From the NCBI GenBank assembly GCA_036253495.1, contig GCA_036253495.1_4125.1: a stretch of 64,000 nucleotides of DNA; one strand, 5' to 3'. This document shows, one piece after another, positions 1 to 64,000 of this stretch. The first letter of the stretch is position 1. The number at the start of each line of letters is the position of its first letter. The notes beneath the pieces are model-generated. The model was not told the DNA's origin. It ran no database searches and saw only the letters and a list, made by a program, of their open reading frames with translations. Source of the stretch: a phage. The position numbers were made by a program, and so were the translations under genes.

Positions 1-110
1 ACCATATAAGGGTAACAGTTATGCACATGAATCCGTTCATAGTAGTAATTGCAATCATTATGGCAGTACAGGCCGTATTAGTTTACTTAAGCAAAGCAGG
101 AGTTATCTAA
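1..110 (+). CDS. 3' end of small hydrophobic protein (open to window edge; possible own start ATG 21)
   Basis: frame open from nt 3; tail NPFIVVIAIIMAVQAVLVYLSKAGVI is one TM-like helix; TAA 108-110. Confidence 0.35.
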   Translation, partial: HIRVTVMHMNPFIVVIAIIMAVQAVLVYLSKAGVI

Positions 111-111
111 A

Positions 112-285
112 ATGATCCATGTAGAATTATCAGTACTGAAAGATTTGTTTTATCGGATGGGTACTACTGGCGAATATCCGAAGGGTGATACCGCAAAACT
201 TTTTGTATCACTCGACTTATGGCAACGCGAACAATTAGTAACGTCCTGGCGTAAAGGTAAAGCCGACAAGGGGGCCGTAGCATGA
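112..285 (+). CDS. hypothetical small protein, 57 aa
   Basis: ATG 112 right after previous stop; stop overlaps next start (ATGA 282-285); below track cutoff; antisense track ORF 150..332 judged spurious. Confidence 0.45.
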   Translation: MIHVELSVLKDLFYRMGTTGEYPKGDTAKLFVSLDLWQREQLVTSWRKGKADKGAVA

Positions 286-431
286 AAGAATACATTTTCG
301 AAGTTACGTTTTTGGGTAAAGGTATGCATCAACTGATACGGTCCAGCGGATACAGTGTTAACCAGGCGTGGAATAACTTAAAACAAATGTACCCGAACGC
401 TATCACATATCGCAACCCTCGCGAGGCATAA
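282..431 (+). CDS. hypothetical small protein, 49 aa
   Basis: ATGA-coupled to upstream ORF; MKEYIFEVTFLGKG...; TAA 429-431 followed by hairpin 447-468. Confidence 0.45.
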   Translation: MKEYIFEVTFLGKGMHQLIRSSGYSVNQAWNNLKQMYPNAITYRNPREA

Positions 432-440
432 AATAAATTG

Positions 441-616
441 AAAAAAGGGATTGACTCCGGTCAGTCCCTTTGCTATTATATACGCATAGAAACAAATTAG
501 CCCACCGGGTGCATAAATGTATCTATTGTTTGCTGGTGGAGGTATTATCTAGTACTGAAAACTATTTTTAAAAAGTACTTGCATTGTACTTAGAATCAAG
601 TATAATGTTTTACATC
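441..616 (+). repeat. intergenic regulatory module, copy 1 of 3 (others 3745-3916, 6822-7001)
   Basis: A-run + GGGATTGACTCCGGTCAGTCCCTTTGCTATTATATA, conserved CCCA..GGGTGCATA.GTGTATCTA box, then a second promoter; blocks near-identical in all copies. Confidence 0.8.
447..479 (+). terminator. hairpin terminator with embedded promoter
   Basis: stem GGGATTGAC/GTCAGTCCC then TTT; TTGACT 451-456 lies in the stem-loop, N17, TATTAT 474-479. Confidence 0.55.
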
Positions 617-645
617 AGGACGGGGAATGAAACAAGTAACCCCGT
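579..645 (+). promoter_or_regulatory. early-type promoter + G-rich leader hairpin (no ORF directly downstream)
   Basis: TTGCAT 579-584, N16, TATAAT 601-606; hairpin ACGGGG/CCCCGT 620-645. Confidence 0.55.
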
Positions 646-694
646 TAAGTAGTCCAGGAGTAAGACATAAGAAAACCTCCCCTGATAAAATAGT

Positions 695-722
695 TTGACA
701 ATAGAAAGTAAACGAGTATAAT
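695..722 (+). promoter_or_regulatory. sigma70-like promoter
   Basis: TTGACA 695-700, N16, TATAAT 717-722. Confidence 0.7.
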
Positions 723-754
723 ACTTACATCAACCACTGATAAGGAAACATAAA

Positions 755-1030
755 ATGCGGATTCTACTGACAGCTAACGAAATCGAGCAAGTACTGACTA
801 CTAACCTGGAACAATGGAAACGTGATGCAGATATCCAGGCGGTACAATGGCTTAACGATAAGTTAACGCCAGATGACTTAAGCAAGATTGTTGACCCTCA
901 ATTCTATGAAGATATTCACGACACGGCTTTAAGCGTCGAGGATGTACTTGATAAGCACTACATTGATATTGATTTGCAGGTTTACGGTCGTAAAAACTTT
1001 ATCACTATTCACGACATTTACAATACTTAA
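755..1030 (+). CDS. hypothetical protein, 91 aa
   Basis: track ORF; SD AAGGAA upstream; own promoter 695-722. Confidence 0.7.
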   Translation: MRILLTANEIEQVLTTNLEQWKRDADIQAVQWLNDKLTPDDLSKIVDPQFYEDIHDTALSVEDVLDKHYIDIDLQVYGRKNFITIHDIYNT

Positions 1031-1033
1031 GTA

Positions 1034-1092
1034 TTGACAAAGTATCTTAGTACTGTATAATAGTTTACATCAAGAGGGGAATGGTTCCCCTC
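1034..1092 (+). promoter_or_regulatory. early promoter + leader hairpin
   Basis: TTGACA 1034-1039, N16, TATAAT 1056-1061 (AGTACT abuts -10); hairpin GAGGGGAA/TTCCCCTC 1074-1092. Confidence 0.75.
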
Positions 1093-1115
1093 CTAACAAA
1101 GAGAGAGAAATAAAA

Positions 1116-1298
1116 ATGGCTAAGTGCACTATCTGTAAGAAAGAAATCGTATTAGTTCCAAGTGCCCGTGAACGTGCCGCTCGGTTCGGTGGCAAAGCGT
1201 CAGACTATACAAAAATGTTTACTGCCCATGCAGATTGCCAGGTAGCAAAACGTTCACAAGAAAGCGTAGAATTAATGCGTAAACTTTCCAAAAAATAA
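1116..1298 (+). CDS. small Cys-containing protein, 60 aa (CxxC...HxxC, possible zinc ribbon)
   Basis: track ORF; CTICKK and HADC motifs; A-rich SD GAGAGAGAAATAAAA. Confidence 0.6.
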   Translation: MAKCTICKKEIVLVPSARERAARFGGKASDYTKMFTAHADCQVAKRSQESVELMRKLSKK

Positions 1299-1301
1299 GT
1301 A

Positions 1302-1362
1302 TTGACAAAGTATCTTAGTACTGTATAATAGTTTACATCAAGTGAGGGGAATGGTTCCCCTC
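1302..1362 (+). promoter_or_regulatory. early promoter + leader hairpin
   Basis: TTGACA 1302-1307, N16, TATAAT 1324-1329; hairpin 1344-1362; near-identical to 1034-1092. Confidence 0.75.
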
Positions 1363-1385
1363 CTAACTAAAAGAGAGAAATAAAA

Positions 1386-1709
1386 ATGGCTATGATCCTC
1401 ACCCAGAAAGTAGAACTGAAAATTGTAACATCCTTTGACATTAAAGTTAATCGGTGGACTGATTCACACGGCAATACTTACCACTCTTGCTACGTGTCTG
1501 CGTTAATTGGCGACCGCTGGGAGGATTTAGGACATGAAACCTTTACTTACGGTTACGGCACACAAGGCGAATACACGGGCTTGGAGATCATTAAAGAAAC
1601 GGTTATAGGTTTCAACCCGAAAGAAAAAGTTATTCATCAAATAGAAAAAGAGATCAACAAAGAAATAACAGTTCGCTACAACGATGTAAAACGTAAGAAA
1701 GACATGTAA
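1386..1709 (+). CDS. hypothetical protein, 107 aa
   Basis: track ORF with same leader/SD as 1116 gene. Confidence 0.7.
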   Translation: MAMILTQKVELKIVTSFDIKVNRWTDSHGNTYHSCYVSALIGDRWEDLGHETFTYGYGTQGEYTGLEIIKETVIGFNPKEKVIHQIEKEINKEITVRYNDVKRKKDM

Positions 1710-1731
1710 TAGAATCCATTTAAAGTACTAT

Positions 1732-1760
1732 TTGACATTGCCCAGATAGTACTTTATAAT
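1732..1760 (+). promoter_or_regulatory. sigma70-like promoter
   Basis: TTGACA 1732-1737, N17, TATAAT 1755-1760. Confidence 0.7.
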
Positions 1761-1804
1761 AGACTCTAGCTTGTAGTACTAACTTAACTAATAGGATGTA
1801 TACC

Positions 1805-2200
1805 ATGATTACTAAATTCTACGCTACCCGTGAAGCTGCCCGTATTGTTGCACGCGAGGAAGGAGCAGCATTTAAAGACATGGGCACGACCGCACCGAAA
1901 GGCCAACGCTGGGCCGTACAGTTCAAAGAAATCTCTGATATTGTGAATTCACCTGAACCAGTACTAACAGCAGCAGAACAGAAGAAAGCTGATGAACTGT
2001 CAGCAGTACTTAACGCTCAAGATGAATTTATCGCGGGTTCTGATATCAAAGTACAGGTAAATGCTAATGCATGGACTCACGCGGATCACCTGGCTAACCT
2101 GAAGCGTCCAAGTGAACTGGTTCGCAACCAGAAAGAGATCCGACACGACCGTAAGGGTAATCGTGTAACAGTATACAGTAAACGCCGCCAGGTTATCTAA
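1805..2200 (+). CDS. hypothetical protein, 131 aa
   Basis: track ORF 1796..2200; ATG 1805 preferred because AGGA 1793-1796 sits 8 nt upstream. Confidence 0.65.
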   Translation: MITKFYATREAARIVAREEGAAFKDMGTTAPKGQRWAVQFKEISDIVNSPEPVLTAAEQKKADELSAVLNAQDEFIAGSDIKVQVNANAWTHADHLANLKRPSELVRNQKEIRHDRKGNRVTVYSKRRQVI

Positions 2201-2222
2201 TAACTTGCAGTACTAACAACAC

Positions 2223-2247
2223 GGCGGGATCAGTTCCCGCCTTTTTT
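2223..2247 (+). terminator. rho-independent terminator
   Basis: GGCGGGA/TCCCGCC stem followed by T6. Confidence 0.8.
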
Positions 2248-2262
2248 ATAGGATAAACTAAA

Positions 2263-2517
2263 ATGATTAAGGTACAACTATCTAAAGATAATATCTTGCG
2301 GGTACACTATAAAGCCCCTCAGAGAATCATCACAAAGGCCGTACAGCTTGCTAATGAGTTTATTAATGGTAATCTATTGCCCAGGAAGTTAAGCAACGGC
2401 AAACTGCGTGTAATCGATGTAGACACTAACAACAGGATAGTAATCGAGAATACCGGAAAGATAAACCTCTATGAACACCAACAATATAATAAGAAAATAA
2501 AACTAATATCACGTTGA
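2263..2517 (+). CDS. hypothetical protein, 84 aa
   Basis: track ORF; SD AGGA; stop TGA lies inside next promoter -35. Confidence 0.65.
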   Translation: MIKVQLSKDNILRVHYKAPQRIITKAVQLANEFINGNLLPRKLSNGKLRVIDVDTNNRIVIENTGKINLYEHQQYNKKIKLISR

Positions 2518-2542
2518 CAGTACTCAATTGTTTTAGTACTAT
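2514..2542 (+). promoter_or_regulatory. sigma70-like promoter
   Basis: TTGACA 2514-2519, N17, TACTAT 2537-2542; two AGTACT in spacer region. Confidence 0.65.
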
Positions 2543-2570
2543 GTATCTATACCAACACGGGAGAAACAAA

Positions 2571-2789
2571 ATGAAATTATCTAAAATCGAAAAGAAAACT
2601 ATTGATGAAGCAGTTAAGCACGGTTATACCTTTCGTAATGATTCACATTTTACCAATTTTCAACAAGGGTATCGTACTATTAAAAAACTAATTGACAAAG
2701 GTTTATTAGTTAAAGTAGATAACGGTAACGGCGTGGAGTATCAGCCAACACAAGACGCATTATCTTTAAAGAAATATGCAATTATCTAA
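2571..2789 (+). CDS. hypothetical protein, 72 aa (possible winged-helix, weak)
   Basis: start re-set from 2514 (track ORF runs through promoter); SD GGGAGA; IKKLIDKGLLV segment. Confidence 0.55.
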   Translation: MKLSKIEKKTIDEAVKHGYTFRNDSHFTNFQQGYRTIKKLIDKGLLVKVDNGNGVEYQPTQDALSLKKYAII

Positions 2790-2818
2790 TTGACAGTACT
2801 CAAATGTTTTAGTACTAT
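2790..2818 (+). promoter_or_regulatory. sigma70-like promoter (duplicate of 2514 cassette)
   Basis: TTGACA 2790-2795, N17, TACTAT 2813-2818. Confidence 0.65.
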
Positions 2819-2854
2819 ATGTACATACCAACACGGAATAACTGGAGAAACAAA

Positions 2855-3082
2855 ATGATTAATATCTTAGAACGCATCAAAGAAACTACTACGCTGGTGG
2901 ATCTACTCAATGTACTGACTTTTAAAGTAACTCGGTTTAGTACTCCTGAATTTATCAACCTCATTGATAGTAAAGGTGAATACCGCATCACTATTGAAAA
3001 TGGTCGTGCTAATGTATTCAGTACTAAATCAGGTAAAACCGCAATTCATTCTGTAATTGCAAATAAAACTGTTGCAATCTAA
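2855..3082 (+). CDS. hypothetical protein, 75 aa
   Basis: start re-set from 2819; SD GGAGAAACAAA as in 2571 gene. Confidence 0.6.
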   Translation: MINILERIKETTTLVDLLNVLTFKVTRFSTPEFINLIDSKGEYRITIENGRANVFSTKSGKTAIHSVIANKTVAI

Positions 3083-3130
3083 TTAGTACTAACATATAAT
3101 AGTCACATCAAGGCAGGGAATACCTCCCTG
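3072..3130 (+). promoter_or_regulatory. early promoter + leader hairpin
   Basis: TTGCAA 3072-3077, N17, TATAAT 3095-3100; hairpin CAGGGA/TCCCTG 3114-3130. Confidence 0.65.
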
Positions 3131-3151
3131 CTATCTTAAAGAGTAAATGCA

Positions 3152-3736
3152 ATGCGTAATTATACTAAATTCATCCGGGCACTGGCAGAAATGGAAACTA
3201 ACAAAGAGATCCTTACAGCTTGTCGGTTGGCTGGTCTGGAGATCATCGGGGCCGGATCATCCCGTATCGTATTCGCTTTAAATGATCGGTTAGTGATTAA
3301 GGTCGCTAATTGTGACGCTGGCGTAGAACAAAATGAAACAGAATGTAAGGTATGGAATTTTTTAGATTATGACCGCCCTCACCTTAAACAGTACTTTGCT
3401 AAGGTGCATATGCATTTAAGCGATCCTGATAATATGTTTATTGTTATGGATCGTTTGAGTACTGCAAGCAAAGGCAGTGTAAAGCACGTTAACGCTTGCA
3501 ATGAATTAAAGTACAATGTCAAACGTAACACTATTGAACGCCAACACCATTTCGCTGATGCACTACAACACGTTGATGATACCTTATCAACACTAACGAT
3601 AAGAGATATCAGAAAGCAGAACATAGGCCAAGATCGCAATGGCCTGATTAAAGTACTTGATTACGGTTTAACCCGCAATATCTGGAATCAGTACTATAAA
3701 CAACGCGACGTAAAAGCCGTAACTATAACACGATAA
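3152..3736 (+). CDS. small protein-kinase-like protein, 194 aa
   Basis: GAGSSRIVF (Gly loop), VIKVA (Lys), RDIRKQN (catalytic D..N spacing as in HRDxKxxN), LDYG (DFG-like). Confidence 0.6.
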   Translation: MRNYTKFIRALAEMETNKEILTACRLAGLEIIGAGSSRIVFALNDRLVIKVANCDAGVEQNETECKVWNFLDYDRPHLKQYFAKVHMHLSDPDNMFIVMDRLSTASKGSVKHVNACNELKYNVKRNTIERQHHFADALQHVDDTLSTLTIRDIRKQNIGQDRNGLIKVLDYGLTRNIWNQYYKQRDVKAVTITR

Positions 3737-3744
3737 AAAAGATT

Positions 3745-3916
3745 AAAAAAGGGATTGACTCCAGTCAGTCCCTTTGCTATTATATAGTCATTGAGAGATA
3801 ACTCACTGACCCATAGGGTGCATAAGTGTATCTATAATATAAGTATTGTCAGTACTGAAAACTATTTTAAAAAAGTACTTGCATTGTACTTAGAATCAAG
3901 TATAATGTTTTATATC
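3745..3916 (+). repeat. intergenic regulatory module, copy 2 of 3
   Basis: same hairpin/promoter block and second TTGCAT promoter as 441-616. Confidence 0.8.
3751..3783 (+). terminator. hairpin terminator with embedded promoter
   Basis: GGGATTGAC...GTCAGTCCC + TTT; TTGACT 3755-3760, N17, TATTAT 3778-3783. Confidence 0.55.
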
Positions 3917-3939
3917 GAGAGGGGGAAACGGTTCTCCCT
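3879..3939 (+). promoter_or_regulatory. early promoter + leader hairpin
   Basis: TTGCAT 3879-3884, N16, TATAAT 3901-3906; hairpin 3920-3939. Confidence 0.7.
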
Positions 3940-3958
3940 GGCAATAAGGAATAAAATC

Positions 3959-4180
3959 ATGACTACAATGACTTGCATTTACGCTTCCAATCTTCTGAAT
4001 GATGCGGCCTTTAATGTTGATTCAGAATATCAATGTTATCGGGATGAAAATAAAAAAGTTTTTGTAGTTGATAATAATGGTTTCCATATTGAATTGCAAT
4101 CCGGCTTCACTGGCGTTGATGGTAAATCAGTATGGGGCGTACAGGATGATAAAGGTACATATCATTTTAAACGTAATTAA
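3959..4180 (+). CDS. hypothetical protein, 73 aa
   Basis: start re-set from 3791 (track ORF reads through promoter and hairpin); SD AAGGAATAAAATC. Confidence 0.65.
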   Translation: MTTMTCIYASNLLNDAAFNVDSEYQCYRDENKKVFVVDNNGFHIELQSGFTGVDGKSVWGVQDDKGTYHFKRN

Positions 4181-4183
4181 GTA

Positions 4184-4242
4184 TTGACAAAGTATCTTAG
4201 TACTGTATAATAGTTTACATCAAGGGGAGAATAGTTCTCCCC
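4184..4242 (+). promoter_or_regulatory. early promoter + leader hairpin
   Basis: TTGACA 4184-4189, N16, TATAAT 4206-4211; hairpin GGGGAGAA/TTCTCCCC 4224-4242. Confidence 0.75.
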
Positions 4243-4263
4243 GATACTAAAAGGAATAAAATC

Positions 4264-4671
4264 ATGACTACTACTAATCAAGCTCGGTCCATCGCCAACG
4301 ATAAAAATCATGCTGCAATGGTCGCTGGTTACATTGAAGCTATGCAATTCAGTACTGTACACAATGAGAACGGCGAATACCTGGAAGATTATGAATTATC
4401 AGAGCAAGCCCATCAAGCGGCAGTGATTGCATGTTCACGTTTCCTTGCTGTACATGGTGAAGATATGGAAACAGTACAAAAACACCATAATCCTGATTAT
4501 ACTTATAATCATGCAGGTCATGATCTCTTTCTTACTCGCGAAGGTCACGGTACTGGCTTTTGGGATCGTGATATCGGTCACTATGACGATGTATTCACTA
4601 AGTACTGCGAAGAAATCAACGTTTGCGATCCCTATGTAGGCGATGATAATCTAATCTATATGGGCGAATAA
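4264..4671 (+). CDS. hypothetical protein, 135 aa
   Basis: track ORF; SD AAGGAA; His/Gly-rich segment GHDLFLTREGHGTGFWDR; no family named. Confidence 0.75.
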   Translation: MTTTNQARSIANDKNHAAMVAGYIEAMQFSTVHNENGEYLEDYELSEQAHQAAVIACSRFLAVHGEDMETVQKHHNPDYTYNHAGHDLFLTREGHGTGFWDRDIGHYDDVFTKYCEEINVCDPYVGDDNLIYMGE

Positions 4672-4677
4672 AAGTAC

Positions 4678-4736
4678 TTGACAAAGTATATCAGTACTGT
4701 ATAATAGTTTACATCAAGGGGAGAATAGTTCTCCCC
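4678..4736 (+). promoter_or_regulatory. early promoter + leader hairpin
   Basis: TTGACA 4678-4683, N16, TATAAT 4700-4705; hairpin 4718-4736. Confidence 0.75.
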
Positions 4737-4758
4737 ACCAATAAAAGGAAACAACATT

Positions 4759-5031
4759 ATGTCAAGCTACTCCGCTACTATGATCATTAAAGATATGAAC
4801 GGTAATCCTACTTCTGCTGGTGGATCATTTGGAAACATTAACTTAGATGGTCGGTTATCAATGGAATCAGCCATCAATGCAGCGAAAGAAGTTTTTAAGA
4901 ATGAATGTACTGTAAGCAAGCTAGATTATATGGGCTTCGCTATCGAGAAAACTAAACGTTTTGTGGACTACAAAAATCCACTAATGATTGATACTAACCT
5001 GAAAGCTAACGAAGTGGAATACTTATTATGA
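4759..5031 (+). CDS. hypothetical protein, 90 aa
   Basis: track ORF; SD AAGGAA. Confidence 0.7.
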   Translation: MSSYSATMIIKDMNGNPTSAGGSFGNINLDGRLSMESAINAAKEVFKNECTVSKLDYMGFAIEKTKRFVDYKNPLMIDTNLKANEVEYLL

Positions 5032-5219
5032 CAGTTGAAGAAGTTAAAAAAGTACTGGCAGTACTACGCTATCATAATCATTGCAAGGTGAAGAATGATC
5101 CTGATTATGTTGATTCATCCCTGGAGGAAGACACCTTAAACGCGATAAGCCATATGCAAACATTAGCAAAGCGTATGACCGAAAAGAATAGGCCGGACTA
5201 TATCGGAAATAAAATTTAA
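5028..5219 (+). CDS. hypothetical protein, 63 aa
   Basis: ATGA overlap with upstream stop. Confidence 0.6.
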   Translation: MTVEEVKKVLAVLRYHNHCKVKNDPDYVDSSLEEDTLNAISHMQTLAKRMTEKNRPDYIGNKI

Positions 5220-5226
5220 AAAGTAC

Positions 5227-5288
5227 TTGCATTGTAGTTAGATTAAAGTATAATGTTTTATATCGAGAGGGGGAAATGGTTTCCCCTC
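5227..5288 (+). promoter_or_regulatory. early promoter + leader hairpin
   Basis: TTGCAT 5227-5232, N16, TATAAT 5249-5254; hairpin 5267-5288. Confidence 0.7.
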
Positions 5289-5306
5289 AAGTCCAGGAGA
5301 TACACC

Positions 5307-5570
5307 ATGAACACTATCGAAATCACTATTAATGCTCACGTATACGACAACGTAGTACTGCAAACTACTATGACCGCTAACGATACCAGTACTTTGCGGA
5401 ATACTGTTATAAGTGCTGTATGTGCCGCTATCGGTGATGTATCCCTGGAAAATGCAGAACACATCAACAACGGTTTCACTATGTGCAAACGTGATAACGC
5501 AAAACATATCATCGTAGAAGGTTACGGCGGTGTAGAATATAACCTTTATATGAAAAAAGTACTTGCATAG
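5307..5570 (+). CDS. hypothetical protein, 87 aa
   Basis: start re-set from 5253; SD CAGGAGA. Confidence 0.65.
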   Translation: MNTIEITINAHVYDNVVLQTTMTANDTSTLRNTVISAVCAAIGDVSLENAEHINNGFTMCKRDNAKHIIVEGYGGVEYNLYMKKVLA

Positions 5571-5619
5571 TAACTAAAACAAAGTATAATGTTTTGCATA
5601 GGGGGAGATATCCTCCCCC
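5563..5619 (+). promoter_or_regulatory. early promoter + leader hairpin
   Basis: TTGCAT 5563-5568, N16, TATAAT 5585-5590; hairpin GGGGGAG/CTCCCCC 5601-5619. Confidence 0.7.
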
Positions 5620-5638
5620 ACTAATAAGGAGTACTACG

Positions 5639-5863
5639 ATGGCTAATCATGATGAACTGATTCGGGAAGTAGCTAACCTGGCGGCAGAAAAGAAATCATT
5701 TGATTCTATCTATAACACCGCTCACCGTGATTCAGTACTGGCATGTAATCAGGATCAAAAAGATGAACTGATCGCAACCTATCATGAAGCATGGAAGTAT
5801 TACCGTCAATGGGAGAAAGAAGAAAAAGCATCAACCATAAGAGGATTAAATAATCTAGTATAA
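5639..5863 (+). CDS. hypothetical protein, 74 aa
   Basis: start re-set from 5594; SD AAGGAG. Confidence 0.65.
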   Translation: MANHDELIREVANLAAEKKSFDSIYNTAHRDSVLACNQDQKDELIATYHEAWKYYRQWEKEEKASTIRGLNNLV

Positions 5864-5915
5864 CAATAAAAGGGGATGATAATATCCCCTTAATAATTTC
5901 TATAATAGGTTAACA

Positions 5916-6182
5916 ATGAAAAAGAAAACAACATATCGCTATAATAAAAATTATCAATCCGTTGTATTAGATCACTCTATGCTCCCGCTCGTTGTCCCTG
6001 CCGTTGGTGTAGTCTATCAATCCATATACTGGTCAAGGAAACAACAAAAGTACTTAAAAGGCCCACTAGCACGTTATGAGGGTAACGGTGTATGGTCCGA
6101 TCCGTTACATCCAATCACTACGCGTTATATTGAATATTTTCCTTATTGTGACTACATTGAAATACATCCTAAATTTAATTGA
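5916..6182 (+). CDS. hypothetical protein, 88 aa (paralog of 6263..6520)
   Basis: shares LP(L/V)..P..G..Y......Y.GNG.W.DP..PI....DYIE pattern with next gene. Confidence 0.65.
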   Translation: MKKKTTYRYNKNYQSVVLDHSMLPLVVPAVGVVYQSIYWSRKQQKYLKGPLARYEGNGVWSDPLHPITTRYIEYFPYCDYIEIHPKFN

Positions 6183-6187
6183 TAGTA

Positions 6188-6241
6188 TTGACAGTACTAA
6201 CTGATAGTGTATAATGTTTTGCATAGGGGGAATACTCCCCC
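6188..6241 (+). promoter_or_regulatory. early promoter + leader hairpin
   Basis: TTGACA 6188-6193, N16, TATAAT 6210-6215; hairpin GGGGG/CCCCC 6226-6241. Confidence 0.7.
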
Positions 6242-6262
6242 AATATTAAAAGGGGAATCATC

Positions 6263-6520
6263 ATGGAACAATTCACACAATATCGGGTAAATCCTCAAGC
6301 TATGGCCTACGTAGAAGACCATAAAACGTTACCAGTACTGCAACCAGTTAAAGGCCGTATCTATCGTGGCCTTGCATGGAATACGGCCCAGGATGGATAT
6401 AAAACCGTTGCCGTGGGGATGTATTGCGGGAATGGTGAATGGTTTGATCCTAACAATCCGATTGCACTTGACAGTACTGAAAAAATGAAATGGGCCGACT
6501 ATATCGAGGATATCTCATAA
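6263..6520 (+). CDS. hypothetical protein, 85 aa (paralog of 5916..6182)
   Basis: track ORF; SD AAAGGGGAA. Confidence 0.7.
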   Translation: MEQFTQYRVNPQAMAYVEDHKTLPVLQPVKGRIYRGLAWNTAQDGYKTVAVGMYCGNGEWFDPNNPIALDSTEKMKWADYIEDIS

Positions 6521-6526
6521 AACTAT

Positions 6527-6587
6527 TTGACAGTACTATCATATAGTGTATAATGTTTTACATAGAGCGGGGGAATAGTTCTCCCGC
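6527..6587 (+). promoter_or_regulatory. early promoter + leader hairpin
   Basis: TTGACA 6527-6532, N16, TATAAT 6549-6554; hairpin 6567-6587. Confidence 0.7.
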
Positions 6588-6609
6588 CAATAGTTTGGAG
6601 TAAAACATT

Positions 6610-6810
6610 ATGTCAATCGCTATCGCCCTGGTTGAAGTACTGAAAGAAGCTAAAGCTAACCTGATCGACGTAAAGATCCAGGAACTACAATCCGGCTTAA
6701 TCGGCTGTACTTGTACCGCTGGTGGGGCGACAGATTATCGTGAATTCGAATCACTCGAATCTATGGTTCGGTATCTTACAATGATCGTGGAAGATTGGAA
6801 GATCATCTAA
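6610..6810 (+). CDS. hypothetical protein, 66 aa
   Basis: track ORF; SD TGGAG. Confidence 0.65.
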   Translation: MSIAIALVEVLKEAKANLIDVKIQELQSGLIGCTCTAGGATDYREFESLESMVRYLTMIVEDWKII

Positions 6811-6828
6811 CAAAAAAGAATAAAAAAA

Positions 6829-6861
6829 GGGATTGACTCCGGTCAGTCCCTTTGCTATTAT
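6829..6861 (+). terminator. hairpin terminator with embedded promoter
   Basis: hairpin 6829-6850 + TTT; TTGACT 6833-6838, N17, TATTAT 6856-6861. Confidence 0.55.
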
Positions 6862-6973
6862 ATACGCATAGACAAAAACTAGCCCACAGGGTGCATAGGT
6901 GTATCTAAAATATATAGTTAATAACGGTGAGTAACTATCTGCTGGTGGAGTGAAAACTATTAATAAAAAACTA

Positions 6974-7001
6974 TTGACAAAGTATAGCAGTACTGCAATA
7001 A
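6974..7001 (+). promoter_or_regulatory. sigma70-like promoter (weaker -10)
   Basis: TTGACA 6974-6979, N16, CAATAA 6996-7001. Confidence 0.5.
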
Positions 7002-7055
7002 TGTATCTCGTAGGGCGGCAATGGTGCGACGGTCCACAAAGTTAGGAGATTCAAA

Positions 7056-7388
7056 ATGAGTACTTCAATCGCTATCGTAAACGCTTTCATCCGTACCAAT
7101 GTTTCATCTGTATTCATTGACGGGCTGGATCGGGAAGTAGAATACTCAATCATTATCGCACAAACTGCAAACGGTGCTCGGTATATCCTCAATGATAGTG
7201 AAGCAAATCACTACTACTACACTAAAGCTACTGGCTTTAAACGCATCGATGCGGACGTAGTATACGCTAAGATGAATAAGCTGGTAGACAAGATTAACGC
7301 TAAAGGTACTATCGATTTACAGTACTGGACCGAAACCGATCCAGAATATGGATCACATCGCTACCTGAATCCAGGTATTAAAATGTAA
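7056..7388 (+). CDS. hypothetical protein, 110 aa
   Basis: track ORF; SD TAGGAGA. Confidence 0.7.
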   Translation: MSTSIAIVNAFIRTNVSSVFIDGLDREVEYSIIIAQTANGARYILNDSEANHYYYTKATGFKRIDADVVYAKMNKLVDKINAKGTIDLQYWTETDPEYGSHRYLNPGIKM

Positions 7389-7395
7389 AAAGTAC

Positions 7396-7457
7396 TTGCA
7401 TAGTACTTAGTAAAGTGTATAATGTTTTACATAGAGAGGGGGAAATGGTTCTCCCTC
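7396..7457 (+). promoter_or_regulatory. early promoter + leader hairpin
   Basis: TTGCAT 7396-7401, N16, TATAAT 7418-7423; hairpin 7436-7457. Confidence 0.7.
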
Positions 7458-7477
7458 CTAAATTAAGGAGTTTTATC

Positions 7478-7879
7478 ATGACCTTCTCAATCACTTCTTA
7501 CGCTGACGTTTTAGTACTGGCTCGGACTTTTGGTAAAGATGCACTGGAGTACGCTGTAAGTAATGGTACTATCCAACCGGAGCAGTGCCGCATCATTGGA
7601 AACTGCAAACGTTGGGCGGTATCCAATACTATTGCACTGGAAAACTTCAACGATGGCAACAATGAATATTCTGTTGATGTAGTATTCGAAGCCGTTGATC
7701 TCGGCGGTATCTATAACACTAACCTGAATGATGTGCGTATCGTTCGCACGGGGTTCGGTGCTTATGATGTATCTATTCGTGAAGCTATGAACACCGGATA
7801 CATTAGCAAGGACTTACTTGCTCACATCATGCAGCTGTGGACGGAACGTAACGAAGCACGCACTATCTTAGGACTGTAA
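7478..7879 (+). CDS. hypothetical protein, 133 aa
   Basis: start re-set from 7415; SD AAGGAG. Confidence 0.7.
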   Translation: MTFSITSYADVLVLARTFGKDALEYAVSNGTIQPEQCRIIGNCKRWAVSNTIALENFNDGNNEYSVDVVFEAVDLGGIYNTNLNDVRIVRTGFGAYDVSIREAMNTGYISKDLLAHIMQLWTERNEARTILGL

Positions 7880-7947
7880 GCATTACACATCACCAAACAT
7901 CATAGGCCGCTCTCTAGCGGCCTTAACTATATCAGGAGTACACACAC

Positions 7948-8157
7948 ATGATCTATACAGTATACAGCGTTCTAGGTACTATTGCAGGCGTACACGATAA
8001 CGTCAATGATGCTATGCGTACAGTACTGCAACAGGTTCCACTAAAGCCTAAGACTATTAAGCAGATGACAGCACGACTAACCAGGGCAAAGGCTGGCGGT
8101 GAAGTCTGGCAGGACTACGCGGATACGCAGATTATCATTGCAGTAAGTAATGATTAA
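7948..8157 (+). CDS. hypothetical protein, 69 aa
   Basis: track ORF; SD CAGGAG; preceded by hairpin AGGCCGC/GCGGCCT 7904-7923. Confidence 0.6.
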   Translation: MIYTVYSVLGTIAGVHDNVNDAMRTVLQQVPLKPKTIKQMTARLTRAKAGGEVWQDYADTQIIIAVSND

Positions 8158-8201
8158 TGAATTAAATGATTCAGTACTAAAACTATTAGTCAGAAAATAA
8201 T

Positions 8202-8230
8202 CGGTGCATTTTTAAAATGCATCGTTTTTT
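8202..8230 (+). terminator. rho-independent terminator closing the small-gene region
   Basis: CGGTGCATTT/AAATGCATCG stem followed by T6. Confidence 0.75.
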
Positions 8231-8339
8231 ATTTTAACCAGTACACTATAACGTATGAAATAGTTTCGACCTGTTATTATAACTTAGGGCAACTAGGGGC
8301 GGGTAATTGCTTAGCTCGTGTGAAGGGGTTCATAGGGTA

Positions 8340-8367
8340 TTGACTTTTTATATGAATCGTGTATTAT
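8340..8367 (+). promoter_or_regulatory. promoter of the family A array
   Basis: TTGACT 8340-8345, N16, TATTAT 8362-8367. Confidence 0.6.
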
Positions 8368-8397
8368 ATGATTGATATTAATTTTAAGGGAGTCCCT

Positions 8398-8595
8398 ATG
8401 CGTATTTTAACACAAGAAGAGCATCACGAAAGACTTATCAATAACATGGCTATGATAATGTATAAGTCTCATAAACGTGGTAATGCCTATAAACGTGAAT
8501 TAGTTATGGAACTATTCTTAGGAACTAACTTACAAAATGAATATGTTAAACTATATGTAAAAGAGTTATGTTTAGAGATAAATGGTAAACTATGA
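8398..8595 (+). CDS. family A (LGTNYQ-motif) paralog A1, 65 aa
   Basis: start re-set from 8359; SD AAGGGAG; motif FLGTNLQNEY; ATGA overlap with A2. Confidence 0.7.
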   Translation: MRILTQEEHHERLINNMAMIMYKSHKRGNAYKRELVMELFLGTNLQNEYVKLYVKELCLEINGKL

Positions 8596-8792
8596 AAATG
8601 CGTACATTAACTCAAGATGAATATCATCATATACTACGTAAAAACACGGCAAGAATTTACCAAAGCAATGTGCACTTAGAAAGAGTTGAGTTGTACCTGT
8701 TGATTACGATGGGAACAAACTATCAGGAAGTGTGGATAACTCACTATTTGGAATCTTTGAAAGCTGACATACGAGCTAGGAGAAAACTATGA
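8592..8792 (+). CDS. family A paralog A2, 66 aa
   Basis: motif TMGTNYQEVW; ATGA junctions; about 80% aa identity to A3. Confidence 0.75.
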   Translation: MKMRTLTQDEYHHILRKNTARIYQSNVHLERVELYLLITMGTNYQEVWITHYLESLKADIRARRKL

Positions 8793-8989
8793 AAATGCGT
8801 ACATTAACCGAAAAAGAATATCAAGCTCTACTACGTAAAAACATGGTAAGGATTTACCAAAGCGATGTGCACTTAGAAAGAGTTGAGTTGTACCTTTTGA
8901 TTACAATGGGAACCAACTATCAGGAAGCATTGATATCGAAATATTTGGAATCTTTGAAAGCTGACATACGAGCGAGGTGCAAACATTGA
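8789..8989 (+). CDS. family A paralog A3, 66 aa
   Basis: motif TMGTNYQEAL; long DNA stretches identical to A2. Confidence 0.75.
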   Translation: MKMRTLTEKEYQALLRKNMVRIYQSDVHLERVELYLLITMGTNYQEALISKYLESLKADIRARCKH

Positions 8990-9195
8990 AAATCATAACA
9001 CAGACACAAGCATTTGGTCGTATATTGAAATACCTTGATGACATGATAGATATACATAGTGACCTCCCTAAAACTGTAATCGACGCCAAAAGAGCAGAAT
9101 ATCGCATGATGGCTGTACTGAACACAAACTTTCAGGAAGAGTATGTCAATGATTGGATTGGATTTTTAATTGAAGATATAAAGAGTAAACTATGA
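8977..9195 (+). CDS. family A paralog A4 (non-ATG start)
   Basis: motif VLNTNFQEEY; GTG 8977 or, by family alignment, TTG 8986 forming TTGA overlap with A3 stop. Confidence 0.6.
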   Translation: MQTLKIITQTQAFGRILKYLDDMIDIHSDLPKTVIDAKRAEYRMMAVLNTNFQEEYVNDWIGFLIEDIKSKL

Positions 9196-9404
9196 TTATA
9201 TTAACACCAGAGCAATATAGGAAACGTTACAATTCTAAGCAGATTGAAATCTTGCTGATATATGCAGACAGGGATGATGTATACTTATCAAAAGTTATGG
9301 AAAAAGAATTACTTATGGGTGTCTTCTTAGGAACTGACCACCAGAAATCTTATGTCCAAGAGTATCTAATAGCTCTTGAGAAATACATCAGGAGTAAACT
9401 ATGA
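9192..9404 (+). CDS. family A paralog A5, 70 aa
   Basis: motif FLGTDHQKSY; ATGA overlap. Confidence 0.7.
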   Translation: MIILTPEQYRKRYNSKQIEILLIYADRDDVYLSKVMEKELLMGVFLGTDHQKSYVQEYLIALEKYIRSKL

Positions 9405-9625
9405 ACTGCATTAATAACTTTGAATACGAGGCTCGCTCAAGGTGTGCATCTCAAAAAGAGAACCACATTTACTTCACTATGATGTACTTATCTTGGAATG
9501 AAATTGAAGAAATGGTTGCTGAAGTATGGCTGTTTGAATTCATGGGGACGCAGTATCAGAATAGGTTTGTGGGTGAGTATCTTAATGTTCTTATGAAACA
9601 TATAGAAAGAAAGGGAATGAACTAA
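9401..9625 (+). CDS. family A paralog A6, 74 aa
   Basis: motif FMGTQYQNRF; ATGA overlap. Confidence 0.7.
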   Translation: MNCINNFEYEARSRCASQKENHIYFTMMYLSWNEIEEMVAEVWLFEFMGTQYQNRFVGEYLNVLMKHIERKGMN

Positions 9626-9876
9626 TGAAAGTATTATCAAGCACTGAGTATCAATCTGCCCTATTCTCTTTACTAAACACCCTTCGCAAGAACAATGAAC
9701 TTTATCCTTCCCCTGAGAATGATGTAGTTAATGGTGACGTGTTTCTACTTAAATTCGTTGGAACTAATAAACAAGATATCTTCACTGATCGTTATATCAA
9801 TGCACTAAGAAACCTTGTAGCGTATAAAACCCGCCAGGCCAAAAGAGAATGGAAGAGACAATGCGATCCAGAATAA
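9625..9876 (+). CDS. family A paralog A7, 83 aa
   Basis: motif FVGTNKQDIF; TAATG overlap. Confidence 0.7.
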   Translation: MKVLSSTEYQSALFSLLNTLRKNNELYPSPENDVVNGDVFLLKFVGTNKQDIFTDRYINALRNLVAYKTRQAKREWKRQCDPE

Positions 9877-10109
9877 ATCACATCATGTACGTTAAACTAT
9901 TTCAGAAACTAATCCACAAACACTATGATACAGTATCTGATAAACTCACTAATGATATCAGCAGACTTATTCACTGTGAAGCAGAGATGCTTGTACTGAT
10001 GACGGGAGACGATACACAAACAATCTCTAAGGCAATAGAGAACTATCTGGAAGCATATCAACAACATATAAGAACGGAAGTCTGGAGACGAGAGAATGAA
10101 AATCCTTAG
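9849..10109 (+). CDS. family A paralog A8 (divergent)
   Basis: degenerate motif LMTGDDTQTI; alternative start ATG 9861. Confidence 0.5.
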   Translation: MEETMRSRINHIMYVKLFQKLIHKHYDTVSDKLTNDISRLIHCEAEMLVLMTGDDTQTISKAIENYLEAYQQHIRTEVWRRENENP

Positions 10110-10311
10110 TGGGTATGAATATTACAGGCTGTTGCGAACTATACAAGCAAAAGTTTCTAGTATTTCTTTAAACAAATCTATTGCACAAGTGGACAAATGT
10201 GTTATAATAACTGAAATGAAGCTATCTATCTTCATTGGGACAAACTATCAAAGCATCTACACTGACGCATGGTTAGCAAGTCTACGTAACAAGGTGATAT
10301 CCAGAGAATGA
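10096..10311 (+). CDS. family A paralog A9, 71 aa
   Basis: motif FIGTNYQSIY. Confidence 0.7.
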   Translation: MKILSGYEYYRLLRTIQAKVSSISLNKSIAQVDKCVIITEMKLSIFIGTNYQSIYTDAWLASLRNKVISRE

Positions 10312-10526
10312 AAAAATTACAAGGTTTTGAATATATTAAGCTTCTGCAAACCTGTGAAATCCAAAGAAGAAAGATTCAAAAGGCTAAAAGAATTACCGCA
10401 GAACGAAAGTTTACACTGATAACTGAAGTCTATGTAGAGGCACTCTTAGGCACAAACTATCAACAAACGTATATAGACCTATGGATTGATGCACTCCAGA
10501 AAGAGGTTAAAAGTAAATGCAAATGA
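10308..10526 (+). CDS. family A paralog A10, 72 aa
   Basis: motif LLGTNYQQTY; ATGA overlap. Confidence 0.7.
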   Translation: MKKLQGFEYIKLLQTCEIQRRKIQKAKRITAERKFTLITEVYVEALLGTNYQQTYIDLWIDALQKEVKSKCK

Positions 10527-10741
10527 TTAATTTAAGTAAAGATGAATATTATGTACGTCTTGCAAAAACTTATTCATTACGCAAGGCCATTTATGAAAGT
10601 CACATTATTGAACAATCAAATAAGTGGATTGTAGTAAATGAAATCAAGATGCTTTCAGTCTTAGGAACAAACTATCAAGCGAGTGCTGTACTGAAGGTCA
10701 TTAATGCACTTCAAAATGAGGTCCAAAGTAAATGCAAATGA
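10517..10741 (+). CDS. family A paralog A11, 74 aa
   Basis: motif VLGTNYQASA; junction AAATGCAAATGA. Confidence 0.7.
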   Translation: MQMINLSKDEYYVRLAKTYSLRKAIYESHIIEQSNKWIVVNEIKMLSVLGTNYQASAVLKVINALQNEVQSKCK

Positions 10742-10995
10742 TCAATTTAAGTCAAGATGAATATAACGAGCGACTTGCAAAAATCTCACCTAAACGTAAT
10801 GCAATCTATCACAGCCAAGAAATTCAACACAGTAAGAAGATGATTATGTTTCGTGAGTTAAAGATGGGTGTCTTCTTAGGAACAAACTATCAAGAGACAG
10901 AAGTAAATCGCGTCATAACCGAGTTACTCATGGAAATCAGAGGTAAGCTGTACTTTCATCAAATGACCCAACCACTGAGGTGTAATGAGAAATGA
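10732..10995 (+). CDS. family A paralog A12, 87 aa
   Basis: motif FLGTNYQETE; junction AAATGCAAATGA; N-terminus close to A11. Confidence 0.7.
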   Translation: MQMINLSQDEYNERLAKISPKRNAIYHSQEIQHSKKMIMFRELKMGVFLGTNYQETEVNRVITELLMEIRGKLYFHQMTQPLRCNEK

Positions 10996-11228
10996 ATAAA
11001 ATTAATAACATCAACTTAGCAGAAAGATTTGATAGAATTGGGGAAGCTCTGAGAAGATACGATAAAGCATATGGTCATTTAAGCTTTACCATAGAAACGA
11101 GATATGCCCTTGAAGAAGAGTTTAAAATGCATAGTCTCTTAGGCACACAGTATCAAAAACAATATGTTCAAAAATGGATTGAATGTTTAATCCAAACAAT
11201 TCATGTGAGGAACATAAAATGCAAATGA
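10992..11228 (+). CDS. family A paralog A13, 78 aa
   Basis: motif LLGTQYQKQY; ATGA overlap. Confidence 0.7.
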   Translation: MNKINNINLAERFDRIGEALRRYDKAYGHLSFTIETRYALEEEFKMHSLLGTQYQKQYVQKWIECLIQTIHVRNIKCK

Positions 11229-11473
11229 TATACTTAACAGACGATGAAATAAAAGAAAGAATAATTAAATCCAGAAAACATACAAATCAACTGCCAAAAG
11301 ACCCAAATCAAACCCCTGCTGAAAGGAGTGCAGAAGTATTATATCAACAACTCCTGTACTTTCTTGGAACTGATAGACAGGATTATTATGTTCGATCGAT
11401 TCTTAGATATCTTAAAATGACTATTCAGGAAAAGATACATGACCAAATATATAAAAATCTTAACAGTCAATGA
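11219..11473 (+). CDS. family A paralog A14, 84 aa
   Basis: start re-set from 11183 to the MQM start at the AAATGCAAATGA junction; motif FLGTDRQDYY. Confidence 0.65.
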   Translation: MQMIYLTDDEIKERIIKSRKHTNQLPKDPNQTPAERSAEVLYQQLLYFLGTDRQDYYVRSILRYLKMTIQEKIHDQIYKNLNSQ

Positions 11474-11690
11474 ATATCATAAGATTATCATGAAGACTAA
11501 TATTGAGAATTCTAAAAAATCAAATACCAAGTACATTCTGGAACACACATTTGAAGAACGACAATTAGCTTTAGTTGAAGCAAAACTTCTTGCACTATTA
11601 GGGACTAACTATCAAGACGAGTACGTAAGAAAACTAATATACCTTTTAACTAAACACATCAGGAAAAGAAATGCAGCACTTGACAGATGA
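11439..11690 (+). CDS. family A paralog A15, 83 aa
   Basis: motif LLGTNYQDEY. Confidence 0.7.
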   Translation: MTKYIKILTVNEYHKIIMKTNIENSKKSNTKYILEHTFEERQLALVEAKLLALLGTNYQDEYVRKLIYLLTKHIRKRNAALDR

Positions 11691-11880
11691 CGAATACGGT
11701 GTTATCATCCTTGATGTTATCAATAAAGAATACCATAGGAAACAACGATACGCTTGTTATGAAGATAAACAGCTTTCTATAGCTGAACAACAATTAGTTC
11801 ATTTATTAGGAACAAACTATCAAGAACAATGCACTGAACGTTACCTGTATCTACTGTCGAGGAAAACACAAAGATTATGA
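11671..11880 (+). CDS. family A paralog A16, 69 aa
   Basis: motif LLGTNYQEQC. Confidence 0.7.
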   Translation: MQHLTDDEYGVIILDVINKEYHRKQRYACYEDKQLSIAEQQLVHLLGTNYQEQCTERYLYLLSRKTQRL

Positions 11881-12092
11881 AAATTTTAAGCGAAGGTGAT
11901 GAAGTAATATTACTTATAGAGAATTCAAGTAAATTCTTAAACATATCACTGTCTGATATAGATGAAGATGACAAAGAAGTACTGAGAGCAGATTTAAGAG
12001 TACTGTTACATCTCGGAACAAACCTACAAGAACAATTTGTTGAGGACTACATCAATGAACTTAAAGAATCAGTACTGAGAAGATGCAAATGA
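11877..12092 (+). CDS. family A paralog A17, 71 aa
   Basis: motif HLGTNLQEQF; ATGA overlap. Confidence 0.7.
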   Translation: MKILSEGDEVILLIENSSKFLNISLSDIDEDDKEVLRADLRVLLHLGTNLQEQFVEDYINELKESVLRRCK

Positions 12093-12325
12093 AAATCATT
12101 TCACCTACTGAATACAACCAACTATTAAGTAGTTTAATTCCAAAGTTGCATCGTAGCTGGTCAGCAGAATTATCACAGGATGAAAAAAATATTCTAATAA
12201 GTGAAATCTATGTTCTAGCTACTATAGGAACTAACTATCAAGAACACATCATCGTGGATTATATTAATACACTTAAAAGGGTAATACAATTAAAATGCAC
12301 AGACAGCACATACACAAACCCCTAG
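12083..12325 (+). CDS. family A paralog A18, 80 aa
   Basis: motif TIGTNYQEHI; junction GATGCAAATGA. Confidence 0.7.
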   Translation: MQMKIISPTEYNQLLSSLIPKLHRSWSAELSQDEKNILISEIYVLATIGTNYQEHIIVDYINTLKRVIQLKCTDSTYTNP

Positions 12326-12525
12326 GAACAGCAGAATACATTGAACTAATGGCAGCAAACTTCTCATCCTTTCAGAAACTGAGGCAAGAATCAAATAATG
12401 ATTTAGAATATCATATCAAAAGTTCAGATTTAAGATTGTTACTCACTCTAGGAACAGACAGTCAGTACAAATTCGTACAGGAGCATATTAGAGCACTTTT
12501 AAATGGCATCAGGGATAAACTATGA
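12295..12525 (+). CDS. family A paralog A19, 76 aa
   Basis: motif TLGTDSQYKF. Confidence 0.65.
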   Translation: MHRQHIHKPLGTAEYIELMAANFSSFQKLRQESNNDLEYHIKSSDLRLLLTLGTDSQYKFVQEHIRALLNGIRDKL

Positions 12526-12737
12526 AGGAAATATCAAATCAAGAGTACTTGGCACTATTCAGAAAAAATAAGAAAGAATTTATTGTACTTGATACAAGAA
12601 CTGATATAGGGGAACTTGAAAAAAATCTTTTGCGTTCAGATATGATAGTACTGATACTCTTAGGAACACAGCATCAAGAAAGAACTGTTAATTCACACAT
12701 AGAAATACTTAAGAAGCTTATACAGGAAAAGTTATGA
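12522..12737 (+). CDS. family A paralog A20, 71 aa
   Basis: motif LLGTQHQERT; ATGA overlap. Confidence 0.7.
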   Translation: MKEISNQEYLALFRKNKKEFIVLDTRTDIGELEKNLLRSDMIVLILLGTQHQERTVNSHIEILKKLIQEKL

Positions 12738-12955
12738 GAATCATAACACAAAAAGATATGTTTAAGTTAGCAAGGGATCATGCATCTGAAATTGATGCTA
12801 TAGTATCAAAAAGTTACAATGACCCTTATACACAAGATGTACACTACAATGAATTATGGGTGTATATACTTTTAGATACAAATTATCAAGAGCAAGCAGT
12901 ACAGAGGTATTTGAGTGCTTTAAGTACTGCTACTGCTAATGGAATAGGTGTTTAA
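12734..12955 (+). CDS. family A paralog A21, 73 aa
   Basis: motif LLDTNYQEQA; ATGA overlap. Confidence 0.7.
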   Translation: MRIITQKDMFKLARDHASEIDAIVSKSYNDPYTQDVHYNELWVYILLDTNYQEQAVQRYLSALSTATANGIGV

Positions 12956-12957
12956 AA

Positions 12958-13299
12958 ATGAAAACTAATATTCAACTTAAGGTTTATAAATCATTTGCAA
13001 GTACATATATCAAATGCAGTCTATGTAAAGATGTAATGGACTACAAAGGTAAGCCATTCACGATTACTTACGATTCTACAAGAGGTTTTTATATATCTTT
13101 TGCTGATTACAAATATAACATGTACGAACACATTGACATTGAAGATTTAAGTACTTTATCTGAAGAAGAATACTTTCAAGAATCATTAGTATGGGATTTA
13201 GAGTTTCCTATGCCATTGGTACATAAGATGATAGTACTAATAAAAGAAACTAAACAGGAGCCTAATAGTGCTTATGAAGAACACATTATTGAGTACTGA
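12958..13299 (+). CDS. family B (FQ-motif) paralog B1, short form, 113 aa
   Basis: motif EEEYFQESLVWD. Confidence 0.75.
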   Translation: MKTNIQLKVYKSFASTYIKCSLCKDVMDYKGKPFTITYDSTRGFYISFADYKYNMYEHIDIEDLSTLSEEEYFQESLVWDLEFPMPLVHKMIVLIKETKQEPNSAYEEHIIEY

Positions 13300-13302
13300 A
13301 CC

Positions 13303-13533
13303 ATGAAAAGATTATCATTCGAAGAGTACTGCAAGCTTATTAATACTTTACAACCACAAATAAAACAAATAAATTCTCTTCCTATATCCCAAGAAGAACG
13401 TGCAGTACTGAAAGATGAGTTAATTTTAAAATGCACAGTAGGTACTAACTATCAAGCTGATAGTGTTCGTTATCTAATTTGGGGTTTAATGTGCATAATA
13501 GAGAACAAAGCAGTTGACAGTACTCTAATGTAG
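13303..13533 (+). CDS. family A paralog A22, 76 aa
   Basis: motif TVGTNYQADS. Confidence 0.7.
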   Translation: MKRLSFEEYCKLINTLQPQIKQINSLPISQEERAVLKDELILKCTVGTNYQADSVRYLIWGLMCIIENKAVDSTLM

Positions 13534-13542
13534 TGCTATAGT
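13514..13542 (+). promoter_or_regulatory. sigma70-like promoter
   Basis: TTGACA 13514-13519, N17, TATAGT 13537-13542. Confidence 0.6.
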
Positions 13543-13582
13543 GTCAGTACTTTTTCGAGCGTTAAAATATAGGGTACAGATT

Positions 13583-13828
13583 ATGTTAAAATTTTTAAAT
13601 TTCCTTATCGTCTTGTGTATTGTTCTTGGGATTGCACCGTTTGTATTAGCGTATCTGGATTCAGATGAAATGCACAAGATGAATTGCACAAAGACAGGAC
13701 AGAGTAGAAAAGAGACGGTTATGATGCCCGTAACGGTTATTGTGAATAACATGCCGATTACAAACATGGTCCCTACCCTAACGACAACGTACCAGTACTC
13801 TTGTGATGACGGAGAGAGGTGGAGATAA
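13583..13828 (+). CDS. small membrane-anchored protein, 81 aa
   Basis: start re-set from 13541; N-terminal MLKFLNFLIVLCIVLGIAPFVLAYL hydrophobic helix. Confidence 0.55.
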   Translation: MLKFLNFLIVLCIVLGIAPFVLAYLDSDEMHKMNCTKTGQSRKETVMMPVTVIVNNMPITNMVPTLTTTYQYSCDDGERWR

Positions 13829-13835
13829 TGCGATA

Positions 13836-14162
13836 ATGCGTAAGATCAATTGTATAAAAAGAGCGAATACATGTTTCATTGCGTTGACCAATGTACCGGG
13901 TGGGTCTGGTGTTAAGATATTTGAGTACAATAAAGTTGATAATTGTTTCTATTGGGTAGAAGGTATCAAATCATATGAAAATACGATAGCAGTACCGAAT
14001 CTAGTTGATATCTCTGAAGAAGAAGAGTTTCAGTACATGTTAGTACACGATGATTCTTTTGGGTTGACATACAAAGAGATGAAGGAAGTACAAAGGCAGA
14101 TGATATCATGTATGAATATTTCTAAGCATTTCCTTCAAAATATTCATCCAATTTACGTATAA
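13836..14162 (+). CDS. family B paralog B2, short form, 108 aa
   Basis: motif EEEEFQYMLVHD; ATG 13836 chosen by alignment with B1/B3 N-termini (track GTG 13803). Confidence 0.65.
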   Translation: MRKINCIKRANTCFIALTNVPGGSGVKIFEYNKVDNCFYWVEGIKSYENTIAVPNLVDISEEEEFQYMLVHDDSFGLTYKEMKEVQRQMISCMNISKHFLQNIHPIYV

Positions 14163-14171
14163 GAGATTAAT

Positions 14172-14507
14172 ATGAAATTCAACATTCATAGAATTAATTC
14201 CGGTTGTATATTTGCTTATACGCATGAGAATTACAAGAAGTACATGAATCATGAAGTACATTATGTTTTTGAGGACGGTAAAGAATATTTTGCTTATTTG
14301 AGTCCCAGGAGTTTAGGTAAGTACGAGTTGCTTCAGGATCTTTCTCTTATGCAGGAAGATGAATTATTTCAGTACAGTCTAATTCATGACCCTTATATGT
14401 TTGATATAGATATTATGTGCAGTTTACAGAAGAGGATGAAAGAAGTTTGGGATTCGATTAAAAGAGGTGATTGTATAGAATATGATAGTATACAAGAAGA
14501 TGCCTAA
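14172..14507 (+). CDS. family B paralog B3, short form, 111 aa
   Basis: motif EDELFQYSLIHD. Confidence 0.75.
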   Translation: MKFNIHRINSGCIFAYTHENYKKYMNHEVHYVFEDGKEYFAYLSPRSLGKYELLQDLSLMQEDELFQYSLIHDPYMFDIDIMCSLQKRMKEVWDSIKRGDCIEYDSIQEDA

Positions 14508-14700
14508 CGGATATGAATTGAAGTACAGACATTTTATTCGAAATGTAGATTCAGATCCTTTTAATGTTAAAATGGCAGAGTTCGATTTATTATTTTATCT
14601 AGGAACGAGAGCACAGCCACAATTCGTTGATGCATACATAAGGGCTTTACGAACAGAGATAGTATGCACACCAAAGGAGTCTAAATGTACAAAAATGTAA
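14500..14700 (+). CDS. family A paralog A23, 66 aa
   Basis: motif YLGTRAQPQF; ATG 14500 fits family length (track 14482). Confidence 0.6.
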   Translation: MPNGYELKYRHFIRNVDSDPFNVKMAEFDLLFYLGTRAQPQFVDAYIRALRTEIVCTPKESKCTKM

Positions 14701-14942
14701 ACCATCATTTGTACGCATCAAAGTACAGGGATTTTTGTTTACAAGGGGGCGATGAAGATTTTGCTTTGCGATTATCGGAATTTAATATGTTATTTTATCT
14801 TGGTACATCAGTACAAGAAGAAATGGTACAGAAATTTATCAAGCACCTTGAACGAAAAATTCATACGCAAATTTTGGTTGTTAAGTTACAGAATGAGATA
14901 AATGAATACAATGCAGAATCTAACAATAGTACAGGATCTTAG
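14685..14942 (+). CDS. family A paralog A24, 85 aa
   Basis: motif YLGTSVQEEM. Confidence 0.65.
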   Translation: MYKNVNHHLYASKYRDFCLQGGDEDFALRLSEFNMLFYLGTSVQEEMVQKFIKHLERKIHTQILVVKLQNEINEYNAESNNSTGS

Positions 14943-15303
14943 ACCAGTAATAATGATGTTAAATGCAAGACGAGATTTATGGCACGAAATGCATAACAAG
15001 AAGGATTCATTTGCACAAATCAATTTAGTCTTTCAGGAGTTAATCCAGAGTGCATTGGATGTTATTGAACCAAAATACAAAGATGGTATATTCTGTGTAA
15101 AGAATGCAGTTCGTCCTCATGCAATTCCAAGGAAAATTAAGTTAGCTAGATTAACATTTGACGAGAGGGATTTCTTCAGTTATAATCCCAGTACAGCTTT
15201 ATATTTTATTCCTGATTCAGACAAATATCATCCTATCCATTACGGATGGATTATGTCTTATATAGTAAATGAAACGGAATACCCTATTAAATGGGAAAGA
15301 TGA
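14902..15303 (+). CDS. hypothetical protein, about 130 aa (start uncertain)
   Basis: track ORF; no family motif. Confidence 0.55.
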   Translation: MNTMQNLTIVQDLRPVIMMLNARRDLWHEMHNKKDSFAQINLVFQELIQSALDVIEPKYKDGIFCVKNAVRPHAIPRKIKLARLTFDERDFFSYNPSTALYFIPDSDKYHPIHYGWIMSYIVNETEYPIKWER

Positions 15304-15479
15304 TGATAGATGTTAAGACATTAAATGCATTACAGGATTCATTATTAGATAGTATTAAGCTGTATTACAATATGCATTTGAGGGGTGGTATCAATGATTA
15401 CAATTATTATTTGAGTGTAATTATATTTGAGCATCTTTCAGTACAGGATAGAATTTTACACAAGTACAAACATTATTGA
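15300..15479 (+). CDS. hypothetical small protein, 59 aa
   Basis: ATG 15300 gives ATGA overlap with upstream stop (track 15291). Confidence 0.5.
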   Translation: MMIDVKTLNALQDSLLDSIKLYYNMHLRGGINDYNYYLSVIIFEHLSVQDRILHKYKHY

Positions 15480-15490
15480 GGAAACAAAAT

Positions 15491-15850
15491 ATGTTCAATA
15501 AAATCATGTTCATTTTAACATTTGTGTTTTTATCATTCACAAACACCGCTCATGCAGTACATGCAGAACAGGCATCATCGGATGTACCGTTATATGAAAC
15601 ATACAAATTTGATTGCAGATTGCAGAATAATGAAATAATCAATATCTTTTTACACAATACAGAAGTACCTTATTTGCAGATTGAAGCAACGAAGTACATG
15701 TATTATGGTACGAATTCGGTACAGGAATTTTTATTCAAACACACCAATCAGGATGTAATTATATCATTGCAGTACGTTGATAGTTCATTGTCTTTAATGC
15801 ATTTCAAGAATGCAGAGGGATTAGTTACAGTGCTCAAATGCTATAGGTAA
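15491..15850 (+). CDS. secreted/periplasmic protein with signal peptide, 119 aa
   Basis: SD GAGGA; MFNKIMFILTFVFLSFTNTAHA then VHAEQ (AxA-type cleavage site). Confidence 0.65.
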   Translation: MFNKIMFILTFVFLSFTNTAHAVHAEQASSDVPLYETYKFDCRLQNNEIINIFLHNTEVPYLQIEATKYMYYGTNSVQEFLFKHTNQDVIISLQYVDSSLSLMHFKNAEGLVTVLKCYR

Positions 15851-15856
15851 TAATAT

Positions 15857-16372
15857 ATGAATGAAATTGAATTATTAACGCACAAGATTAGTACAATAAT
15901 GCTTATGCTCAAAAATAATCATCCTATACATAAGTACATTGATATAGATGAATTACGCATAGAAGATAGGCATGGTAAATTATCGTTTATGTTTCACAAT
16001 GCAAATAATGCAGGGAATGTTAACGTTTGTATTGCAGCATTTACCCAAGCCAATCCAGTACAAACATCTCCTGTTGTATACGAAAATAAAGAAGGGTATT
16101 TGTGGGTAAACACAAACGATTATTTCTTTTATGATTTGAAACAAGATGATGAAGTAGAAGAACGAATTGATTTAATTGATATTAGTACAGATTGTAGTGC
16201 TGAATTATTTCAGAAATCGTTATTATATAGTCCTCGTCAAATGCATTATCTAAAGTTATTCAGTTCATTGTACGCGAATCCTTTAATTAAGGGTTTTAAA
16301 TTTTATATAAAAGTTCCTGACATTCAAGCAGTTTATGATATTTTGATGCAAGGATATAGTTATGAAGTATAG
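15857..16372 (+). CDS. family B paralog B4, 171 aa
   Basis: motif SAELFQKSLLYS. Confidence 0.7.
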   Translation: MNEIELLTHKISTIMLMLKNNHPIHKYIDIDELRIEDRHGKLSFMFHNANNAGNVNVCIAAFTQANPVQTSPVVYENKEGYLWVNTNDYFFYDLKQDDEVEERIDLIDISTDCSAELFQKSLLYSPRQMHYLKLFSSLYANPLIKGFKFYIKVPDIQAVYDILMQGYSYEV

Positions 16373-16670
16373 AATGCTCTATACAAAAGATATGATTTAT
16401 GTTGAATTAGAAGGCGATGAAGACGGTTGGAATTTGATTTATTCATGTAGTTCAGGTTGGTACATGGCACATTTAAATGATAACGAAGTCACAGATTATT
16501 TTGTAGATTTCAATACATTATCCGACGAAGAATTGTTTCAACAGCAATTAGTGATTGACACAGGTGGATATGATGTGTTATTATTAAAAAAGATACAGAA
16601 AGCTGTTATGAATTTTAATGCCCAGGTATCCGAATGGGAAAGGAAATATTATGACCTCGAAGTACAATAA
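16362..16670 (+). CDS. family B paralog B5, short form, 102 aa
   Basis: motif DEELFQQQLVID. Confidence 0.7.
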   Translation: MKYRMLYTKDMIYVELEGDEDGWNLIYSCSSGWYMAHLNDNEVTDYFVDFNTLSDEELFQQQLVIDTGGYDVLLLKKIQKAVMNFNAQVSEWERKYYDLEVQ

Positions 16671-17019
16671 TACATTTGATATCAATAAGTTAACAGAATG
16701 GTTTTATAATATTGAAATTGAAGCTATTCCGTATCATAAGTACGAACAAAGTGATTTGCGTAGTATAGATATTCGTGAGTTGTATGCATATTATCAGAGT
16801 GCATTAGAGATGCATAAGATATTTTTGAGTACAGAATACATGACACGTTGTAAGGATGCGTTTGATGAATTCAAGAAGAATGATAATTTAGTACAGAAAT
16901 ATGTAATAGCAAAGTACATGTACCTTCAGGGAATTACAAGTACAGTGGAATTCAATACAGTTCTTGCTTTAGTTGAGATTATTTTATTATGCAAAAATGT
17001 AAAGTGGAATTTAGTTTAG
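16651..17019 (+). CDS. hypothetical protein, 122 aa
   Basis: start re-set from 16618; SD GGGAAAGGAAA; no FQ motif. Confidence 0.55.
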   Translation: MTSKYNNTFDINKLTEWFYNIEIEAIPYHKYEQSDLRSIDIRELYAYYQSALEMHKIFLSTEYMTRCKDAFDEFKKNDNLVQKYVIAKYMYLQGITSTVEFNTVLALVEIILLCKNVKWNLV

Positions 17020-17486
17020 AGAGTGCTGTACAGTACGTTAAGTACATTGAAGGTGTATACAATATAATGAAAGCATATGAAGGAAAAGGATATGCTTCAA
17101 TAAATCACAAATATGATTATATTAACAATCAGTTAGAAGAATCAAATTCAGGTAAAGTGCTTTTTAGTTTTTTATATTTTGCTCCTGACAATGTATATCC
17201 TGATGAAAATGATCTTCGTCTGGAAAGAGATGACCTTTGGTATATGTATCCAGGACGTGATAAGCCAATGGATGATGCTTTGTTGGAAATCAAATACAGT
17301 ACAGAACCTTTGACACCGGAGTTGTGGTTCCAGTACAGTACAATACATGAAGAAATTGATATCTTTTTCTACGCAATATATAAGATGCTTTATGAGAATG
17401 GTGTGCTTAAGAATCATGTATATTTTTATTTCCAGCAAATGAAAAATGTATATGAGTCCTTTTACCCAACCGAGCCTGTATCGTAA
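16989..17486 (+). CDS. family B paralog B6, long form, 165 aa
   Basis: motif PELWFQYSTIHE; N-terminal SLESAVQYVKYIEGVY helix. Confidence 0.7.
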   Translation: MQKCKVEFSLESAVQYVKYIEGVYNIMKAYEGKGYASINHKYDYINNQLEESNSGKVLFSFLYFAPDNVYPDENDLRLERDDLWYMYPGRDKPMDDALLEIKYSTEPLTPELWFQYSTIHEEIDIFFYAIYKMLYENGVLKNHVYFYFQQMKNVYESFYPTEPVS

Positions 17487-17512
17487 GATATGGGCTTTTT
17501 TACGTTTTGGTA

Positions 17513-17541
17513 TTGACACAGTACAGAATCGGTGCTAACAT
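17513..17541 (+). promoter_or_regulatory. sigma70-like promoter
   Basis: TTGACA 17513-17518, N17, TAACAT 17536-17541. Confidence 0.55.
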
Positions 17542-17568
17542 ACCTGAACCATTTTTAAGGAGAACCCA

Positions 17569-18111
17569 ATGCAAACATCGCAAAAATCGCAAAAATCGCA
17601 AGTACAGAAAGCAATGACATTCAATGAAATTGGTGCATTTAAAGATAAGATTATTGATTGTATTGAATACGCGATTTGTAGTAATATCAAAAGTATAGAG
17701 GTATTTAACAAGTCAAATCGCTCTTACCATATGATGTACATTGCAAACAATAATGGTATCATTCCATTTGTTTCGGATAGTACAATATGGTTCGCTTGCG
17801 ATGTGAAAAAATACACAATAGGTTCATATGTCTTCGGTAAACATGGTGATCTAATTATTCCTGAGCATTGTATGCAAGAAGAAGAATATTTTCAAAAGCA
17901 ATGTGTACATGAACCATTAGAGATGGTTGCTTTATATATGATACCTTATATCTCTAAATGTGTTCATGAGAATAAAGCTCCGTGGAATCATGAATTTGTA
18001 TCGTTGAAGTTATTGTATAATGTTTTAGTACAATATTATGATTACAGACACGAGGGTACAATCAGCGATGTATGGGATTTCGAAAATTTAAGGGTAAAAA
18101 CATATGAATAA
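17569..18111 (+). CDS. family B paralog B7, long form, 180 aa
   Basis: motif EEEYFQKQCVHE; SD AAGGAGA. Confidence 0.75.
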   Translation: MQTSQKSQKSQVQKAMTFNEIGAFKDKIIDCIEYAICSNIKSIEVFNKSNRSYHMMYIANNNGIIPFVSDSTIWFACDVKKYTIGSYVFGKHGDLIIPEHCMQEEEYFQKQCVHEPLEMVALYMIPYISKCVHENKAPWNHEFVSLKLLYNVLVQYYDYRHEGTISDVWDFENLRVKTYE

Positions 18112-18742
18112 TTTTCCAAGAAATGCTTCACCGTATGAGGTGATGAAGTTCATGGAGCCTCATGTTCCTTATATGTTTGAAATGCTAAAGAAGTTCAATG
18201 CTATTTTCCCTGAGAATTCAAAATTGGAGATTCCATTTGATTCCGCATCCAGATACAGTGCATCCTGTGGTAAATTAGTTTTAGTTATCGGTAGTGACAG
18301 AATTGGTTTCAGGGAAGTATTTGACACGTCATTAGCATTTGGTATATTCGATAACAACAATAACATCACATACATTGACAAGTACATTTGCGACATAGCA
18401 GGTTCATCTAAGCCGGATTCCTTTGTGGATTCAGTTGCAGATTATGGTGTTTCAAAAGATGGTAATGTAATAAGTACAAAGACGTTCATATCATTATCGT
18501 TAGACGATGACATATGTTACATTGCAGGTCAAGAGTACGAGGGTGTAGAGGAAGTGCTTTTTCAAATGTCCTTAGTACAGAAGGATATGGTGGACCCTAC
18601 CGAAATCCTGAAGTTGTGCAAATATGCAAATGAGTACAAGAAATTGATTGAACCTGGGTTTAGTTTCAGTGCACAGAGTCCGCATTTTCAGATAAAAGTA
18701 TATGAAGATTTCATTTTGAAGTTAAAAGAGATTGTGTTATAA
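18104..18742 (+). CDS. family B paralog B8, long form, 212 aa
   Basis: motif EEVLFQMSLVQK. Confidence 0.75.
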   Translation: MNNFPRNASPYEVMKFMEPHVPYMFEMLKKFNAIFPENSKLEIPFDSASRYSASCGKLVLVIGSDRIGFREVFDTSLAFGIFDNNNNITYIDKYICDIAGSSKPDSFVDSVADYGVSKDGNVISTKTFISLSLDDDICYIAGQEYEGVEEVLFQMSLVQKDMVDPTEILKLCKYANEYKKLIEPGFSFSAQSPHFQIKVYEDFILKLKEIVL

Positions 18743-18794
18743 TACGCAATAACATGCAATAACACACAATACAACAAAGACGGGAGTGATTTAG

Positions 18795-19331
18795 ATGATC
18801 CAGCACAAACATTTTGAGTACGAGTTCGCTGACAATTTAGTAAAAATCGTACAGGCGTTTGAGGCTGGGGATTTTGACCACATCTATCCTAAGCACAAGG
18901 AAGGATGGCTTGAGCCTAAGAGCGATATTGAAAAGTATCCATCTATTGTGTATTACAGGAGAGATACGGTAATGCACGCTGTAGGTGAGAAGATGCAGTT
19001 AGAGTATTGTCTTTTGTTCAATGCTATTACATCGGCTACATCAGCATCTGAAGAGTTCGCTCCAGTGAATTGGATTCGTTATTTGGATATGAGCAAGAGA
19101 GAGGAAGAAACCTTTTTTGCTTTAACAAAGCACGTTGATATTGCAACCTTGAATCCTAACATCCTGAGTCCTGAAGAATATTTTCAGGAGTCCTTAGTAC
19201 AAGATCCTTATGTTTTACAGGTGCAGCAAGTATATAATGTATTACGTGCTAATGTGAAAACGAATTTCTTTTTAGCTTTAACGTGGTACGATAGGTTAGT
19301 AAAAGATCTCAAAGAGATTAAGGGGGAGTAA
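18795..19331 (+). CDS. family B paralog B9, long form, 178 aa
   Basis: motif PEEYFQESLVQD; SD GGGAG. Confidence 0.75.
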   Translation: MIQHKHFEYEFADNLVKIVQAFEAGDFDHIYPKHKEGWLEPKSDIEKYPSIVYYRRDTVMHAVGEKMQLEYCLLFNAITSATSASEEFAPVNWIRYLDMSKREEETFFALTKHVDIATLNPNILSPEEYFQESLVQDPYVLQVQQVYNVLRANVKTNFFLALTWYDRLVKDLKEIKGE

Positions 19332-19897
19332 TGCTGGACCTTCAGGACATAGAAAGTACATGCAAAGCGATAGAAGATGATTTAGAATACATCAAGGGGT
19401 TGTATTTAATTGTAGATAGGATTTACAAAAATCCGAATGCGTTTCAGGAAACGTACCAGCATGATAAATTTCGTCACGAACCAATCATTACGCTTATGTC
19501 GGATTTATCGATTTACGAAAGAAAATCCAACAAATCACATAGTGTATTATTTGTGAGTACAGATAGATTTTACAGTACAACATCAATTTGTTCAGATGTA
19601 TCATGTGCATGGTTCAGTTCAAATGAATATATAACAGTTAAAAATAATGGCGAAAATGAGAAATTAAAAGTAAGTGAGCTTATTGATTTGATGCCATATA
19701 GTCCTGATGTTGTGTTTCAGTACAGTACATTGCACGATTATAATTCAATACGATATCGTTATTTTGTTAAGCATTATTATGATACCTTCGGGGAGTTGAC
19801 GGAGAAGTTAACGTTGAGATTTGACCGTGATATCGATCTCGTTGCAATGCTTCAGTACATACAGTACGTGTTTGATAAGGACGCGGAAAAGGGGTAA
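19331..19897 (+). CDS. family B paralog B10, long form, 188 aa
   Basis: motif PDVVFQYSTLHD; TAATG overlap. Confidence 0.75.
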   Translation: MLDLQDIESTCKAIEDDLEYIKGLYLIVDRIYKNPNAFQETYQHDKFRHEPIITLMSDLSIYERKSNKSHSVLFVSTDRFYSTTSICSDVSCAWFSSNEYITVKNNGENEKLKVSELIDLMPYSPDVVFQYSTLHDYNSIRYRYFVKHYYDTFGELTEKLTLRFDRDIDLVAMLQYIQYVFDKDAEKG

Positions 19898-20097
19898 TTT
19901 TAAAATGATAAATATAGGCTTGTTTTTGGGGGTCAAAAAAATTTTCGCTGAAAAACATGTTAAGGTATATGTTTAATATAAAATTTTATATTGTGTTTTT
20001 CAGAGTACAGTTCATGTTTCCTTAAACAAAAAATACCCCGCCGCCGAACGTGCTCCTTATATTGTAGTTTACCTTATTAATTATAGTAGAGGTTATT

Positions 20098-20454
20098 ATG
20101 AGCAATGATTTTGCTATTCACAGTTTTTTCTACAAAAAGGTTGAGTTCTATTGTAATCTCGTTAAGGGTGATACCAATCATTCGTTGGACCAATATATTA
20201 AGTACACCTCAAATGGATTTTCTTTTATTGATTACGGTCGAGTGGGTGGTGGTGTTAATGAACCTCTACTGGACTATACAGAAATGGATGAGGCTACACT
20301 ATTTCAGGAATCATTAGTGTTCGATAAGAAATATATTTGTACACTAGATGAAGTTATTGGTATTCAGAATATCATGAAAGAACACTCTGCGAAGTGCATG
20401 ATAGAATTAACTCAAGATAAGCACAAGACTGTTCAGTACCATTTCAATCTTTAG
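20098..20454 (+). CDS. family B paralog B11, short form, 118 aa
   Basis: motif EATLFQESLVFD. Confidence 0.75.
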   Translation: MSNDFAIHSFFYKKVEFYCNLVKGDTNHSLDQYIKYTSNGFSFIDYGRVGGGVNEPLLDYTEMDEATLFQESLVFDKKYICTLDEVIGIQNIMKEHSAKCMIELTQDKHKTVQYHFNL

Positions 20455-20465
20455 GGGTCTTAACT

Positions 20466-20810
20466 ATGACATACAATGAATACCGTGAAATAGATCTTCT
20501 CCAGAATACATTATATGAAATTGAAGATTTAATGCACGGATGGACAAGTCTTTCTTTCTTTAATGAAATGTTCGAAGAAATAAAAGTAGTACTACAGAAA
20601 AAACATAATGGTACTAAAATTAAAATAAAGACTTTCACTGGAGAAGTCTGGTGCGGAGAAATTGTGAAATACATTATAACTCGCAATAACGCATCATTCT
20701 GTTTGAATACTGGTCATTACAGAAATCATTTCAACAATAGCAGTACTCAAATTATTTCCGAGGAAGAATACAATGAGCACTGTAATAAACTTCTTAAGAG
20801 TAGATTCTAA
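20466..20810 (+). CDS. hypothetical protein, 114 aa (family C-like)
   Basis: helical N-terminus then NGTKIKIKTFTGEVWCGEIVKYI, resembling family C; no FQ motif. Confidence 0.6.
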   Translation: MTYNEYREIDLLQNTLYEIEDLMHGWTSLSFFNEMFEEIKVVLQKKHNGTKIKIKTFTGEVWCGEIVKYIITRNNASFCLNTGHYRNHFNNSSTQIISEEEYNEHCNKLLKSRF

Positions 20811-21136
20811 TGAATACTAAAATATATGTTTCTTCAAGTACAATGGGAAGTGGTTTTACTTATACGTGCTTTTTTACTACATTGAATAAAACACCTATAT
20901 TGATTATTCGTGATTTCAATGAATGTAATATAGAGTACGTATCCAAAACAGATAAGCTTCCTAATTACATCGAATGCGAATACATGGAGAACTATGAAAG
21001 TTTTATATTTCAGGAATCATTAGTATGGGATAAAGAAATCGATTTCTTTATGTACCTTGCATTACAAAAGTACTACAGAGATAACAAGGACCAAATAGTT
21101 CGTTCTTGCATTTATTCTATTAATCTGGAGTACTGA
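20810..21136 (+). CDS. family B paralog B12, short form, 108 aa
   Basis: motif ESFIFQESLVWD. Confidence 0.75.
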   Translation: MNTKIYVSSSTMGSGFTYTCFFTTLNKTPILIIRDFNECNIEYVSKTDKLPNYIECEYMENYESFIFQESLVWDKEIDFFMYLALQKYYRDNKDQIVRSCIYSINLEY

Positions 21137-21306
21137 TGCTTAAAAAAGAACAAATGGAATCATTAATGAATGCAGTTATTCGTCGTTTTGTTAAAGACAT
21201 TAGTCATAAAAACTGTATTACAAATGACAGGTACGGTATAGAATTGTATATAGCTAATATTCACATGGCGTACAGAGAATATATTAAGACACGTCACAGG
21301 GGTTGA
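21136..21306 (+). CDS. hypothetical small protein, 56 aa
   Basis: TGATG overlap upstream; ends ...TRHRG inside the 27-bp junction repeat also ending B13; below track cutoff. Confidence 0.4.
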   Translation: MLKKEQMESLMNAVIRRFVKDISHKNCITNDRYGIELYIANIHMAYREYIKTRHRG

Positions 21307-21307
21307 A

Positions 21308-21790
21308 ATGAGTTTAGAAAGTGCATTGAAAGAAGCAAAGAAGATTCATGAGTACATGAATATGGCAAAAGAAGGTTCAGTTTACGGTATTTTCAAAGAC
21401 ACAAGTACTCAATATTATGTCTCTGATAACCTCATTGATAATGACTTCCCAGATACAGAAACGTGCGTACTAGATACCGACCCTAATGATTATGAATGTT
21501 TCATTGATATGCATAATGAGTACATGGTCTATGTTAATGATGGAGATATTACCATCTACAGTACTGTCCACGATACCGATGACATTATAATTCCGTGTGC
21601 AGTACTGGAAGGTCCGTGGGATAGTGAAGAGTATTACTTCCAACAAAGTACTGTATACAATGAAGAAGAACTTGATTGTATTGTAATTATGTGGTACTTT
21701 AAAAGTATTGGTTCTGAGAACTTCTATTTCGATTACAGATACGTAAAGAAAACTGTAGATAACGGTATTAATAAACTTCACAGGGGTTGA
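21308..21790 (+). CDS. family B paralog B13, long form, 160 aa
   Basis: motif EEYYFQQSTVYN; N-term MSLESALKEAKKIHEYM; C-term FYFDYRY. Confidence 0.8.
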   Translation: MSLESALKEAKKIHEYMNMAKEGSVYGIFKDTSTQYYVSDNLIDNDFPDTETCVLDTDPNDYECFIDMHNEYMVYVNDGDITIYSTVHDTDDIIIPCAVLEGPWDSEEYYFQQSTVYNEEELDCIVIMWYFKSIGSENFYFDYRYVKKTVDNGINKLHRG

Positions 21791-21791
21791 A

Positions 21792-22235
21792 ATGAGTTTA
21801 GAAAGAGCACTAGAACTAGCCAACAAAATACATCACTTCCACGATAACATAAAAAGTGGGTTCTATGGTGATAAAGTAAGTGCATTTGGTAATGAGTATT
21901 ATCTATCAGGTATAAAGACATACTCTGCTGATATTTTACTTATGGGTCATGATAAAGACAATACTATACAGTACTCTTCATGTAGTCAATATACTAGTTT
22001 TATGGTATATATTCCAGGTACTAAGATTACTTTTGACACAACAAATACACCTGTTGACTTCGGGGTACTTGATGGCCCGTGGGGTACTGAAGAGTATTAC
22101 TTCCAACAGAGTCTCATTTTTAACCAAGAAATGCTTGATTCCTTGGTTGTGTTGTGGTACTTTAAGGAATTGAATTTTGAACCATTCTTTCTTGACTGGG
22201 GAGCATGTGAATATTTAAGTACAGGGGATTTGTAA
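21792..22235 (+). CDS. family B paralog B14, long form, 147 aa
   Basis: motif EEYYFQQSLIFN; N-term MSLERALELANKIHHF. Confidence 0.8.
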   Translation: MSLERALELANKIHHFHDNIKSGFYGDKVSAFGNEYYLSGIKTYSADILLMGHDKDNTIQYSSCSQYTSFMVYIPGTKITFDTTNTPVDFGVLDGPWGTEEYYFQQSLIFNQEMLDSLVVLWYFKELNFEPFFLDWGACEYLSTGDL

Positions 22236-22690
22236 TGTCGTTACAAAGTGCATTGAAAGAAGCAAAGAAGATTCATGAGTACATGATTAAGGTCAAAGGT
22301 GGAGAAATTCCAGGTATCTTCAAAATGTCAGAGACAGAATATTGCACGAAGAATATTGAGGATTTTGATGGTTCTGATACATTAGTACTGCAATGTGATG
22401 ATTATGATCATGATAATTGTGGTTATAACCCTTTGTACTACTTTATCAATTACTACCCAGGGTCAGATATAACCGTATACAACCCTGATTATTATGGTAA
22501 AGATTTGACAATTCCGTTTTCAGTACTGGATGGTCCGTGGGATAGTGAAGAGTATTACTTTCAGCAAAGTACTGTATATACTGAACATGAACTCGATACT
22601 CTGGTCATTATGTGGTACTTTAAAAGTATAGATTCAACATGTTTCTATATGGATTATGAATACATAGAGACACAGAAATATAAGAGGTAA
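22235..22690 (+). CDS. family B paralog B15, long form, 151 aa
   Basis: motif EEYYFQQSTVYT; termini near-identical to B13, centre divergent. Confidence 0.8.
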   Translation: MSLQSALKEAKKIHEYMIKVKGGEIPGIFKMSETEYCTKNIEDFDGSDTLVLQCDDYDHDNCGYNPLYYFINYYPGSDITVYNPDYYGKDLTIPFSVLDGPWDSEEYYFQQSTVYTEHELDTLVIMWYFKSIDSTCFYMDYEYIETQKYKR

Positions 22691-22695
22691 TTGTA

Positions 22696-23142
22696 ATGTT
22701 TTTTTATTATTATGAAGTAAATGATAAGTTGGTTCAGGATATTGTACAAATAATCAAGTACTTCAATGATAATCCTAACGTATTGGGTAGTGAGCTTGAA
22801 TACGAGAAAGGTGGGTGTGTATATTTTACTTTCTGTGGTGGGTGCTCGGAAGAGCAATCATTTTTCAATTCTTATTCAAATTACATCTCCTATAATGCAC
22901 TTGCAGACGAGTTGATTGTGGTACGTGACAGTAGTGATGACCGTACAGTGTATACCAGAGAGACAATACAAAGTGTAGGTAATGAAGAAGGATACTTTCA
23001 ATTGAGTACAGTACTTAATCATGAAGAACTACATGTATTACGTTTGTTTTATCTTATTAGTACTATGAACTTGAAGCACGATCAGGTATACATTGATTTA
23101 GATTACTTTGAGTACTTACGTAAGATTAGTTCTAAAAAATAA
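22696..23142 (+). CDS. family B paralog B16, long form, 148 aa
   Basis: motif EEGYFQLSTVLN; C-term VYIDLDYFEY. Confidence 0.75.
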   Translation: MFFYYYEVNDKLVQDIVQIIKYFNDNPNVLGSELEYEKGGCVYFTFCGGCSEEQSFFNSYSNYISYNALADELIVVRDSSDDRTVYTRETIQSVGNEEGYFQLSTVLNHEELHVLRLFYLISTMNLKHDQVYIDLDYFEYLRKISSKK

Positions 23143-23152
23143 GTTCATGCTA

Positions 23153-23180
23153 TTGACAAGAGCCTGTACTGTGTTACAAT
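23153..23180 (+). promoter_or_regulatory. sigma70-like promoter
   Basis: TTGACA 23153-23158, N16, TACAAT 23175-23180. Confidence 0.6.
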
Positions 23181-23214
23181 GCACAGTAATATTAATTCAA
23201 AAGGTGCACATTAA

Positions 23215-23748
23215 ATGATTATTGATGCTTACAATGCTGAGGAAATGCAGGAATTATCTCGTAAAATCAACATTATAGTTCCTTTGCTTAAGGATTGCAG
23301 TACTGGTTTGATTCCATCACGAGACATTATTAAAGAAGGATACTACCTACAGGCAGTCTATAAGGGTGGTACATTTCATCGTTGTCGTGTATTACGTGAT
23401 GGCCTTCCTGCACTTACACTCATTGGTATTGGTATTGCCTTATGCGGTACGAACCGTTTGTACTTGAATGAAAAAAATCAAATCATGAATTTGTTTTATA
23501 CAGGAAAAAGTACTGAATTATATTTTGGTATTCAGAACTGGTGGGATACAGTAAAGAGTAGTACTATTGAAATCCCAAAATACAATTACAACGCATTTGA
23601 AGAGCAGATGTTTCAATTGTCATGTACAGATGACATGTACATGATTCTACGTCTATATATGGAGATGCAAATGAACTTCAGAAGTAATTTATACATTGAT
23701 ACTTCAACATTTGAATTCGAAGATGTATTCGTTGATGGTATACTATGA
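23215..23748 (+). CDS. family B paralog B17, long form, 177 aa
   Basis: motif EEQMFQLSCTDD; C-term LYIDTSTFEF. Confidence 0.75.
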   Translation: MIIDAYNAEEMQELSRKINIIVPLLKDCSTGLIPSRDIIKEGYYLQAVYKGGTFHRCRVLRDGLPALTLIGIGIALCGTNRLYLNEKNQIMNLFYTGKSTELYFGIQNWWDTVKSSTIEIPKYNYNAFEEQMFQLSCTDDMYMILRLYMEMQMNFRSNLYIDTSTFEFEDVFVDGIL

Positions 23749-23972
23749 AGTATATTCCAAAACACCAGTACTACAGGATGTGTTCTGACATTTACACAAA
23801 ATGGAATACATTTCATCCCCTTTTGAAGAAGAGGCGTCCATATCATGATTACAAGTTGAATCATTTTCTTGGAACTAATTATCAAGAGGTTGTGATGAAA
23901 GATTACATTTTTAACCTTCAGAAATTAATTCAGAATAAAGTTCAAGGAAAGGGGGAGTCACCGTGGGTATAA
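23745..23972 (+). CDS. family A paralog A25, 75 aa
   Basis: motif FLGTNYQEVV; ATGA overlap. Confidence 0.7.
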   Translation: MKYIPKHQYYRMCSDIYTKWNTFHPLLKKRRPYHDYKLNHFLGTNYQEVVMKDYIFNLQKLIQNKVQGKGESPWV

Positions 23973-24169
23973 GACACAGAGACATGCAAGATATTCTTAA
24001 CCAATACAGTGCTCAAATGTTCACTGCAATCAGGTCTTCCAATCAAAATGACGTGTCGGAATTACAGTTACTGATGTACATAGGGACACAATACCAGGAG
24101 GCTTCAGTTGAGACGTATATTAAGTACCTATTGGGTATTATAAGGATGAAAAATGGACAATACTTTTGA
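23963..24169 (+). CDS. family A paralog A26
   Basis: motif YIGTQYQEAS; GTG 23963 or ATG 23984. Confidence 0.6.
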   Translation: MGIRHRDMQDILNQYSAQMFTAIRSSNQNDVSELQLLMYIGTQYQEASVETYIKYLLGIIRMKNGQYF

Positions 24170-24389
24170 ACAAGCACCAGCATCGGATTTTAGTTATGGG
24201 TTTATTATAGATATATTTTCTGGTACTGAAGAATCGGATATACCTCTCTATATCTTTGCTAATATGCGTTATATTTTTCGTATTGCAGAGGACAGTGACA
24301 AATCTGATATGTCTTTTATGATTAAAAAAATTATATACCTATCGTGCTATGAATATATGAATAAAATGAGCGAACACTATGACCTATGA
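24153..24389 (+). CDS. hypothetical protein, 78 aa
   Basis: track ORF; no family motif. Confidence 0.55.
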   Translation: MDNTFEQAPASDFSYGFIIDIFSGTEESDIPLYIFANMRYIFRIAEDSDKSDMSFMIKKIIYLSCYEYMNKMSEHYDL

Positions 24390-24927
24390 TGAGATAATTT
24401 CTTTTGCAAATAAGTTAAGTACACTAACCAAATTGACGGAAGTAGTACTGCAAGATGAGCGTATACTTTCTAGGAGTGAGCTAATTGTTTCACAACACGA
24501 TTACATGACGTATATGTCTTTCAGATCGTCAGGCCGAACAATTATTAAGTTCGGTTCTGTTCCTGAAACAAATGGAAAATTATCTATGTGCACCCATAAC
24601 AATGGGGAATTGTATGGATTAGTGTACAGAAAAGATTCGACAGTACTGAATACTTTTAATGCAGGTGCGAGTGCAGTTGATGTTACATCATTAAGCGATG
24701 TTGACAAACACATAGATTTACCACACCTTGAAATTAATGAAGAAAGTGTTTTTCAGTTAAGTACAGTGTACAATGATATTGAAGTGTTTGGTATTTCTTT
24801 GTGGAATATCCTTCGTTTAAGGGATGATGCTCCTGTATTTGTATATGCAAATTATGAAGACATTGATACTTGTATTGATGAAATGGAGAAATACATTGAT
24901 CAATTTAAACAAAACTTCCACATTTGA
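24379..24927 (+). CDS. family B paralog B18, long form, 182 aa
   Basis: motif EESVFQLSTVYN. Confidence 0.75.
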   Translation: MTYDEIISFANKLSTLTKLTEVVLQDERILSRSELIVSQHDYMTYMSFRSSGRTIIKFGSVPETNGKLSMCTHNNGELYGLVYRKDSTVLNTFNAGASAVDVTSLSDVDKHIDLPHLEINEESVFQLSTVYNDIEVFGISLWNILRLRDDAPVFVYANYEDIDTCIDEMEKYIDQFKQNFHI

Positions 24928-25474
24928 TATTCACGAGAAAGCTAAGCTACTCATCAGTACTGCTGAATATTATTACGATACAGTACTGAGTCAATCACCT
25001 TCTACATTTCGTGATTTAGTTAAATCATTTAATAAAACACAAAAAGAATGTGAGCTTTCATATAATGGTGTGAACTTTATGTATATTAAACCATATATGT
25101 CAAAGCGTGATTTGATTAAATGCAATGATGATTTCAAGATTGATCGTGATTTAAATCGTTTCTTCTACGATGTAAGAAGCAATCTGTATCAACTTACATT
25201 AAATTCCAGTACTTCTTTCATTATTGGATTGGGTAAGAATTTAGGCACAGGTACTTCATTTTATAATAAAGGTGCAGTACAAGATGTGGATCTCAATCCA
25301 AGTACTGATGTTGCATTCCAACAGGATTTGATTATGAATGTGGATTCAGCATCAGTATACAGTTCTAATGTTCTGTGTAAGGAATTTCAGAATTCCAAAA
25401 TTCTTGAGTTATTGTACATTGCGGATTGCAATATACTGTACAAATTTTGTACTCATCTGAAGGAGATTTTATGA
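24878..25474 (+). CDS. family B paralog B19 (start uncertain)
   Basis: motif TDVAFQQDLIMN; last in-frame ATG before B18 stop is 24878 (50-nt overlap); track start 24824. Confidence 0.55.
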   Translation: MKWRNTLINLNKTSTFDIHEKAKLLISTAEYYYDTVLSQSPSTFRDLVKSFNKTQKECELSYNGVNFMYIKPYMSKRDLIKCNDDFKIDRDLNRFFYDVRSNLYQLTLNSSTSFIIGLGKNLGTGTSFYNKGAVQDVDLNPSTDVAFQQDLIMNVDSASVYSSNVLCKEFQNSKILELLYIADCNILYKFCTHLKEIL

Positions 25475-25839
25475 AAAAAGAAATTAGAATCCAATTCGGT
25501 ATGAGGAAAAAAGAGGTCATTTGTACACTGAATCATGAGGTCGTGGAAAGGTTTGATGCATTACAAAAATTCTCCCATTTTGTTCTTGTACTATATGAAA
25601 ATGGGTCTTTTAAAATCTTCACATATGATGATTCAAAAAATTATCGTAATGATTTTGTAAATCTTACAGTACTGTCAGAAGAGGAATTCTTTCAGGAAAG
25701 TACAGTTTGGGATTTACCAGGAGCACCAATTGAATACGTCCGTGCTACACAGGTAGAGATGATCAAAGCAATGCAGAACTATCCAGAAGATCATATGACT
25801 AAGTTTCCTGAATCTATTCATGTAGAGGTTGAGTACTGA
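25471..25839 (+). CDS. family B paralog B20, short form, 122 aa
   Basis: motif EEEFFQESTVWD; SD AAGGAG; ATGA overlap (track 25426). Confidence 0.75.
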   Translation: MKKEIRIQFGMRKKEVICTLNHEVVERFDALQKFSHFVLVLYENGSFKIFTYDDSKNYRNDFVNLTVLSEEEFFQESTVWDLPGAPIEYVRATQVEMIKAMQNYPEDHMTKFPESIHVEVEY

Positions 25840-26177
25840 TGGATTTAGTAAAAGTTACTATAGCCAAACATCAGTACTATGTAATGATTGAGTTAGGTTA
25901 TAACCACAAGAAAGAACATTTTTATTATCTTACATATGAAAAGAATATGTTCAAGATAATCACTAATAATTTAGCACGAGATGTATATCATATTTTTGAT
26001 TACAGTGATTATAGTGAAGAAGAGTTATTTCAGGAATCATTAGTATGGGAGTACAATAGAATTGTAGATATTGAAAAGTTAATTAAGTATCAACAACTAA
26101 TGAAAGATATAATGAATAACTATCCATGTAAACTACAAAGAGAACTGGAATTTATTGTCCAATACAAAGAGGTTTAA
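25839..26177 (+). CDS. family B paralog B21, short form, 112 aa
   Basis: motif EEELFQESLVWE. Confidence 0.75.
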   Translation: MDLVKVTIAKHQYYVMIELGYNHKKEHFYYLTYEKNMFKIITNNLARDVYHIFDYSDYSEEELFQESLVWEYNRIVDIEKLIKYQQLMKDIMNNYPCKLQRELEFIVQYKEV

Positions 26178-26179
26178 TT

Positions 26180-26716
26180 ATGTTAGATTATGACAGAATA
26201 GAGAAAGATGATTGGGACGGTACTCACCATTTAAAGGTTGACACTTTTGAACACGCTCGCAGTACTGCTCAAGATCTTATGCAAATCCATGAGTTCATTT
26301 GTAATAACAGAGAGACTTCTATTTGGACAAAATCTGACAGATTTATTGATTCAAGTTATGATTACTTCAGTATTCGTTCAAATCATCTAGATGATGACGG
26401 GTACAGTGTTGATATGTTCAATATCAACAAATTTAATGACCCTGAATATGATCCAAAATACAGCGGTGGATTTTTAAGTTATTCCCCTAACTATGACAGA
26501 ATAAAGTTCTTTTACGTAGATACTGACATTGTTCTTCCATTTATCGAAGAAGAACTTACAGAAGAACTGTTCTTTCAGATGAGTACTGTTGACGACCCGT
26601 ACATAGTTGGTGTACAATTCATGTTCTCTTGGCTTAAACAGAATAACTTCCCTCCTTTTTATGTTGACCTTACTTTTTACGATCTAATTTGGAATTTTGT
26701 TCGTAATCCATCTTGA
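26180..26716 (+). CDS. family B paralog B22, long form, 178 aa
   Basis: motif EELFFQMSTVDD; N-term ARSTAQDLMQIHEF; C-term FYVDLTFYDL. Confidence 0.8.
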   Translation: MLDYDRIEKDDWDGTHHLKVDTFEHARSTAQDLMQIHEFICNNRETSIWTKSDRFIDSSYDYFSIRSNHLDDDGYSVDMFNINKFNDPEYDPKYSGGFLSYSPNYDRIKFFYVDTDIVLPFIEEELTEELFFQMSTVDDPYIVGVQFMFSWLKQNNFPPFYVDLTFYDLIWNFVRNPS

Positions 26717-26741
26717 CACCTCCTTCTGTGCATGATATAAT
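26713..26741 (+). promoter_or_regulatory. consensus promoter with extended -10
   Basis: TTGACA 26713-26718 (overlaps B22 stop), N17, TGaTATAAT ending 26741. Confidence 0.7.
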
Positions 26742-26772
26742 CTTTTTCATCTAATACGAAAAGGATCATATC

Positions 26773-27279
26773 ATGCAATTCAATCCTGAACTCTCATACA
26801 GTAATGCTATAACTTTTGCAGACAATTTAATTCGCATTCATAACTTTTTAAGAGATGTTGAAACTAATTTTGACGTTACATATGTGGACCCCAAAAGTGG
26901 TGAAATGTTTACCGATACAGTACAGGTATCCAGTATCCTGTCATTTCGTATGCATATGTTATACAGCAAAGTTGAAGCACATAATAATGTCAGAATTCTT
27001 GGTTCGTCATTCTTTGGATTCAATGCGAAAGCGAAAGGTACTCTTCGTTTTTATAAAGAATTTTTGGAGTACGAAGATATAGAATATATAGATCTCATTG
27101 ATATCAATGATGAGTGTGAATACTTTCAGTACTGCACAATCTATTCAGAAGATGTGGTTTTTGCATTAACTGCAATATCTGAATTGCATAAAAAATTACC
27201 ACCAGATGCCCAATTTTACTTTGACCTTAGTGATTATGATATCATGTTGGATCATATTAATCGTGTAGGAGAATTGTAA
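26773..27279 (+). CDS. family B paralog B23, long form, 168 aa
   Basis: motif ECEYFQYCTIYS; C-term FYFDLSDYDI. Confidence 0.8.
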   Translation: MQFNPELSYSNAITFADNLIRIHNFLRDVETNFDVTYVDPKSGEMFTDTVQVSSILSFRMHMLYSKVEAHNNVRILGSSFFGFNAKAKGTLRFYKEFLEYEDIEYIDLIDINDECEYFQYCTIYSEDVVFALTAISELHKKLPPDAQFYFDLSDYDIMLDHINRVGEL

Positions 27280-27782
27280 TGCCTGATATTAGTAAACTTA
27301 ATTACGATGAGATTGAACAGTACGCAAAAGATATCTACGAAATCTATGATGAATTCAAGAACAATACTACAGCATTTGGTTCAATGTATTCTCGAAAAAA
27401 GAGTCTTAACAGGGATAGGAAAAGTTGTTTAACATATACACAGAAATCGGGCGAAATGATGGAAATCTTCTGTGAATCATTTGATGATAGTGAATATAGT
27501 GTAGGCATGAATTACCTATCTTACTCAAAAAAAGGTGAAGTTGTAGTAGATTTACGTCTTGAAAATGGTCGTAATAGAAAGAGTAGTATCAATGAAGAAG
27601 ATGTAAAACTAATTTCTGAAGAAGATTACTTTCAGTTAAGTACTACTATGAATATGTTGGTATTGAGTGTCATAACACTCTACGGTTTCCTTCGATATAA
27701 GCATGAAATTGAAACTGACTTCTATTTTGATTTGAATGATTTTGAAGTATGCAAGGGATATCTAAATGGGAAAAGTAGTTGA
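27279..27782 (+). CDS. family B paralog B24, long form, 167 aa
   Basis: motif EEDYFQLSTTMN; C-term FYFDLNDFEV. Confidence 0.8.
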   Translation: MPDISKLNYDEIEQYAKDIYEIYDEFKNNTTAFGSMYSRKKSLNRDRKSCLTYTQKSGEMMEIFCESFDDSEYSVGMNYLSYSKKGEVVVDLRLENGRNRKSSINEEDVKLISEEDYFQLSTTMNMLVLSVITLYGFLRYKHEIETDFYFDLNDFEVCKGYLNGKSS

Positions 27783-28104
27783 TATTGAGTACATGCACGA
27801 TGGTGATGAAATTTTCATTGTCCAAAAAGAATGCAAGGCTGGACATTGGGTTATCTTCTCTGTAGAAGAGGATGAATCCATTGTATCTTTTATTTCTACT
27901 AAACACAAAGATACGAATTTAGAACTTCTTTACAATTTAAGTGAAGAAGAACTATTTCAAATGAGCACTGCATTTGAATATGATGTATACGAATTATTAG
28001 ATGTACAGAATATTTTGTTGGAGTCTCTTCAGAAACTAAAACACAAAGATTTATTTCTGGTTAAATCATTTATGATGCACAAATATACACTTGAGGTGGA
28101 TTAA
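27766..28104 (+). CDS. family B paralog B25, short form, 112 aa
   Basis: motif EEELFQMSTAFE. Confidence 0.75.
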   Translation: MGKVVDIEYMHDGDEIFIVQKECKAGHWVIFSVEEDESIVSFISTKHKDTNLELLYNLSEEELFQMSTAFEYDVYELLDVQNILLESLQKLKHKDLFLVKSFMMHKYTLEVD

Positions 28105-28535
28105 TGTATTTTGAAATTATAAAAGTTAAATCAAAGGCGTTACTTAATACAAGATTTCAAACGTATGGTTGCACTCATAGTGTAATGCTGGATGATAATA
28201 ACGAATTGTATTATTCTAAAGTAACACAACCAGTACCGGAGAATAAATTCTATATCTATTCTCACAAAGATAACTCACAATATGACATTGAGAATCTCGC
28301 TGTAATGCCACCTGACGAGCTATTTCAGTACAGCTTAGTATGTCCTTACCGTGGTGATATTGACCTTCTCAAGAAGATTCAGGAGGGTTTAATGGACTTT
28401 GTGCCTAAGTCTAGCCCTGAATATTTTTCAACTAATGTAGAGTTTTTAAAGATCGAAAGAGAAATTCCTGATTATATGCTTAGTGATGATGAGTTCTACG
28501 ATAAGCATTTCCCAGGAAAAAAATGGAGAGATTAA
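28104..28535 (+). CDS. family B paralog B26, 143 aa
   Basis: motif PDELFQYSLVCP. Confidence 0.75.
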   Translation: MYFEIIKVKSKALLNTRFQTYGCTHSVMLDDNNELYYSKVTQPVPENKFYIYSHKDNSQYDIENLAVMPPDELFQYSLVCPYRGDIDLLKKIQEGLMDFVPKSSPEYFSTNVEFLKIEREIPDYMLSDDEFYDKHFPGKKWRD

Positions 28536-29005
28536 TGACATTCCAGGAAGATATTGATTTTGCAAAAAAGATTTACAAAATTCATCTTATAATGGAAAGT
28601 ACTGAGTTCCAAAAGCGTTCATATGTCGATAAGATTAAAAGCTGTGATAAAAGTTCATTTGTCATAAAACTACCAACATTCAAATCCAAAAGAGAGGCCA
28701 TCTACGCTACGATTTATGATGATTCAGAATACAATCTAATGGATTTGTACATGACCTTTACCCCAGGGAATACACTTGTATGTTACTTCCAATGGGAGGA
28801 AGAGACAATTGTACTTGATAATATAAGTTCTTATAAGCCCACTGAAGAGACGCACTTTCAGTTATCTTTGATCTATACAGAAGAAACGGTTCGTGCTATA
28901 ATGTTGTATTCATATCTCAATAGTGTAAATGCCAGTGCTTTCTATCTGGATTTAGTACATCTTGAACTTATTGAGGAATTACTTGCAGAGGAACTTTCTC
29001 TATGA
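28535..29005 (+). CDS. family B paralog B27, long form, 156 aa
   Basis: motif EETHFQLSLIYT; SD GGAGAG, TAATG overlap (track 28523); C-term FYLDLVHLEL. Confidence 0.75.
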   Translation: MTFQEDIDFAKKIYKIHLIMESTEFQKRSYVDKIKSCDKSSFVIKLPTFKSKREAIYATIYDDSEYNLMDLYMTFTPGNTLVCYFQWEEETIVLDNISSYKPTEETHFQLSLIYTEETVRAIMLYSYLNSVNASAFYLDLVHLELIEELLAEELSL

Positions 29006-29472
29006 TAGAATCCGACGAGTTAGTACTGGATGGTCACGTTATCCGATACGATTCATTTGCGGCGTGTATTGATTTTGCAAAGATTTTGATGAAGATTTAT
29101 CATGCTGGTAATAATGGTAAATTTGACAAAGTGTTTGAAAAATCATTTACTCATAATGCATGGTATTACGCTGGTACTGAAGTTTTAAACATAGGGGAAT
29201 CAGTGTGTGATAATGAATCATTCATGAGCTTTGATTACTATTATATTCAGTACCATTCATACCTTGATAAAATTTGTGTTCATGACAGTGATTTTAAAGT
29301 ATTACCTTCATATATTGAAATATGTAATGAAGAGATGTACTTTCAAAACTCATTATTATATACAAGTAATATACTTTTACTATCTGTGATTGTAACATAC
29401 TTAAGAAGCGAAGGACTTAATTCCTTTTATATTGATTTGGATTTCTTTAATACATTTTTGGAACATTTATAA
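29002..29472 (+). CDS. family B paralog B28, long form, 156 aa
   Basis: motif EEMYFQNSLLYT; C-term FYIDLDFFNT. Confidence 0.8.
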   Translation: MIESDELVLDGHVIRYDSFAACIDFAKILMKIYHAGNNGKFDKVFEKSFTHNAWYYAGTEVLNIGESVCDNESFMSFDYYYIQYHSYLDKICVHDSDFKVLPSYIEICNEEMYFQNSLLYTSNILLLSVIVTYLRSEGLNSFYIDLDFFNTFLEHL

Positions 29473-29481
29473 AGGTGCTAT

Positions 29482-29988
29482 ATGTCGAGGAAACTATCAG
29501 AACTAATAAAGTTCGCAAAGGATTGTCTTGATACAATAACTTATTTGTACGTTAATGAAGTTAATTTGCATAGATATTTCGCTATCCATCACAGTACTGA
29601 ATCGTCTTTCAATATTCGTCACGGTGCTCATAGTATATATTTTCATACTAAAGCTGAAGATCGTCTGGCTCATTCTATGTTTGAGAAAGGTAAAACGGAC
29701 TATATTCTATTTCGTTCAGATGGTTCTGATATAAAATATATTTCACACCAAAGAGGAAAAGCCCAATTTATTAATCATATACTTCCGTACATTACGGATT
29801 TAACGGATGAAAATTATTTCCAAAATTCATTAATTTACAATGACTCTGAACTTAAAGCTATGTTTATTCTATCGTACTTTAAAAAATATAGTGAGTTTCA
29901 GAGAATTAGTTTTGAATTTGCTTCAATGAAGCACTTTATTAAACAGGTAAGGATTTTAAAAAATGCTGACAAACGAAACAATAGATAA
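29482..29988 (+). CDS. family B paralog B29, long form, 168 aa
   Basis: motif DENYFQNSLIYN. Confidence 0.8.
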   Translation: MSRKLSELIKFAKDCLDTITYLYVNEVNLHRYFAIHHSTESSFNIRHGAHSIYFHTKAEDRLAHSMFEKGKTDYILFRSDGSDIKYISHQRGKAQFINHILPYITDLTDENYFQNSLIYNDSELKAMFILSYFKKYSEFQRISFEFASMKHFIKQVRILKNADKRNNR

Positions 29989-30574
29989 AATTAGTCAGAT
30001 AAGTTTAGAACTAATTCGTATTCATGAATTTGCATGGCGTCTAACAAATCGTGTTATTTCATTTCATACCAGTACTGACCAAAATTCTACATACAAATTT
30101 GACCGTGGTGACAAATGGTTTGATTTAATGGATGAAAATGATAAATGTATCATCTGCGTAAGAACTGAATTGACCGACCGCAACAGTGCAAGAGATTTAG
30201 ATATATATATGCCCAGTTCTTATATTTGTATCTCAAGAAGCGATGGTATTTTTATTAGTTCATCTGGACTTAATTATCTTAATAAAGTCTACATTGATAT
30301 GGATGAAGAAGAATACTATGTCACAACACATGAACCTGAATTTCTGGATATTCCAGATGATGATGTACTCGACGAAACATTGTTTCAGTACTCATTAATT
30401 CACAACGCCTGTGTTATTGATGCTATTAAATTTTGTAAAAATCTATCCCCTAAATTACCATTAACAAAGTATATCAAATTAGAACCTGAAATATTCAAAG
30501 AACAGGACTGGGATGGGTTATTACTTAAATTAAAAAGTATTACTGAAGAAAACATATGTACAATTGAGGATTAA
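29963..30574 (+). CDS. family B paralog B30, long form, 203 aa
   Basis: motif DETLFQYSLIHN. Confidence 0.75.
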   Translation: MLTNETIDKISQISLELIRIHEFAWRLTNRVISFHTSTDQNSTYKFDRGDKWFDLMDENDKCIICVRTELTDRNSARDLDIYMPSSYICISRSDGIFISSSGLNYLNKVYIDMDEEEYYVTTHEPEFLDIPDDDVLDETLFQYSLIHNACVIDAIKFCKNLSPKLPLTKYIKLEPEIFKEQDWDGLLLKLKSITEENICTIED

Positions 30575-30578
30575 TTGA

Positions 30579-31211
30579 ATGAGTACAAAAAGAAAACCAA
30601 TTTCAAAGTACGTTTTTCATCGCCTAGAATATAAGCACTGCATTGCGTATGCACGAGCCTTAACGGACATATTACCACGTCTGAAAGATGATAAGTTCCT
30701 TGAATGTTATGACATGCGTTTTCATAACAATGTTCTTGAGTACATAGAATCAGATGATAGTGAGTTGAATGAAGTATGGCTTGATTTCAGTCCTAGTGGT
30801 TTAGATAAAAATAGAGTTGGGAACTTGGGTCTATTTTATACGCACTGCTTGAACTTCGATTTGTCAGATAAAACATTAGTACTGGATAGTAATGAGGTAC
30901 TTAGATTGAACCTCAATGTTATGGATTATTCAGAAGAATCATTCTTTCAAAATAGTTTAATATATGAACCGAATGATTTATTATATACTATTGTTTTCCC
31001 ATATCTACATGAGCACCTTAAAGGTACTACAGTTCAAAGAGCAGACATTACCTTTAGTTTAGTAAATTTATTCAAGTACAGTGACGTATTCAAAGAAATA
31101 TGTATTGAAGGCGGTTACTTCGATGACCTTGCTGATTTGAATAACATGGCGTTTGAAAATGATAATTATTTTAACGATACCTATATAGGCGGTTCAAGGA
31201 TAATGAAATGA
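30579..31211 (+). CDS. family B paralog B31, long form, 210 aa
   Basis: motif EESFFQNSLIYE. Confidence 0.75.
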   Translation: MSTKRKPISKYVFHRLEYKHCIAYARALTDILPRLKDDKFLECYDMRFHNNVLEYIESDDSELNEVWLDFSPSGLDKNRVGNLGLFYTHCLNFDLSDKTLVLDSNEVLRLNLNVMDYSEESFFQNSLIYEPNDLLYTIVFPYLHEHLKGTTVQRADITFSLVNLFKYSDVFKEICIEGGYFDDLADLNNMAFENDNYFNDTYIGGSRIMK

Positions 31212-31759
31212 GTTTACCATTAACAATAAACCCAGTACTAAAAGATCTATCTAAAGTTATTATGAACTTTTTTCCTATTGTACTACAAGATATAAAACCT
31301 ATATCAAATCTTGGTTCATGTTATATTCGACACAGTAATAATAAAAACGGTACTATAGGTACTTTGTACATTAGTGATAGTTCATTGTTTCTTTTGCACC
31401 CTGAGTTATCAGATGAAGAAATTGCAGATGGTTGTTCGGAGGCACAGAATCGTGTACTCACCCGTTATCCATATGTGTACATAAGCAGCATTAAACATAA
31501 AAATCTTGCTAATAACTTTTGCCAATGCAATCACGGTGATAACTTAATAGATTTAAATGTTGACGATGGGGTGCTTTTCCAGTACAGTACTCTATATGAT
31601 CAGTTAACAATGGATATCATTGAGTTGGATAAGTTAGTGCGTGATTACATCCCTGATGGTTTCTATCTTACAATGGATCTTAATGTACTGAATTCCGTAA
31701 TGGAACAAGGCACTCTACCAAACATTCTGAGAGACTTACGAGCATTTAAAAGACCCTGA
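31208..31759 (+). CDS. family B paralog B32, long form, 183 aa
   Basis: motif DGVLFQYSTLYD; stop codon sits in loop of terminator. Confidence 0.75.
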   Translation: MSLPLTINPVLKDLSKVIMNFFPIVLQDIKPISNLGSCYIRHSNNKNGTIGTLYISDSSLFLLHPELSDEEIADGCSEAQNRVLTRYPYVYISSIKHKNLANNFCQCNHGDNLIDLNVDDGVLFQYSTLYDQLTMDIIELDKLVRDYIPDGFYLTMDLNVLNSVMEQGTLPNILRDLRAFKRP

Positions 31760-31771
31760 TGGGTCTTTTTT
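31749..31771 (+). terminator. rho-independent terminator
   Basis: AAGACCC/GGGTCTT stem followed by T-run. Confidence 0.8.
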
Positions 31772-31781
31772 CGTTTATAGG

Positions 31782-31810
31782 TTGACATTAGTAATGTAGA
31801 GTGTTAGAAT
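31782..31810 (+). promoter_or_regulatory. promoter of the B33-MCP unit
   Basis: TTGACA 31782-31787, N17, TAGAAT 31805-31810. Confidence 0.65.
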
Positions 31811-31841
31811 ATTGTAACCTATTTAAAAGAGAGCGTATTTT

Positions 31842-32390
31842 ATGGATAGCATTGTAAATATTATTGAATGCATGATTTATATTTTTAAAAACAGTCCTGA
31901 TAATAAGACTGTTAATTTTGAGTTAGGTGAATTAAATATCAACCCAAAAGAATCTCCATCAGTATATTCTAATATTACATTGTTCATTAGTGGTTTAGGT
32001 TATGTCGTAAAGATCATTAATGCGACACAACGTAGACAAGAATACAAGATGGAAATTCTACGCGGAGATAGTGAAATTCGTCTATATAATGTATCACGCT
32101 ACACTAAGATACTGGTAAAACATTCTTATGAAGATGACGAGAAGTTAGCTGTAGCTAAAATTGATTCAAACACTTTCAAAGAACAAATGTTCATGGCTGC
32201 TATGTCATATGATCAATTAACTTATAATAAGCTAGAAATGGGTTATAAATTACTTAGGTTATTAGAAGATCATTATGAAATTACAATTATGGACAAATTG
32301 CTTACCAAAAGCCAAGAGGAACTAGAGAAAATGCATTTGTTATTAAAAAAATATATTGATGATAATTTAAATTATGGAGAAGTACGTTGA
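31842..32390 (+). CDS. family B-like divergent paralog B33, 182 aa
   Basis: degenerate motif [12 protein letters not shown] at the family position; co-transcribed with MCP. Confidence 0.6.
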
Positions 32391-33799
32391 AAAGTAATTT
32401 AGAAAATATACGCAAAAAAGCCGATAATTTAGTACTATGTTGTATAGGGGCTTTATTCGCTGTTACTTTAGTTTCCGGTGTTGTTCATGGTAGTTTTATT
32501 ATTGCACTAATCGGTGCAGTTTTATTATTAGTAATGCTAACTCCTTTACTATTTGTTGAAAGTAATGCGTTCACTCGAACGTTGTTAAGTATAAATGTGA
32601 TGTGCTGGAGTGCGTTACTAATACATCTTGGCTTAGGGATGGTGGAATGGCACTTTACAGTTTTTGTCTTTTTAAGTTTATTGATTGTATGGCGTGACTG
32701 GCGTTGTGTATTAGCAGGTTCAGTACTGATTGCTATACATCATTTATTATTTGGATTGTTACAGGGTGCTGGAATTCCAATATTATTCGTGTTTTCTTTT
32801 CACCATATTTCGTTATGGCACATTATAGAGCACGCAATATATGTAGTAGTACAGGCAATAGTTCTGATGTACGTAGCGTACATTATGGAGAAAGATGCAA
32901 ATGAAGCAGATGAAATTCAACGAATTGCAAGATCAGTGAATTCTGAAGACGGCAATATTACTTTAGAAATACAAAATAATCATTTCAACTCCGAATTTGC
33001 ACAGACTTTTAGTAAAACAATATCAGCTATGCGTGAGGCAATTGAACAAGTACAAATTACAGTTCAGTCAATGAAAAGCAACTCCTATCATCTCGAAAGT
33101 AAAAGTAATGATTTAGCTTTCAGAACTGAAACACAAGGACAGGCACTTACTCAAATCGCTGCTGCTATGGAAGAATTAAGTGCTACATCTGCAAATACAT
33201 CTGATAACTCCAATACTGCAAAAAGTATGGTTAAAACTACAAAAGAATCCAGTACTAATGCAATTGAAAGTATCAATAATTGCAAAGAGCAGATGGATAG
33301 AATTAAAGAAGATTCTAATGCTATAGTTGCTATACTCAAAAATATAGAAACTATTGCTTTCCAGACTAATATTCTTTCTTTAAATGCCAGTATTGAAGCT
33401 GCTAAAGCTGGTGAACATGGACGTGGATTCTCTGTTGTTGCACAGGAAGTTCGTAACTTAGCAATGAAATGTGATGCATGTAGTAAAGAAATTAAAGAAA
33501 TCGTTGATAACTCCGTAAAAAACAACAACCAAGGAATAGAACAAATCAACGAAACTGCAAGTGATATTGATTCTATTGTAAAAAATGTTGATTCACTCTT
33601 GCAGTTCATTGATGATTTAGCTATAATGGCTGAACAACAAAGCATTGCAATCCTTCAGGTTACTGAGAGTGTTAATATGATGGACCGTTCAGTACAGCAA
33701 AATGCGGAGCATGTAAAGGACACAATGATGATGGTAGACAATCAACAGTCTGAAGTACATGCTTTACAAAAAGCCACTTCGATTTTTAACGTGAAATAA
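32387..33799 (+). CDS. methyl-accepting chemotaxis protein (multi-TM His-rich N-domain + MCP signalling domain), 470 aa
   Basis: [37 protein letters not shown] matches the MCP hairpin-tip core (cf. Tsr [37 protein letters not shown]); TTG start in TTGA overlap, SD GGAGA. Confidence 0.93.
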
Positions 33800-33805
33800 T
33801 TTTAA

Positions 33806-33844
33806 AGCCAGGGTATTGACTCTGGCTTTTTTCTTTGCTATTAT
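33806..33844 (+). terminator. terminator with embedded promoter (4th copy of this design)
   Basis: AGCCAG/CTGGCT stem + T6; TTGACT 33816-33821 in the loop, N17, TATTAT 33839-33844. Confidence 0.65.
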
Positions 33845-33872
33845 TTTAATATTATTTAACCGAGGATATCAT

Positions 33873-34427
33873 ATGGACAATTACCTATTAATCTTACAAA
33901 TTTACAACGAACTGGGAAAACTTCTTGAAACGTGTAATTCACAGGGACGTAAATTAAGAATCGGTTTCGATTATGAAATTGAATACACAGGAGAGGGTAT
34001 TGCAACGCAGCAGATGTTCACAGAAGAAAATAAAACTATTCTGTGCGTTTACCCACATGAAGGTGATGAGGAAGACTGTGTTGTTGATTTTTCATATGAC
34101 AGTTCTTGGGCTTTTATTTCACGTAATCCTCGAATGAAAGAGGCAGTGGATTACAAAGAACCATCATATGATCCTATTGCGTTGTTCAGTACTGAGAATT
34201 TAGAAGAACAAAATTTCCAGAGTTCTGTAACTCACGATAAATTAATCACTGATGCACTTACGATTGAAGCTTTAGCACGTAACTATAAATTTGATTTCAA
34301 TCTCAATAATTATTATATGTCATATAGTGCAACAGCATCATTACTCACTGATGATCAATTAGTAGTATTACTCAAGGACTTGAAAAACTACGCACAAACG
34401 AGAAAAGAACATGAAAACACTAATTGA
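33873..34427 (+). CDS. family B paralog B34, long form, 184 aa
   Basis: motif EEQNFQSSVTHD; start re-set from 33816 (track ORF runs through terminator). Confidence 0.7.
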   Translation: MDNYLLILQIYNELGKLLETCNSQGRKLRIGFDYEIEYTGEGIATQQMFTEENKTILCVYPHEGDEEDCVVDFSYDSSWAFISRNPRMKEAVDYKEPSYDPIALFSTENLEEQNFQSSVTHDKLITDALTIEALARNYKFDFNLNNYYMSYSATASLLTDDQLVVLLKDLKNYAQTRKEHENTN

Positions 34428-34983
34428 TATTTTTAAAGTACTAGAAGAACTTACTCATAAGTTAGATGAACAAAAAAGAACTGAGAATATTTTTCATTAC
34501 TTCAACAATCCAATGTACCGATTAGTTTTTGATTGCAGTACTTTGTATCGTTATGCTAATATCCAAATACAACACTGCATTCAACATAAAACCAAAAATA
34601 TATGGTCAGTTGATGCTTCTTATGTGGCATCAGGCAGAGAGAGTAAATTTTTGGGTTCAGTTTCTGATTGTAGTCTTACTGTGAATAAACTCAAAGAAAC
34701 TAACGAATTAATCGTCAGAAATTTGTACGATGATTATTATGATGATGAAGAATATCTTCATATTGCACCTGAGCTACAAAATCCAGAAGAGCGAGAAGCA
34801 TATCTTTTCCAGTTGTCGTTGCTCCCAGGTTATGATATGATAGCTAAAGCTGATTTTGTATATCAACTATCAATGCAACTTGGTAGTGGGGAGTGTTCTG
34901 CTTTCAATAATCTATACAATGAAAGTACTGAAACACAAGAAGAATTATTGGAGGAATTAAATGCATTTCTCAAATCTTTATAA
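34411..34983 (+). CDS. family B paralog B35, 190 aa
   Basis: motif EAYLFQLSLLPG. Confidence 0.7.
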   Translation: MKTLIDIFKVLEELTHKLDEQKRTENIFHYFNNPMYRLVFDCSTLYRYANIQIQHCIQHKTKNIWSVDASYVASGRESKFLGSVSDCSLTVNKLKETNELIVRNLYDDYYDDEEYLHIAPELQNPEEREAYLFQLSLLPGYDMIAKADFVYQLSMQLGSGECSAFNNLYNESTETQEELLEELNAFLKSL

Positions 34984-35539
34984 TTACATGTCCGAAGAGT
35001 ATCAATATTACACTAAGATGGTTTTGAAAGTGAATGCTATTCTTAATAGTGATTTATGTAAAACTAAAAAGACATTTAATCTCCCATATATGCGTTTGGC
35101 GATTACTAAAGACCAGGAAGGTATGTATGATCATGCAGTAGTTTCGATGAATGATCTACGTGTCTTTCTGATAATTAAGTACAATAAAGAAGATTTAACC
35201 AACAACGATGGGTACATTAACTACGATTATATTATTGGAGGAAATGCTGAAGTTCCAGGGACAAGTGAATTTGCAGGGATTGTTATTTCAGGTAAAAAAA
35301 TTCCAAAGATTAATCTTAACAGTAGTACTATAGAAGAAGAACTATTCCAGTTAAGTACTATGTACAGTACTAACGAATTGGATTTATTACTTTTCAGTAC
35401 AATCGTCAATCATGAACTGGATAAGAAAGACAAATACTGTCCATTGCAACAAATTGTTCATCGTTTCAAACGTAGTGAATTTAAAAGAATTCATGAAGGT
35501 CTGGACAGTCTTATTAACAATACTGGGGATTTCTCATGA
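34961..35539 (+). CDS. family B paralog B36, 192 aa
   Basis: motif EEELFQLSTMYS; SD GGAGGA. Confidence 0.75.
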   Translation: MHFSNLYNYMSEEYQYYTKMVLKVNAILNSDLCKTKKTFNLPYMRLAITKDQEGMYDHAVVSMNDLRVFLIIKYNKEDLTNNDGYINYDYIIGGNAEVPGTSEFAGIVISGKKIPKINLNSSTIEEELFQLSTMYSTNELDLLLFSTIVNHELDKKDKYCPLQQIVHRFKRSEFKRIHEGLDSLINNTGDFS

Positions 35540-36096
35540 AATATAGTCTTTACTATAGAGGGAAGTTCCTTGAGAAGTTTATTGAAGATTGTGTAGCTGC
35601 ACTGAGTTTAATTCGTGAAGGTGAATACATTAAAGTCAATCACACTGTACTAAGAGATCTTAATTTTTTTCTGAGTGGTGATTTGAATAATGATATGCAC
35701 TTCACAATAACGTACAACCACAAAGATATCATTGAAATCAATACACAACAACGACACATAAAAGAATACACCCGATTACGCAATACCAAGACAAAGCGTG
35801 TAGTAATTAAAAAAGGTGATGTAGAGTTGATGTGTAAAGATAGTACTGCAATAGATATCAGTACTTACTTCGATAATGAAGAAGATATGGATTGTGATTG
35901 CTTCCAGAAGAGTTTAATTATTGATGATCCGTATGTACTGTACGGTGCAGTACTGGCTCCGTTCTGTCAGAAGAACTTACCAGATGGATGTACGGTTGAA
36001 TTGAACTTGACAGAACTCATGAATGATGATATATTTGAGTACATGAGTACTAACTCCAAGGCAATGATTGAACATATTAAGGCAATCCAATGTTAA
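35536..36096 (+). CDS. family B paralog B37, 186 aa
   Basis: motif DCDCFQKSLIID; ATGA overlap. Confidence 0.7.
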   Translation: MKYSLYYRGKFLEKFIEDCVAALSLIREGEYIKVNHTVLRDLNFFLSGDLNNDMHFTITYNHKDIIEINTQQRHIKEYTRLRNTKTKRVVIKKGDVELMCKDSTAIDISTYFDNEEDMDCDCFQKSLIIDDPYVLYGAVLAPFCQKNLPDGCTVELNLTELMNDDIFEYMSTNSKAMIEHIKAIQC

Positions 36097-36575
36097 ATCC
36101 AGCAGACGTTATTAAATTTTGTAAAATTCTTGAGAAGTATTCTCATAAATTTGTGCACGAAGTACAGATAATGATTGATGGCATTCCCTTTAACTTCGTG
36201 AAAAACAACGACATTATCGCTGTGTTCTGTGGCTCATGGACATTTTGTGAACTCAACTGTCAAGAATCTCAAAATGTTATTGTGAAACGAAACATGATCC
36301 TATCAAGGGAAAGTTCAGTATTCATTGAACCAAGTGGTGAAATCATATACGAGAAAAAGAACGGCGACAGAACTTTAGATGATTTTATGGCTGAATTGAG
36401 CCTTGATAATGAGTTTCATAGAAATGCAGTACTGATACATAGTGCTATGGTGCATGAAACTAATTTAAATTCTATATCAATTAATTTCGGTGTTTATTCT
36501 TATTACAAATTTACATTTGATATGATATTTCAAACACTTAACAAACATCCTATATTCTGGAAATGCAATGAATAA
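36090..36575 (+). CDS. family B-like degenerate paralog B38, 161 aa
   Basis: array position and size; motif decayed (DFMAELSLDNE). Confidence 0.5.
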   Translation: MLNPADVIKFCKILEKYSHKFVHEVQIMIDGIPFNFVKNNDIIAVFCGSWTFCELNCQESQNVIVKRNMILSRESSVFIEPSGEIIYEKKNGDRTLDDFMAELSLDNEFHRNAVLIHSAMVHETNLNSISINFGVYSYYKFTFDMIFQTLNKHPIFWKCNE

Positions 36576-37026
36576 AGACGATTACGAATTACTGAAAAAG
36601 TTAATCCAGTACTGCCTCAATGAACTGGATAATGGTAAAGCTCGAAAATCAGGTTCATGGTTTGATGTAAGCTATCCATCAGACGGCGATGATATGATGA
36701 CATTATGGTCAAATGAAAGATACATTGATTATAGTGTAATGGATAATACTACTATAGATTATGTCAATGACAATGTATGGTATTTCAATACACAGTTAAT
36801 CATTGATATTAAAAGTATAGATTTAAGTACTGAGATTGATGAAGCAACCATATTTCAATTAAGTACTTTGTATTCTGATGAAGTGATATATCCGTTATTA
36901 CTTCTCCTACAGTTGCGAGCCATTGCAGCAGAACGTGGTTTCACATCCATATCATTTGCTCATGACATTGATGTACGAAGAGCTGAAATTACAAAATTAG
37001 TTGAGGGATATGATGGAACACTTTAG
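36568..37026 (+). CDS. family B paralog B39, 152 aa
   Basis: motif EATIFQLSTLYS. Confidence 0.75.
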   Translation: MNKDDYELLKKLIQYCLNELDNGKARKSGSWFDVSYPSDGDDMMTLWSNERYIDYSVMDNTTIDYVNDNVWYFNTQLIIDIKSIDLSTEIDEATIFQLSTLYSDEVIYPLLLLLQLRAIAAERGFTSISFAHDIDVRRAEITKLVEGYDGTL

Positions 37027-37504
37027 TACTAAAGACTTTGTGGAATTGCATAAAATTCTTGAAGAAAAATATATCAATGAACAATATGGTCGATTCGAAC
37101 TGGCTCCAGATATTATTCTTAAAATACAAAAAGATGGTATGATCCGAGTTGTATTTGAGCAGAAAAGAGGTTTAGACCATGACATTTTCATGCTCTTTGA
37201 TAGCAATAGTCCTATCTATGATGCACCAAGTTTCGATACAAGCACCATTGGTTCACAATCCGCAGTCTTTCATCCAGGAACTACTGTTGTAAAAATCGAT
37301 GGTGTAGATTGCAACATGCGACCTGTATCATTGGATGAAATTGATGAAGTTGAATTTCAGAACAGTACTGTGAATAATTATAGTGCAATGTTCACCTACA
37401 TGTGCTATCTTAACAGTACTTGTTGCAAATTTCTTATGTACACATCGTATGTAAATGAAGATGAAGTACTACACTATGTATTGAAAAAACTAAGAGAATT
37501 ATGA
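37010..37504 (+). CDS. family B paralog B40, 164 aa
   Basis: motif DEVEFQNSTVNN; ATG 37010 after SD GAGGGA (track TTG 37001). Confidence 0.7.
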   Translation: MMEHFSTKDFVELHKILEEKYINEQYGRFELAPDIILKIQKDGMIRVVFEQKRGLDHDIFMLFDSNSPIYDAPSFDTSTIGSQSAVFHPGTTVVKIDGVDCNMRPVSLDEIDEVEFQNSTVNNYSAMFTYMCYLNSTCCKFLMYTSYVNEDEVLHYVLKKLREL

Positions 37505-37505
37505 T

Positions 37506-38108
37506 ATGATCATTGACATGCCTATTCTTAATAAAATGCTTAACCCTGTCATTACGTTAGCTAAAAGTATTTCTAATAATGAAAAGTTGCATCTCCCATA
37601 CTCTATGTTAACGTATGCAACTGATTTTTACAGGATTGAAATCTCGGCATGTGAACAACGAATTACACTAGCATTCAAACGCCTTGGTGCTGGACTTGCA
37701 AATGATTTTGATATTTCACTGATACTTCATGGTGAATTAGAAGATAGTAAAATTCTGTCCTATGAAAGAATTCTTCGCAGTACAAATGAAATAAAATTAT
37801 TCAAAACATTTTCACATTATAATGGTTCTGATGTTTCATATTATTTTGATAAGGATTCATTTAAGAATATCAAAAGTGTTGAAGTGAAAGATTTCAGCGA
37901 AGAATGGTATTTTCAAAATACATTAATTCATTCTTTACCTTCATATGAAGAAATGAAGATGAACATTGATCTTTATGAAAAATTAAAATCAGAACTGAAA
38001 TGTAATTTTCTATTATCAATGAACTACAAAAAGATCAGTACTGATGTGGTATTGGAAGATGAACTAATGAAACGAATTTGGTCTGCTATACCAGTTATTA
38101 AGGAATAA
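37506..38108 (+). CDS. family B paralog B41, 200 aa
   Basis: motif EEWYFQNTLIHS. Confidence 0.75.
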   Translation: MIIDMPILNKMLNPVITLAKSISNNEKLHLPYSMLTYATDFYRIEISACEQRITLAFKRLGAGLANDFDISLILHGELEDSKILSYERILRSTNEIKLFKTFSHYNGSDVSYYFDKDSFKNIKSVEVKDFSEEWYFQNTLIHSLPSYEEMKMNIDLYEKLKSELKCNFLLSMNYKKISTDVVLEDELMKRIWSAIPVIKE

Positions 38109-38110
38109 TA

Positions 38111-38650
38111 ATGCACATTGCAACATTATCAAATACTAAAGAATTTGAGCTATGGCCTGAGAAAGTTAACAGCTTAAGACAGCGTTATGTGAATTTCTGC
38201 CGTGGTATCAGGAAAGCCAGTAGAATGTCACATTCACTAAGCATGTCAATTGATGGTTGTGTTATGAATGCAGATAAGAACCGTTTGTACGTTGAATCAT
38301 ACAGTTCGCAAGCTCTGTACATTATGCTTCATGCTGGTACACAAATCCCACAGAATTCGATTGGTTGTTATTCAATTACATGGTCTGGACGAAAGTCTAC
38401 TAAATTATATCCGTGCAAAAGAAACGACCAATCGTTCAGTGTTGATATTAATTACTGTGAGTACACTGAAGAAGAACACTTTCAGCACAGTACTCTTCAT
38501 GATATCATTGAGTACAATGAATGCATCAATGTACTGGATAAATGTTATGATTTAGAACATAATACTGGTATCGTTGTAGTTAATAATTGCTTTTTTGATA
38601 GTGATGTACTTGATACATTAGATTATTTTTTAGAGGGTTACAATGACTAA
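38111..38650 (+). CDS. family B paralog B42, 179 aa
   Basis: motif EEEHFQHSTLHD. Confidence 0.75.
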   Translation: MHIATLSNTKEFELWPEKVNSLRQRYVNFCRGIRKASRMSHSLSMSIDGCVMNADKNRLYVESYSSQALYIMLHAGTQIPQNSIGCYSITWSGRKSTKLYPCKRNDQSFSVDINYCEYTEEEHFQHSTLHDIIEYNECINVLDKCYDLEHNTGIVVVNNCFFDSDVLDTLDYFLEGYND

Positions 38651-39260
38651 CATTAGAACAGAGTATGTTAAGTACGAGAAAGCACTACGTGATTTACTAA
38701 ACATTGCACCGGATTTAATTAGAGCTAAACAAACACTATTTGACAAGTACGGTCCGAAAAGTGAACTCAAGCTATCAAAAAAGGGAAAACCCACACAATA
38801 TACAACGCTGTATAATAGATATAGCGTTGGGATTTGTAATATCTATACAGATGAATTAGTACTGGAATTAACCCAAGACGATGATGAAGAAGCACATGAT
38901 TTATTTCCTGAATTTGAAGAGTGCATGTTTAGTCCAGGTAATCCAGTGTTTTTAACCTTAAATGATGGAAGAAAAACGCTAAAAGAATCGTTCATCACAT
39001 ATGATGCCAAAACTAAAACACTAATGGATATTGAATCTGGGTATAAGACTGATCTGAAATCACTTGAAGATTGTAAGGGTGCATTGTTTCAGATGGGTGT
39101 AATCACAGAGGTTACCACTACACCAGAAGAATTATGGCTTATGGTTTCAGTACTGAATGATTGGTACAAAGTGAAGAGTCTACGAAATATGTTCATTTAT
39201 ATCAAGCCTGATTGCATCAAGAAAGAAACACTAATTAACAATATGGTAATACCTGAATGA
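38643..39260 (+). CDS. family B paralog B43, 205 aa
   Basis: motif KGALFQMGVITE. Confidence 0.65.
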   Translation: MTNIRTEYVKYEKALRDLLNIAPDLIRAKQTLFDKYGPKSELKLSKKGKPTQYTTLYNRYSVGICNIYTDELVLELTQDDDEEAHDLFPEFEECMFSPGNPVFLTLNDGRKTLKESFITYDAKTKTLMDIESGYKTDLKSLEDCKGALFQMGVITEVTTTPEELWLMVSVLNDWYKVKSLRNMFIYIKPDCIKKETLINNMVIPE

Positions 39261-39856
39261 AAAAAGATCCAAATGAAGACTTAATCAATTCTTTAAGTAC
39301 TATCAAAGATTTGTGGTTACGATATCGTGGATTGTATAGTGTTAAAGATACAGAAAATAACATACTCCAAAGTCTTAAAATCACGATTCGAATGCAATTC
39401 AAAAATGGAATGGCAGTTGATGTTGAGATGAACAAAACTGGAGTTTATGTATATGATGGTTCTCGAACTGCAATCTTTATGGCAGAATTCATAGATGAAG
39501 ACTGTAATCTATATTGTTCATACGACATTGAAAGTGGTGATATCGAAATGTTCGCTAATGAACCTATCCTGCTCCGTTTCACTAAATCATGGAATGAAGA
39601 TTACATTATATATCAAAATGGAGGCTTCTTAAATTCCGATGAGGAACCCATCGATAACATAGAAGAAATGGCATTCCAGAGTAGTACTGTTAATGATGAT
39701 GCATTATCTTATCAAGAAATCCTTGACACAGTGAATGGTTATGATAAGATACAGGCTGCAATGAAAGAGAACGGTATCTGTTACCTTACAGTACTGGACA
39801 AACTCTTCTACGATGAACTGTGTTCGTACCTGAACTGTATTCTCACTGAGGATTGA
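39257..39856 (+). CDS. family B paralog B44, 199 aa
   Basis: motif EEMAFQSSTVND; ATGA overlap. Confidence 0.7.
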   Translation: MKKDPNEDLINSLSTIKDLWLRYRGLYSVKDTENNILQSLKITIRMQFKNGMAVDVEMNKTGVYVYDGSRTAIFMAEFIDEDCNLYCSYDIESGDIEMFANEPILLRFTKSWNEDYIIYQNGGFLNSDEEPIDNIEEMAFQSSTVNDDALSYQEILDTVNGYDKIQAAMKENGICYLTVLDKLFYDELCSYLNCILTED

Positions 39857-40272
39857 TGATGATTCTATACCATGCAAGTACTGTTAAAATTGACAACTTC
39901 TACATTCCTTATGGTGGTTTACATATGGGAGGGAAGCATAGTGCTCTTGAGGCTGCGTTACGCAAGCTGAGAAGCCCACTGAACGTTGTTGATGCTGACA
40001 CGGTGTACTTGCATACCTTAGAAGTTGACGTTGATAACGTGCTTCTGTGTGAGGATATGGGTAGTGATGACGAATGGCGATCACTTATTGAGTATTGTGA
40101 TACTGAAGGTTACGATGCAGTTCAGTACAAGAATGAATACGAGCCGGACAATGTTCCTAGTTATATGATTTGGGATACATCTAAAGTTCGTATTGTTGAA
40201 GTTGATGCTATGCATATGGATGAAGCTGAAATGATTATCGAAGATTTTCTTGATGAATATGAAGGTGTATAA
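39853..40272 (+). CDS. non-family insert, 139 aa; possible minimal H-Y-E ADP-ribosyltransferase-like protein (speculative)
   Basis: N-terminal LYHAST (cf. HG[ST] of Tpt1/PARP-type ARTs), GGLHMGG, and YKNEYE resembling the PARP catalytic-Glu segment YNEYIVY; by-eye motif match only. Confidence 0.3.
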   Translation: MMMILYHASTVKIDNFYIPYGGLHMGGKHSALEAALRKLRSPLNVVDADTVYLHTLEVDVDNVLLCEDMGSDDEWRSLIEYCDTEGYDAVQYKNEYEPDNVPSYMIWDTSKVRIVEVDAMHMDEAEMIIEDFLDEYEGV

Positions 40273-40796
40273 TGACTGATTCAATGACAGTACTGGTACG
40301 TACTAAGTTACTATTGAAGATTGGTGAGATTTTCACAGATCTTATGCACAATCAAATTGATATTACAGAACTAGATATTAAGCAACCGTGGGAAATTACA
40401 AGGTTCTCGGCGTTCCACCGATTGTCATATAAAGGTGAAACTGTTCTTGATTTTAATCACAAAGCAAAATTCATGGATTATGCCGCGTTGTACCGAAATA
40501 ATTATTCAGGTTGTATAACCAATAACTTCAAAGGAATAAAAGTACAGATTGAATCAATTGAATTTAACGAATTACTATATCCAGAATTTAAGTTAACTGA
40601 AGAATCTATGTTTCAGTACTCACTAATTCTAAAAGATCTAGAAACTCTAGAGTACTACAGAGAGTTAGTAGATATTTTTATGAATGTTCGTCTTTCAAAA
40701 GATATTGTGATATTCTGGTATACAGAGCGTATTACAGAGGAAGTACTTGAAGAATTTCTCGTAAATATGACAGCTATTAAGGAGAATTTATGTTAG
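40272..40796 (+). CDS. family B paralog B45, 174 aa
   Basis: motif EESMFQYSLILK. Confidence 0.75.
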   Translation: MTDSMTVLVRTKLLLKIGEIFTDLMHNQIDITELDIKQPWEITRFSAFHRLSYKGETVLDFNHKAKFMDYAALYRNNYSGCITNNFKGIKVQIESIEFNELLYPEFKLTEESMFQYSLILKDLETLEYYRELVDIFMNVRLSKDIVIFWYTERITEEVLEEFLVNMTAIKENLC

Positions 40797-41254
40797 ACAT
40801 TTTAGGAAACATTGATACGGTAAACTTTTTTATTCAAGACGCAATTATCAATATCACATCAAAGCCAATCCAAGTTAGAAGTAACTTTTATAGTGGGGAT
40901 GGTTATATGGTTGATATTGTTGAAGTTAAGAAAAATGTTTTCCAAATCAATATTCTCACACAAACGAGAACACAGATTTCTCGTATCATCATCAATAAAG
41001 ATGAAGCCGTCATTCGTTATAATTCAAAATTCATGATGTTCTTTAAAAAGAAAACTGGTATGTTCAGTACTAATCTCTTTGATGAATCATTTTATTCAAC
41101 CGATGTGGAATCTACCTTCTTCACACAAAGTACATTTATCAAATTTGATAGTATTGAGTTCGATTCAAATATCATGTCAGAAACATTACAATGCCTAAAG
41201 GTATTACATAATGAATTTACCAACTTTATCGATAGCCGAAACAAGATTAACTAA
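40790..41254 (+). CDS. family B-like degenerate paralog B46, 154 aa
   Basis: decayed motif ESTFFTQSTFIK. Confidence 0.55.
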   Translation: MLDILGNIDTVNFFIQDAIINITSKPIQVRSNFYSGDGYMVDIVEVKKNVFQINILTQTRTQISRIIINKDEAVIRYNSKFMMFFKKKTGMFSTNLFDESFYSTDVESTFFTQSTFIKFDSIEFDSNIMSETLQCLKVLHNEFTNFIDSRNKIN

Positions 41255-41669
41255 TATAAATGAATTAGTTAATGCTATCTTATCATGCAAATTAAAAATT
41301 GATACCAAATGTAAGTACAATGGTATTAATTTATACAAATTAAAATATTCACGAATACATAATTCAGTAAAATACATTTACGGTACTAGTCAAATCATCT
41401 TTGAAACGGTTACAGTGAACAGTAAATTACTTATTGATGTTTATATCAGTAATAAGATTAAAAATTCACAAAAAGTGTTGACAGTTTCTTCTGATAATGT
41501 TACTATGTTTGATACCAACAATAAGAAGTTAGATATTGATTTAGATGTTATTCTTGATGGTGACTTATTCCAGTACGAGTGTATTGGTCTAAATAATCCA
41601 TTTGATAAATCAGTACTAGTCAATTTAATCAAACATATTAAGGGTATTTTAGATGAAACTAACAACTGA
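41211..41669 (+). CDS. family B paralog B47, 152 aa
   Basis: motif DGDLFQYECIGL. Confidence 0.65.
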   Translation: MNLPTLSIAETRLTNINELVNAILSCKLKIDTKCKYNGINLYKLKYSRIHNSVKYIYGTSQIIFETVTVNSKLLIDVYISNKIKNSQKVLTVSSDNVTMFDTNNKKLDIDLDVILDGDLFQYECIGLNNPFDKSVLVNLIKHIKGILDETNN

Positions 41670-42153
41670 TATGAAACTTTGCATTTCTTTGATTATGCGT
41701 TCATTCGATGACAAAAGGACAAGTAAAGTTACTATCACCAATGACCATTTACAATGCAGTACACTCAATAGTACTGTAGTTTTCGGATTACATAGCCTCC
41801 GTTTGACGATAGTAAATAATATTGACAATACGGCGATGTGTATTACCCCCTGCCACGTTCAGGATGAACATGGTGTTTATCTTCACCACATGGGGACTTC
41901 GTATTTCATTTTCAATGAAGAAAAGGGAGTACAAAAAGACTTTAACACGTTGTGCGTAGACGGCGGTGAATTGTTCCAGATGGGAACTTTATATCAGTGT
42001 GATTTTACTGATACATCTGAAGTACTTCCATTATTTCTTGATCTCATTAAGAATTTAGGTTCATTTACTGGTCGCTATAACAAATCATTAAAGGCACAGG
42101 CAATTCAAAATATCTCGGAAGCAATAGAATATTACGAAAACGCTGTGTCGTAA
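41653..42153 (+). CDS. family B paralog B48, 166 aa
   Basis: motif GGELFQMGTLYQ. Confidence 0.65.
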   Translation: MKLTTDMKLCISLIMRSFDDKRTSKVTITNDHLQCSTLNSTVVFGLHSLRLTIVNNIDNTAMCITPCHVQDEHGVYLHHMGTSYFIFNEEKGVQKDFNTLCVDGGELFQMGTLYQCDFTDTSEVLPLFLDLIKNLGSFTGRYNKSLKAQAIQNISEAIEYYENAVS

Positions 42154-42193
42154 CACCAGCACATGGATGTGCGATGACGATCAAGGATAGATC

Positions 42194-42667
42194 ATGGAGA
42201 TTAAAACTGTTGAAAACGGAAAGATTGATGACATTTTAGAGTTGGACGCTTTCAAAGTGCATGATATAATGTTTAACGTAAGAGACATTATCCAATGCCT
42301 TTTCTTGTGCAGCAAGTCAATGTATGAACATTTCCATTGCCCACGTACTAATATTTTTATACTAACTATCAGTACTGAAAACTCATTTATAATGGGTATA
42401 CCAATGAATACGAATGAAGAATATATTGATTGTGTTGTTCGTAATGATCCTTCTATCACACCACAGAGTGAAGTGCATAAGAAGAAAAATACATATACTA
42501 TTAAAGACGATAAAATTATGATGTGCGTTACCAAGGGTTTTCTACTTGACAACTTCATAATCAAAGATAGTTATCATGACTTTAAAGTATCTGAGAAGCA
42601 AGTCAACGTAGTTCTATATGCAAGTGATATCGAGAGCCTTACAGTGAAAGATCCAGACCTGGAGTAA
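42194..42667 (+). CDS. hypothetical protein, 157 aa
   Basis: track ORF; no family motif; antisense track ORF 42181..42564 judged spurious. Confidence 0.6.
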   Translation: MEIKTVENGKIDDILELDAFKVHDIMFNVRDIIQCLFLCSKSMYEHFHCPRTNIFILTISTENSFIMGIPMNTNEEYIDCVVRNDPSITPQSEVHKKKNTYTIKDDKIMMCVTKGFLLDNFIIKDSYHDFKVSEKQVNVVLYASDIESLTVKDPDLE

Positions 42668-42669
42668 TT

Positions 42670-42807
42670 ATGGCTAAGAAATCTAAAGTAAACAACTTTG
42701 TTGCAAAGCACTGTAATGAGTTTAATAAGGCTCAAGTGCACGTGGACCGCAAGAAAGCTGCAAAAAATGGAAAAATTAAACACCAGTCGAGATTTTATCT
42801 CGACTAA
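42670..42807 (+). CDS. 45-aa Lys-rich protein, ArfA-like in size, charge and gene design (speculative)
   Basis: SD GGAG 7 nt upstream; MAKKSKVNNFVAKHCNEFNKAQVHVDRKKAAKNGKIKHQSRFYLD; last 7 codons form the terminator stem; below track cutoff. Confidence 0.4.
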   Translation: MAKKSKVNNFVAKHCNEFNKAQVHVDRKKAAKNGKIKHQSRFYLD

Positions 42808-42813
42808 TTTTTT
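42785..42813 (+). terminator. rho-independent terminator overlapping the 3' end of the 45-codon ORF
   Basis: perfect 9-bp stem AGTCGAGAT/ATCTCGACT, stop TAA directly after stem, then T6. Confidence 0.8.
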
Positions 42814-42829
42814 GTCCGAGGAAATGTAA

Positions 42830-43666
42830 ATGTTCTTAAACTTCAAAGAGTATTCAGTACTTGATCATATCAAGATTCTATCTGAGAATCCTGAAACATT
42901 TGGTGCAGTAAAAACAGCAAATGGAGAATCTTATGATGTTTATAACATTACAGGACATACTGTTTCTGTAAAAAACAATATCCGTCCTTCGACACTAGAT
43001 ATTAATATTCGTAATAATGAAACTTATGAAACTTCACTATCATACGAATATGATTCAGATCTTAAGTCTGAAATATTCAACACACCATCAGTCCATTATT
43101 ACAAGTCAGAAGATACAATTCGTTACCGAGATACCACGATTAATGATATAGTTTTTAATCGTAGAATTAATGCCAGTGGTATAGTTTCAGTTCGTAGTAC
43201 TGATAGATTTGCAAAATATACTGTCGAAAATAATGTACGATCATTTGAAACAACTTTCCGTCTAACACAAGGTACAGAAGAAAGCAACATCACACTCCAA
43301 GAACGTTTGTCATCAGACGGGATTATTATGCGTAGTGTTGCTTTTTTCAGATATAACACCGAAGATGGGCGTCCAGTGATGTGTGATTTGGATATCACTC
43401 GTACAGGTGATAAAACAATTGCCACTATAACCTCTGGATACCGACATTCGTTTACATTAGAACTGGATGTACCTGATGCATCATTACTTGGTATTTTTGA
43501 TCCGCTGGCAGCATTTCAAGCAGAGTTAGTACTGAACCCTAAGCAGTACGAGATTCTTGATATCTTACGTAAAGGCATAGTTAATAAGTTGAAAACTTAC
43601 CAACAGTTAGGTGGTAAGATGAGTATAGTTAATACTATTCTCGAAAATATTGAAAGAGTAAGTTAA
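42830..43666 (+). CDS. family B-like long paralog B49, 278 aa
   Basis: motif PLAAFQAELVLN about 45 aa from C-terminus; enlarged N-terminal part. Confidence 0.6.
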   Translation: MFLNFKEYSVLDHIKILSENPETFGAVKTANGESYDVYNITGHTVSVKNNIRPSTLDINIRNNETYETSLSYEYDSDLKSEIFNTPSVHYYKSEDTIRYRDTTINDIVFNRRINASGIVSVRSTDRFAKYTVENNVRSFETTFRLTQGTEESNITLQERLSSDGIIMRSVAFFRYNTEDGRPVMCDLDITRTGDKTIATITSGYRHSFTLELDVPDASLLGIFDPLAAFQAELVLNPKQYEILDILRKGIVNKLKTYQQLGGKMSIVNTILENIERVS

Positions 43667-43686
43667 TACATGGAGATAGATTTAGT

Positions 43687-43989
43687 ATGGATACTAAATT
43701 TGAAATTAAATTCTTGACACAACCATATACTCCTAATACTGGGAAACGTTTTATTCCTGAAGGAGCAGTAGAGGTTGTTCACCCTGATGGTACTAAATTG
43801 TATTTGAATCCATGTTCATATGAGCGTGCTGTTGAAATGCTTATCATGAACTGTAAGCACAATACAAAGACAGAGGACAGTAAGTACATCAGTTATCTAT
43901 ATAGCGAGCACATCCTCGACTTCCAAGACGAGAATATGTTCATCCTTGCAATTCAAGACTTTGAAAATTGGATTGAAAATATTGTCTAA
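43687..43989 (+). CDS. hypothetical protein, 100 aa
   Basis: track ORF. Confidence 0.65.
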   Translation: MDTKFEIKFLTQPYTPNTGKRFIPEGAVEVVHPDGTKLYLNPCSYERAVEMLIMNCKHNTKTEDSKYISYLYSEHILDFQDENMFILAIQDFENWIENIV

Positions 43990-43996
43990 AATCATC

Positions 43997-44024
43997 TGGA
44001 CATATGACAATTCAATGATATAAT
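43997..44024 (+). promoter_or_regulatory. promoter with extended -10
   Basis: TGGACA 43997-44002, N16, TGaTATAAT ending 44024. Confidence 0.55.
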
Positions 44025-44055
44025 GTTCGCATCTTTTTGATAAACGGAGATAAAG

Positions 44056-44442
44056 ATGAATACAAGTTCTATTCTAAAAGCAATTGGTGGTGTACTTCTC
44101 ATCGAGGTACAAGGTGAACCAAAACTATGTTGTTTAGAAGATATGAAACAAACTAAATTCTTTGGTACTGGTCAGATTTTCAATGCAATTCGTGTTTTGA
44201 ATGATAAAACAGTAGGTGACTACGGTCGTGCATGGCCTAACTATCGCAATGACGAAGGTGAAATCAGTACTGACTGGAAAACAATTGAAGCTGTTCGTCA
44301 GAATTGTGATTCAGATTGGGATTTCATTGTTGAAGTGTGTAATCAACTTCAAGAAGAAGTACCAGAGATTGTTGAACGTAAAGAAGTACTATCACAGCTA
44401 GAGAAGTTCCGTCACGGAACACTACAATACGAAGTACTGTAA
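44056..44442 (+). CDS. hypothetical protein, 128 aa
   Basis: track ORF; SD CGGAGA. Confidence 0.7.
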   Translation: MNTSSILKAIGGVLLIEVQGEPKLCCLEDMKQTKFFGTGQIFNAIRVLNDKTVGDYGRAWPNYRNDEGEISTDWKTIEAVRQNCDSDWDFIVEVCNQLQEEVPEIVERKEVLSQLEKFRHGTLQYEVL

Positions 44443-44496
44443 TATCTCCGATTATTAAAACAAACTAATTAAACATTATATAAAAAGGAATTTAAA

Positions 44497-44805
44497 ATGG
44501 AAGACAACGGAATGAAATTTGATATGTTTGAAGGTGTACCAGAGTTTGATTTCAACAAGCTTGAAAATGGCGAAGAAGCAGAACTCGTAAGTGTTACCTT
44601 AAAATCGGATACTAAGAAGAAATACTCTTCAGCAGTTCGTGCTCGTTCACAAGAAGAATATGAAACGTTCATTGAAAGTATTCATTATGAAACAATGACT
44701 CGTGCAGATGGAAGTACTTATGAAGTTCGCGTTACAGTACTGAAACCTGAAGTTAATCCTCTTGAGAATTTGAAACCAGTCTACTGCTGGGGAACCTCAA
44801 ACTAA
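44497..44805 (+). CDS. hypothetical protein, 102 aa
   Basis: track ORF; SD AAAGGAA. Confidence 0.7.
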   Translation: MEDNGMKFDMFEGVPEFDFNKLENGEEAELVSVTLKSDTKKKYSSAVRARSQEEYETFIESIHYETMTRADGSTYEVRVTVLKPEVNPLENLKPVYCWGTSN

Positions 44806-44820
44806 TACATAATAAAAAAA

Positions 44821-44845
44821 GGTCGGGAATATTCTCGGCCTTTTT
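44821..44845 (+). terminator. rho-independent terminator
   Basis: GGTCGGGA/TCTCGGCC stem (two G-U pairs), loop ATAT, T5. Confidence 0.7.
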
Positions 44846-44859
44846 GTCTATGAGGCACT

Positions 44860-45699
44860 ATGAAATTAAATTTTATTATCAACTTTAATGTTAAAGAAAC
44901 CGATCATTACGCATCAGAAGATGACCGTGTTGCACCAGCTTCGTCTGAATACATCAGAAATGAAAATGTCCATATGCATGAAAATTATTTCGACTTTGGT
45001 AATTTTATTATCTACCGTGGATTTAAGGATGTTGTATTCCGTTCCAGATATGAAGACTTTGAACATGCACTCATTGATGTACCAGATGAATTAGTATTCC
45101 AGTTCATGTTACTTGGTATTAAAGATTATGACTTTATAGTTTATAACCATTATACTAAGCGTATTATGATTGGTAATGATTCATATGATCTTACTTATTA
45201 TTCCAGTACTGATGAAGATTTAGAAAATATTAAACGCCGTTCTGGTGGTATACGTAATTGTTCATCTTCAAACTCCAGTAGAATGAGTGAAAGGTTTTTT
45301 GATTTCAAAAATAGCAATAATAACGACTGTGAAGACGCGGACAATACTGAACATGTAATGTTTGAAATTGACCACAATAATGGATATAATGACTTCCTTA
45401 ATGTTCTGAAGCCTTATATCAATCATAAATTCATCAAAGATGTAAATCTGGTAGCTCGTGACTTACAGTACAGTGATCGTACTGGTGGTATGCCTGTACC
45501 AATGGATCGTGTATGTACGAACAATACAGTGTTTAATGTACCACGAGAAGATGTTGCATTTGTATTTCTGGCATTTTTGAATTCAGATGCACTATGGGAC
45601 GATAATGAAAGACAATTTAGTTCAAGACATATTGAAATAATTCGTCAAAATACATTACTACTGTGGAAGAAATTTACTGAAAATACCCAGGACAAATAA
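44860..45699 (+). CDS. family B-like protein B50 with long C-terminal extension, 279 aa
   Basis: PDELVFQFMLLG in the N-terminal third; remainder unrelated. Confidence 0.55.
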   Translation: MKLNFIINFNVKETDHYASEDDRVAPASSEYIRNENVHMHENYFDFGNFIIYRGFKDVVFRSRYEDFEHALIDVPDELVFQFMLLGIKDYDFIVYNHYTKRIMIGNDSYDLTYYSSTDEDLENIKRRSGGIRNCSSSNSSRMSERFFDFKNSNNNDCEDADNTEHVMFEIDHNNGYNDFLNVLKPYINHKFIKDVNLVARDLQYSDRTGGMPVPMDRVCTNNTVFNVPREDVAFVFLAFLNSDALWDDNERQFSSRHIEIIRQNTLLLWKKFTENTQDK

Positions 45700-45716
45700 A
45701 TTCTTGGTGATATAAT
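45689..45716 (+). promoter_or_regulatory. candidate extended -10 promoter
   Basis: AGGACA 45689-45694, N16, TGaTATAAT (TATAAT 45711-45716); GGTGAT could alternatively be an SD for mini-ORF 45715..45780. Confidence 0.35.
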
Positions 45717-45719
45717 GAT

Positions 45720-45752
45720 GAGTGGCAATATATCTTTGTCACTCTTTTTTTT
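45720..45752 (+). terminator. rho-independent terminator
   Basis: GAGTGGCAA/TTGTCACTC stem (one G-U) followed by T8. Confidence 0.7.
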
Positions 45753-46391
45753 AATCCTGAAAGGTTCCATATGGAAATGATTAAGAGCCTAATCCACTCG
45801 AAAATGTAGAGGGTAGATGAGTAGTCCTTTCAGTACGAACAGCAGATGAAACCCGTCAGATGTGGGCATATTATGAACCCCTCACGGCAATGCGGCTGTA
45901 TAAAGAACTCCGATAAGCACACAGAGAGTTCCTAGATAGACATATAAGGATCGCACCTTACCAGATTTGCTAAGGGAGATTTCATTAGAAATTGCGGTCA
46001 ACTATTTGTACAAGATAGTTGCGTCCAAAATTTGGTGAAATCAAATACCAGTACTGTTCATATGGTACTCGTATTATGTGTCGGGATGTTTAAGACCGAC
46101 GACCGTTGCTACAAGAACCGCGATAGAGAGAAACAGAGCAACCCGCTTTCGCCTCGTTAAGAGAATTCGTGATATGAAATATGTGAAGACCACCAGCGTC
46201 AAATTTTAATTCTTTCCCCCAGTGGGGGGATGAAATATGCTCTTCCAAACCTCGTCAATATTAATTAAAACCATTTAGTACTATTAGAATTATTCAGAGC
46301 GTAGCGATGAATTAATTCTACTGATGTTGATTGAGTGCTAACGAAATCAATATCGAGTACATTATTTGATGTTTCCTAAAAAGGAATAATA
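45753..46391 (+). ncRNA. ORF-free, G+C-richer segment: candidate structured RNA or other non-coding element (class unknown)
   Basis: no ORF of 60 codons or more on either strand over about 640 bp in an otherwise saturated window; several local stems; strand assumed from context. Confidence 0.3.
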
Positions 46392-46934
46392 ATGCCTGTA
46401 TTTTCAAAGAACAAAACAACAGAGATCATTTATAAATCAAAAGAATTTGAAGTACTAGAAGAATTTGATAGAGATTCATTTGATGGATATAAAATAGTAA
46501 AAGAAAAAGGAACTATCAATCATATTGTTGAGTACATGGGAGGTGTAGAACTAGCAAAAATCACTTGTAGACCTACAAAAAACCCAGTAATTTTTTCTGT
46601 TCGCTATGGACATTACGGAGAAGAGCGATATAATTCTAATACAGTATCAAGGAAATTCCATGTTGTAGATGGGAAATTAGAAGGGGAATCCAGACAATAT
46701 AGTGTTCTTGGACTTCCTTTGTCAGTGAAGTACTTCCATCAAGGACATGATGTTACTATTGAAATTATGGATTTTATTGGGTTCAATGGTACAGTAGATG
46801 ACTTCAACTTCTATGTATTAGCAGAAGATGAAGCATTCAATATAATGATGAAGTACGGTTCTAGATTTAAATTTTTATATGAGTACAACCTGGACAGTAA
46901 ACTGTTCGATAATATCTTACAGAACTGTCTATAA
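46392..46934 (+). CDS. hypothetical protein, 180 aa
   Basis: track ORF; SD AAAGGAA; weak repeat-like G.LEGE...Y segments, not assigned. Confidence 0.7.
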   Translation: MPVFSKNKTTEIIYKSKEFEVLEEFDRDSFDGYKIVKEKGTINHIVEYMGGVELAKITCRPTKNPVIFSVRYGHYGEERYNSNTVSRKFHVVDGKLEGESRQYSVLGLPLSVKYFHQGHDVTIEIMDFIGFNGTVDDFNFYVLAEDEAFNIMMKYGSRFKFLYEYNLDSKLFDNILQNCL

Positions 46935-46951
46935 TTAAAGGACTTAATGAT

Positions 46952-47479
46952 ATGGGGAAAAAGGATAATCCCACAAAAAACAAACATTCGGTACACTTCA
47001 GTACTGGAAAAGATAACTGGACTACTCCAAAGGAATTCTTTGAAGATTTGGATGAAGTCTGGGGATTTACACTTGATGCAGCATGTGTTAAAGAAACTGC
47101 ATTATGTGACAAGTTTTTTACACCGGAAGATGATAGTCTTTCACAGGATTGGGGAAACAATATCGTCTTTCTTAACCCACCATACAGCGACCTGAAACCT
47201 TGGCTATCTAAGGCAGTTGATGCTTATAATAATGGTGCAACAGTACTGATACTTGTTCCATCACGTACTGATACAATTGCATTTCAGGAATATGCATCTA
47301 AGCTTTGTGACTGTATTTGTTTTATTAAAGGACGTTTAAAATTTGGCATCCCTGAAGAACCAGATAAAAAGACTGATAGTGCTCCATTCCCTAGCTGTTT
47401 AATAGTACTGGATAAGTACTTAACACCAGCTAAAATCAACCATCTTAAATCTATCGGTCAGGTGATGAAGAATATATGA
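46952..47479 (+). CDS. dam: phage N6-adenine DNA methyltransferase (Dam family)
   Basis: DNWTTPKEFFEDL...FTLDAAC...DSLSQDW...VFLNPPYS...PW pattern of phage Dam-type N6A methylases (NPPY catalytic motif). Confidence 0.8.
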   Translation: MGKKDNPTKNKHSVHFSTGKDNWTTPKEFFEDLDEVWGFTLDAACVKETALCDKFFTPEDDSLSQDWGNNIVFLNPPYSDLKPWLSKAVDAYNNGATVLILVPSRTDTIAFQEYASKLCDCICFIKGRLKFGIPEEPDKKTDSAPFPSCLIVLDKYLTPAKINHLKSIGQVMKNI

Positions 47480-48015
47480 AAGACACTTGTATAGTAACGT
47501 ATGGACGTATAAATCCAGTGCATTTGGGACATGGGTTAATTTTTGATAAAGCCGTATCGATGAAAGAACAATACAATGCTGATTTAAAAATATACCTTAG
47601 TACTACACAAGATTGTATTAAGAATCCATTACCACCTGAATTGAAAATGTATTACACTGAGGGTTTCTATCCAAGAATTCAACACAACATCAGTACTGAA
47701 GATAATCTTTTTGATATTATGCAGGAATTGAATGGTAAGTACAGTGATGTTCTTTTCATATGTGGTTCAGACAGGATAGAAAACTTTCAAAATGTACTTG
47801 ACAGATACAATGGAAACTTGTATAATTTTCGTAATATAAAAGCAATCCAAGCTGGTATAGACCGAACCGTTAGCAAGTACAGTTCAACTGAAATGCGTTC
47901 TTTTGCTAAGCGTGATGATTTTGAAAGCTTCAGTTCTTATCTACCAGGTGATGATAATGACTTGAAAATAAAACTTTTTAAAGATGTAATAAAATACATG
48001 AGGAAAGAACCATGA
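47476..48015 (+). CDS. cytidylyltransferase-superfamily nucleotidyltransferase (NMN/pantetheine-phosphate adenylyltransferase-like)
   Basis: GRINPVHLGH (HxGH motif) and YSSTEMR (ISSTxxR-like motif); ATGA overlap with dam. Confidence 0.6.
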   Translation: MKDTCIVTYGRINPVHLGHGLIFDKAVSMKEQYNADLKIYLSTTQDCIKNPLPPELKMYYTEGFYPRIQHNISTEDNLFDIMQELNGKYSDVLFICGSDRIENFQNVLDRYNGNLYNFRNIKAIQAGIDRTVSKYSSTEMRSFAKRDDFESFSSYLPGDDNDLKIKLFKDVIKYMRKEP

Positions 48016-48305
48016 CAGTACTCTTCAAAACTAACCCAGTACTATGGGAACAAAATGAAAGTTCAGGATATCGTAATATCCAAGTAGAATACAAAGGTAA
48101 CACTATTGTATCGGTTGTTGCGAACAAAACCCTAGGTGAATGGACATGTCAAGTGGTTCCAATGGGTTATTCATATCGTCTGGATGAAGTTGAATTTCTC
48201 GCTAATCTTTATTCACAAATGCAGTTCATTATGAACTTCCTTTGTACTGATACTGAACTTACACACGATGATGTAATCAACTTACTGGACAATTTACATG
48301 TCTGA
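48012..48305 (+). CDS. hypothetical protein, 97 aa
   Basis: ATGA overlap. Confidence 0.65.
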   Translation: MTVLFKTNPVLWEQNESSGYRNIQVEYKGNTIVSVVANKTLGEWTCQVVPMGYSYRLDEVEFLANLYSQMQFIMNFLCTDTELTHDDVINLLDNLHV

Positions 48306-48588
48306 AATAAATGATATCACTTCTATCATATTGGATGAGTGTATTTTAGGATCATACGAAACATTTTCAGTACTAGACGGTATAGAACTATGGCACATTA
48401 AATGCCGTGGTATCAATGGCTTCAGTACTGAATGCAAAAAACTCTTGACTTCGTGCAGTACTGAAGGTAAACTGTGTACAGTGAGGTCATCACCGAGTCT
48501 TTCATATACTGGATATATAATTTATCTTGGAAGTGATCATTTATTCTATCTCACCAAGGAGAACTATTTTGACAAATACAAACAGTAA
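48298..48588 (+). CDS. hypothetical protein, 96 aa
   Basis: track ORF. Confidence 0.65.
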   Translation: MSEINDITSIILDECILGSYETFSVLDGIELWHIKCRGINGFSTECKKLLTSCSTEGKLCTVRSSPSLSYTGYIIYLGSDHLFYLTKENYFDKYKQ

Positions 48589-49186
48589 TACATATTTTCG
48601 TTACCTACGCCTTGGGCTATCACTTCGTCCAATTCGAGGTAAATGTGATTCTCTTGCTGATTTAGATTATGCATATTCCATTTATGATGATGGTGTACAG
48701 TATGTTCTGGGTGACTTCGGTGAGTTTGAAGAAACCAATGACAGTACTGGTATTATGGACGGCATTGAGAATCTAGATTGCATCGTAAACAGTTCAAGAC
48801 ATGATGTAATCAAAGAAATTCATAAATTTATTGAAACTAACACAGCAAAAACTACATGGTGTTTAGTAGGTACAGATCCACAAATGGCAATTGCTTTTGG
48901 TAATGAAGATGGATATGTAGCACAACTTATCATGGATTTTGCATCTAAAGAGAAATTTGAAGAATTCAAAGCAAAGATGGTTCAATCACTTCTTCAGATG
49001 GGTATCCCTGAAGATAAGATGCCAGAGATTCAAGATATTGAAGAATTTGTCTTAATTCCTTCAGATGAAAAATATGACGTATTATTCAGTACTCTGAACA
49101 TTCCAGGTGTTATCGTTGAAAGCTTTGATGACGATGATGGTGAAATCTACATCGAACTGGATGATGATGACGACGACGATGAATAA
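48527..49186 (+). CDS. acidic protein with poly-Asp tail (start uncertain)
   Basis: C-terminus DDDDGEIYIELDDDDDDDE; only in-frame ATG overlaps the upstream gene by 62 nt. Confidence 0.55.
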   Translation: MEVIIYSISPRRTILTNTNSNTYFRYLRLGLSLRPIRGKCDSLADLDYAYSIYDDGVQYVLGDFGEFEETNDSTGIMDGIENLDCIVNSSRHDVIKEIHKFIETNTAKTTWCLVGTDPQMAIAFGNEDGYVAQLIMDFASKEKFEEFKAKMVQSLLQMGIPEDKMPEIQDIEEFVLIPSDEKYDVLFSTLNIPGVIVESFDDDDGEIYIELDDDDDDDE

Positions 49187-49190
49187 TAAT

Positions 49191-49218
49191 TATGCCCGAC
49201 TTTGTTCGGGCATCTTTT
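49191..49218 (+). terminator. rho-independent terminator
   Basis: ATGCCCGA/TCGGGCAT stem followed by T5. Confidence 0.85.
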
Positions 49219-49231
49219 TAAGGAAAAGTAA

Positions 49232-49504
49232 ATGGACTATCGAGTACTGAATAGAACATATAAAGCTTTATACAAAACATATATTGAAAGTAAAGTACAT
49301 AATCCTATCATTTATAAAAATCCAGTTTATATTATATGGAATGAATATTTTACAATGATTCAAAATTACTTTTACTCTAACGAAATCTTTATAGATGGTG
49401 AAATGCGTAAGCTAACACGCGTTGATAGTATAGGTGGTGAAATTGTGTTATTCTATACTGATTCTATTATTGGACAACAATCTATAAATTTAGAGATATT
49501 ATAA
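49232..49504 (+). CDS. family C (provisional) paralog C1, 90 aa
   Basis: N-term Y..L..TYK.LY; IFIDGEMRKLTRVDSIGGEI. Confidence 0.65.
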   Translation: MDYRVLNRTYKALYKTYIESKVHNPIIYKNPVYIIWNEYFTMIQNYFYSNEIFIDGEMRKLTRVDSIGGEIVLFYTDSIIGQQSINLEIL

Positions 49505-49770
49505 TGAATTATAAGGATTTACATTTCACCTATAAACTAACATTTTATATGTATCGTTATGCTGATAACAACTTCATGGATAATGCATTTTATCATCGTT
49601 TGTGGAGTGATTATATAAATTCTTTACGTGAACATTTTATAGGTACTATAATTCAATACGAAGGTAAAACAGTAAAAATATTTCAAGTTGATAGTTACAA
49701 CGGGGATCTATGCTTCAAGGGTAGAGATTCTAGTGATGGATTACATGAGATTTATATCTATGAATTATAA
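49504..49770 (+). CDS. family C paralog C2, 88 aa
   Basis: MNYKDLHFTYK; HFIGTIIQYEGKTVKIFQVDSYNGDL. Confidence 0.7.
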   Translation: MNYKDLHFTYKLTFYMYRYADNNFMDNAFYHRLWSDYINSLREHFIGTIIQYEGKTVKIFQVDSYNGDLCFKGRDSSDGLHEIYIYEL

Positions 49771-50035
49771 GGATTTACAATTCACGTACAAAATTCTTCA
49801 TGAACAATATGAACGTGGTGAAGGAATATTAACTTACGATGAACGAGATTTTTTTCTTACATTGTGGTGTGAATATTTGGCAATGATTAACGAGATTTTT
49901 GTTGATAAAGAATATATGATTGACGACATGACTGTACGTATTATCAGAATTAAAAGTTATAATGGAAGTCTTGTTGGAATTTACTATAACAATGAAAAGG
50001 CGAAAAGCGGATTTGTTGATTTGGAGTATCTATGA
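49760..50035 (+). CDS. family C paralog C3, 91 aa
   Basis: start re-set from 49688 to MNYKDLQFTYK; MTVRIIRIKSYNGSL. Confidence 0.7.
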   Translation: MNYKDLQFTYKILHEQYERGEGILTYDERDFFLTLWCEYLAMINEIFVDKEYMIDDMTVRIIRIKSYNGSLVGIYYNNEKAKSGFVDLEYL

Positions 50036-50295
50036 ACTATAATGATTTACAATTCACGTATCAACTTTTATATGATGATATGAATAACGAATTAGGTTTC
50101 TACTATGAAGTACGTAATAAAATATGGTCAAATTATCTATCTGAGATACAACATCATTTTATAGGACTTCCAATACGTAGAAATAATAAAAACTATCGTT
50201 GTACTGATGTAGTAAGTCATAGAGGTAGGTTGCGTTTAGAATTCTACCGCAGAGACGGGGACTTCATTGGTATAAATTTACTGGATTTTAAATGA
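50032..50295 (+). CDS. family C paralog C4, 87 aa
   Basis: MNYNDLQFTYQ; HFIGLPIRRNNKNYRCTDVVSHRGRL; ATGA overlap. Confidence 0.7.
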   Translation: MNYNDLQFTYQLLYDDMNNELGFYYEVRNKIWSNYLSEIQHHFIGLPIRRNNKNYRCTDVVSHRGRLRLEFYRRDGDFIGINLLDFK

Positions 50296-50580
50296 TGAAA
50301 AACAACTTAAAGGAAATACAAGTATTTTATAGATTCTTATACTTGTCATATGTAACAGATGAGTACTATGAAAGTGTGTATTATTTTTTTATGGCAACAT
50401 TACCGTACTATAGTAAGAGATTTATATATAGGAAAATCTATCATATCCAATGGTGAAAAATGTACCTGTACAGATGTTGTTAGTTTTAATGGTTCTTTAA
50501 CACTGTGTTTCAGATGCGATAATAATAGTGGGTCATTTTCATTAAACGTATATCAGTTAGAAGGAATAAATTTTGAATAA
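50292..50580 (+). pseudogene. family C paralog C5 split by a frameshift at a T7 run (pseudogene, slippage site or sequencing error)
   Basis: frame 0 from ATG 50292 gives the family N-half and stops at 50456; the family C-half (LWQHYRTIVRDLYIGKSI...TDVVSFNGSL) is in the +1 frame; frames meet at T7 50384-50390. Confidence 0.55.
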
Positions 50581-50773
50581 GTGTCCATATTGTAACAGTA
50601 CTCAATTAGCTCGTTTCCGCTTAGATTCAGACTGGGCCACTGGTGCTGGGGATTTCTTTCCCATCAATGATGATGCGGAATACACTGAAGAACAGCACAA
50701 AGATTTTGATAAATCATGGCGACCTGACATTGAGTGCATTTATTGCCTTAATTGTGAGCGTGTACATGACTAA
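50573..50773 (+). CDS. small zinc-ribbon protein, 66 aa
   Basis: CPYC...CIYCLNC (two CxxC pairs). Confidence 0.65.
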   Translation: MNKCPYCNSTQLARFRLDSDWATGAGDFFPINDDAEYTEEQHKDFDKSWRPDIECIYCLNCERVHD

Positions 50774-51029
50774 AGCTGAACTAATAGTTCATACATATAA
50801 AATGATATACAGTACTGAGTTATCCTGTGGTGCAGATAATCCAGTACTGGACTATTTTATAGAATCTTTGAAAGAACATTATATTGGTAAATCACTGATT
50901 CTTAATAATATTAATTTCACTGTAAAGGATGTAGCACCTGGAAAAAACGTACTAATAGTATGTGTTACTTCATCTGATAACCCAGTATACCCAATAACAA
51001 TAATTTTTGAGGTATTAGGTGATTTATGA
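50766..51029 (+). CDS. family C paralog C6, 87 aa
   Basis: start re-set from 50643; HYIGKSLILNNINFTVKDV. Confidence 0.65.
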   Translation: MTKAELIVHTYKMIYSTELSCGADNPVLDYFIESLKEHYIGKSLILNNINFTVKDVAPGKNVLIVCVTSSDNPVYPITIIFEVLGDL

Positions 51030-51316
51030 ATATCATTTTAATACAGAAAACATATGCTATATTGGTGAAAGATTATTCCATTACATTCGATTCACAAGAA
51101 AGTGCTCTACATAACCTATACAAAAACGTAACACAAGAATACAGAAATATGTTTTCTGACTTAGTAGTAGGAAGATATTTCAGTACTAGAAAATATCCAA
51201 AACTTCAAGCAGAGGATGTTTCTTTTTATTTCAATGGTCATATTACTATTCATAGTTTAGACCAAAATTCACCAACGTACTTAAACTTTTCATTCGATGA
51301 GGTAACCTTTTTATGA
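51026..51316 (+). CDS. family C paralog C7, 96 aa
   Basis: LVVGRYFSTRKYPKLQAEDV; ATGA overlap. Confidence 0.6.
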   Translation: MNIILIQKTYAILVKDYSITFDSQESALHNLYKNVTQEYRNMFSDLVVGRYFSTRKYPKLQAEDVSFYFNGHITIHSLDQNSPTYLNFSFDEVTFL

Positions 51317-51495
51317 GAACATTATTTTTTATCTGGAGTCTTTTTTCTCTTGCAGTACTGACAGTTGCAGGTGCTTATTCATTTTTAACAATGAATACAT
51401 GGTATATCAATTTACTATTTCCAATTGTCGGTGTAGGTTTAGGATTTACTTTACATAGTGTATGTAAGGATTTCAATGACAAATCAAACAAATGA
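51313..51495 (+). CDS. small membrane protein, 60 aa (two TM helices)
   Basis: FFIWSLFSLAVLTVAGAYSF and INLLFPIVGVGLGFTLHSV; ATGA overlap. Confidence 0.6.
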   Translation: MRTLFFIWSLFSLAVLTVAGAYSFLTMNTWYINLLFPIVGVGLGFTLHSVCKDFNDKSNK

Positions 51496-51760
51496 AGTAC
51501 TTATTGCTGAAACAATGAAGATGATTTATAGTATTACTACAGCACAGAATATGCCCTATCCCATTAAGTCTTTATTGAGGACCGTGTATCTTGTGACTGT
51601 GCAGGAATACTATAAATCCAAGCACAAAAGCATTATTAGTGTTTATCGTGATTATGAAAGGATTCGTATTTTGTACTGGAACAAGAACCGAGTACGTTCT
51701 GAATGTGACCTTGCGGACTTCAAATTAGAGAATCTTTATTGTTATAAAGCGGGACAGTAG
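51476..51760 (+). CDS. family C-like paralog C8 (divergent), 94 aa
   Basis: start re-set from 51458; size and position only, weak similarity. Confidence 0.5.
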   Translation: MTNQTNEVLIAETMKMIYSITTAQNMPYPIKSLLRTVYLVTVQEYYKSKHKSIISVYRDYERIRILYWNKNRVRSECDLADFKLENLYCYKAGQ

Positions 51761-51778
51761 TATAAGTAGTGATATAAT
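51751..51778 (+). promoter_or_regulatory. promoter with extended -10
   Basis: GGGACA 51751-51756, N16, TGaTATAAT ending 51778. Confidence 0.55.
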
Positions 51779-51818
51779 TGTTGGTATGGAATAATAACTA
51801 ACACAAGGAGCGTGTAGA

Positions 51819-52547
51819 GTGATTGACCGTATCAGATTTGCCAGCGAGTTAGCAAACCAATTAAACATTGCAAATTTCCAAATGCTAACATCCGTAATGG
51901 CAGAACATGCAACTGCATATTCAGTAAGTGGTGTCCAATGCGGACAAGAGAATTTACTAGCTGATGTATACAGTGAAGTGCAAGGTAAACAATATTCAGT
52001 CAAAACATACAAGGATAAGTTTGTTAGTCTGTATATGAACGGCGATATTGAAGAAGAACGTAAGTTTACCGATTTTATTATTGAACGTCGTGTATCAGGT
52101 GTGTCAAACCCGAATGCTGCAAGTGATGTAGTATTTGATGAAGTACTGAAAGATATATACGAAAATGAAGCGAAAAGTAAGAATCATTACAATGTACGTG
52201 AAACTAACACAGTGCTCTTGGGATATGATGAAGACGAATTTTTCTATTATTTCCGTATAACTGAAGTACCTTTTGATTATAAAAAACCACATACCACATG
52301 TGCTCGTGAATTTACTGAAAAGAGTAAAAACTACAAAAAGCACGAAGGCAATCGTTGTAGTGTAAATGGTTATGATGAGAATGGTGTACACATTTATGAA
52401 TGGGTACATCCGAACTGTCAGACTTACACACGTTGCCTTAAAAAGAGATATAATTTAGAAGAACATGAGTCTTTCTACTTCAAAGTTAAGAAGCAAGATT
52501 ATAACAGACCAGACGATTCTGAATTACTTGGTATGATTTACTTCTAA
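51819..52547 (+). CDS. hypothetical protein, 242 aa (GTG start)
   Basis: SD AAGGAG 9 nt upstream of GTG 51819. Confidence 0.7.
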   Translation: MIDRIRFASELANQLNIANFQMLTSVMAEHATAYSVSGVQCGQENLLADVYSEVQGKQYSVKTYKDKFVSLYMNGDIEEERKFTDFIIERRVSGVSNPNAASDVVFDEVLKDIYENEAKSKNHYNVRETNTVLLGYDEDEFFYYFRITEVPFDYKKPHTTCAREFTEKSKNYKKHEGNRCSVNGYDENGVHIYEWVHPNCQTYTRCLKKRYNLEEHESFYFKVKKQDYNRPDDSELLGMIYF

Positions 52548-52555
52548 GGTAAGTT

Positions 52556-52834
52556 ATGAATTTACAAAGAGATGTGTGGACATATGAATATCTTTTAGAA
52601 CTTTATGGTGATATGTATATTAAAAATAAACCATACATAGACGATATAAGGGCTATGATAGATGATTTTTCTTCTGAGTTTATTCCACTTTATACTAATA
52701 AAGAAGTTACACATAAATCAATGAATAAATCAGGTATCATTGATGAAATTGATTTTGATACACATGGTGTGTATTTTTATATTATTTTCTCCAATGATAC
52801 TGTTGGTATATACACGTATAAAGAATTAAAATAA
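52556..52834 (+). CDS. family C-like paralog C9, 92 aa
   Basis: helical N-half, beta-like C-half GIIDEIDFDTHGVYFYIIF. Confidence 0.55.
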   Translation: MNLQRDVWTYEYLLELYGDMYIKNKPYIDDIRAMIDDFSSEFIPLYTNKEVTHKSMNKSGIIDEIDFDTHGVYFYIIFSNDTVGIYTYKELK

Positions 52835-52839
52835 GTACA

Positions 52840-52866
52840 GGCCAGCATGGATTGCTGGTCTTTTTT
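52840..52866 (+). terminator. rho-independent terminator
   Basis: GGCCAGCA/TGCTGGTC stem followed by T6. Confidence 0.8.
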
Positions 52867-52877
52867 GTAGGTACATT

Positions 52878-53177
52878 ATGGACAAAATACAATTAGTTAG
52901 TAGTACTATAACAATGCTTGCTGATGTTGCCAGATGGAGCAGTGGTGGTTCCGTTAGTACTATGCTCGGTATACTCACGCAATACACCTATACATGCAAT
53001 GGAATGTTATATGGTAAGGAGGTTGAAATTGATGATCCCTATGGAATTCCCATATCATATGACCGAGGTGTAATAAAAAGGGTTACTCTGAGACTAACAT
53101 ATCATCCATATTTTGTAGTAGAACTTCCAGATGGAAAATTAAGAGAATATGTTGCTAAAAGGTTAAAACTAAAATGA
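52878..53177 (+). CDS. family C-like paralog C10, 99 aa
   Basis: MLYGKEVEIDDPYGIPISYDRGVIKRV. Confidence 0.55.
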   Translation: MDKIQLVSSTITMLADVARWSSGGSVSTMLGILTQYTYTCNGMLYGKEVEIDDPYGIPISYDRGVIKRVTLRLTYHPYFVVELPDGKLREYVAKRLKLK

Positions 53178-53752
53178 ATATTGTAGAATTAAGTACTAAG
53201 CTGATTACTATGCGTAACGAGTGGTACAATTGGTATTATAACGGTACTGACATGGATTTTTCAAAATATCCATTTATGGAATCAGGATGTGATTCAAGAT
53301 ACCGCTGGTTGAGTAAAGATGATTCTGGTTTACATATTCGAGTTGATGATAGTGGTCAGGGAATTATAAAAGATTTACTTCAAGTTGAAGAACTCGTCCA
53401 TGATGAGTGGTGTGATAATGATCCATACCTAGGAAATATAATTTATGTAACTGAAGATGATTGTATATTCGTCATTCAGCGTCATGGTGATTCTATGTTT
53501 TATATAGCAGACAGCAGTACACCTGAAGGTGCAGCATCAGATGGTCTTATTCCTAAGATTAATATATTAGATTTTGGCTTACCTGAGCACTTCCAGATGA
53601 GTACTCTATTCGATATTCCACCGTTTGAGTTCTTTGACGAATTTAAATTGTACTACAGTGATCTTCAGAAATTGAGTACAGAGAGTCGTATTGAAATAAC
53701 TGTCAGGTACATGGACGGGGCAAAATTAACCGACACGGGGATAGAATTTTGA
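53174..53752 (+). CDS. family B paralog B51, 192 aa (outlying copy)
   Basis: motif LPEHFQMSTLFD; ATGA overlap. Confidence 0.7.
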   Translation: MNIVELSTKLITMRNEWYNWYYNGTDMDFSKYPFMESGCDSRYRWLSKDDSGLHIRVDDSGQGIIKDLLQVEELVHDEWCDNDPYLGNIIYVTEDDCIFVIQRHGDSMFYIADSSTPEGAASDGLIPKINILDFGLPEHFQMSTLFDIPPFEFFDEFKLYYSDLQKLSTESRIEITVRYMDGAKLTDTGIEF

Positions 53753-54438
53753 TTAAAGATTTAGATAGAATTTTATATGTACTAAGGGGTGTAATTACTT
53801 TACAACCACAGATTAACCGCATGGAGAGAGCCTTTGAATTAAAATCAAGAGAAACTCCATATTCACATATATCAAATGTAGTTGGCTCATTCTGCTCTGA
53901 AGACTCTGCATATGATATATATGTGTGTGAAGTACAGCCCAGTAATGATCTTGGTTTTGCAATCTTCGATAAAAATCAAGTACTGGTCAGTATGTTTCAG
54001 TGCAATAATCCTTTCTGGAAAACATGCCTGTACCCTGATTGGGCTATGCTTGACCCTACGAAGAGTAAGATTAAAGTATATGACTCTAAGAATGAAGAAG
54101 TTGTTATTGATTTGGATGAATCAATGACAGAGGAAGAACACTTCCAGCTTATGATGATGCGTGCGATGCCAGACTATGAAGCAATGATTAACACAGTACA
54201 ATACATTAAGGATACGATGAGATCATTGTGTAATCATGAGTTTTGTCATCCAGTATCTTATGAACATTTGGATTTAGATTTCAGTACTATCAAGTTTAAA
54301 GATAGTGTTATTGAATATATCCAAGAGAACACTAAATTTGATTTTATTAGTACAATGACAAATAATCCAAATACTAATTTCAGGCATCAGTACAATGAAT
54401 CTTTGTCTAATGGTCGAGATACCAGTTGGTGGAAATAA
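53749..54438 (+). CDS. family B paralog B52, 229 aa (outlying copy)
   Basis: motif EEEHFQLMMMRA; TTG start in TTGA overlap. Confidence 0.65.
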   Translation: MIKDLDRILYVLRGVITLQPQINRMERAFELKSRETPYSHISNVVGSFCSEDSAYDIYVCEVQPSNDLGFAIFDKNQVLVSMFQCNNPFWKTCLYPDWAMLDPTKSKIKVYDSKNEEVVIDLDESMTEEEHFQLMMMRAMPDYEAMINTVQYIKDTMRSLCNHEFCHPVSYEHLDLDFSTIKFKDSVIEYIQENTKFDFISTMTNNPNTNFRHQYNESLSNGRDTSWWK

Positions 54439-54439
54439 T

Positions 54440-54703
54440 ATGAATATCCAAGATAGATTGCAATTGTTGCACACACTTGAAGAAGCTGCTTTTGAACTTG
54501 TTAATAAAATTGCACAAGAACTCCCAAAAGGAACCAACATTCGTGTTCGTGAAATGGATTATTTAACGGGAGAAATTGAAGAAAAAGTTCTAACAGTGAT
54601 CAAAGTAACATACTATGAATCAGAGTTATCAATTCAATGTAAGTCAGATAATGGTTACGTTTCCTACTATGGCACAGATGTAGATATAGAGGTAATTAGA
54701 TGA
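54440..54703 (+). CDS. family C-like paralog C11, 87 aa
   Basis: start re-set from 54395; KGTNIRVREMDYLTGEIEEKVLTVIKV. Confidence 0.55.
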   Translation: MNIQDRLQLLHTLEEAAFELVNKIAQELPKGTNIRVREMDYLTGEIEEKVLTVIKVTYYESELSIQCKSDNGYVSYYGTDVDIEVIR

Positions 54704-55845
54704 GTAATTTACGAGAAATATACAATGATTTAATGGAACTATGTGAATCTAATGATGCATTTTTCTATATAGATCACACAAGCCCTGGTGGTGGTTTATA
54801 CCGTGTATTCACCTATCGTCTGGCATCTTATACCGATTTCACAAATAAAAATGCACTAGAAACTCGTGGTTCTATGTGGGAAATTGATTCCAACGGAATT
54901 ATGATTCGTTGTGCAGCACGTACAATGAAAAAGTTCTTCAATGCATATGAAAACCCGTACACAATGTTCAGTACTGATACTACCTGTGATGATATTGCGG
55001 TTGTAATGCCTAAGCTAGATGGATCTATCATCAGCACATTCCGTGATAATGATGGTGAAATCCGTTGCAAATCACACACTTCGTTATCTTCTGACCATGC
55101 TATTAACAGTACTCGACTTTTGAACGAGAACCAAAATCTCTATCAATACATTGATGAAGCAGACCGTTTGGGCTATACTGTGAATCTGGAATACACAAGC
55201 CCAGAGTATCGAATTGTGTTACCATATCAGGTGGAACAGTTATTTGTTCTTAACGTTCGTCATCGTATTAGTGGTGAGTTGTTATGCGGTAAAGCACTAC
55301 GTGATAAGTTTCCATGCCTTTCACAGTACAGTACTAATATGACAGGTAATGACATTCATCATACATTCCCGATTATGCCTACATTTAAAGAGTCAATCGA
55401 TAAAGTACGTTCTATGATTGACATTGAAGGTTTTGTGTGTATAATGAAAGATGGTACAATGTGCAAAATCAAAACTGACTGGTATTGCTCTTTGCATTTA
55501 ACAAAAGATTCCATTCTTATTGATTCCCATTTATATGAAGCTGTACTGACTGGTGCAAGTGATGACTTAAAACAATTGTTCAGTACTGATACATATGCTA
55601 TGGATAAGATATTAAGAATGGAACAATTGGTATTTTCGTGCTATAATGCTTTACAAGATGAGGTAGAAAGCTTCGTCCATGCATACAAGCACTTAGAGCG
55701 AAAGGAATTCGCACAAAAGGTTCAGCAAGATTTACCGAATGTATTGAACCGACAAGGCTTGGCCTTTGCGTTGTACAATGGCAAAAGTGTCGATTATAAA
55801 GAGACTTTACTAAAGTACTACAAAGATGTACTAAAGGATTTTTAG
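54700..55845 (+). CDS. rnlA: RNA ligase 1 (T4 RnlA type)
   Basis: collinear by eye with T4 Rnl1: LMELCES..FFY, YR(V/I)F(T/S)Y..ASY.D, nucleotidyl-Lys motif PKLDGS, EGFV..MKDG...KIK.DWY..LH. Confidence 0.9.
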   Translation: MSNLREIYNDLMELCESNDAFFYIDHTSPGGGLYRVFTYRLASYTDFTNKNALETRGSMWEIDSNGIMIRCAARTMKKFFNAYENPYTMFSTDTTCDDIAVVMPKLDGSIISTFRDNDGEIRCKSHTSLSSDHAINSTRLLNENQNLYQYIDEADRLGYTVNLEYTSPEYRIVLPYQVEQLFVLNVRHRISGELLCGKALRDKFPCLSQYSTNMTGNDIHHTFPIMPTFKESIDKVRSMIDIEGFVCIMKDGTMCKIKTDWYCSLHLTKDSILIDSHLYEAVLTGASDDLKQLFSTDTYAMDKILRMEQLVFSCYNALQDEVESFVHAYKHLERKEFAQKVQQDLPNVLNRQGLAFALYNGKSVDYKETLLKYYKDVLKDF

Positions 55846-55874
55846 TACTAACTAGCCCAGCACAAGGAGAAGTG

Positions 55875-56129
55875 ATGGCTAAACCTAAGTATAAAAATGA
55901 TGGTTCCCTTTCTCCTACTGAGTTCAGGAAAATACAACAAGAAATCGATGATTTACAGCACAAACGCTCAATGAAAGGTGTGAAGATTAGTAAGAAGCGA
56001 ATCGAGAATACTTTTGGGTGTAGTAGTACTGAATATAAGAAGAAAAGGAAACCAAAGGATGTTAAGCCGAGAATACATGATGTAACTCGCTATACATCAA
56101 AACGTGAAAATAAATTCGATCCACTATAA
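55875..56129 (+). CDS. basic hypothetical protein, 84 aa
   Basis: SD AAGGAG; ATG 55875 (track GTG 55872); Lys/Arg-rich. Confidence 0.6.
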   Translation: MAKPKYKNDGSLSPTEFRKIQQEIDDLQHKRSMKGVKISKKRIENTFGCSSTEYKKKRKPKDVKPRIHDVTRYTSKRENKFDPL

Positions 56130-56138
56130 GGAGTTCAT

Positions 56139-56375
56139 ATGAAAGTTGAAGTTCAGCATAGTATTGTTCAGGATATGTCAGTGGTTAAGTTTCTTTCTCT
56201 GAAAGATTACTTCAGATGTATCAAGTTCCTTGAAGAATCTCAATTACAGTGGACCCCCTTAAAGTACAGTTCATCCAATGACACTGCTAGTATTCGTTGT
56301 GATGAAGCTGTACTTGTAAAAATCTCCAAGCGATTTGGAGTTGGGAAATACAATGAAAAACAATCATTCAAGTGA
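56139..56375 (+). CDS. hypothetical protein, 78 aa
   Basis: track ORF; SD AAGGAG. Confidence 0.65.
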   Translation: MKVEVQHSIVQDMSVVKFLSLKDYFRCIKFLEESQLQWTPLKYSSSNDTASIRCDEAVLVKISKRFGVGKYNEKQSFK

Positions 56376-56607
56376 TTTGTTATATTATAAAGTACTATCA
56401 GAATGTTTGACAGATGTATTGTACCGTGAGAGTAATACTCTACGTGCAAAATATATTAACAAAAGAGTACGTTATAAATCATCTTATGATGGGATGAATG
56501 TTTATGGTAAAATCACTAATGTATATGTAGATGATGATTTTACATTGAATATCACTGTCGATAATTGTATTGGTATCTCAATTGATGATATTATTGAGGT
56601 AATCTAA
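56353..56607 (+). CDS. family C paralog C12, 84 aa
   Basis: start re-set from 56335; KYINKRVRYKSSYDGMNVYGKITNVYV. Confidence 0.6.
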   Translation: MKNNHSSDLLYYKVLSECLTDVLYRESNTLRAKYINKRVRYKSSYDGMNVYGKITNVYVDDDFTLNITVDNCIGISIDDIIEVI

Positions 56608-56918
56608 TGAATAAAGCATTAAAAGAACTTCATAATTTAATGAATGCAGAAATTGAATTAACTAATACTATTTCTGAAATTGTTCATGATATGATTACAC
56701 AATACAAGAAATCACTCATTGGTAAGAAAGTTGAATGCTGGGATTACAACACTAAAACATGGTTCGAAACTATCATTAGTGATGTTAATGTTAAATTTCA
56801 TGTAGTTACTCATCACATTTCTGACGAGTGCTATGTAGAAGTAACTATAGGACACAACACGCGACATGAACGTTTTTCGTGGTACAATCTAAAGAATGTG
56901 AAATTTATTGAGGATTAA
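56607..56918 (+). CDS. family C paralog C13, 103 aa
   Basis: SLIGKKVECWDYNTKTWFETIISDV. Confidence 0.65.
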   Translation: MNKALKELHNLMNAEIELTNTISEIVHDMITQYKKSLIGKKVECWDYNTKTWFETIISDVNVKFHVVTHHISDECYVEVTIGHNTRHERFSWYNLKNVKFIED

Positions 56919-57851
56919 ATGCCAACTATTACACTAACAGTTGGATTGCCAGGATGTGGTAAAACCACGTGGGCAGTGCAAGAAATTAAAAAAGCAAAGT
57001 CCAAGACTATCAACATCAACCGTGATGATATTCGAGAGTCTATGGCTGGGTCACATGATGCTTATAAATTCACTGATGCGAACGAGAAGTACGTAACTAA
57101 TCAACAGTTCAGTGCAGCAAACGCCGCAGCAGCGAATGGATGGAACATTATTGTGTCCGATACGAACCTGAAACAAGGTTTTCGTGATGAATGGAAACGT
57201 TGGGCTAAAGATAATGGCTACGACTACAAAGAAAAGAACTTCTACGAAGATTTTGTACCGAATGAAGACCGTGGTGCAGATGTTCATGAATTCTTTAAGA
57301 TTAAGGAATTCGTGAAGCTCTGTAAGAAACGCAACCTTCTTCGTGAGCGTTCAGTACAAGATGAAATCATTGACACTATGGCAGATACGTACTATTATAG
57401 TAAGGCGATGCACATTGGTTACTATGGTAATGCACGTGAAGCTGCTATCATTGTTGATATCGACGGTACTCTTGCTCATAAGTGGGGACGTAACCCGTTT
57501 GATGAAAGTACTGTCCTTCAGGATACACCAGATGAAGAAGTAATTCTGTCTGTCATTGCTGAGGCTGTTTTCCATAAGCGTAAGGTAATCGTCATGAGTG
57601 GGCGTACTGAAGGGTGTCGTGCTGATACTGAACAGTGGCTTAAGAATTGGGGCATTCCCTACGATGTATTGTTAATGCGAGCTATCGATGATAAACGTCC
57701 TGATGATGTTGTCAAATTCGAGTTGTATATGAATAACGTTGTTAATCATTACGATGTTAAGAAAGTATTTGATGACAGGGCCGCCGTTGTATTCATGTGG
57801 CGTAAGCTACTAGGCTTGAAAGTATTTCAGGTGGAACCTGGACTATTTTGA
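56919..57851 (+). CDS. pseT: polynucleotide 5'-kinase / 3'-phosphatase (T4 PseT type)
   Basis: P-loop GLPGCGKTT, NINRDD, SDTNL, HAD phosphatase motif VDIDGTLA, MSGR, DDR..VV.MWR as in T4 Pnk. Confidence 0.93.
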   Translation: MPTITLTVGLPGCGKTTWAVQEIKKAKSKTININRDDIRESMAGSHDAYKFTDANEKYVTNQQFSAANAAAANGWNIIVSDTNLKQGFRDEWKRWAKDNGYDYKEKNFYEDFVPNEDRGADVHEFFKIKEFVKLCKKRNLLRERSVQDEIIDTMADTYYYSKAMHIGYYGNAREAAIIVDIDGTLAHKWGRNPFDESTVLQDTPDEEVILSVIAEAVFHKRKVIVMSGRTEGCRADTEQWLKNWGIPYDVLLMRAIDDKRPDDVVKFELYMNNVVNHYDVKKVFDDRAAVVFMWRKLLGLKVFQVEPGLF

Positions 57852-57860
57852 TTATTACAA

Positions 57861-57884
57861 AGGGATCAGTACTGATCCCTTTTC
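57861..57884 (+). terminator. rho-independent terminator (perfect 20-bp palindrome with AGTACT centre)
   Basis: AGGGATCAGT/ACTGATCCCT followed by TTTTCTTTT. Confidence 0.8.
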
Positions 57885-57903
57885 TTTTAATTTAGGTGAT
57901 ATA

Positions 57904-58164
57904 ATGGATAATAGTTATGATGTACATTTCAAACAATGCCAGTTGGTTTTACACTCCCTAATGGAAGAGTTGCGAATCAAGTACATAGGCAAAATTGCTA
58001 CATGTTTATCAACTGGAAGACGTGGGCAAATTGTAGAGATTTATTATTCTCCACTTAGTGATGAAATTAAAATAAAAGCTAAAATATTCCTAACTGGATC
58101 TAACAATTTCTTGGGTGAACATATGGTAAAAATTATCTCTGAATTATCGATAACGGATGAATAA
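57904..58164 (+). CDS. family C paralog C14, 86 aa
   Basis: KYIGKIATCLSTGRRGQIVEIY; SD AGGTGAT. Confidence 0.7.
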   Translation: MDNSYDVHFKQCQLVLHSLMEELRIKYIGKIATCLSTGRRGQIVEIYYSPLSDEIKIKAKIFLTGSNNFLGEHMVKIISELSITDE

Positions 58165-58166
58165 AC

Positions 58167-58433
58167 ATGGATATTAATAAAGATTTTAGATTTATCAATT
58201 CGCATATACAAGTACTGAAAACATTAGTAAAACAAGTATCAGAAAAATACACAGGAACTTATGTTAGATGTGCTTTTGATGCAAATGACTGGCAACGAAT
58301 TATAAAAATAGATTCAGTTTATCTTGATACAAATAATAGTATTACAGTTTCAGGTATTGATATGTATGGTCATCGATATCAATTTACTACAAGAGCCACA
58401 ATAACTACAGTGGATGGATATGAATACGAATGA
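58167..58433 (+). CDS. family C paralog C15, 88 aa
   Basis: KYTGTYVRCAFDANDWQRIIKIDSV. Confidence 0.65.
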   Translation: MDINKDFRFINSHIQVLKTLVKQVSEKYTGTYVRCAFDANDWQRIIKIDSVYLDTNNSITVSGIDMYGHRYQFTTRATITTVDGYEYE

Positions 58434-58719
58434 ATTCCAAGCATTATTGAAAACATTATATCTTCTTAAAGAAGAATCTCTTGCAATGTATAATGAAAAA
58501 CAATACAAGTTTGAAGAACAACTCATTCATTTTCATGATGAATATCTTGACTTTTTGAATAAAAAATACTCAAATGTTCAGTGCAAATATCGAGGTAGTG
58601 ATGTTATTATTACCGAAATCGAATCCAGTACTTACGGATATCCATACCTTTGTTGCAAATATATCCCAAGTAATATAACATTTCGCTCAAGAATGTATTC
58701 GAGGTTTATTTTTTCATGA
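58414..58719 (+). CDS. family C paralog C16, 101 aa
   Basis: KYSNVQCKYRGSDVIITEIESS. Confidence 0.6.
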   Translation: MDMNTNEFQALLKTLYLLKEESLAMYNEKQYKFEEQLIHFHDEYLDFLNKKYSNVQCKYRGSDVIITEIESSTYGYPYLCCKYIPSNITFRSRMYSRFIFS

Positions 58720-58997
58720 ATAATGATTCATTGAAGTTTTTTTATTATCATTATCGTATTTTACGTAGTTTATATTTTTCAGAATCCGATGAAAGATTAC
58801 TAACATCATTATCAGTACTGATGGATAATTACGAGAACGAATTATCAAAAGTGGTTTTTGGTGTCAATGTTCTAGATGATACCGATTTAACATGGACAAT
58901 TATTGAAGTGGCGACCTGGAATGGTAATATTTTGTACAGGTGCGAACGAGCAGGTTTTTTATGGGATGCAACATATGACGAGATTAGAATTGTATGA
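58716..58997 (+). CDS. family C paralog C17, 93 aa
   Basis: VVFGVNVLDDTDLTWTIIEV; ATGA overlap. Confidence 0.6.
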   Translation: MNNDSLKFFYYHYRILRSLYFSESDERLLTSLSVLMDNYENELSKVVFGVNVLDDTDLTWTIIEVATWNGNILYRCERAGFLWDATYDEIRIV

Positions 58998-59274
58998 CAG
59001 GCAAGTGAAATTGATAAGAGATACTCGTCGTTTCTTTCATACTCAATTAGTAGACCCATGTTATGATATTTCCGATTTCCTTGAAACCTATCTCCTTGAT
59101 CTAACTACACCACTGCTTAAAAAATACGTAGGAACAAAAGCTATATATCTTGGAAGAGAAGTTGAAATTACCAACATATCATATTCTTATGGGGCATACA
59201 TGTATACGGCAAAATCTGATAATGGACAAAGATATTATGCAATACGATCAAGAGAACTTACTATTATTGGATAG
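58975..59274 (+). CDS. family C paralog C18, 99 aa
   Basis: start re-set from 58903; KYVGTKAIYLGREVEITNISY. Confidence 0.6.
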   Translation: MTRLELYDRQVKLIRDTRRFFHTQLVDPCYDISDFLETYLLDLTTPLLKKYVGTKAIYLGREVEITNISYSYGAYMYTAKSDNGQRYYAIRSRELTIIG

Positions 59275-59566
59275 GCATCTTGCTATTCTTATCGACCTTG
59301 TGATGGAAAGTGATGTAAAAATTTTTGAAAGTAGATTTCTTGAGGATTATAAAACTGAATTGCAAGAACTGTACAAAGGTAAAAAAGTATTACTTAGTAC
59401 TGGTGACTATGGTAAAATTGAGTACGTGTATTATGAATGGAAAAAGGTTATATATTTTATAAAAACCAAAATAAAATACCAAAATAAAACAAGAACCTAT
59501 AAAGCATATTACGATTCAAATGAGATAGAGATTATATATGACCAACACGTTAATAACAAAAAGTGA
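59237..59566 (+). CDS. family C paralog C19 (start uncertain)
   Basis: LYKGKKVLLSTGDYGKIEYVYY; ATG 59237 or TTG 59266 (track 59150). Confidence 0.55.
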   Translation: MQYDQENLLLLDRHLAILIDLVMESDVKIFESRFLEDYKTELQELYKGKKVLLSTGDYGKIEYVYYEWKKVIYFIKTKIKYQNKTRTYKAYYDSNEIEIIYDQHVNNKK

Positions 59567-59861
59567 ATTAGATTATTTGAATTATATAAACAGATACTTT
59601 CTGATTCTATATAATATACTTCTTGAAGAACAATGCACTAAATCAAACCATCAGTTATATAACTATATTAACTGTATAATTAGTGAAATATATGAATCAT
59701 TGGAAAAGAGATTTAAGTACAGAACTATTAAGTGCGAAGATGATATTGTATATATTCATGGTGTTTTTGGTACAGGATATGGAATATTCGTTGATTATAA
59801 AATACACCCATTTGATCCGTACATAGAAAATAGTATGTACATAGAAGAGATTGAACTATGA
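59538..59861 (+). CDS. family C paralog C20, 107 aa
   Basis: RTIKCEDDIVYIHGVFGTGYGIFVDY. Confidence 0.6.
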   Translation: MTNTLITKSELDYLNYINRYFLILYNILLEEQCTKSNHQLYNYINCIISEIYESLEKRFKYRTIKCEDDIVYIHGVFGTGYGIFVDYKIHPFDPYIENSMYIEEIEL

Positions 59862-60175
59862 CACAAGAAGAATATAATAAATTAATAATGTACGAGAATC
59901 ATTTTAATTATTGTCTGAAATGGTTATTGTACATTGATAACGTTGAGATGGATATGTACAGAAAAGAGGTGAATAAACGTGTTAAAGATTTCTATTACGA
60001 ATTGACTGATCTTTTTTATAATAATGTAGTATATGAAGCAAATACCAGTCGTGATTATGACCTTTATATCAAGCAAATATGGGGTACTGACTACGGTCTG
60101 ATGATTGATTGCAGTACTGATGTTAATACAGACAGACCCAGTACTACATTGTATCTGGATGAGATTTTCATATGA
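59858..60175 (+). CDS. family C paralog C21, 105 aa
   Basis: DLYIKQIWGTDYGLMIDC (cf. C20); ATGA overlap. Confidence 0.6.
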   Translation: MTQEEYNKLIMYENHFNYCLKWLLYIDNVEMDMYRKEVNKRVKDFYYELTDLFYNNVVYEANTSRDYDLYIKQIWGTDYGLMIDCSTDVNTDRPSTTLYLDEIFI

Positions 60176-60474
60176 ATGAACTATTACTTTGTCATAAAAC
60201 ATACATTATGCTATTCAGAACGTGCCATGATATGCGAATTGAGGGGATACTAGACTACCCAACTATGATGATTAACTTCAGGGTGTTAATGGATTCATAT
60301 TCACAATCTGTTATTGATGCATTTGAAGGTAGAGAAATAAAGTTCAAAAATGCCAGGACAAATAATGAGCTATGTGATACAATTAAATCAGTGGGGATTT
60401 CGGTTCCAAATGTGTACGTAATCCCATTGATGTACGGAAAAGTAGTATCCACTAACGAAATTATTAGTATATGA
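60172..60474 (+). CDS. family C-like paralog C22, 100 aa
   Basis: FEGREIKFKNARTNN; ATGA overlap. Confidence 0.55.
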   Translation: MNELLLCHKTYIMLFRTCHDMRIEGILDYPTMMINFRVLMDSYSQSVIDAFEGREIKFKNARTNNELCDTIKSVGISVPNVYVIPLMYGKVVSTNEIISI

Positions 60475-60770
60475 TTAAAACATTATATGAAGCAGAAGAA
60501 ACATATAAACTTCTGTGGGAAACTTTTATTTTTGACAAATACTATAATAGAACTGAATGGTTAGAGGTAAGTAAAATATATCTTCAAATTTTAAATGATT
60601 ATTTTTGTCCGTTCGTTGCTGAATGTAAAAATAATCCAATTGAAGAAATTAATATAATCGAAATAGTAGATGGGTTTGGTGCGTGGTTGATATACCAAGA
60701 CAACTATCACTTTTCTAATTATATCGAAGATATCGGTAAAATAATTGTAATTAAAGGAGTCATACTATGA
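60471..60770 (+). CDS. family C-like paralog C23, 99 aa
   Basis: size, position, helical N-half; ATGA overlap. Confidence 0.55.
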   Translation: MIKTLYEAEETYKLLWETFIFDKYYNRTEWLEVSKIYLQILNDYFCPFVAECKNNPIEEINIIEIVDGFGAWLIYQDNYHFSNYIEDIGKIIVIKGVIL

Positions 60771-61384
60771 TTTATGCACTATACGTACTATACGTACTTG
60801 GTCTGGTTATTGGTTGGTTTTTGGCAAAATCTTACAACCGTAATGCACTGGCATACACAGTATTTGGTATTATTTTTACGCCAGTACTAGAACTAGGTTT
60901 ACTAATTATTATGGGTCGCCGTGACATGACACCAGTCATTGACGATAATCGTGATAAAGCAGTACATGATGTACCAGTTTTTGAAGGATATACGCCAACT
61001 TTAACTGTTGATGACGTTTACATTGATGGTGCTGCTGAAGAAGTTAAATCAGTTCAGGAAGAAGTTGAAGAAGTTCCAGTAAAAGAAGAACCACAACCAA
61101 AAGCATCAACAACTAAAACAAAAGCAAAAACTTCTAAGAAAACAAAAGGTCGCAAGACTAGCACTAAAAATACCAAAAAAACCAGTACAACTCGCAAAAG
61201 CACTAAAACTGATAAGGAAGCATCTTCCAGTACTACCAGTACTGATGATGGTACAAGCACTGTTCTACTGACAGCAGCAACAACTGCCGCAATTATCAGT
61301 ACTTCATCCTATAGCGACTCATCTTCCTCTTATGACAGTGGCTCTTGTGATAGTTCAAGCTCAAGTTCAGGAAGCTGTGATTAA
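60767..61384 (+). CDS. membrane protein with Lys/Thr-rich and Ser-rich low-complexity tail, 205 aa
   Basis: two N-terminal TM helices; KASTTKTKAKTSKKTKGRKTSTKNTKKTSTTRKSTK; C-terminus SSSYDSGSCDSSSSSSGSCD. Confidence 0.65.
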   Translation: MIYALYVLYVLGLVIGWFLAKSYNRNALAYTVFGIIFTPVLELGLLIIMGRRDMTPVIDDNRDKAVHDVPVFEGYTPTLTVDDVYIDGAAEEVKSVQEEVEEVPVKEEPQPKASTTKTKAKTSKKTKGRKTSTKNTKKTSTTRKSTKTDKEASSSTTSTDDGTSTVLLTAATTAAIISTSSYSDSSSSYDSGSCDSSSSSSGSCD

Positions 61385-61728
61385 TGGTTCCGTTATCATC
61401 TGAACTAAGGTACTTCGAATCTCTCCTTGATCTTCAATCAGAATTCGTTAGTACCTTAAAAAATAAATTAATAGGCAAAAAAGTAAAATTCACTCAAGAG
61501 TATATTGACCACATCAATAAGGCTAAGGAGGATGAAGTAGATTCTGACTGGATTTATTGTGATGATGAAGCTTCTCATATCAACGAAAATACAGTTATGT
61601 TTATTACTTTGTTGCGAGTAAAGAATTCATCAATCTATGTTGATGTTGAATATGAAAATCCAAAAAGTTCTGAATGGTACGGATTCACTTACCGTTTAGA
61701 TCGTTTAGAACTAATAGAAGAGGAATAA
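61384..61728 (+). CDS. family C paralog C24, 114 aa
   Basis: NKLIGKKVKFTQEY (cf. C13 SLIGKKVECW). Confidence 0.6.
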   Translation: MVPLSSELRYFESLLDLQSEFVSTLKNKLIGKKVKFTQEYIDHINKAKEDEVDSDWIYCDDEASHINENTVMFITLLRVKNSSIYVDVEYENPKSSEWYGFTYRLDRLELIEEE

Positions 61729-61971
61729 ATGATTTTATTTTTTGCTTTGTATGGTGTAGGAGTACTGAGTACATTTATCAGTACTTTTCTTATCATCAAT
61801 TGGGGTTCTTTTAAAGATACCCCTACCACAATGATTAATATTAGTACCTGCTCTATGTTATCAGTACTGTGGCCTGTGTCGTTGGTGTATCTTTTCATTT
61901 CAATCTGTAAAGATTTTTACGATACACTAACAAAATTCAAGAAGAAGAAACATGACAAAGACGGAAATTGA
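61729..61971 (+). CDS. small membrane protein, 80 aa
   Basis: ILFFALYGVGVLSTFISTFLII and CSMLSVLWPVSLVYLFISI helices; basic tail. Confidence 0.6.
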   Translation: MILFFALYGVGVLSTFISTFLIINWGSFKDTPTTMINISTCSMLSVLWPVSLVYLFISICKDFYDTLTKFKKKKHDKDGN

Positions 61972-62206
61972 ACAGTTAAAGATGTTACAATCGTTATCTG
62001 ATGATTTTGTCCAACGTGCTAAGCACAAATATATTGGTCAAGAAATTCTTCTTAAACACTCCAGAGGTTGGCAAAAAATATGCATAAGAGATATGGGAAC
62101 ATATTATGGTGATGTGCGATATTACGTAGATTGCTATGTTAATGACCAAATTGCCAATACTCAAGTTGTCACCTATGATAAAATTATATGGATTAAAGAA
62201 CAATGA
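61952..62206 (+). CDS. family C paralog C25, 84 aa
   Basis: KYIGQEILLKHSRGWQKICIRDM. Confidence 0.65.
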   Translation: MTKTEIEQLKMLQSLSDDFVQRAKHKYIGQEILLKHSRGWQKICIRDMGTYYGDVRYYVDCYVNDQIANTQVVTYDKIIWIKEQ

Positions 62207-62946
62207 AACATTTCTTAGAAGTAACAGTTCCTGATGAAAAAGATTTGTATATAGTAGGAGACATTCACGGTAATGCAAAACTATGGGAACATACCAAGAA
62301 AGAATTTGGTATTACTCCTGAAGATTATGTATTCAGTTTAGGCGATTTAATTGACAGAGGTGAGCAAAGTGCTCACCTTTTGTTTGAGTTTTTATTCGCT
62401 GAGAATCGATATATGATCATGGGCAATCATGAATCGATGTGTATTGATTCTGCAACTCATCGTGACTGGTATCATTGCTGGACACAGAATGGGGGCGATA
62501 AGTTCCTGGAAGAAGTTGGTGTATCAGGAGTGGAATTCTTCCGTCAGTACTTGAACCAGCTACCTATGATTATCCAAATCAATCACAGAGGACTCAAGAT
62601 TGGCCTCGTACATGCAAGTGTAGACCTTAAGCACACTGACTGGAATAAGTTCATTACTGGGACAAAATCAATGTCCAGTGATACAATTGAGTCATGCCTA
62701 TGGGACAGAAAGACATTTGATTTCTGTAAAGCTAACAACGTCTTTAATGCACCACGTATTGCTAACGTCGATTACGTTCTTAGTGGTCATACCGCTGTGT
62801 TTGATCCCCTAATTTATGGAAACCGTATCTGGATTGACAGTCAGTTCCTTACTGGTGATTTGACTATTGCTACCCCACAAGGTGGTAAGATGCGTTATTT
62901 GCGTAAAGAAAAAGACGAATATTCATTCAGTCGATTCAAAAGGTAA
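62203..62946 (+). CDS. Ser/Thr protein phosphatase (lambda-phosphatase / calcineurin-like metallophosphoesterase)
   Basis: GDIHGN, GDLIDRG, GNHE, later GH motifs in canonical order; ATGA overlap. Confidence 0.85.
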   Translation: MKHFLEVTVPDEKDLYIVGDIHGNAKLWEHTKKEFGITPEDYVFSLGDLIDRGEQSAHLLFEFLFAENRYMIMGNHESMCIDSATHRDWYHCWTQNGGDKFLEEVGVSGVEFFRQYLNQLPMIIQINHRGLKIGLVHASVDLKHTDWNKFITGTKSMSSDTIESCLWDRKTFDFCKANNVFNAPRIANVDYVLSGHTAVFDPLIYGNRIWIDSQFLTGDLTIATPQGGKMRYLRKEKDEYSFSRFKR

Positions 62947-62951
62947 TTATT

Positions 62952-63230
62952 ATGCATGACATGATTGATAGTGCATTAACCGAATTTAACTTTTTTAAAA
63001 AATCACTCGATACAATAATCAATGATACCAACCAACAAATGAAAGACCATTTAAGTGATAAATTGGTTGGTCGTTGGGTTGAGCTACCATATATAGATGG
63101 AACTACTGTTGGTGTGATTCATAGAATTGTAACAATTCATGAAGTGAAGGTGTATGTTGAAATTTTGGTTGACAATGAAACTAACAAATGTTTTGTACAA
63201 TTAAGCACTGAAGATTTAACTTTTTTATAA
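62952..63230 (+). CDS. family C paralog C26, 92 aa
   Basis: KLVGRWVELPYIDGTTVGVIHRIV. Confidence 0.6.
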   Translation: MHDMIDSALTEFNFFKKSLDTIINDTNQQMKDHLSDKLVGRWVELPYIDGTTVGVIHRIVTIHEVKVYVEILVDNETNKCFVQLSTEDLTFL

Positions 63231-63239
63231 GGATATAAA

Positions 63240-63467
63240 ATGAAAGTAATTTATGTTCAGGTTGAAAAATATCAAACTGAAGATGGTCGCATTTTTGATT
63301 CAGCTAAACAAGCTGAGCATCATGAACGTATTATTTCTGGTGTTCGTCGCATTTGTCCTAAATGTAACGGAACACAACAAGTTCCCGATGAAGAATTTCG
63401 TCGCTATTATGCATGTCCAGATTGTGATGGTAAAGGATATGTAGAAAAACAAGAGGTATGGAAGTGA
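63240..63467 (+). CDS. small zinc-finger protein (DnaJ-type CxxCxGxG repeats), 75 aa
   Basis: CPKCNGTQ and CPDCDGKG. Confidence 0.65.
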   Translation: MKVIYVQVEKYQTEDGRIFDSAKQAEHHERIISGVRRICPKCNGTQQVPDEEFRRYYACPDCDGKGYVEKQEVWK

Positions 63468-63877
63468 AACTATATTGCTTAACAAACATGTACTGTCAGG
63501 GTGTTCAGGCTGGCATTCAGGCATTTCATGCTGGTATTAAACTCGTCAAAGATTATGAAGGTTCAGTATTCAGTACTCTAATCGATGAATGGTATAATGA
63601 GCACGAAACTATTGTAATTCTCAATGCTGGCAACCAAGATAAATTAACCACTCATTACGAGAATCTATCCAAACAGGGCAAGGTTCCATTTGCTAAATTC
63701 AATGAACCAGGTTTGAACGATACCCTCACTAGTGTAGCAGTACTATGCACTGAAGAAATGATTGATGACATGGCACTGATGCGTACTAACGACCCAATGA
63801 CTGATTTACAGCTATGTCACAAATACGGTCATATGTACGAAACACTAAAAGCTATGAGTACAATGAGGACTATTTGA
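63458..63877 (+). CDS. hypothetical protein, 139 aa; weak PTH2 (peptidyl-tRNA hydrolase 2)-like pattern
   Basis: GVQAGIQAFHA...W....ETIVILNA...L..L...G.....F.EPGLN..LTSVAVL resembles the PTH2 layout; by eye only. Confidence 0.3.
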   Translation: MEVKLYCLTNMYCQGVQAGIQAFHAGIKLVKDYEGSVFSTLIDEWYNEHETIVILNAGNQDKLTTHYENLSKQGKVPFAKFNEPGLNDTLTSVAVLCTEEMIDDMALMRTNDPMTDLQLCHKYGHMYETLKAMSTMRTI

Positions 63878-64000
63878 TGAATTTTCCTGAAAAGATTTTC
63901 GTCGCAAGACGTTTTGTTAGTGGGGATCAGGTTGACGGATATATTATCGACGCAACTAAAATGCACACTAAAGCATTTGAAACTAAGAAAGAACGTGTTG
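63877..64000 (+). CDS. 5' end of hypothetical protein (runs off window)
   Basis: TGATG overlap; MNFPEKIFVARRFVSGDQVDGYIID... Confidence 0.5.
   Translation, partial: MNFPEKIFVARRFVSGDQVDGYIIDATKMHTKAFETKKERV

Follow-up and report, generated by a model that had tools for sequence, protein, structure and literature searches.

Layout of the early region

The window, i.e. the whole stretch of 64,000 nt that was analysed (contig GCA_036253495.1_4125.1), originates from an Asteriusvirus, a Rak2-like jumbo coliphage whose closest relative is phage A4. Its first part (1–8305, + strand) belongs to the left direct terminal repeat (DTR), of which it forms the right-hand portion; the limit was placed where the DTR end determined by experiment for fEgEco12 (20,993) aligns to the window (~8,305). 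This part contained small early genes with σ70-type promoters; by analogy with other terminally redundant phages, the early small-gene block is probably located in the terminal repeat. One gene (2263–2514, + strand) encodes an 84-aa protein of the RelE/ParE superfamily, a candidate nuclease (Pfam PF24732 ParE_like, 42.6 bits, cutoff 24.4). We also observed five copies of the E. coli Chi octamer (GCTGGTGG), all in the same orientation, between 532 and 6948 on the + strand (at 532, 2893, 4816, 6718 and 6941), with 0.24 expected. Chi was likewise clustered in TH47, GAP32, BF and XbC2.

The hexamer AGTACT was present in 213 copies over positions 1–64,000, and its density peaked in the terminal repeat (52 copies, 6.3/kb), as it also does in RaK2 and BF. 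At 1034–1061 (+ strand), an early promoter was composed of TTGACA, nine nucleotides, AGTACT, a single G and TATAAT, and the same arrangement was found near 1302, 4184 and 4675. The preliminary description of this DNA had placed the word in promoter spacers abutting the −10 box, fused to −35 boxes, and at the centre of a terminator. All three placements were recovered: CTTAGTACTGTATAAT starts at 1046, 1314 and 4196, TTGACAGTACT lies at 2514, 2790 and 13514, and a terminator-like hairpin at 57861–57880 (+ strand; GGGATC-AGTACT-GATCCC, then a T run) carries AGTACT in its loop (57868). Further copies of TTGACAGTACT overlapped −35 boxes at 6188, 6468 and 6527, and only this one AGTACT lay within a terminator.

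A density of 2–6/kb, given earlier for most of the window, did not hold throughout, as AGTACT-free gaps span 8,174–11,977 and 13,800–20,587. The preliminary description had missed both gaps, as well as the terminal-repeat link, the distribution within the clade and the ACT-free zone described below. The first AGTACT-free stretch (8306–11977, + strand) is a tandem array whose tiny paralogous genes overlap; GTAC occurred there at chance level and ACT was normal, and the same gap was seen in fEgEco12 and 121Q. Twenty of the 23 array proteins belonged to one family, and the right-hand copies (11978–13799, + strand) carried AGTACT at 7.7/kb, with site offsets shared among the motif-bearing copies. 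Since this 3.7-kb site-free stretch directly follows the terminal repeat, continuous AGTACT coverage is not essential. The remaining early/middle region (20268–64000, + strand) had 147 copies (3.4/kb), evenly distributed along the genes.

Positive selection on the word AGTACT

Dinucleotide-preserving shuffles of the window yielded 18.3 ± 3.9 copies of AGTACT, with a maximum of 28, against the 213 observed, and AGTACT ranked first by count among the 6-mers of the 64 kb, a rank that it also holds in the relatives of this phage. The massive over-representation noticed earlier by eye is therefore real and about tenfold (213 vs. ~18 expected); the accompanying hand counts, 19 copies to nt 3100 and 52 to nt 8200, were exact. 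The flanks were also selective. C or A was preferred at position −1 (C in 108 of 213 sites, 51%) and G or T at +6 (G in 103 of 213), while G(−1) and C(+6) were depleted to 8%, so that the flank preferences are symmetric around a word that is itself palindromic. In the window, CAGTACTG was found 55 times, with 0.8 expected.

The excess persisted under Markov nulls of order 0–3. The order-4 expectation (184) came near the observed count because the constituent 5-mers are enriched themselves, and non-palindromic half-sites were only ~2-fold enriched genome-wide. Inter-site gaps were near exponential (Poisson-like), with no 10.5-bp or longer period; a periodic or phased protein-binding array was rejected, as no spacing is preferred. 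Most one-mismatch neighbours of AGTACT had observed/expected ratios of 1.1–2.4, above 1 in 16 of 18 cases, and a drive by very-short-patch (VSP)-type repair was discarded since these neighbours are undepleted.

Within coding sequence, AGTACT occurred 181 times, compared to 54.4 ± 6.7 after synonymous shuffling within genes and 24.2 ± 4.3 after codon permutation, i.e. 3.3–7.5 times the codon-aware nulls. The enrichment in the three codon phases was 8.1-, 9.3- and 4.0-fold, in agreement with the earlier examples of each phase at 1960, 2939 and 7321, and sites were uniform along genes. The excess thus exceeds twofold over codon shuffling in every phase and traces to no single dipeptide, and in consequence the claim of the preliminary description stands. 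Ser-Thr dipeptides numbered 147 (75 expected), of which 87 were encoded as AGT-ACT (20 expected); the AGTACT excess distorts protein composition. The word was denser in non-coding (5.8/kb) than in coding DNA (3.1/kb).

A by-product of codon or dipeptide preference, palindrome avoidance, repair or mutation bias could be argued from the favoured codons of the window, which include AGT, ACT, GTA and TAC, and from the order-4 expectation. Nevertheless, the surplus over codon-aware nulls in all phases, the higher non-coding density, the conservation of individual sites and the lack of an excess in PA5oct, despite its similar G + C, leave this explanation a virtually negligible probability. Codon bias as such was rejected, all phases being enriched 4–9-fold over the nulls.

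In a relative of 82% identity, 82 of 108 AGTACT sites (76%) were intact, compared to a 42% background (z = 7.2). The TH47 genome carried 909 copies with 103 expected, and the excess was common to 121Q, RaK2, GAP32, Serratia phage BF, TH47 and XbC2, the last isolated on Xanthomonas; it was absent in PA5oct, XacN1 and Atu_ph07. It thus spans at least four genera with little shared nucleotide identity, and AGTACT is a maintained shared signature of the sampled Rak2-like jumbo phages (Asterius-, Alcyoneus-, Mimas- and Eneladusvirus). The same DNA contained about 25 other 6-bp palindromes at zero copies, and GCGC was absent from the window (34 expected) and from TH47 (200 expected). The contrast with the palindrome avoidance of phages, drawn in the preliminary description, is therefore sharper than stated there. 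Restriction-site avoidance acts on the same class of words in the same genome with the opposite sign, AGTACT being 10-fold enriched. Taken with the codon nulls, the dipeptide distortion, the site conservation and the occurrence in at least four genera, this supports the earlier proposal of selection on the DNA word itself: AGTACT is positively selected and is not a by-product of coding. As selection keeps it at ~10 times expectation, some factor must read it.

An operon without ACT on its coding strand

The second gap contained a zone of 6,471 nt (13798–20267, + strand) whose coding strand is devoid of ACT, whereas ~135 copies were expected (log10 P about −50) and ACT was abundant elsewhere (21/kb). 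The zone holds 14 called genes (13803–19897), all 14 with zero ACT; no other gene of the window had this property. AGT was normal (156 copies), while AGTACT and all NGTACT were absent. In place of AGTACT, the zone had AGTACA, with 46 copies (~16-fold enriched), and bottom-strand GTACT was also ~16-fold enriched. The zone was conserved across four Asteriusvirus genomes, with A4, 121Q and TH47 showing the same absence as the window. Its gene content turns over while the ACT ban persists over 6.5–7.5 kb. It starts at the edge of a gene cluster and ends ~370 nt past its last gene.

The triplet was absent only from the sense strand, in all frames and over whole genes, which is the pattern expected of interferase immunity and suggests that the zone transcripts are immune to an ACU-specific RNase. 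In this respect the zone resembles the ACA-less mRNAs known for MazF and the GCU-less mRNAs known for MqsR, with a sense-strand triplet missing from three frames. Those cases, however, are single short genes, whereas here 14 genes and 6.5–7.5 kb are involved and the gene content turns over under a persisting ban. The target of MazF is ACA and that of MazF-SEA is U^ACG/U^ACU; the published enterobacterial MazF specificities do not fit the zone, in which ACA and TACG are common. We know of no ACU-specific enzyme. The sense-strand ban in a single operon shows that ACU has some reader, acting either on RNA or on one strand. AGTACT itself joins two ACT triplets back to back, and its coincidence with an operon that bans ACT hints at a strand-reading logic different from that of a duplex reader.

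One such logic would be that AGTACT is read per strand by a tracking enzyme, either as a strong phage primase site (minimal triplet 5′-ACT-3′, cryptic T, pentamer primer pppGUACU) or as a Chi-like signal for a helicase-nuclease. Known phage primases read triplets (GTC in T7, GTT in T4), and the clade encodes a helicase-primase of the T4 gp41/gp61 type together with a second primase-helicase, with gp46/47 and helicases also reported. A palindrome would supply the signal on both strands using six constrained bases. The zone strips ACT from one strand only and keeps bottom-strand GTACT, and genuine Chi is concentrated in the terminal repeat. The statistics of AGTACT resemble those of Chi and of other crossover-hotspot words in bacterial genomes: such words are short, many-fold over-represented in all frames and conserved among relatives, and by their density they mark own DNA for a DNA-processing enzyme, as AGTACT would. 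However, Chi is asymmetric, strand-skewed, read by RecBCD and placed on the host chromosome, while AGTACT is a phage palindrome in which the asymmetry and strand skew are absent; only the frame-independent excess and the conservation are present. The weak enrichment of half-sites and the existing 21 ACT/kb also speak against a tracking reader, as does the lack of a rationale for a 6.5-kb unprimable strand. Half-sites outside the zone were balanced relative to transcription (280 vs. 283), and their apparent orientation inside it follows from the ACT ban. The start at a cluster edge and the end beyond the last gene fit an RNA-level cause better. We consider a per-strand reader unlikely.

An action of the word as RNA (AGUACU), tied to the early RelE/YafQ-fold protein, with cleavage or binding governing mRNA turnover, would agree with the sense-strand ACU ban, with the encoded RNA-repair enzymes Rnl1 and PNKP, and with the guarantee that a palindrome appears in transcripts of either strand. 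The RelE/ParE protein was 93–100% identical across Asteriusvirus and 33–67% identical in RaK2/K64-1, GAP32, BF, CBB and Yersinia phages. A protein of this fold was found in every genus with a measured AGTACT excess, in the early or repeat block, and also in genera where no ACT-free zone was found. On the other hand, the predicted model (pLDDT 90) matched its best folds, YoeB, YafQ, RelK and ParE2, only weakly, its RNase activity is putative, and weaker homologues occur in Xanthomonas phages, where the AGTACT content was checked for XbC2 only. Palindromes make up just 1.6% of hexamers, and an RNA word is therefore unlikely to be palindromic by chance. Promoter spacers, which precede the start sites, also contain copies, and sense and antisense half-sites are balanced. 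Finally, AGTACA is dense in the operon that bans ACU, so the requirement for AGTAC is separable from ACU. Taken together, these points render the RNA explanation distinctly improbable.

Candidate readers of AGTACT

We consider it quite possible, if somewhat short of probable, that a clade-encoded protein of two-fold symmetry recognises AGTACT in duplex DNA and marks the phage DNA, being either a sequence-specific binder or the part of a modifying enzyme that recognises its site. Density, at ~1 site per 150–400 bp, would matter rather than exact placement. E. coli K-12 has 3 AGTACT in 50 kb (~0.06/kb, ~1 per 17 kb), compared to 2.6–6.3/kb in the phage, and the density could tag phage DNA against site-poor host DNA. 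The phage DNA is without global base hypermodification, that of fEgEco12 being cut as predicted by 10 enzymes, and these phages form no nucleus. Since AGTACA, the nearest permitted variant, is kept dense where ACT is forbidden, a 5/6 match would still be of value to the reader. In the DTR, the sites fall within σ70 promoters, where they cover the −35 box or adjoin the −10 box, so the reader could additionally switch off early transcription. Degradation of host DNA by these phages is speculation only, which counts against the benefit of a dense marker. A profile search of 150 window ORFs matched 13 Pfam families, with no recognisable sequence-specific DNA binder among them.

A more inclusive proposal, which we regard as doubtful, joins AGTACT and the ACT-free operon into one word-based identity system. 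An ACT/ACU reader (possibly the near-invariant early RelE/YafQ-fold protein or the phage primase-helicase) would have AGTACT as its high-affinity self-mark, as the palindrome presents ACT on both strands and is spread genome-wide. The hypervariable early operon would lack sense ACT to work while the reader is active, its products being made or its DNA strand left untouched. If true, an unmodified jumbo phage would here use a mark written in its sequence where others rely on base modification or a phage nucleus.

Alternatively, AGTACT may be the target of a phage DNA methyltransferase or base modifier, its dense modified sites serving as an epigenetic self-mark or timing switch with ScaI/Eco255I-type protection. 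As a palindrome, the word has the form of a classic type II site within the 4–8 bp range, methylation of RaK2 DNA has been reported (data not shown there), and a genome otherwise purged of palindromes would be put at risk by ~900 sites left unprotected. Several methyltransferases are encoded in the clade; Sharanji, BF and CBB have two to three. In the window, the sole recognisable DNA-modifying enzyme was a predicted 175-aa Dam-family N6-adenine methyltransferase (46952–47479, + strand; PF05869, E = 4e-32; A4_406). PF05869 enzymes are mostly GATC-specific, and we could link no methyltransferase to AGTACT or GTAC. Moreover, protection predicts tolerance of sites, not a 10-fold enrichment at an amino-acid cost, and we found neither ScaI or RsaI digests nor methylome data for these phages in the literature. 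We therefore consider a methylation target possible but rather unlikely. The preliminary description had withheld a functional assignment, a stance that still holds.

The host protein SlmA binds a sequence (GTGAGTACTCAC) with the same 6-bp core, a palindrome recognised by a dimeric helix-turn-helix protein. Titration or activation of SlmA by AGTACT sites would block cell division, and Sharanji-infected cells do filament, with phage DNA filling the cell. However, SlmA requires G1, T2, A4 and G5, a purine at the third position, and A11 and C12 on the far side of the core; the phage sites lack this purine and the outer GT/AC. None of the 909 sites in TH47 or the 213 in the window matched GTRAGYRCTYAC, and there was no full or relaxed SlmA site. 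GTR/YAC flanks were under-represented: the window had 0 and 4, with 6.7 of each expected, while TH47 had 17 and 10, with 23.7 expected, and the base before the core was C in 51% and G in 8% of sites. Titration or activation of SlmA, very improbable on these counts, was rejected because the required flanks were at or below chance.

For the duplex-reading protein, SPO1 offers a partial precedent. It has a long terminal repeat of strong early promoters, and its protein TF1 binds phage DNA selectively, preferring sites at early promoters; the window yielded no TF1-like protein. The mark in SPO1 is a modified base (hydroxymethyluracil), while here it would be a sequence word. Neisseria DUS and Haemophilus USS are also comparable, as they occur at ~1 copy per kb genome-wide, are kept by selection or drive and form lineage dialects that mark the DNA of kin. 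They are, however, non-palindromic words of 9–12 nt read during competence, whereas the phage word involves no uptake step and has a single copy in a terminator.

AGTACT excess and its maintenance by selection

The six-base palindrome AGTACT occurred 213 times in the window, as compared with 18.3 ± 3.9 copies (maximum 28) in dinucleotide-preserving shuffles. It was the top hexamer, above every A/T-rich word, and CAGTACTG was found 55 times against 0.8 expected. Markov models of order 0, 1, 2 and 3 predicted 21, 18, 41 and 89 copies, respectively. Only the order-4 model (184) came near the observed count, reflecting a six-fold enrichment of the 5-mers AGTAC and GTACT in their own right. The + strand carries all genes of this part of the genome (151 called, 91% of the window). 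Coding sequence held 181 copies, against 54.4 ± 6.7 when synonymous codons were shuffled within each gene and 24.2 ± 4.3 when codons were permuted. Relative to phase-specific nulls, the word was enriched 8.1-fold as AGT-ACT, 9.3-fold as xxA-GTA-CTx and 4.0-fold as xAG-TAC-Txx, which bears out the independence from reading frame claimed in the preliminary description. The counts and all coordinates cited there were exact, and the codon-shuffling check it proposed left the excess standing. Codon, dipeptide and Markov causes are thus ruled out by the codon-aware and Markov tests, and the chance that the excess is a compositional artefact is practically nil.

AGTACT reshapes protein composition. 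Ser-Thr dipeptides numbered 147 (75 expected; Thr-Ser, 59), and 87 Ser-Thr dipeptides were spelled AGT-ACT, with 20 expected; Val-Leu dipeptides numbered 171 against 106 expected. The density was higher in non-coding (5.8/kb) than in coding sequence (3.1/kb), and positions were uniform along genes.

The excess is real, large and kept by selection. In the 28.8 kb alignable with the Asteriusvirus TH47 (82% identity), AGTACT was intact at 82 of 108 sites (76%), whereas all hexamers averaged 42% and other common hexamers 36-49% in the same alignment (z = 7.2). One-mismatch neighbours of the word were mildly enriched (O/E mostly 1.1-2.4); since near-cognate words are not depleted, a drive by very-short-patch-type (VSP) repair or gene conversion is ruled out. 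The flanks were symmetric, with C (51%) or A before the word and G (48%) or T after it, while G before and C after were depleted to 8%. Over the whole TH47 genome, the gaps between sites were near-exponential with no helical or longer period, which rules out periodic or phased arrays.

The preliminary description had set the excess against the avoidance of palindromes usual in phages, and that contrast holds within the window itself. AGTACT had an O/E of 11.7 and the next-highest palindrome 1.65, while ~25 six-base palindromes were at zero copies, among them GGATCC, CTGCAG, GAGCTC, GTCGAC, CCATGG, GCATGC, GGTACC and CGTACG. The tetramer GCGC was absent both here (34 expected) and from TH47 (200 expected); GATC (0.53x) and CTAG were under-represented, at 0.5-0.8 of expectation. 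Clearly, the phage practises restriction-site avoidance, and AGTACT is the single exception. Other words were also depleted in the window: TAAATA (7 vs 70 expected) and TATTTA (6 vs 58) by eight- to ten-fold on both strands, and TATAAATA was at zero copies. A T4-like late promoter, ATAAATA, and a gp55 homologue have been described in phage CBB, and the TAAATA/TATTTA depletion is consistent with avoidance of spurious T4-type late promoters.

Distribution along the genome and across the clade

Over 20 kb the window was ~99% identical to Escherichia phage A4, and patches of 75-90% identity linked it to TH47, 121Q, PBECO4, G17, Sharanji and fEgEco12. All belong to Asteriusvirus, Rak2-like jumbo coliphages with genomes of about 350 kb. 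The experimentally determined termini of fEgEco12 define a linear genome with 20,993-bp direct terminal repeats. Alignment to fEgEco12 placed the end of the left repeat at about 8,305, between ...GGGCGGGTAATTGC and TTAGC..., so that the window spans from inside the terminal repeat to the early/middle region. A sigma70-like promoter, TTGACT-N17-TATTAT, and an array of tiny genes directly follow this boundary. AGTACT density was 6.3/kb in the repeat (1-8,305), 0/kb in the left part of the array (8,306-11,977), 7.7/kb in its right part (11,978-13,799), 0/kb in a zone lacking the triplet ACT (13,800-20,267) and 3.4/kb in the remainder (20,268-64,000).

Within the repeat, AGTACT lay inside sigma70-type promoters at varying positions. 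The abutment on -10 boxes and fusion to -35 boxes noted in the preliminary description were both seen: the word adjoins the -10 in four copies of TTGACA-N9-AGTACT-g-TATAAT and overlaps the -35 in six copies of TTGACAGTACT. The repeat also carried the E. coli Chi sequence GCTGGTGG, present five times in the window (0.24 expected), at + strand positions 532, 2893, 4816, 6718 and 6941. TH47 had eight copies, GAP32 seven, BF six and XbC2 seven. In every genus sampled, Chi was clustered and co-oriented with the genes within the terminal-repeat/early block (88.8-105.4 kb in TH47, 9.8-23.3 kb in L012, 6.6-18 kb in L013 and 3.3-16.4 kb in L022). The orientation is that read by RecBCD moving from right to left, i.e. 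entering via the right-end copy of the repeat. We also observed a conserved intergenic element, aaaaagggattgactccggtcagtccctttgctattatata, three times (432-500, 3737-3790 and 6811-6880), in which an inverted repeat overlaps a promoter-like TTGACT...TATTATA; a Chi site follows two of the three copies.

The first AGTACT-free gap (8,306-11,977) belongs to a tandem array (8,359-13,533) made up of some 20 overlapping paralogous genes, each encoding 66-96 aa, in which one family accounts for 20 of 23 genes. The left-hand copies lack AGTACT, whereas in the right-hand copies it recurs at the shared offsets 22, 101, about 123 and about 190 nt. Amplified units, some with the motif and some without, therefore explain the gap as well as the dense patch beside it. 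Moreover, GTAC was at chance level and ACT normal in the gap, which rules it out as a second special zone.

Further right, from 20,600 to 42,700, genes of similar size (about 150-210 aa) follow directly on one another, and Pfam matched none of them; they may form another paralogous family. Most of the surrounding 8-47 kb block lacks a counterpart in Serratia phage BF. At 45,700-46,391, a 690-nt stretch had no ORF of at least 45 aa on the gene strand and no tRNA or Rfam match; it contains two AGTACT. tRNA and Rfam scans of the whole window gave no matches.

The excess extends over the genome and the clade. TH47 (350 kb) had 909 copies against 103 expected, again as the top hexamer. Its density was 2-3/kb throughout, late-gene regions of both strands included, and rose to 4-8/kb in a ~23-kb block matching the terminal repeat. 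Enrichment was also found in 121Q (70 vs 5.8 expected in 21 kb), Klebsiella phage RaK2 (119 vs 12 in 50 kb), Cronobacter phage GAP32 (181 vs 8.7 in 30 kb), Serratia phage BF (174 vs 9.6 in 30 kb) and XbC2, a Mimasvirus isolated on Xanthomonas (147 vs 9.1 in 30 kb). Samples of 18 kb from Pseudomonas phage PA5oct (0 vs about 3), Xanthomonas phage XacN1 (0 vs about 2) and Agrobacterium phage Atu_ph07 (1 vs 2.1) showed none, so the word follows a phage clade. E. coli K-12 DNA, sampled over 50 kb, had three copies (0.06/kb), 40-100 times sparser than in the phage. The excess in a Xanthomonas isolate bears on whether the factor reading the word comes from host or phage, but this test is only suggestive because XbC2 belongs to Mimasvirus and has Chi sites of the E. 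coli type. A search of IMG/VR returned 121Q as the sole phage. The searchable literature on AGTACT in phages, on Asteriusvirus, RaK2, GAP32 and CBB, and on ScaI/RsaI made no mention of the motif that we could find.

A gene cluster free of ACT and a RelE/ParE-superfamily protein

A search for strand-asymmetric words, followed by direct counts, found all ACT-containing words absent from the + strand between 13,798 and 20,267. ACT was at zero copies in these 6,471 nt, where about 135 were expected (log10 P about -50), while AGT (156 copies), ACA (184), ACG (65) and ACC (46) were at normal levels on the same strand. All 14 genes called in the zone (13,803-19,897) were ACT-free, and the window contained no further ACT-free gene. 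The zone starts with the first gene of the cluster and overruns the last by ~370 nt. Threonine fell to 3.9% of codons, from 6.0%. Equivalent runs were present in A4 (31,575-38,554; 6,981 nt), 121Q (161,804-169,313; 7,511 nt) and, in opposite orientation, TH47 (73,242-80,216; 6,976 nt). In TH47 and 121Q the zone occupied the same position even where homology to the window was absent. Its gene content turns over, some genes occurring in a single lineage and others being 39-46% identical between lineages. No other trinucleotide-free run in the 350 kb of TH47 came near it (next best log10 P -6), and no such zone was found in BF 1-70 kb, GAP32 1-30 kb, RaK2 1-50 kb or RaK2 232-280 kb. The zone proteins had no Pfam hits and no PDB sequence matches, and matched only PHROGs of unknown function.

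The ban on ACT excludes AGTACT and every NGTACT, leaving AGTACA as the nearest permitted variant. Accordingly, the zone had no AGTACT or TGTACT, none of its 75 GTAC tetramers was followed by T, and AGTACA occurred 46 times, always on the + strand and in all phases. This 16-fold enrichment of AGTACA means that pressure for the word persists in the zone and that a five-of-six match is still valuable. An orientation-sensitive reader, suggested by the AGTACA-only segment, was withdrawn, since the ban alone gives the pattern. The reader thus need not sense orientation, which agrees with the strand balance of AGTACT half-sites outside the zone (280 vs 283). That the word serves a strand-reading enzyme, either as the site of a primase with the minimal triplet ACT or as a Chi-like signal, is unlikely.

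Transcripts that escape a triplet-specific endoribonuclease are marked by the absence of its triplet from the sense strand in all frames, and the zone may be such a case. Precedents are the mRNAs without ACA for MazF and those without GCU for MqsR; here, the ban spans a contiguous 14-gene cluster with turnover of content. ChpBK cleaves ACY. MazF cleaves ACA, and MazF-SEA/PemK cleave U^ACG/U^ACU. Known toxins do not fit as the ACU reader, as the zone has ACA, ACG and TACG in abundance; the characterised enterobacterial enzymes misfit a pure ACU rule. With one triplet banned outright across a whole block of genes, the zone amounts to a natural experiment of unusual clarity, from which an ACU-specific activity would be expected in infected enterobacteria.

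The terminal repeat encodes an 84-aa protein of the RelE/ParE superfamily (2263-2514, + strand; Pfam ParE_like, 42.6 bits, above threshold). It is 93-100% identical across Asteriusvirus, with homologues in the early/repeat block of RaK2/K64-1, GAP32, BF, CBB, Erwinia and Yersinia phages and XbC2; one RaK2/K64-1 record is labelled "YafQ-like ribonuclease toxin". The predicted model (pLDDT 90) had YoeB, YafQ, RelK, ParE2 and HigB as the nearest solved folds, with weak matches (TM 0.33-0.51, E ≥ 0.08), and no antitoxin was obvious beside the gene. The protein might hypothetically be the ACU-specific endoribonuclease; because it also occurs in genera in which no zone was found, its link to the zone can only be hypothetical. 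A role of AGTACT itself at the RNA level, tied to this early RelE-fold protein, is quite improbable; with sense and antisense half-sites in balance, selection on mRNA across the genome is unlikely.

Candidate readers of AGTACT

SlmA, the E. coli nucleoid-occlusion protein, binds GTGAGTACTCAC and requires G1, T2, A4, G5 and a purine at position 3. Sharanji-infected cells filament, as SlmA reading AGTACT might lead one to expect. Nevertheless, none of the phage sites fits the SlmA sequence even in relaxed form, and flanks of the SlmA type do not exceed chance, so the flanks rule SlmA out and leave it a vanishingly small probability.

Pfam recognised 13 families among 150 ORFs of the window: polynucleotide kinase/phosphatase (PNKP) with kinase/AAA-type domains, T4-type RNA ligase 1, a Dam-family methyltransferase, an MCP-signalling domain, a metallophosphatase, a zinc-ribbon protein, weak PTH2 and Zeta-toxin matches, and the ParE-like toxin domain. 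None is an evident sequence-specific DNA binder. It is conceivable, if not very likely, that AGTACT sites are targets of a phage methyltransferase. RaK2 DNA has been reported to be methylated (data not shown in that report). DNA of fEgEco12 was cut as predicted by ten restriction enzymes, so global hypermodification is absent; none of the ten overlaps GTAC.

Palindromy, symmetric flanks, strand balance, Poisson spacing, restriction to a clade and the early-promoter peak together fit a symmetric protein best. We tentatively favour, at somewhat less than even chance, a phage-encoded protein of two-fold symmetry that recognises duplex AGTACT and acts via the density of its sites. Such a protein would mark phage DNA, unmodified and lacking a phage nucleus, in a host whose own DNA has the word at 40-100 times lower density. 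Occlusion of early promoters would probably be a further effect.

Among genome words that are dense and under selection, Chi, uptake sequences and the KOPS sites that orient FtsK have each pointed the way to a particular molecular machine. AGTACT resembles such dense genomic recognition words as Chi and uptake sequences. Unlike them, it is palindromic, occurs in phages, stands beside extreme avoidance of other palindromes and has only a predicted reader. Conservation of the word spans several genera of 350-kb phages, in which >80% of genes lack a known function, and implies a reader that could be fished directly with an oligonucleotide. The word offers a handle on self/host DNA discrimination or early-gene timing in nucleus-less, unmodified jumbo phages. 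In practical terms, ScaI and RsaI sites are extremely frequent in these phages, and AGTACT allows the clade to be recognised by a simple k-mer test and sets a design rule to be followed when these therapy candidates are engineered.

Two further features of the window deserve mention. A 470-aa protein (32387-33799) carries a methyl-accepting chemotaxis protein signalling domain (PF00015, E = 7e-37), an uncommon feature in a phage. An RNA-repair pair, the T4-type RNA ligase 1 and the polynucleotide kinase/phosphatase, is encoded at 54700-55845 and 56919-57851, and points to the importance of RNA-cleaving host defences to this phage.

Follow-up and report, generated by a model that had tools for sequence, protein, structure and literature searches.

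In a PBECO4/121Q-like jumbo coliphage (Asteriusvirus; E. coli host, genome of ~350-355 kb) a 3.8-kb block of genes is free of the palindrome AGTACT by selection and not by youth, and the half-variant (C)TGTACT(G) is tolerated there and conserved. This block, island 1, was analysed in a 64-kb stretch of DNA, referred to as the window. Throughout the genome (C)AGTACT(G) is hyper-abundant and subject to purifying selection, and it is positively selected almost everywhere outside island 1. A second, larger island lies close by, and its coding strand is practically devoid of the trinucleotide ACT. The coordinates of all features are collected in Table 1.

AGTACT as a selected word of the phage genome

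An exact search detected 213 AGTACT sequences in the window in comparison to 18.3 expected from dinucleotide shuffles. In genome A4 the word occurs 922 times versus 120 expected, and CAGTACTG occurs 224 times versus 3.7 expected, a ~60-fold excess. Ser-Thr is written as AGT-ACT in 386 cases (108 expected) and (A)GTA-CTN is found 258 times (47 expected). Between genomes AGTACT sites are kept at 85-91 %, other hexamers at 47-54 %. The hyper-abundance of (C)AGTACT(G), the way it is imposed via synonymous codons and its conservation demonstrate that the word is functional.

The flanks of AGTACT are symmetric, with C at position -1 in 108 and G at position +6 in 103 of the 213 window sites, and copies of the word overlap the -35 and -10 hexamers of early promoters, one instance being the conserved TTGACAGTACT of P3. 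Both features hint at recognition at the DNA level. Promoters in the direct terminal repeat (DTR) often contain the word (TTGAC-AGTACT, AGTAC-TTGACA, AGTACT-g-TATAAT); many of the promoter-embedded copies belong to duplicated promoter cassettes, so that their fixed registers are not independent evidence. AGTACT is also the top-ranked word in Klebsiella phage fENko-Kae01 and Xanthomonas phage XaC1, therefore a factor acting on it would be host-independent.

Table 1 Features of the window discussed in this work
Feature	Position	Strand	Description
DTR inner end (direct terminal repeat ~20 kb)	1..8300	+	Short single-gene early units, sigma70-like promoters, AGTACT 6.4/kb
Island 1	8179..11977	+	Genes A1-A16; 0 AGTACT, AGTAC rare, GTACT only as TGTACT
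Terminator-like hairpin and T-run (intrinsic type)	8202..8224	+	Closes the last DTR gene
P1	8340..8367	+	Sigma70-like, TTGACT-16-TATTAT, without AGTACT; serves the family A array
Six (C)TGTACT(G)	9114..11360	+	Conserved one-sided variants; starts 9114, 9483, 9992, 10687, 10949, 11355
P2	11680..11708	+	Sigma70-like, TTGACA-17-TATCAT, extended TG, inside A16; putative internal promoter
Mid block	11978..13513	+	A17-A22 and one family B gene; full palindrome back at about 7-8/kb
P3	13514..13542	+	Sigma70-like, TTGACAGTACT...TATAGT, extended TG; left edge of the ACT-free unit; 7/7 genomes
Island 2	13550..20267	+	ACT-free transcription unit: small membrane protein, 10-11 family B genes, two family A-like genes, others
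P4 region, intergenic	19898..20097	+	Right edge of island 2, putative promoter region; A-tract (UP-like) AAAAAAATTTTCGC, -35/-10-like hexamers, block TTATATTG(G/T)AGTTTA

Extent and conservation of island 1

A preliminary description of this DNA had reported island 1 as free of AGTACT, and the exact search indeed found no copy between those at 8173-8178 and 11978-11983. Near-misses of the kind mentioned there were recovered (six TGTACT, two AGTACA and one AGTACG), and so were both edges, the left one after the terminator and before P1 and the right one within A17 (ORF 11877-12092). The flanking density, given as about 6 per kb, proved to be 6.36 per kb on the left and 7.68 per kb on the right, whereas the expectation of about 20 sites within the island had to be replaced by 24-29 at local density and by only ~1.2 from its own base composition (1.2-1.8 per island across genomes). 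For a gap of at least 3805 nt the local rates give a probability of 3e-11 to 2e-13, and the window rate, calculated with the two large islands left out, gives 2.6e-7. Since composition predicts so few sites, the anomaly consists in missing enrichment or exclusion and not in depletion below random. With this low expectation and the shared ancestry of the genomes the bare zero is weak evidence, and it is the TGTACT counts and contexts described below that carry the case for active exclusion. ACT itself is present in island 1 at a normal density of 23 per kb.

The return of the motif in later family A members was confirmed (A17 and A20-A22, ~7 sites per kb), and both A17 sites are conserved in five genomes. 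The same had been claimed for the whole family B array, but the region 13800-20587 (6.8 kb), in which the first 10-11 family B genes lie, is empty. The smaller gap over C1-C4 exists (49243-50362, 1119 bp) but is unremarkable, and its link to island 1 has no statistical support; the window contains five AGTACT gaps >1 kb, both large islands included, and about four are expected.

The genes of island 1 encode four-helix proteins of ~70 aa (AF2 model pLDDT 97) belonging to the LGTNYQ family, which matches PHROG 4148 (function not assigned). An empty block occupies the same place in seven genomes with orthologues at 58-76 % aa identity. In 7/7 genomes a DTR flank with 6-8 AGTACT per kb is followed by 3.8-5.7 kb with none, then by 11-17 sites in ~2 kb and finally by the ACT-free unit. 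Klebsiella phage fENko-Kae01, of another genus, has the same layout built of different genes. The start of island 1 invariably falls on the inner boundary of the ~20-kb DTR, a coincidence seen in G17, fEgEco12 and fENko. The repeat boundary of G17, where record 350150 equals record 1, corresponds to window position ~8300; the DTR is reported to measure about 20 kb in G17 (PMC6563267) and, with confirmation by restriction digests, 20,993 bp in fEgEco12 (PMC13070987). These comparisons show that the absence of AGTACT from this block is tied to position and is old.

Among the promoters, a P1-equivalent site is present in slurp01, 121Q, G17 and Ecwhy_1, and the P2 site matches 11 of the 12 consensus positions in 7/7 genomes. 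P2 lies within coding sequence, so it may not be a promoter. The P4 region is probably the promoter region of the following unit, and both of its blocks are also conserved in fENko-Kae01.

One-sided variants in island 1

TGTACT is enriched 6-9 fold in island 1, with 5-11 copies per genome versus about 1 expected. It is conserved at 16 of the 18 aligned sites, in comparison to 28-33 % for other hexamers, and AGTACT was found in relatives at none of these 18 positions. The base preceding GTA-CTN (Val-Leu) in island 1 is T in 22/22 cases (five genomes), whereas elsewhere it is A in 71 %. A never precedes GTA-CTN and TGTACT is retained, therefore the first early operon in unique DNA actively excludes the full palindrome. 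Counter-selection of the word, one of the two possibilities raised in the preliminary description, is thus supported, motif pressure in this block yielding only TGTACT.

CGTACT and GGTACT are absent from island 1 of the seven Asteriusvirus genomes; fENko has one of each. AGTAC stays below its compositional expectation in island 1, and TGTACT outnumbers AGTACA there, about 37 to 5. This preference does not follow from a simple 'no full site' rule, unless protein constraints are responsible; Val-Leu is common and Ser-Thr rare in family A proteins.

The ACT-free unit

Island 2 exceeds island 1 in size and was absent from the preliminary description. The coding strand from 13514 to 20267 contains 0-1 ACT (the single copy, at 13797, is inside AGTACT) versus ~134 (133.6) expected. 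The absence covers all reading frames and intergenic DNA (0 ACT in 594 nt) and was found in every relative examined. AGTACA (46 copies) is present in place of AGTACT, and the reverse complement AGT has a normal density. At the codon level Thr is never encoded by ACT (0/76), Leu never by CTN after an A-ending codon (0/34), and N, H, D or Y never by a C-ending codon before a T-starting one (0/88, in comparison to 33 % in other contexts). Family B paralogues have 0 ACT within the zone and 5-19 outside it.

The ACT ban sets in no more than about 10 nt from the predicted P3 start site in 7/7 genomes, and ACTs outside the motif are present as far as the P3 promoter spacer. At the other end ACT-free sequence runs 156-288 nt past the putative next promoter. 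The unit spans 6.5-8.8 kb and 14-20 genes in the seven genomes, a shorter one is found in fENko, and it is the sole ACT-free zone in the 355-kb genome. All the other phage mRNAs carry about 20 ACT per kb, therefore any RNase acting on ACU could be active only transiently or under regulation. RNases of the MazF/PemK type with NACU specificity are known (PMC10864209), and the words recognized by the MazF family are 3-7 nt long and include U^ACU and AACU (PMC10864209, PMC7291052). The phage encodes a protein of the PIN-PhoH family, reported to prefer 5'-AC[A/U][A/U][G/C] (PMC7390352); with 32 ACT in 1464 nt, its own gene is normal in this respect.

Proposed explanation and alternatives

The explanation that we favour, with moderate confidence, is that island 1 is kept free of the full palindrome by selection and that islands 1 and 2 are adjacent early units exempt from such control. 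The mechanism that we infer, in all its steps, is as follows. A symmetric (dimeric) factor encoded by the phage and acting on DNA would bind the full palindrome, which would serve, for example, as an operator or roadblock shutting off early transcription. As the opening early operon of unique DNA, extending from P1 (8340) to about P2 (11680) directly inside the DTR, island 1 would need exemption and keep half-sites only, and the factor would tell CAGTACTG from CTGTACTG. Island 2 obeys a separate, stricter and strand-specific rule, which would make its mRNA immune to an ACU-recognising endoribonuclease active in infection, a natural analogue of the cleavage-site-free mRNAs that survive MazF-type toxins. 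Our best guesses are that island 1 escapes a binder of the full palindrome and island 2 an endoribonuclease specific for ACU. It counts against this explanation that AGTACT does not restart at P2 but 300 nt (five genomes) or about 1075 nt (two genomes) beyond it. For island 2 the counter-arguments are the nine toxin RNases of E. coli K-12, none with ACU specificity, the normal ACT content of the PIN-PhoH gene, the ACT content of the other phage mRNAs and the ACT-free stretch past the putative next promoter.

A constraint acting in cis on DNA, imposed by the genome end or by replication, seems rather unlikely. DNA at the DTR boundary would then have to lack full sites or to hold one half-site orientation, owing to cutting by terminase and duplication of the DTR, to DNA entry in steps or to primase-type recognition of trinucleotides in ssDNA, and the ACT ban would be covered as well. 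Primases are the classic strand-specific trinucleotide recognisers (GTC for T7; GTT/GCT for T4). Such a constraint agrees with the left edge of island 1 at the DTR boundary in G17, fEgEco12 and, with different genes, fENko, with the mirrored half-site polarity (island 1 has only GTACT and island 2 only AGTAC) and with AGT being the most depleted triplet of the fENko island 1 (15 vs 44), a mirror of the ACT ban. However, the window island 1 shows no AGT depletion, a genome-wide scan of half-site polarity revealed no origin-like switch, unprimable DNA has no evident benefit, and the abrupt onset of the ACT ban at a conserved start in seven genomes is more in keeping with a transcript than with a domain of the DNA. 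The family A transcript could itself avoid AGUACU for stability, as the ACU-free unit would, if the word were a site of mRNA cleavage or processing or served RNA-RNA pairing, which we regard as unlikely. An RNA signal needs no symmetry, yet AGTACT is a perfect palindrome with symmetric flanks in a genome with >90 % of genes on one strand; moreover, it occurs in promoter cores upstream of start sites, and the normal ACT density of island 1 would require a second, hexamer-specific RNase. The points in favour of an RNA target are that both islands approximate promoter-delimited units on the coding strand, that across the genome one-sided variants are mildly biased towards the coding strand, the bias being reversed in minus-strand gene blocks, and that island 2 next door follows an unmistakable coding-strand rule.

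Passive absence without counter-selection, in which family A proteins simply offer few Ser-Thr, Val-Leu and x-Tyr contexts, is very doubtful and is largely refuted by the enrichment and conservation of TGTACT and by the GTA-CTN context. Island 1 does contain only 1-3 Ser-Thr per 1100-1900 codons, and with 1.2-1.8 sites expected a zero is not significant in a single genome, but A17 and A20-A22, of the same family, strand and array, are rich in sites, each island has 7-16 Val-Leu of which a third to half are GTA-CTN, all preceded by T, and the fENko island consists of unrelated genes. The other possibility raised in the preliminary description, a young or foreign block recently acquired or tandemly amplified and still lacking the AGTACT signature, is hardly credible. 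It could draw on analogy with cyanobacterial regions free of the palindrome HIP1, which serve as horizontal-transfer markers in the account cited (PMC3497702), and A2/A3 (79 % identity) and A11/A12 (51 %) are relatively recent duplicates. Youth of the block is refuted by old paralogues, ordinary composition and the conserved empty block: mean aa identity is 24.4 % among A1-A16, 26.8 % among A17-A22 and 23.7 % between the sets, so that it is about 24 % inside the island as outside, and the block lacks the word in all seven diverged genomes as well as in another genus and carries conserved motif variants. The base composition of island 1 is that of the adjacent motif-rich block.

Comparison with known systems

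In its over-representation and conservation CAGTACTG resembles HIP1 (GCGATCGC), the highly iterated octameric palindrome of cyanobacteria. As far as the cited accounts go, HIP1 is tens of fold over-represented, lies in coding DNA in all frames, is conserved in orthologues beyond neutral expectation and has an unknown function, and HIP1-less regions are conspicuous (PMC5861425, PMC4390886, PMC3497702). The phage motif differs in that it is AT-rich, belongs to a phage clade and not a cellular phylum, and has no known cognate methyltransferase; its motif-free block is a conserved fixed operon with selected half-variants and not foreign DNA. The depletion of neighbour words predicted by a repair-driven origin was not seen for the phage motif.

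The palindromic form, symmetric flanks and overlap with -35/-10 hexamers of early promoters are shared with the operator or roadblock sites of dimeric phage repressors and with the sites of SlmA, whose consensus (SBS, GTGAGTACTCAC; nucleoid occlusion) has the same AGTACT core. The 922 phage copies distributed through coding DNA are, however, far above any operator set, the SlmA-type flank GAGTACTC is not enriched (4 copies, O/E 1.08), and outer bases GT...AC are not seen in the window.

ACA-less mRNAs escape MazF and GCU-poor genes escape MqsR. Island 2 is similar in lacking one trinucleotide in all frames and spacers through synonymous and context codon choice, but it is a polycistronic operon of 6.5-8.8 kb conserved across the genus and beyond, and no matching ACU RNase is known in E. 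coli K-12, none of its nine toxin RNases being ACU-specific. Island 1 is not of this kind because its ACT density is normal.

Words restricted to one strand or orientation are known from the co-oriented EcoP15I sites of T7, polar Chi and KOPS. The phage islands likewise have a short word that is absent or dominant on one strand or in one orientation over kilobases; EcoP15I, Chi and KOPS words are 5-8 nt long with a genome- or replichore-wide bias, whereas the phage shows a 3-nt word in one operon and a local half-site polarity. Long terminal repeats of the T5/SPO1 type carry pre-early host-takeover genes, and the DTR studied here is similarly packed with tiny genes with their own strong sigma70-type promoter and terminator and is followed by early operons. 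To our knowledge, motif saturation, a motif-free first operon or a trinucleotide-free operon have not been described for T5/SPO1. Together, the two islands point to a control or nuclease system that is guided by sequence and has not been described.

AGTACT-free DNA in the window

The window belongs to a PBECO4/121Q-like jumbo coliphage of the genus Asteriusvirus. Among database records, Escherichia phage A4 is the nearest to the window (94.6-97.1 % identity); other members of the genus reach 82-86 % over part of the region. An exact search found 213 copies of AGTACT, more than of any other hexamer in the window; shuffled sequences give 18.3 +/- 3.9. None occurred between positions 8173 and 11978, in agreement with the preliminary description of an AGTACT-free block spanning family A genes A1-A16 of the LGTNYQ array (island 1). 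The flanking density, put there at about 6 per kb, was 6.36/kb on the left and 7.68/kb on the right; the terminator and the predicted promoter P1 were located upstream of the first LGTNYQ gene as described, and the gap closed inside A17, within the ORF 11877-12092. A gap of this length has a probability of 3e-11 to 2e-13 if the local density is assumed, and of 2.6e-7 under a window rate computed without the two large islands. Since the base composition of island 1 predicts only about 1.2 AGTACT, what is missing from it is the enrichment. A bigger AGTACT-free stretch, absent from the earlier account, starts 1.8 kb beyond island 1. The smaller one proposed for the family C copies does exist (49243-50362, 1119 bp) but is ordinary, as five gaps longer than 1 kb, both large islands included, were found with about four expected.

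Positions of the features discussed (window coordinates unless another record is named; L numbers are sequence segments)
Feature	Window	Other records	Remarks
Promoter-embedded AGTACT	intergenic regions 551-7407, e.g. 1049, 1317, 4199, 4693, 6193, 6532, 6989; also 13519		three registers on core elements
Terminator	8202-8224		
Promoter P1	8340-8367		predicted
Island 1	8179-11977	fENko-Kae01 L016 19737-21976	AGTACT-free
Larger AGTACT-free stretch	13800-20587		
Promoter P3	13514-13542		predicted
ACT-free unit (island 2)	13550-20267 (ACT gap 13797-20268)	A4 L001 19998-26979; slurp01 L002 19919-28131; 121Q L003 19987-27498	coding strand
Family A-like genes	14482-14700; 14685-14942		YLGTRAQ; YLGTSVQ
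A4_348 orthologue	18795-19331		family B; 'DNA ligase' in the A4 record
Intergenic element, ~190 nt	19898-20097	L002 ~27900-28125; L016 ~25850-26000	A-tract AAAAAAATTTTCGC and promoter-like hexamers; cross-genus conserved
CGC-poor stretch	20690-26254	A4 L001 27396-33427	window: one CGC in 5.5 kb; A4: none in 6 kb
PIN_4 + PhoH fusion	outside	A4 record 99101-100540 (L004 40219-41658)	annotated 'PhoH-like protein'
C5-cytosine DNA methyltransferase	outside	A4 record 292647-294545 (L008 33765-35663)	interrupted by intein (Hint and LAGLIDADG domains)

AGTACT as a genome-wide signal

The assembled A4 genome contained 922 copies of AGTACT against 120 expected. The left 20 kb had 6-8 copies per kb, the small-gene arrays about 3/kb, and the replication and structural regions 1.3-2/kb, so that the word is enriched throughout. 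The full word is an octamer palindrome, CAGTACTG, present 224 times in A4 against 3.7 expected (approximately 60-fold); the genome-wide over-representation of more than 15-fold that marks HIP-like palindromic octamers or hexamers is thus found here. Symmetric flanks were also visible in the window, where 108 of the 213 sites had C at -1 and 103 had G at +6.

Copies lay in all three reading frames and in the spacers. Ser-Thr dipeptides were in excess (744 vs 487 expected) and 386 of them were written AGT-ACT, with 108 expected; Val-Leu was encoded as (A)GTA-CTN 258 times vs 47 expected. AGTACT is imposed through codon choice. Its sites were conserved beyond the neutral level, at 85-91 % between the window and slurp01 or 121Q in comparison to 47-54 % for other hexamers, and none of the one-mismatch neighbours of the motif was depleted in the way that a repair-driven process predicts. 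The same word ranked first among hexamers in Klebsiella phage fENko-Kae01, of another genus (204 vs 16.7 expected in 50 kb; L016, 1-50000), and in Xanthomonas phage XaC1 (312 vs 16.7; L017, 1-50000), which indicates that the motif is old and host-independent and points to a phage-encoded reader. AGTACT is a selected genomic signal. A literature search found no publication describing it.

Avoidance of a restriction site at AGTACT was rejected since the word, far from being under-represented, outnumbers every other hexamer of the window. In contrast to this excess, GGATCC, GCATGC and GGTACC were absent from the window, where 4-6 copies of each were expected; a lack of GC-containing hexamer palindromes usually marks restriction-site avoidance. 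Among the phage genes are those for a Dam-family N6-adenine methyltransferase and for the intein-containing C5-cytosine enzyme. Binding sites for SlmA, with GTG-AGTACT-CAC flanks, were likewise rejected: GAGTACTC occurred in 4 copies (O/E 1.08) as against 224 of CAGTACTG, and no preference for GT/AC was seen at -3/-2 or +7/+8 of the window sites.

Early promoters and the terminal repeat

Many AGTACT copies in the first 8 kb overlie predicted sigma70-type early promoters, in the arrangements TTGAC-AGTACT, AGTAC-TTGACA and AGTACT-g-TATAAT. They do not constitute independent evidence because several belong to near-identical duplicated promoter cassettes. The repeat boundary of phage G17 (record 350150 = record 1) corresponds to window position ~8300, 38 nt upstream of the -35 hexamer of P1, and in fEgEco12, with a 20,993-bp direct terminal repeat (DTR) established by restriction digests, the family A genes begin just past the DTR. 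By homology with these two phages the inner boundary of a ~20-kb DTR falls at ~8300 of the window, between the terminator and P1, which makes 1-8300 terminal-repeat DNA and island 1 the first unique DNA.

Age and extent of island 1

The preliminary description allowed that the block was young, either recently amplified or recently acquired and not yet ameliorated. Island 1 failed every test of such an origin. Its genes share 24.4 % amino acid identity, the later family A members 26.8 %, and the two groups 23.7 % with each other; A1-A16 are as diverged as the rest and form no near-identical tandem array. The base composition (A.389, C.156, G.182, T.273) was not atypical and nearly matched that of the adjoining motif-rich block (.386,.154,.174,.286). 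There was no patchy presence in related phages: the block was present and empty in all seven Asteriusvirus genomes compared (the window, A4, slurp01, 121Q, G17, Ecwhy_1 and Turkey3) and in fENko-Kae01. Recent amplification and acquisition are removed by the match of paralogue divergence and composition with those outside the block. The 16 genes encode proteins of ~70 aa with confident four-helix models (pLDDT 97) and no function assigned.

The seven genomes share one architecture, namely a flank with 6-8 AGTACT/kb, 3.8-5.7 kb with none, 1.8-2.7 kb with 11-17 sites and then the ACT-free stretch, with orthologue identity down to 58 % for family A and 39 % for a protein of the ACT-free zone. The left edge of island 1 coincides with the inner DTR boundary. 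On the right, the A17 orthologue of five genomes carries two shared conserved sites at which the empty block ends, and in the two genomes that do not have A17 the block continues to the A20 orthologue. All seven genomes keep a sigma70-like site inside A16 (P2), with 11 of 12 consensus matches, and the first AGTACT follows it after 300-1075 nt. Judged from these positions, island 1 may approximate the first transcription unit of the unique region. In fENko-Kae01 a 2.5-kb AGTACT-free block runs from the annotated DTR end, with different genes at that position.

One-sided variants kept in island 1

TGTACT was found in island 1 of every genome, 5-11 times against about one expected. CGTACT and GGTACT were missing from island 1 of the seven Asteriusvirus genomes (one of each in fENko-Kae01) and AGTACA was not enriched there. 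Coding-strand AGTAC occurred 0-3 times, with 4.5-6.5 expected from composition. At the six TGTACT sites of the window the C...G flanks were mostly retained, and the positions differed between paralogues; 16 of 18 aligned positions were conserved vs 28-33 % for other hexamers, and AGTACT was never found at these sites in the aligned relatives. The base preceding GTA-CTN (Val-Leu) was A in 239 of 336 cases (71 %) outside island 1 and T in every case inside it (3/3, 5/5, 3/3, 5/5 and 6/6 in five genomes). Two forces can be read from these data, one favouring the motif in general and the other barring the full palindrome locally, so the counter-selection of the word suggested as the other explanation of the island is supported in a sharper form, with TGTACT kept and only full AGTACT vetoed. 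Island 1 is not an ACT-free transcript: ACT is present at a normal 23.4/kb, and what is missing is the hexamer and largely AGTAC. In island 1 of fENko-Kae01 AGT was the most depleted trinucleotide (15 vs 44 expected), a partial mirror of the neighbouring ACT ban; such a depletion was not seen in island 1 of the window.

A predicted early operon lacking ACT on the coding strand

Within the gap 13797-20268 of island 2 the + strand contained no ACT against 133.6 expected, the second-largest ACT gap of the window being 270 bp. This was the strongest word anomaly of all, both for the window, with a Poisson value of 1e-53, and for the entire A4 genome (1e-59); no gene outside the zone was significantly ACT-poor in the 355 kb of A4, where the zone is unique. 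AGT, the reverse complement, had a normal density. Within the zone Thr was never encoded by ACT (0/76 vs 43 % outside), Asn, His, Asp and Tyr never took the C-ending codon before a codon starting with T (0/88, and 33 % in other contexts), Leu was never CTN after an A-ending codon (0/34 vs 58 % outside), and 594 nt of spacers were free of ACT. The ban acts at the nucleotide level, and island 2 has what distinguishes a nuclease-site-free transcript, a word absent from the coding strand only, in all frames and in the spacers.

Family B, with ~40 paralogues on one strand between 12958 and 53752, provides a natural control: members inside the zone carry no ACT and the others 5-19. In its conserved F-Q-x-S-T motif, members outside the zone use AGT-ACT and those within it AGT-ACA. 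The only invariant residues of the family are F-Q, within EE-x-F-Q-x-S-[TL]-[VIL], written TTTCAG nnn AGTACT GTA, so that protein motif and DNA motif coincide, and selection may act on either. AGTAC itself kept its full density in the zone, the next base being A in 46, G in 7, C in 2 and never T, and the AGTACA sites were moderately conserved (61-71 % vs 32-51 % for other hexamers). The zone was found in all seven genomes (6.5-8.8 kb) and, shorter, in fENko-Kae01 (2.4 kb with 2 ACT). It also contains two family A-like genes apart from the main array, and the orthologue of A4_348, for whose 'DNA ligase' label Pfam and PDB sequence searches gave no support. Directly after it lies a CGC-poor stretch, recurrent in relatives yet not absolute and low in GCG too, which is probably local CpG poverty.

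The left edge of the zone is a conserved predicted promoter, TTGACAGTACT-N-TATAGT (P3). ACTs outside the motif continue into the P3 spacer; past the predicted start ~16 are left, of which 14 belong to full AGTACT copies near +250 and +500, and no further ACT follows. In all seven genomes the ban begins at the predicted start site of P3. At the right edge a conserved intergenic element common to fENko-Kae01 combines a UP-like A-tract with promoter-like hexamers and a block, TTATATTG(G/T)AGTTTA, ~30 nt before the next start codon; ACT resumes 156-288 nt beyond the promoter-like part. The element had no Rfam match and is probably a strong promoter or leader.

Possible readers of the two words

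Selection acts here on nucleic-acid words; it is positional and it is conserved. For island 1 we favour a symmetric dimeric phage factor that would bind the full palindrome on DNA, since the word is a symmetric palindrome and overlaps promoter cores. The factor would repress the promoters or transcription units in which it is bound, and an operon needing exemption would retain only half-sites. The word may alternatively be read in RNA, AGUACU being a cleavage site, or the veto may be a cis-acting constraint tied to the DTR boundary through terminase cutting, DNA entry or replication; both are possible. For island 2 the extent from a predicted promoter, the coding-strand specificity and the frame indifference point to mRNA, and the most economical proposal is a messenger immune to an ACU-recognising endoribonuclease. 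The main rival is an enzyme reading one DNA strand, such as a primase or another ssDNA-specific activity. It would account for half-sites of mirrored polarity in the two islands as well as for the AGT depletion in island 1 of fENko-Kae01, but not for the sharp onset of the ban at a predicted transcription start site, and no genome-wide polarity switch was seen.

Specificity for U^ACU or AACU has been described among MazF/PemK enzymes (PMC10864209; PMC7291052). None of the nine E. coli K-12 toxins considered fits as an ACU-specific RNase, and the target words of MazF (ACA) and ChpB (U^AC) are both abundant in the zone. The phage itself encodes a PIN-PhoH fusion of PhoH2 architecture (PIN_4 E = 1e-21, PhoH E = 1e-43). 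Mycobacterial PIN-PhoH members prefer 5'-AC[A/U][A/U][G/C] (PMC7390352), and what these fusions do in jumbo phages has been called enigmatic (PMC7824862). The phage protein is a candidate sequence-specific RNase/helicase and stays a lead only, since the ACT content of its own gene is normal. An Rnl1-type RNA ligase, a polynucleotide kinase-phosphatase and a CCA-adding-type enzyme make up an RNA-repair set in the same phage. With ~20 ACT/kb in all other phage mRNAs, an ACU-specific RNase would have to be transient or regulated.

A tentative reading of both islands, which we consider rather doubtful, is a clade-wide, sequence-addressed control through (C)AGTACT(G) from which two adjacent operons escape in restricted dialects, and which includes an ACU-specific endoribonuclease, possibly PIN-PhoH. 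A phage factor or pair of factors, nuclease and/or binding protein, would then act on almost all genes of the phage and perhaps on nucleic acid of the host as well, and only the operon without the full palindrome and the one without ACU would escape.

Relation to known systems and significance

AGTACT resembles HIP1 of cyanobacteria, whose purpose is still debated after three decades, in its over-representation, its conservation and its lack of known function. Island 2 has the sequence-level properties of nuclease-site-free transcripts. The control system, if true, would be the natural equivalent of engineered ACA-less/MazF single-protein production. To our knowledge, a positively selected palindrome that is vetoed in a single conserved operon, with half-variants kept, has not been described, nor has a multi-kilobase phage operon without one trinucleotide on one strand; literature searches found neither.

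A HIP1-like hyper-abundant palindrome thus occurs in jumbo phages of Escherichia, Salmonella, Klebsiella and Xanthomonas, where it distorts codon and dipeptide usage, and this clade offers a small, genetically tractable system for studying what such palindromes do. The two-part 'exempt operon' architecture implies sequence-specific readers. As natural 'negative images' of the readers of these words, the motif-free and ACT-free operons give clean experimental handles, and they single out ~35 small early proteins without known function as those the phage protects. A strand-specific trinucleotide ban over 6.5-8.8 kb implies an ACU- or ACT-specific enzyme in infected enterobacteria, which, as a new sequence-specific RNase, would be of interest to RNA biology, phage defence and biotechnology.
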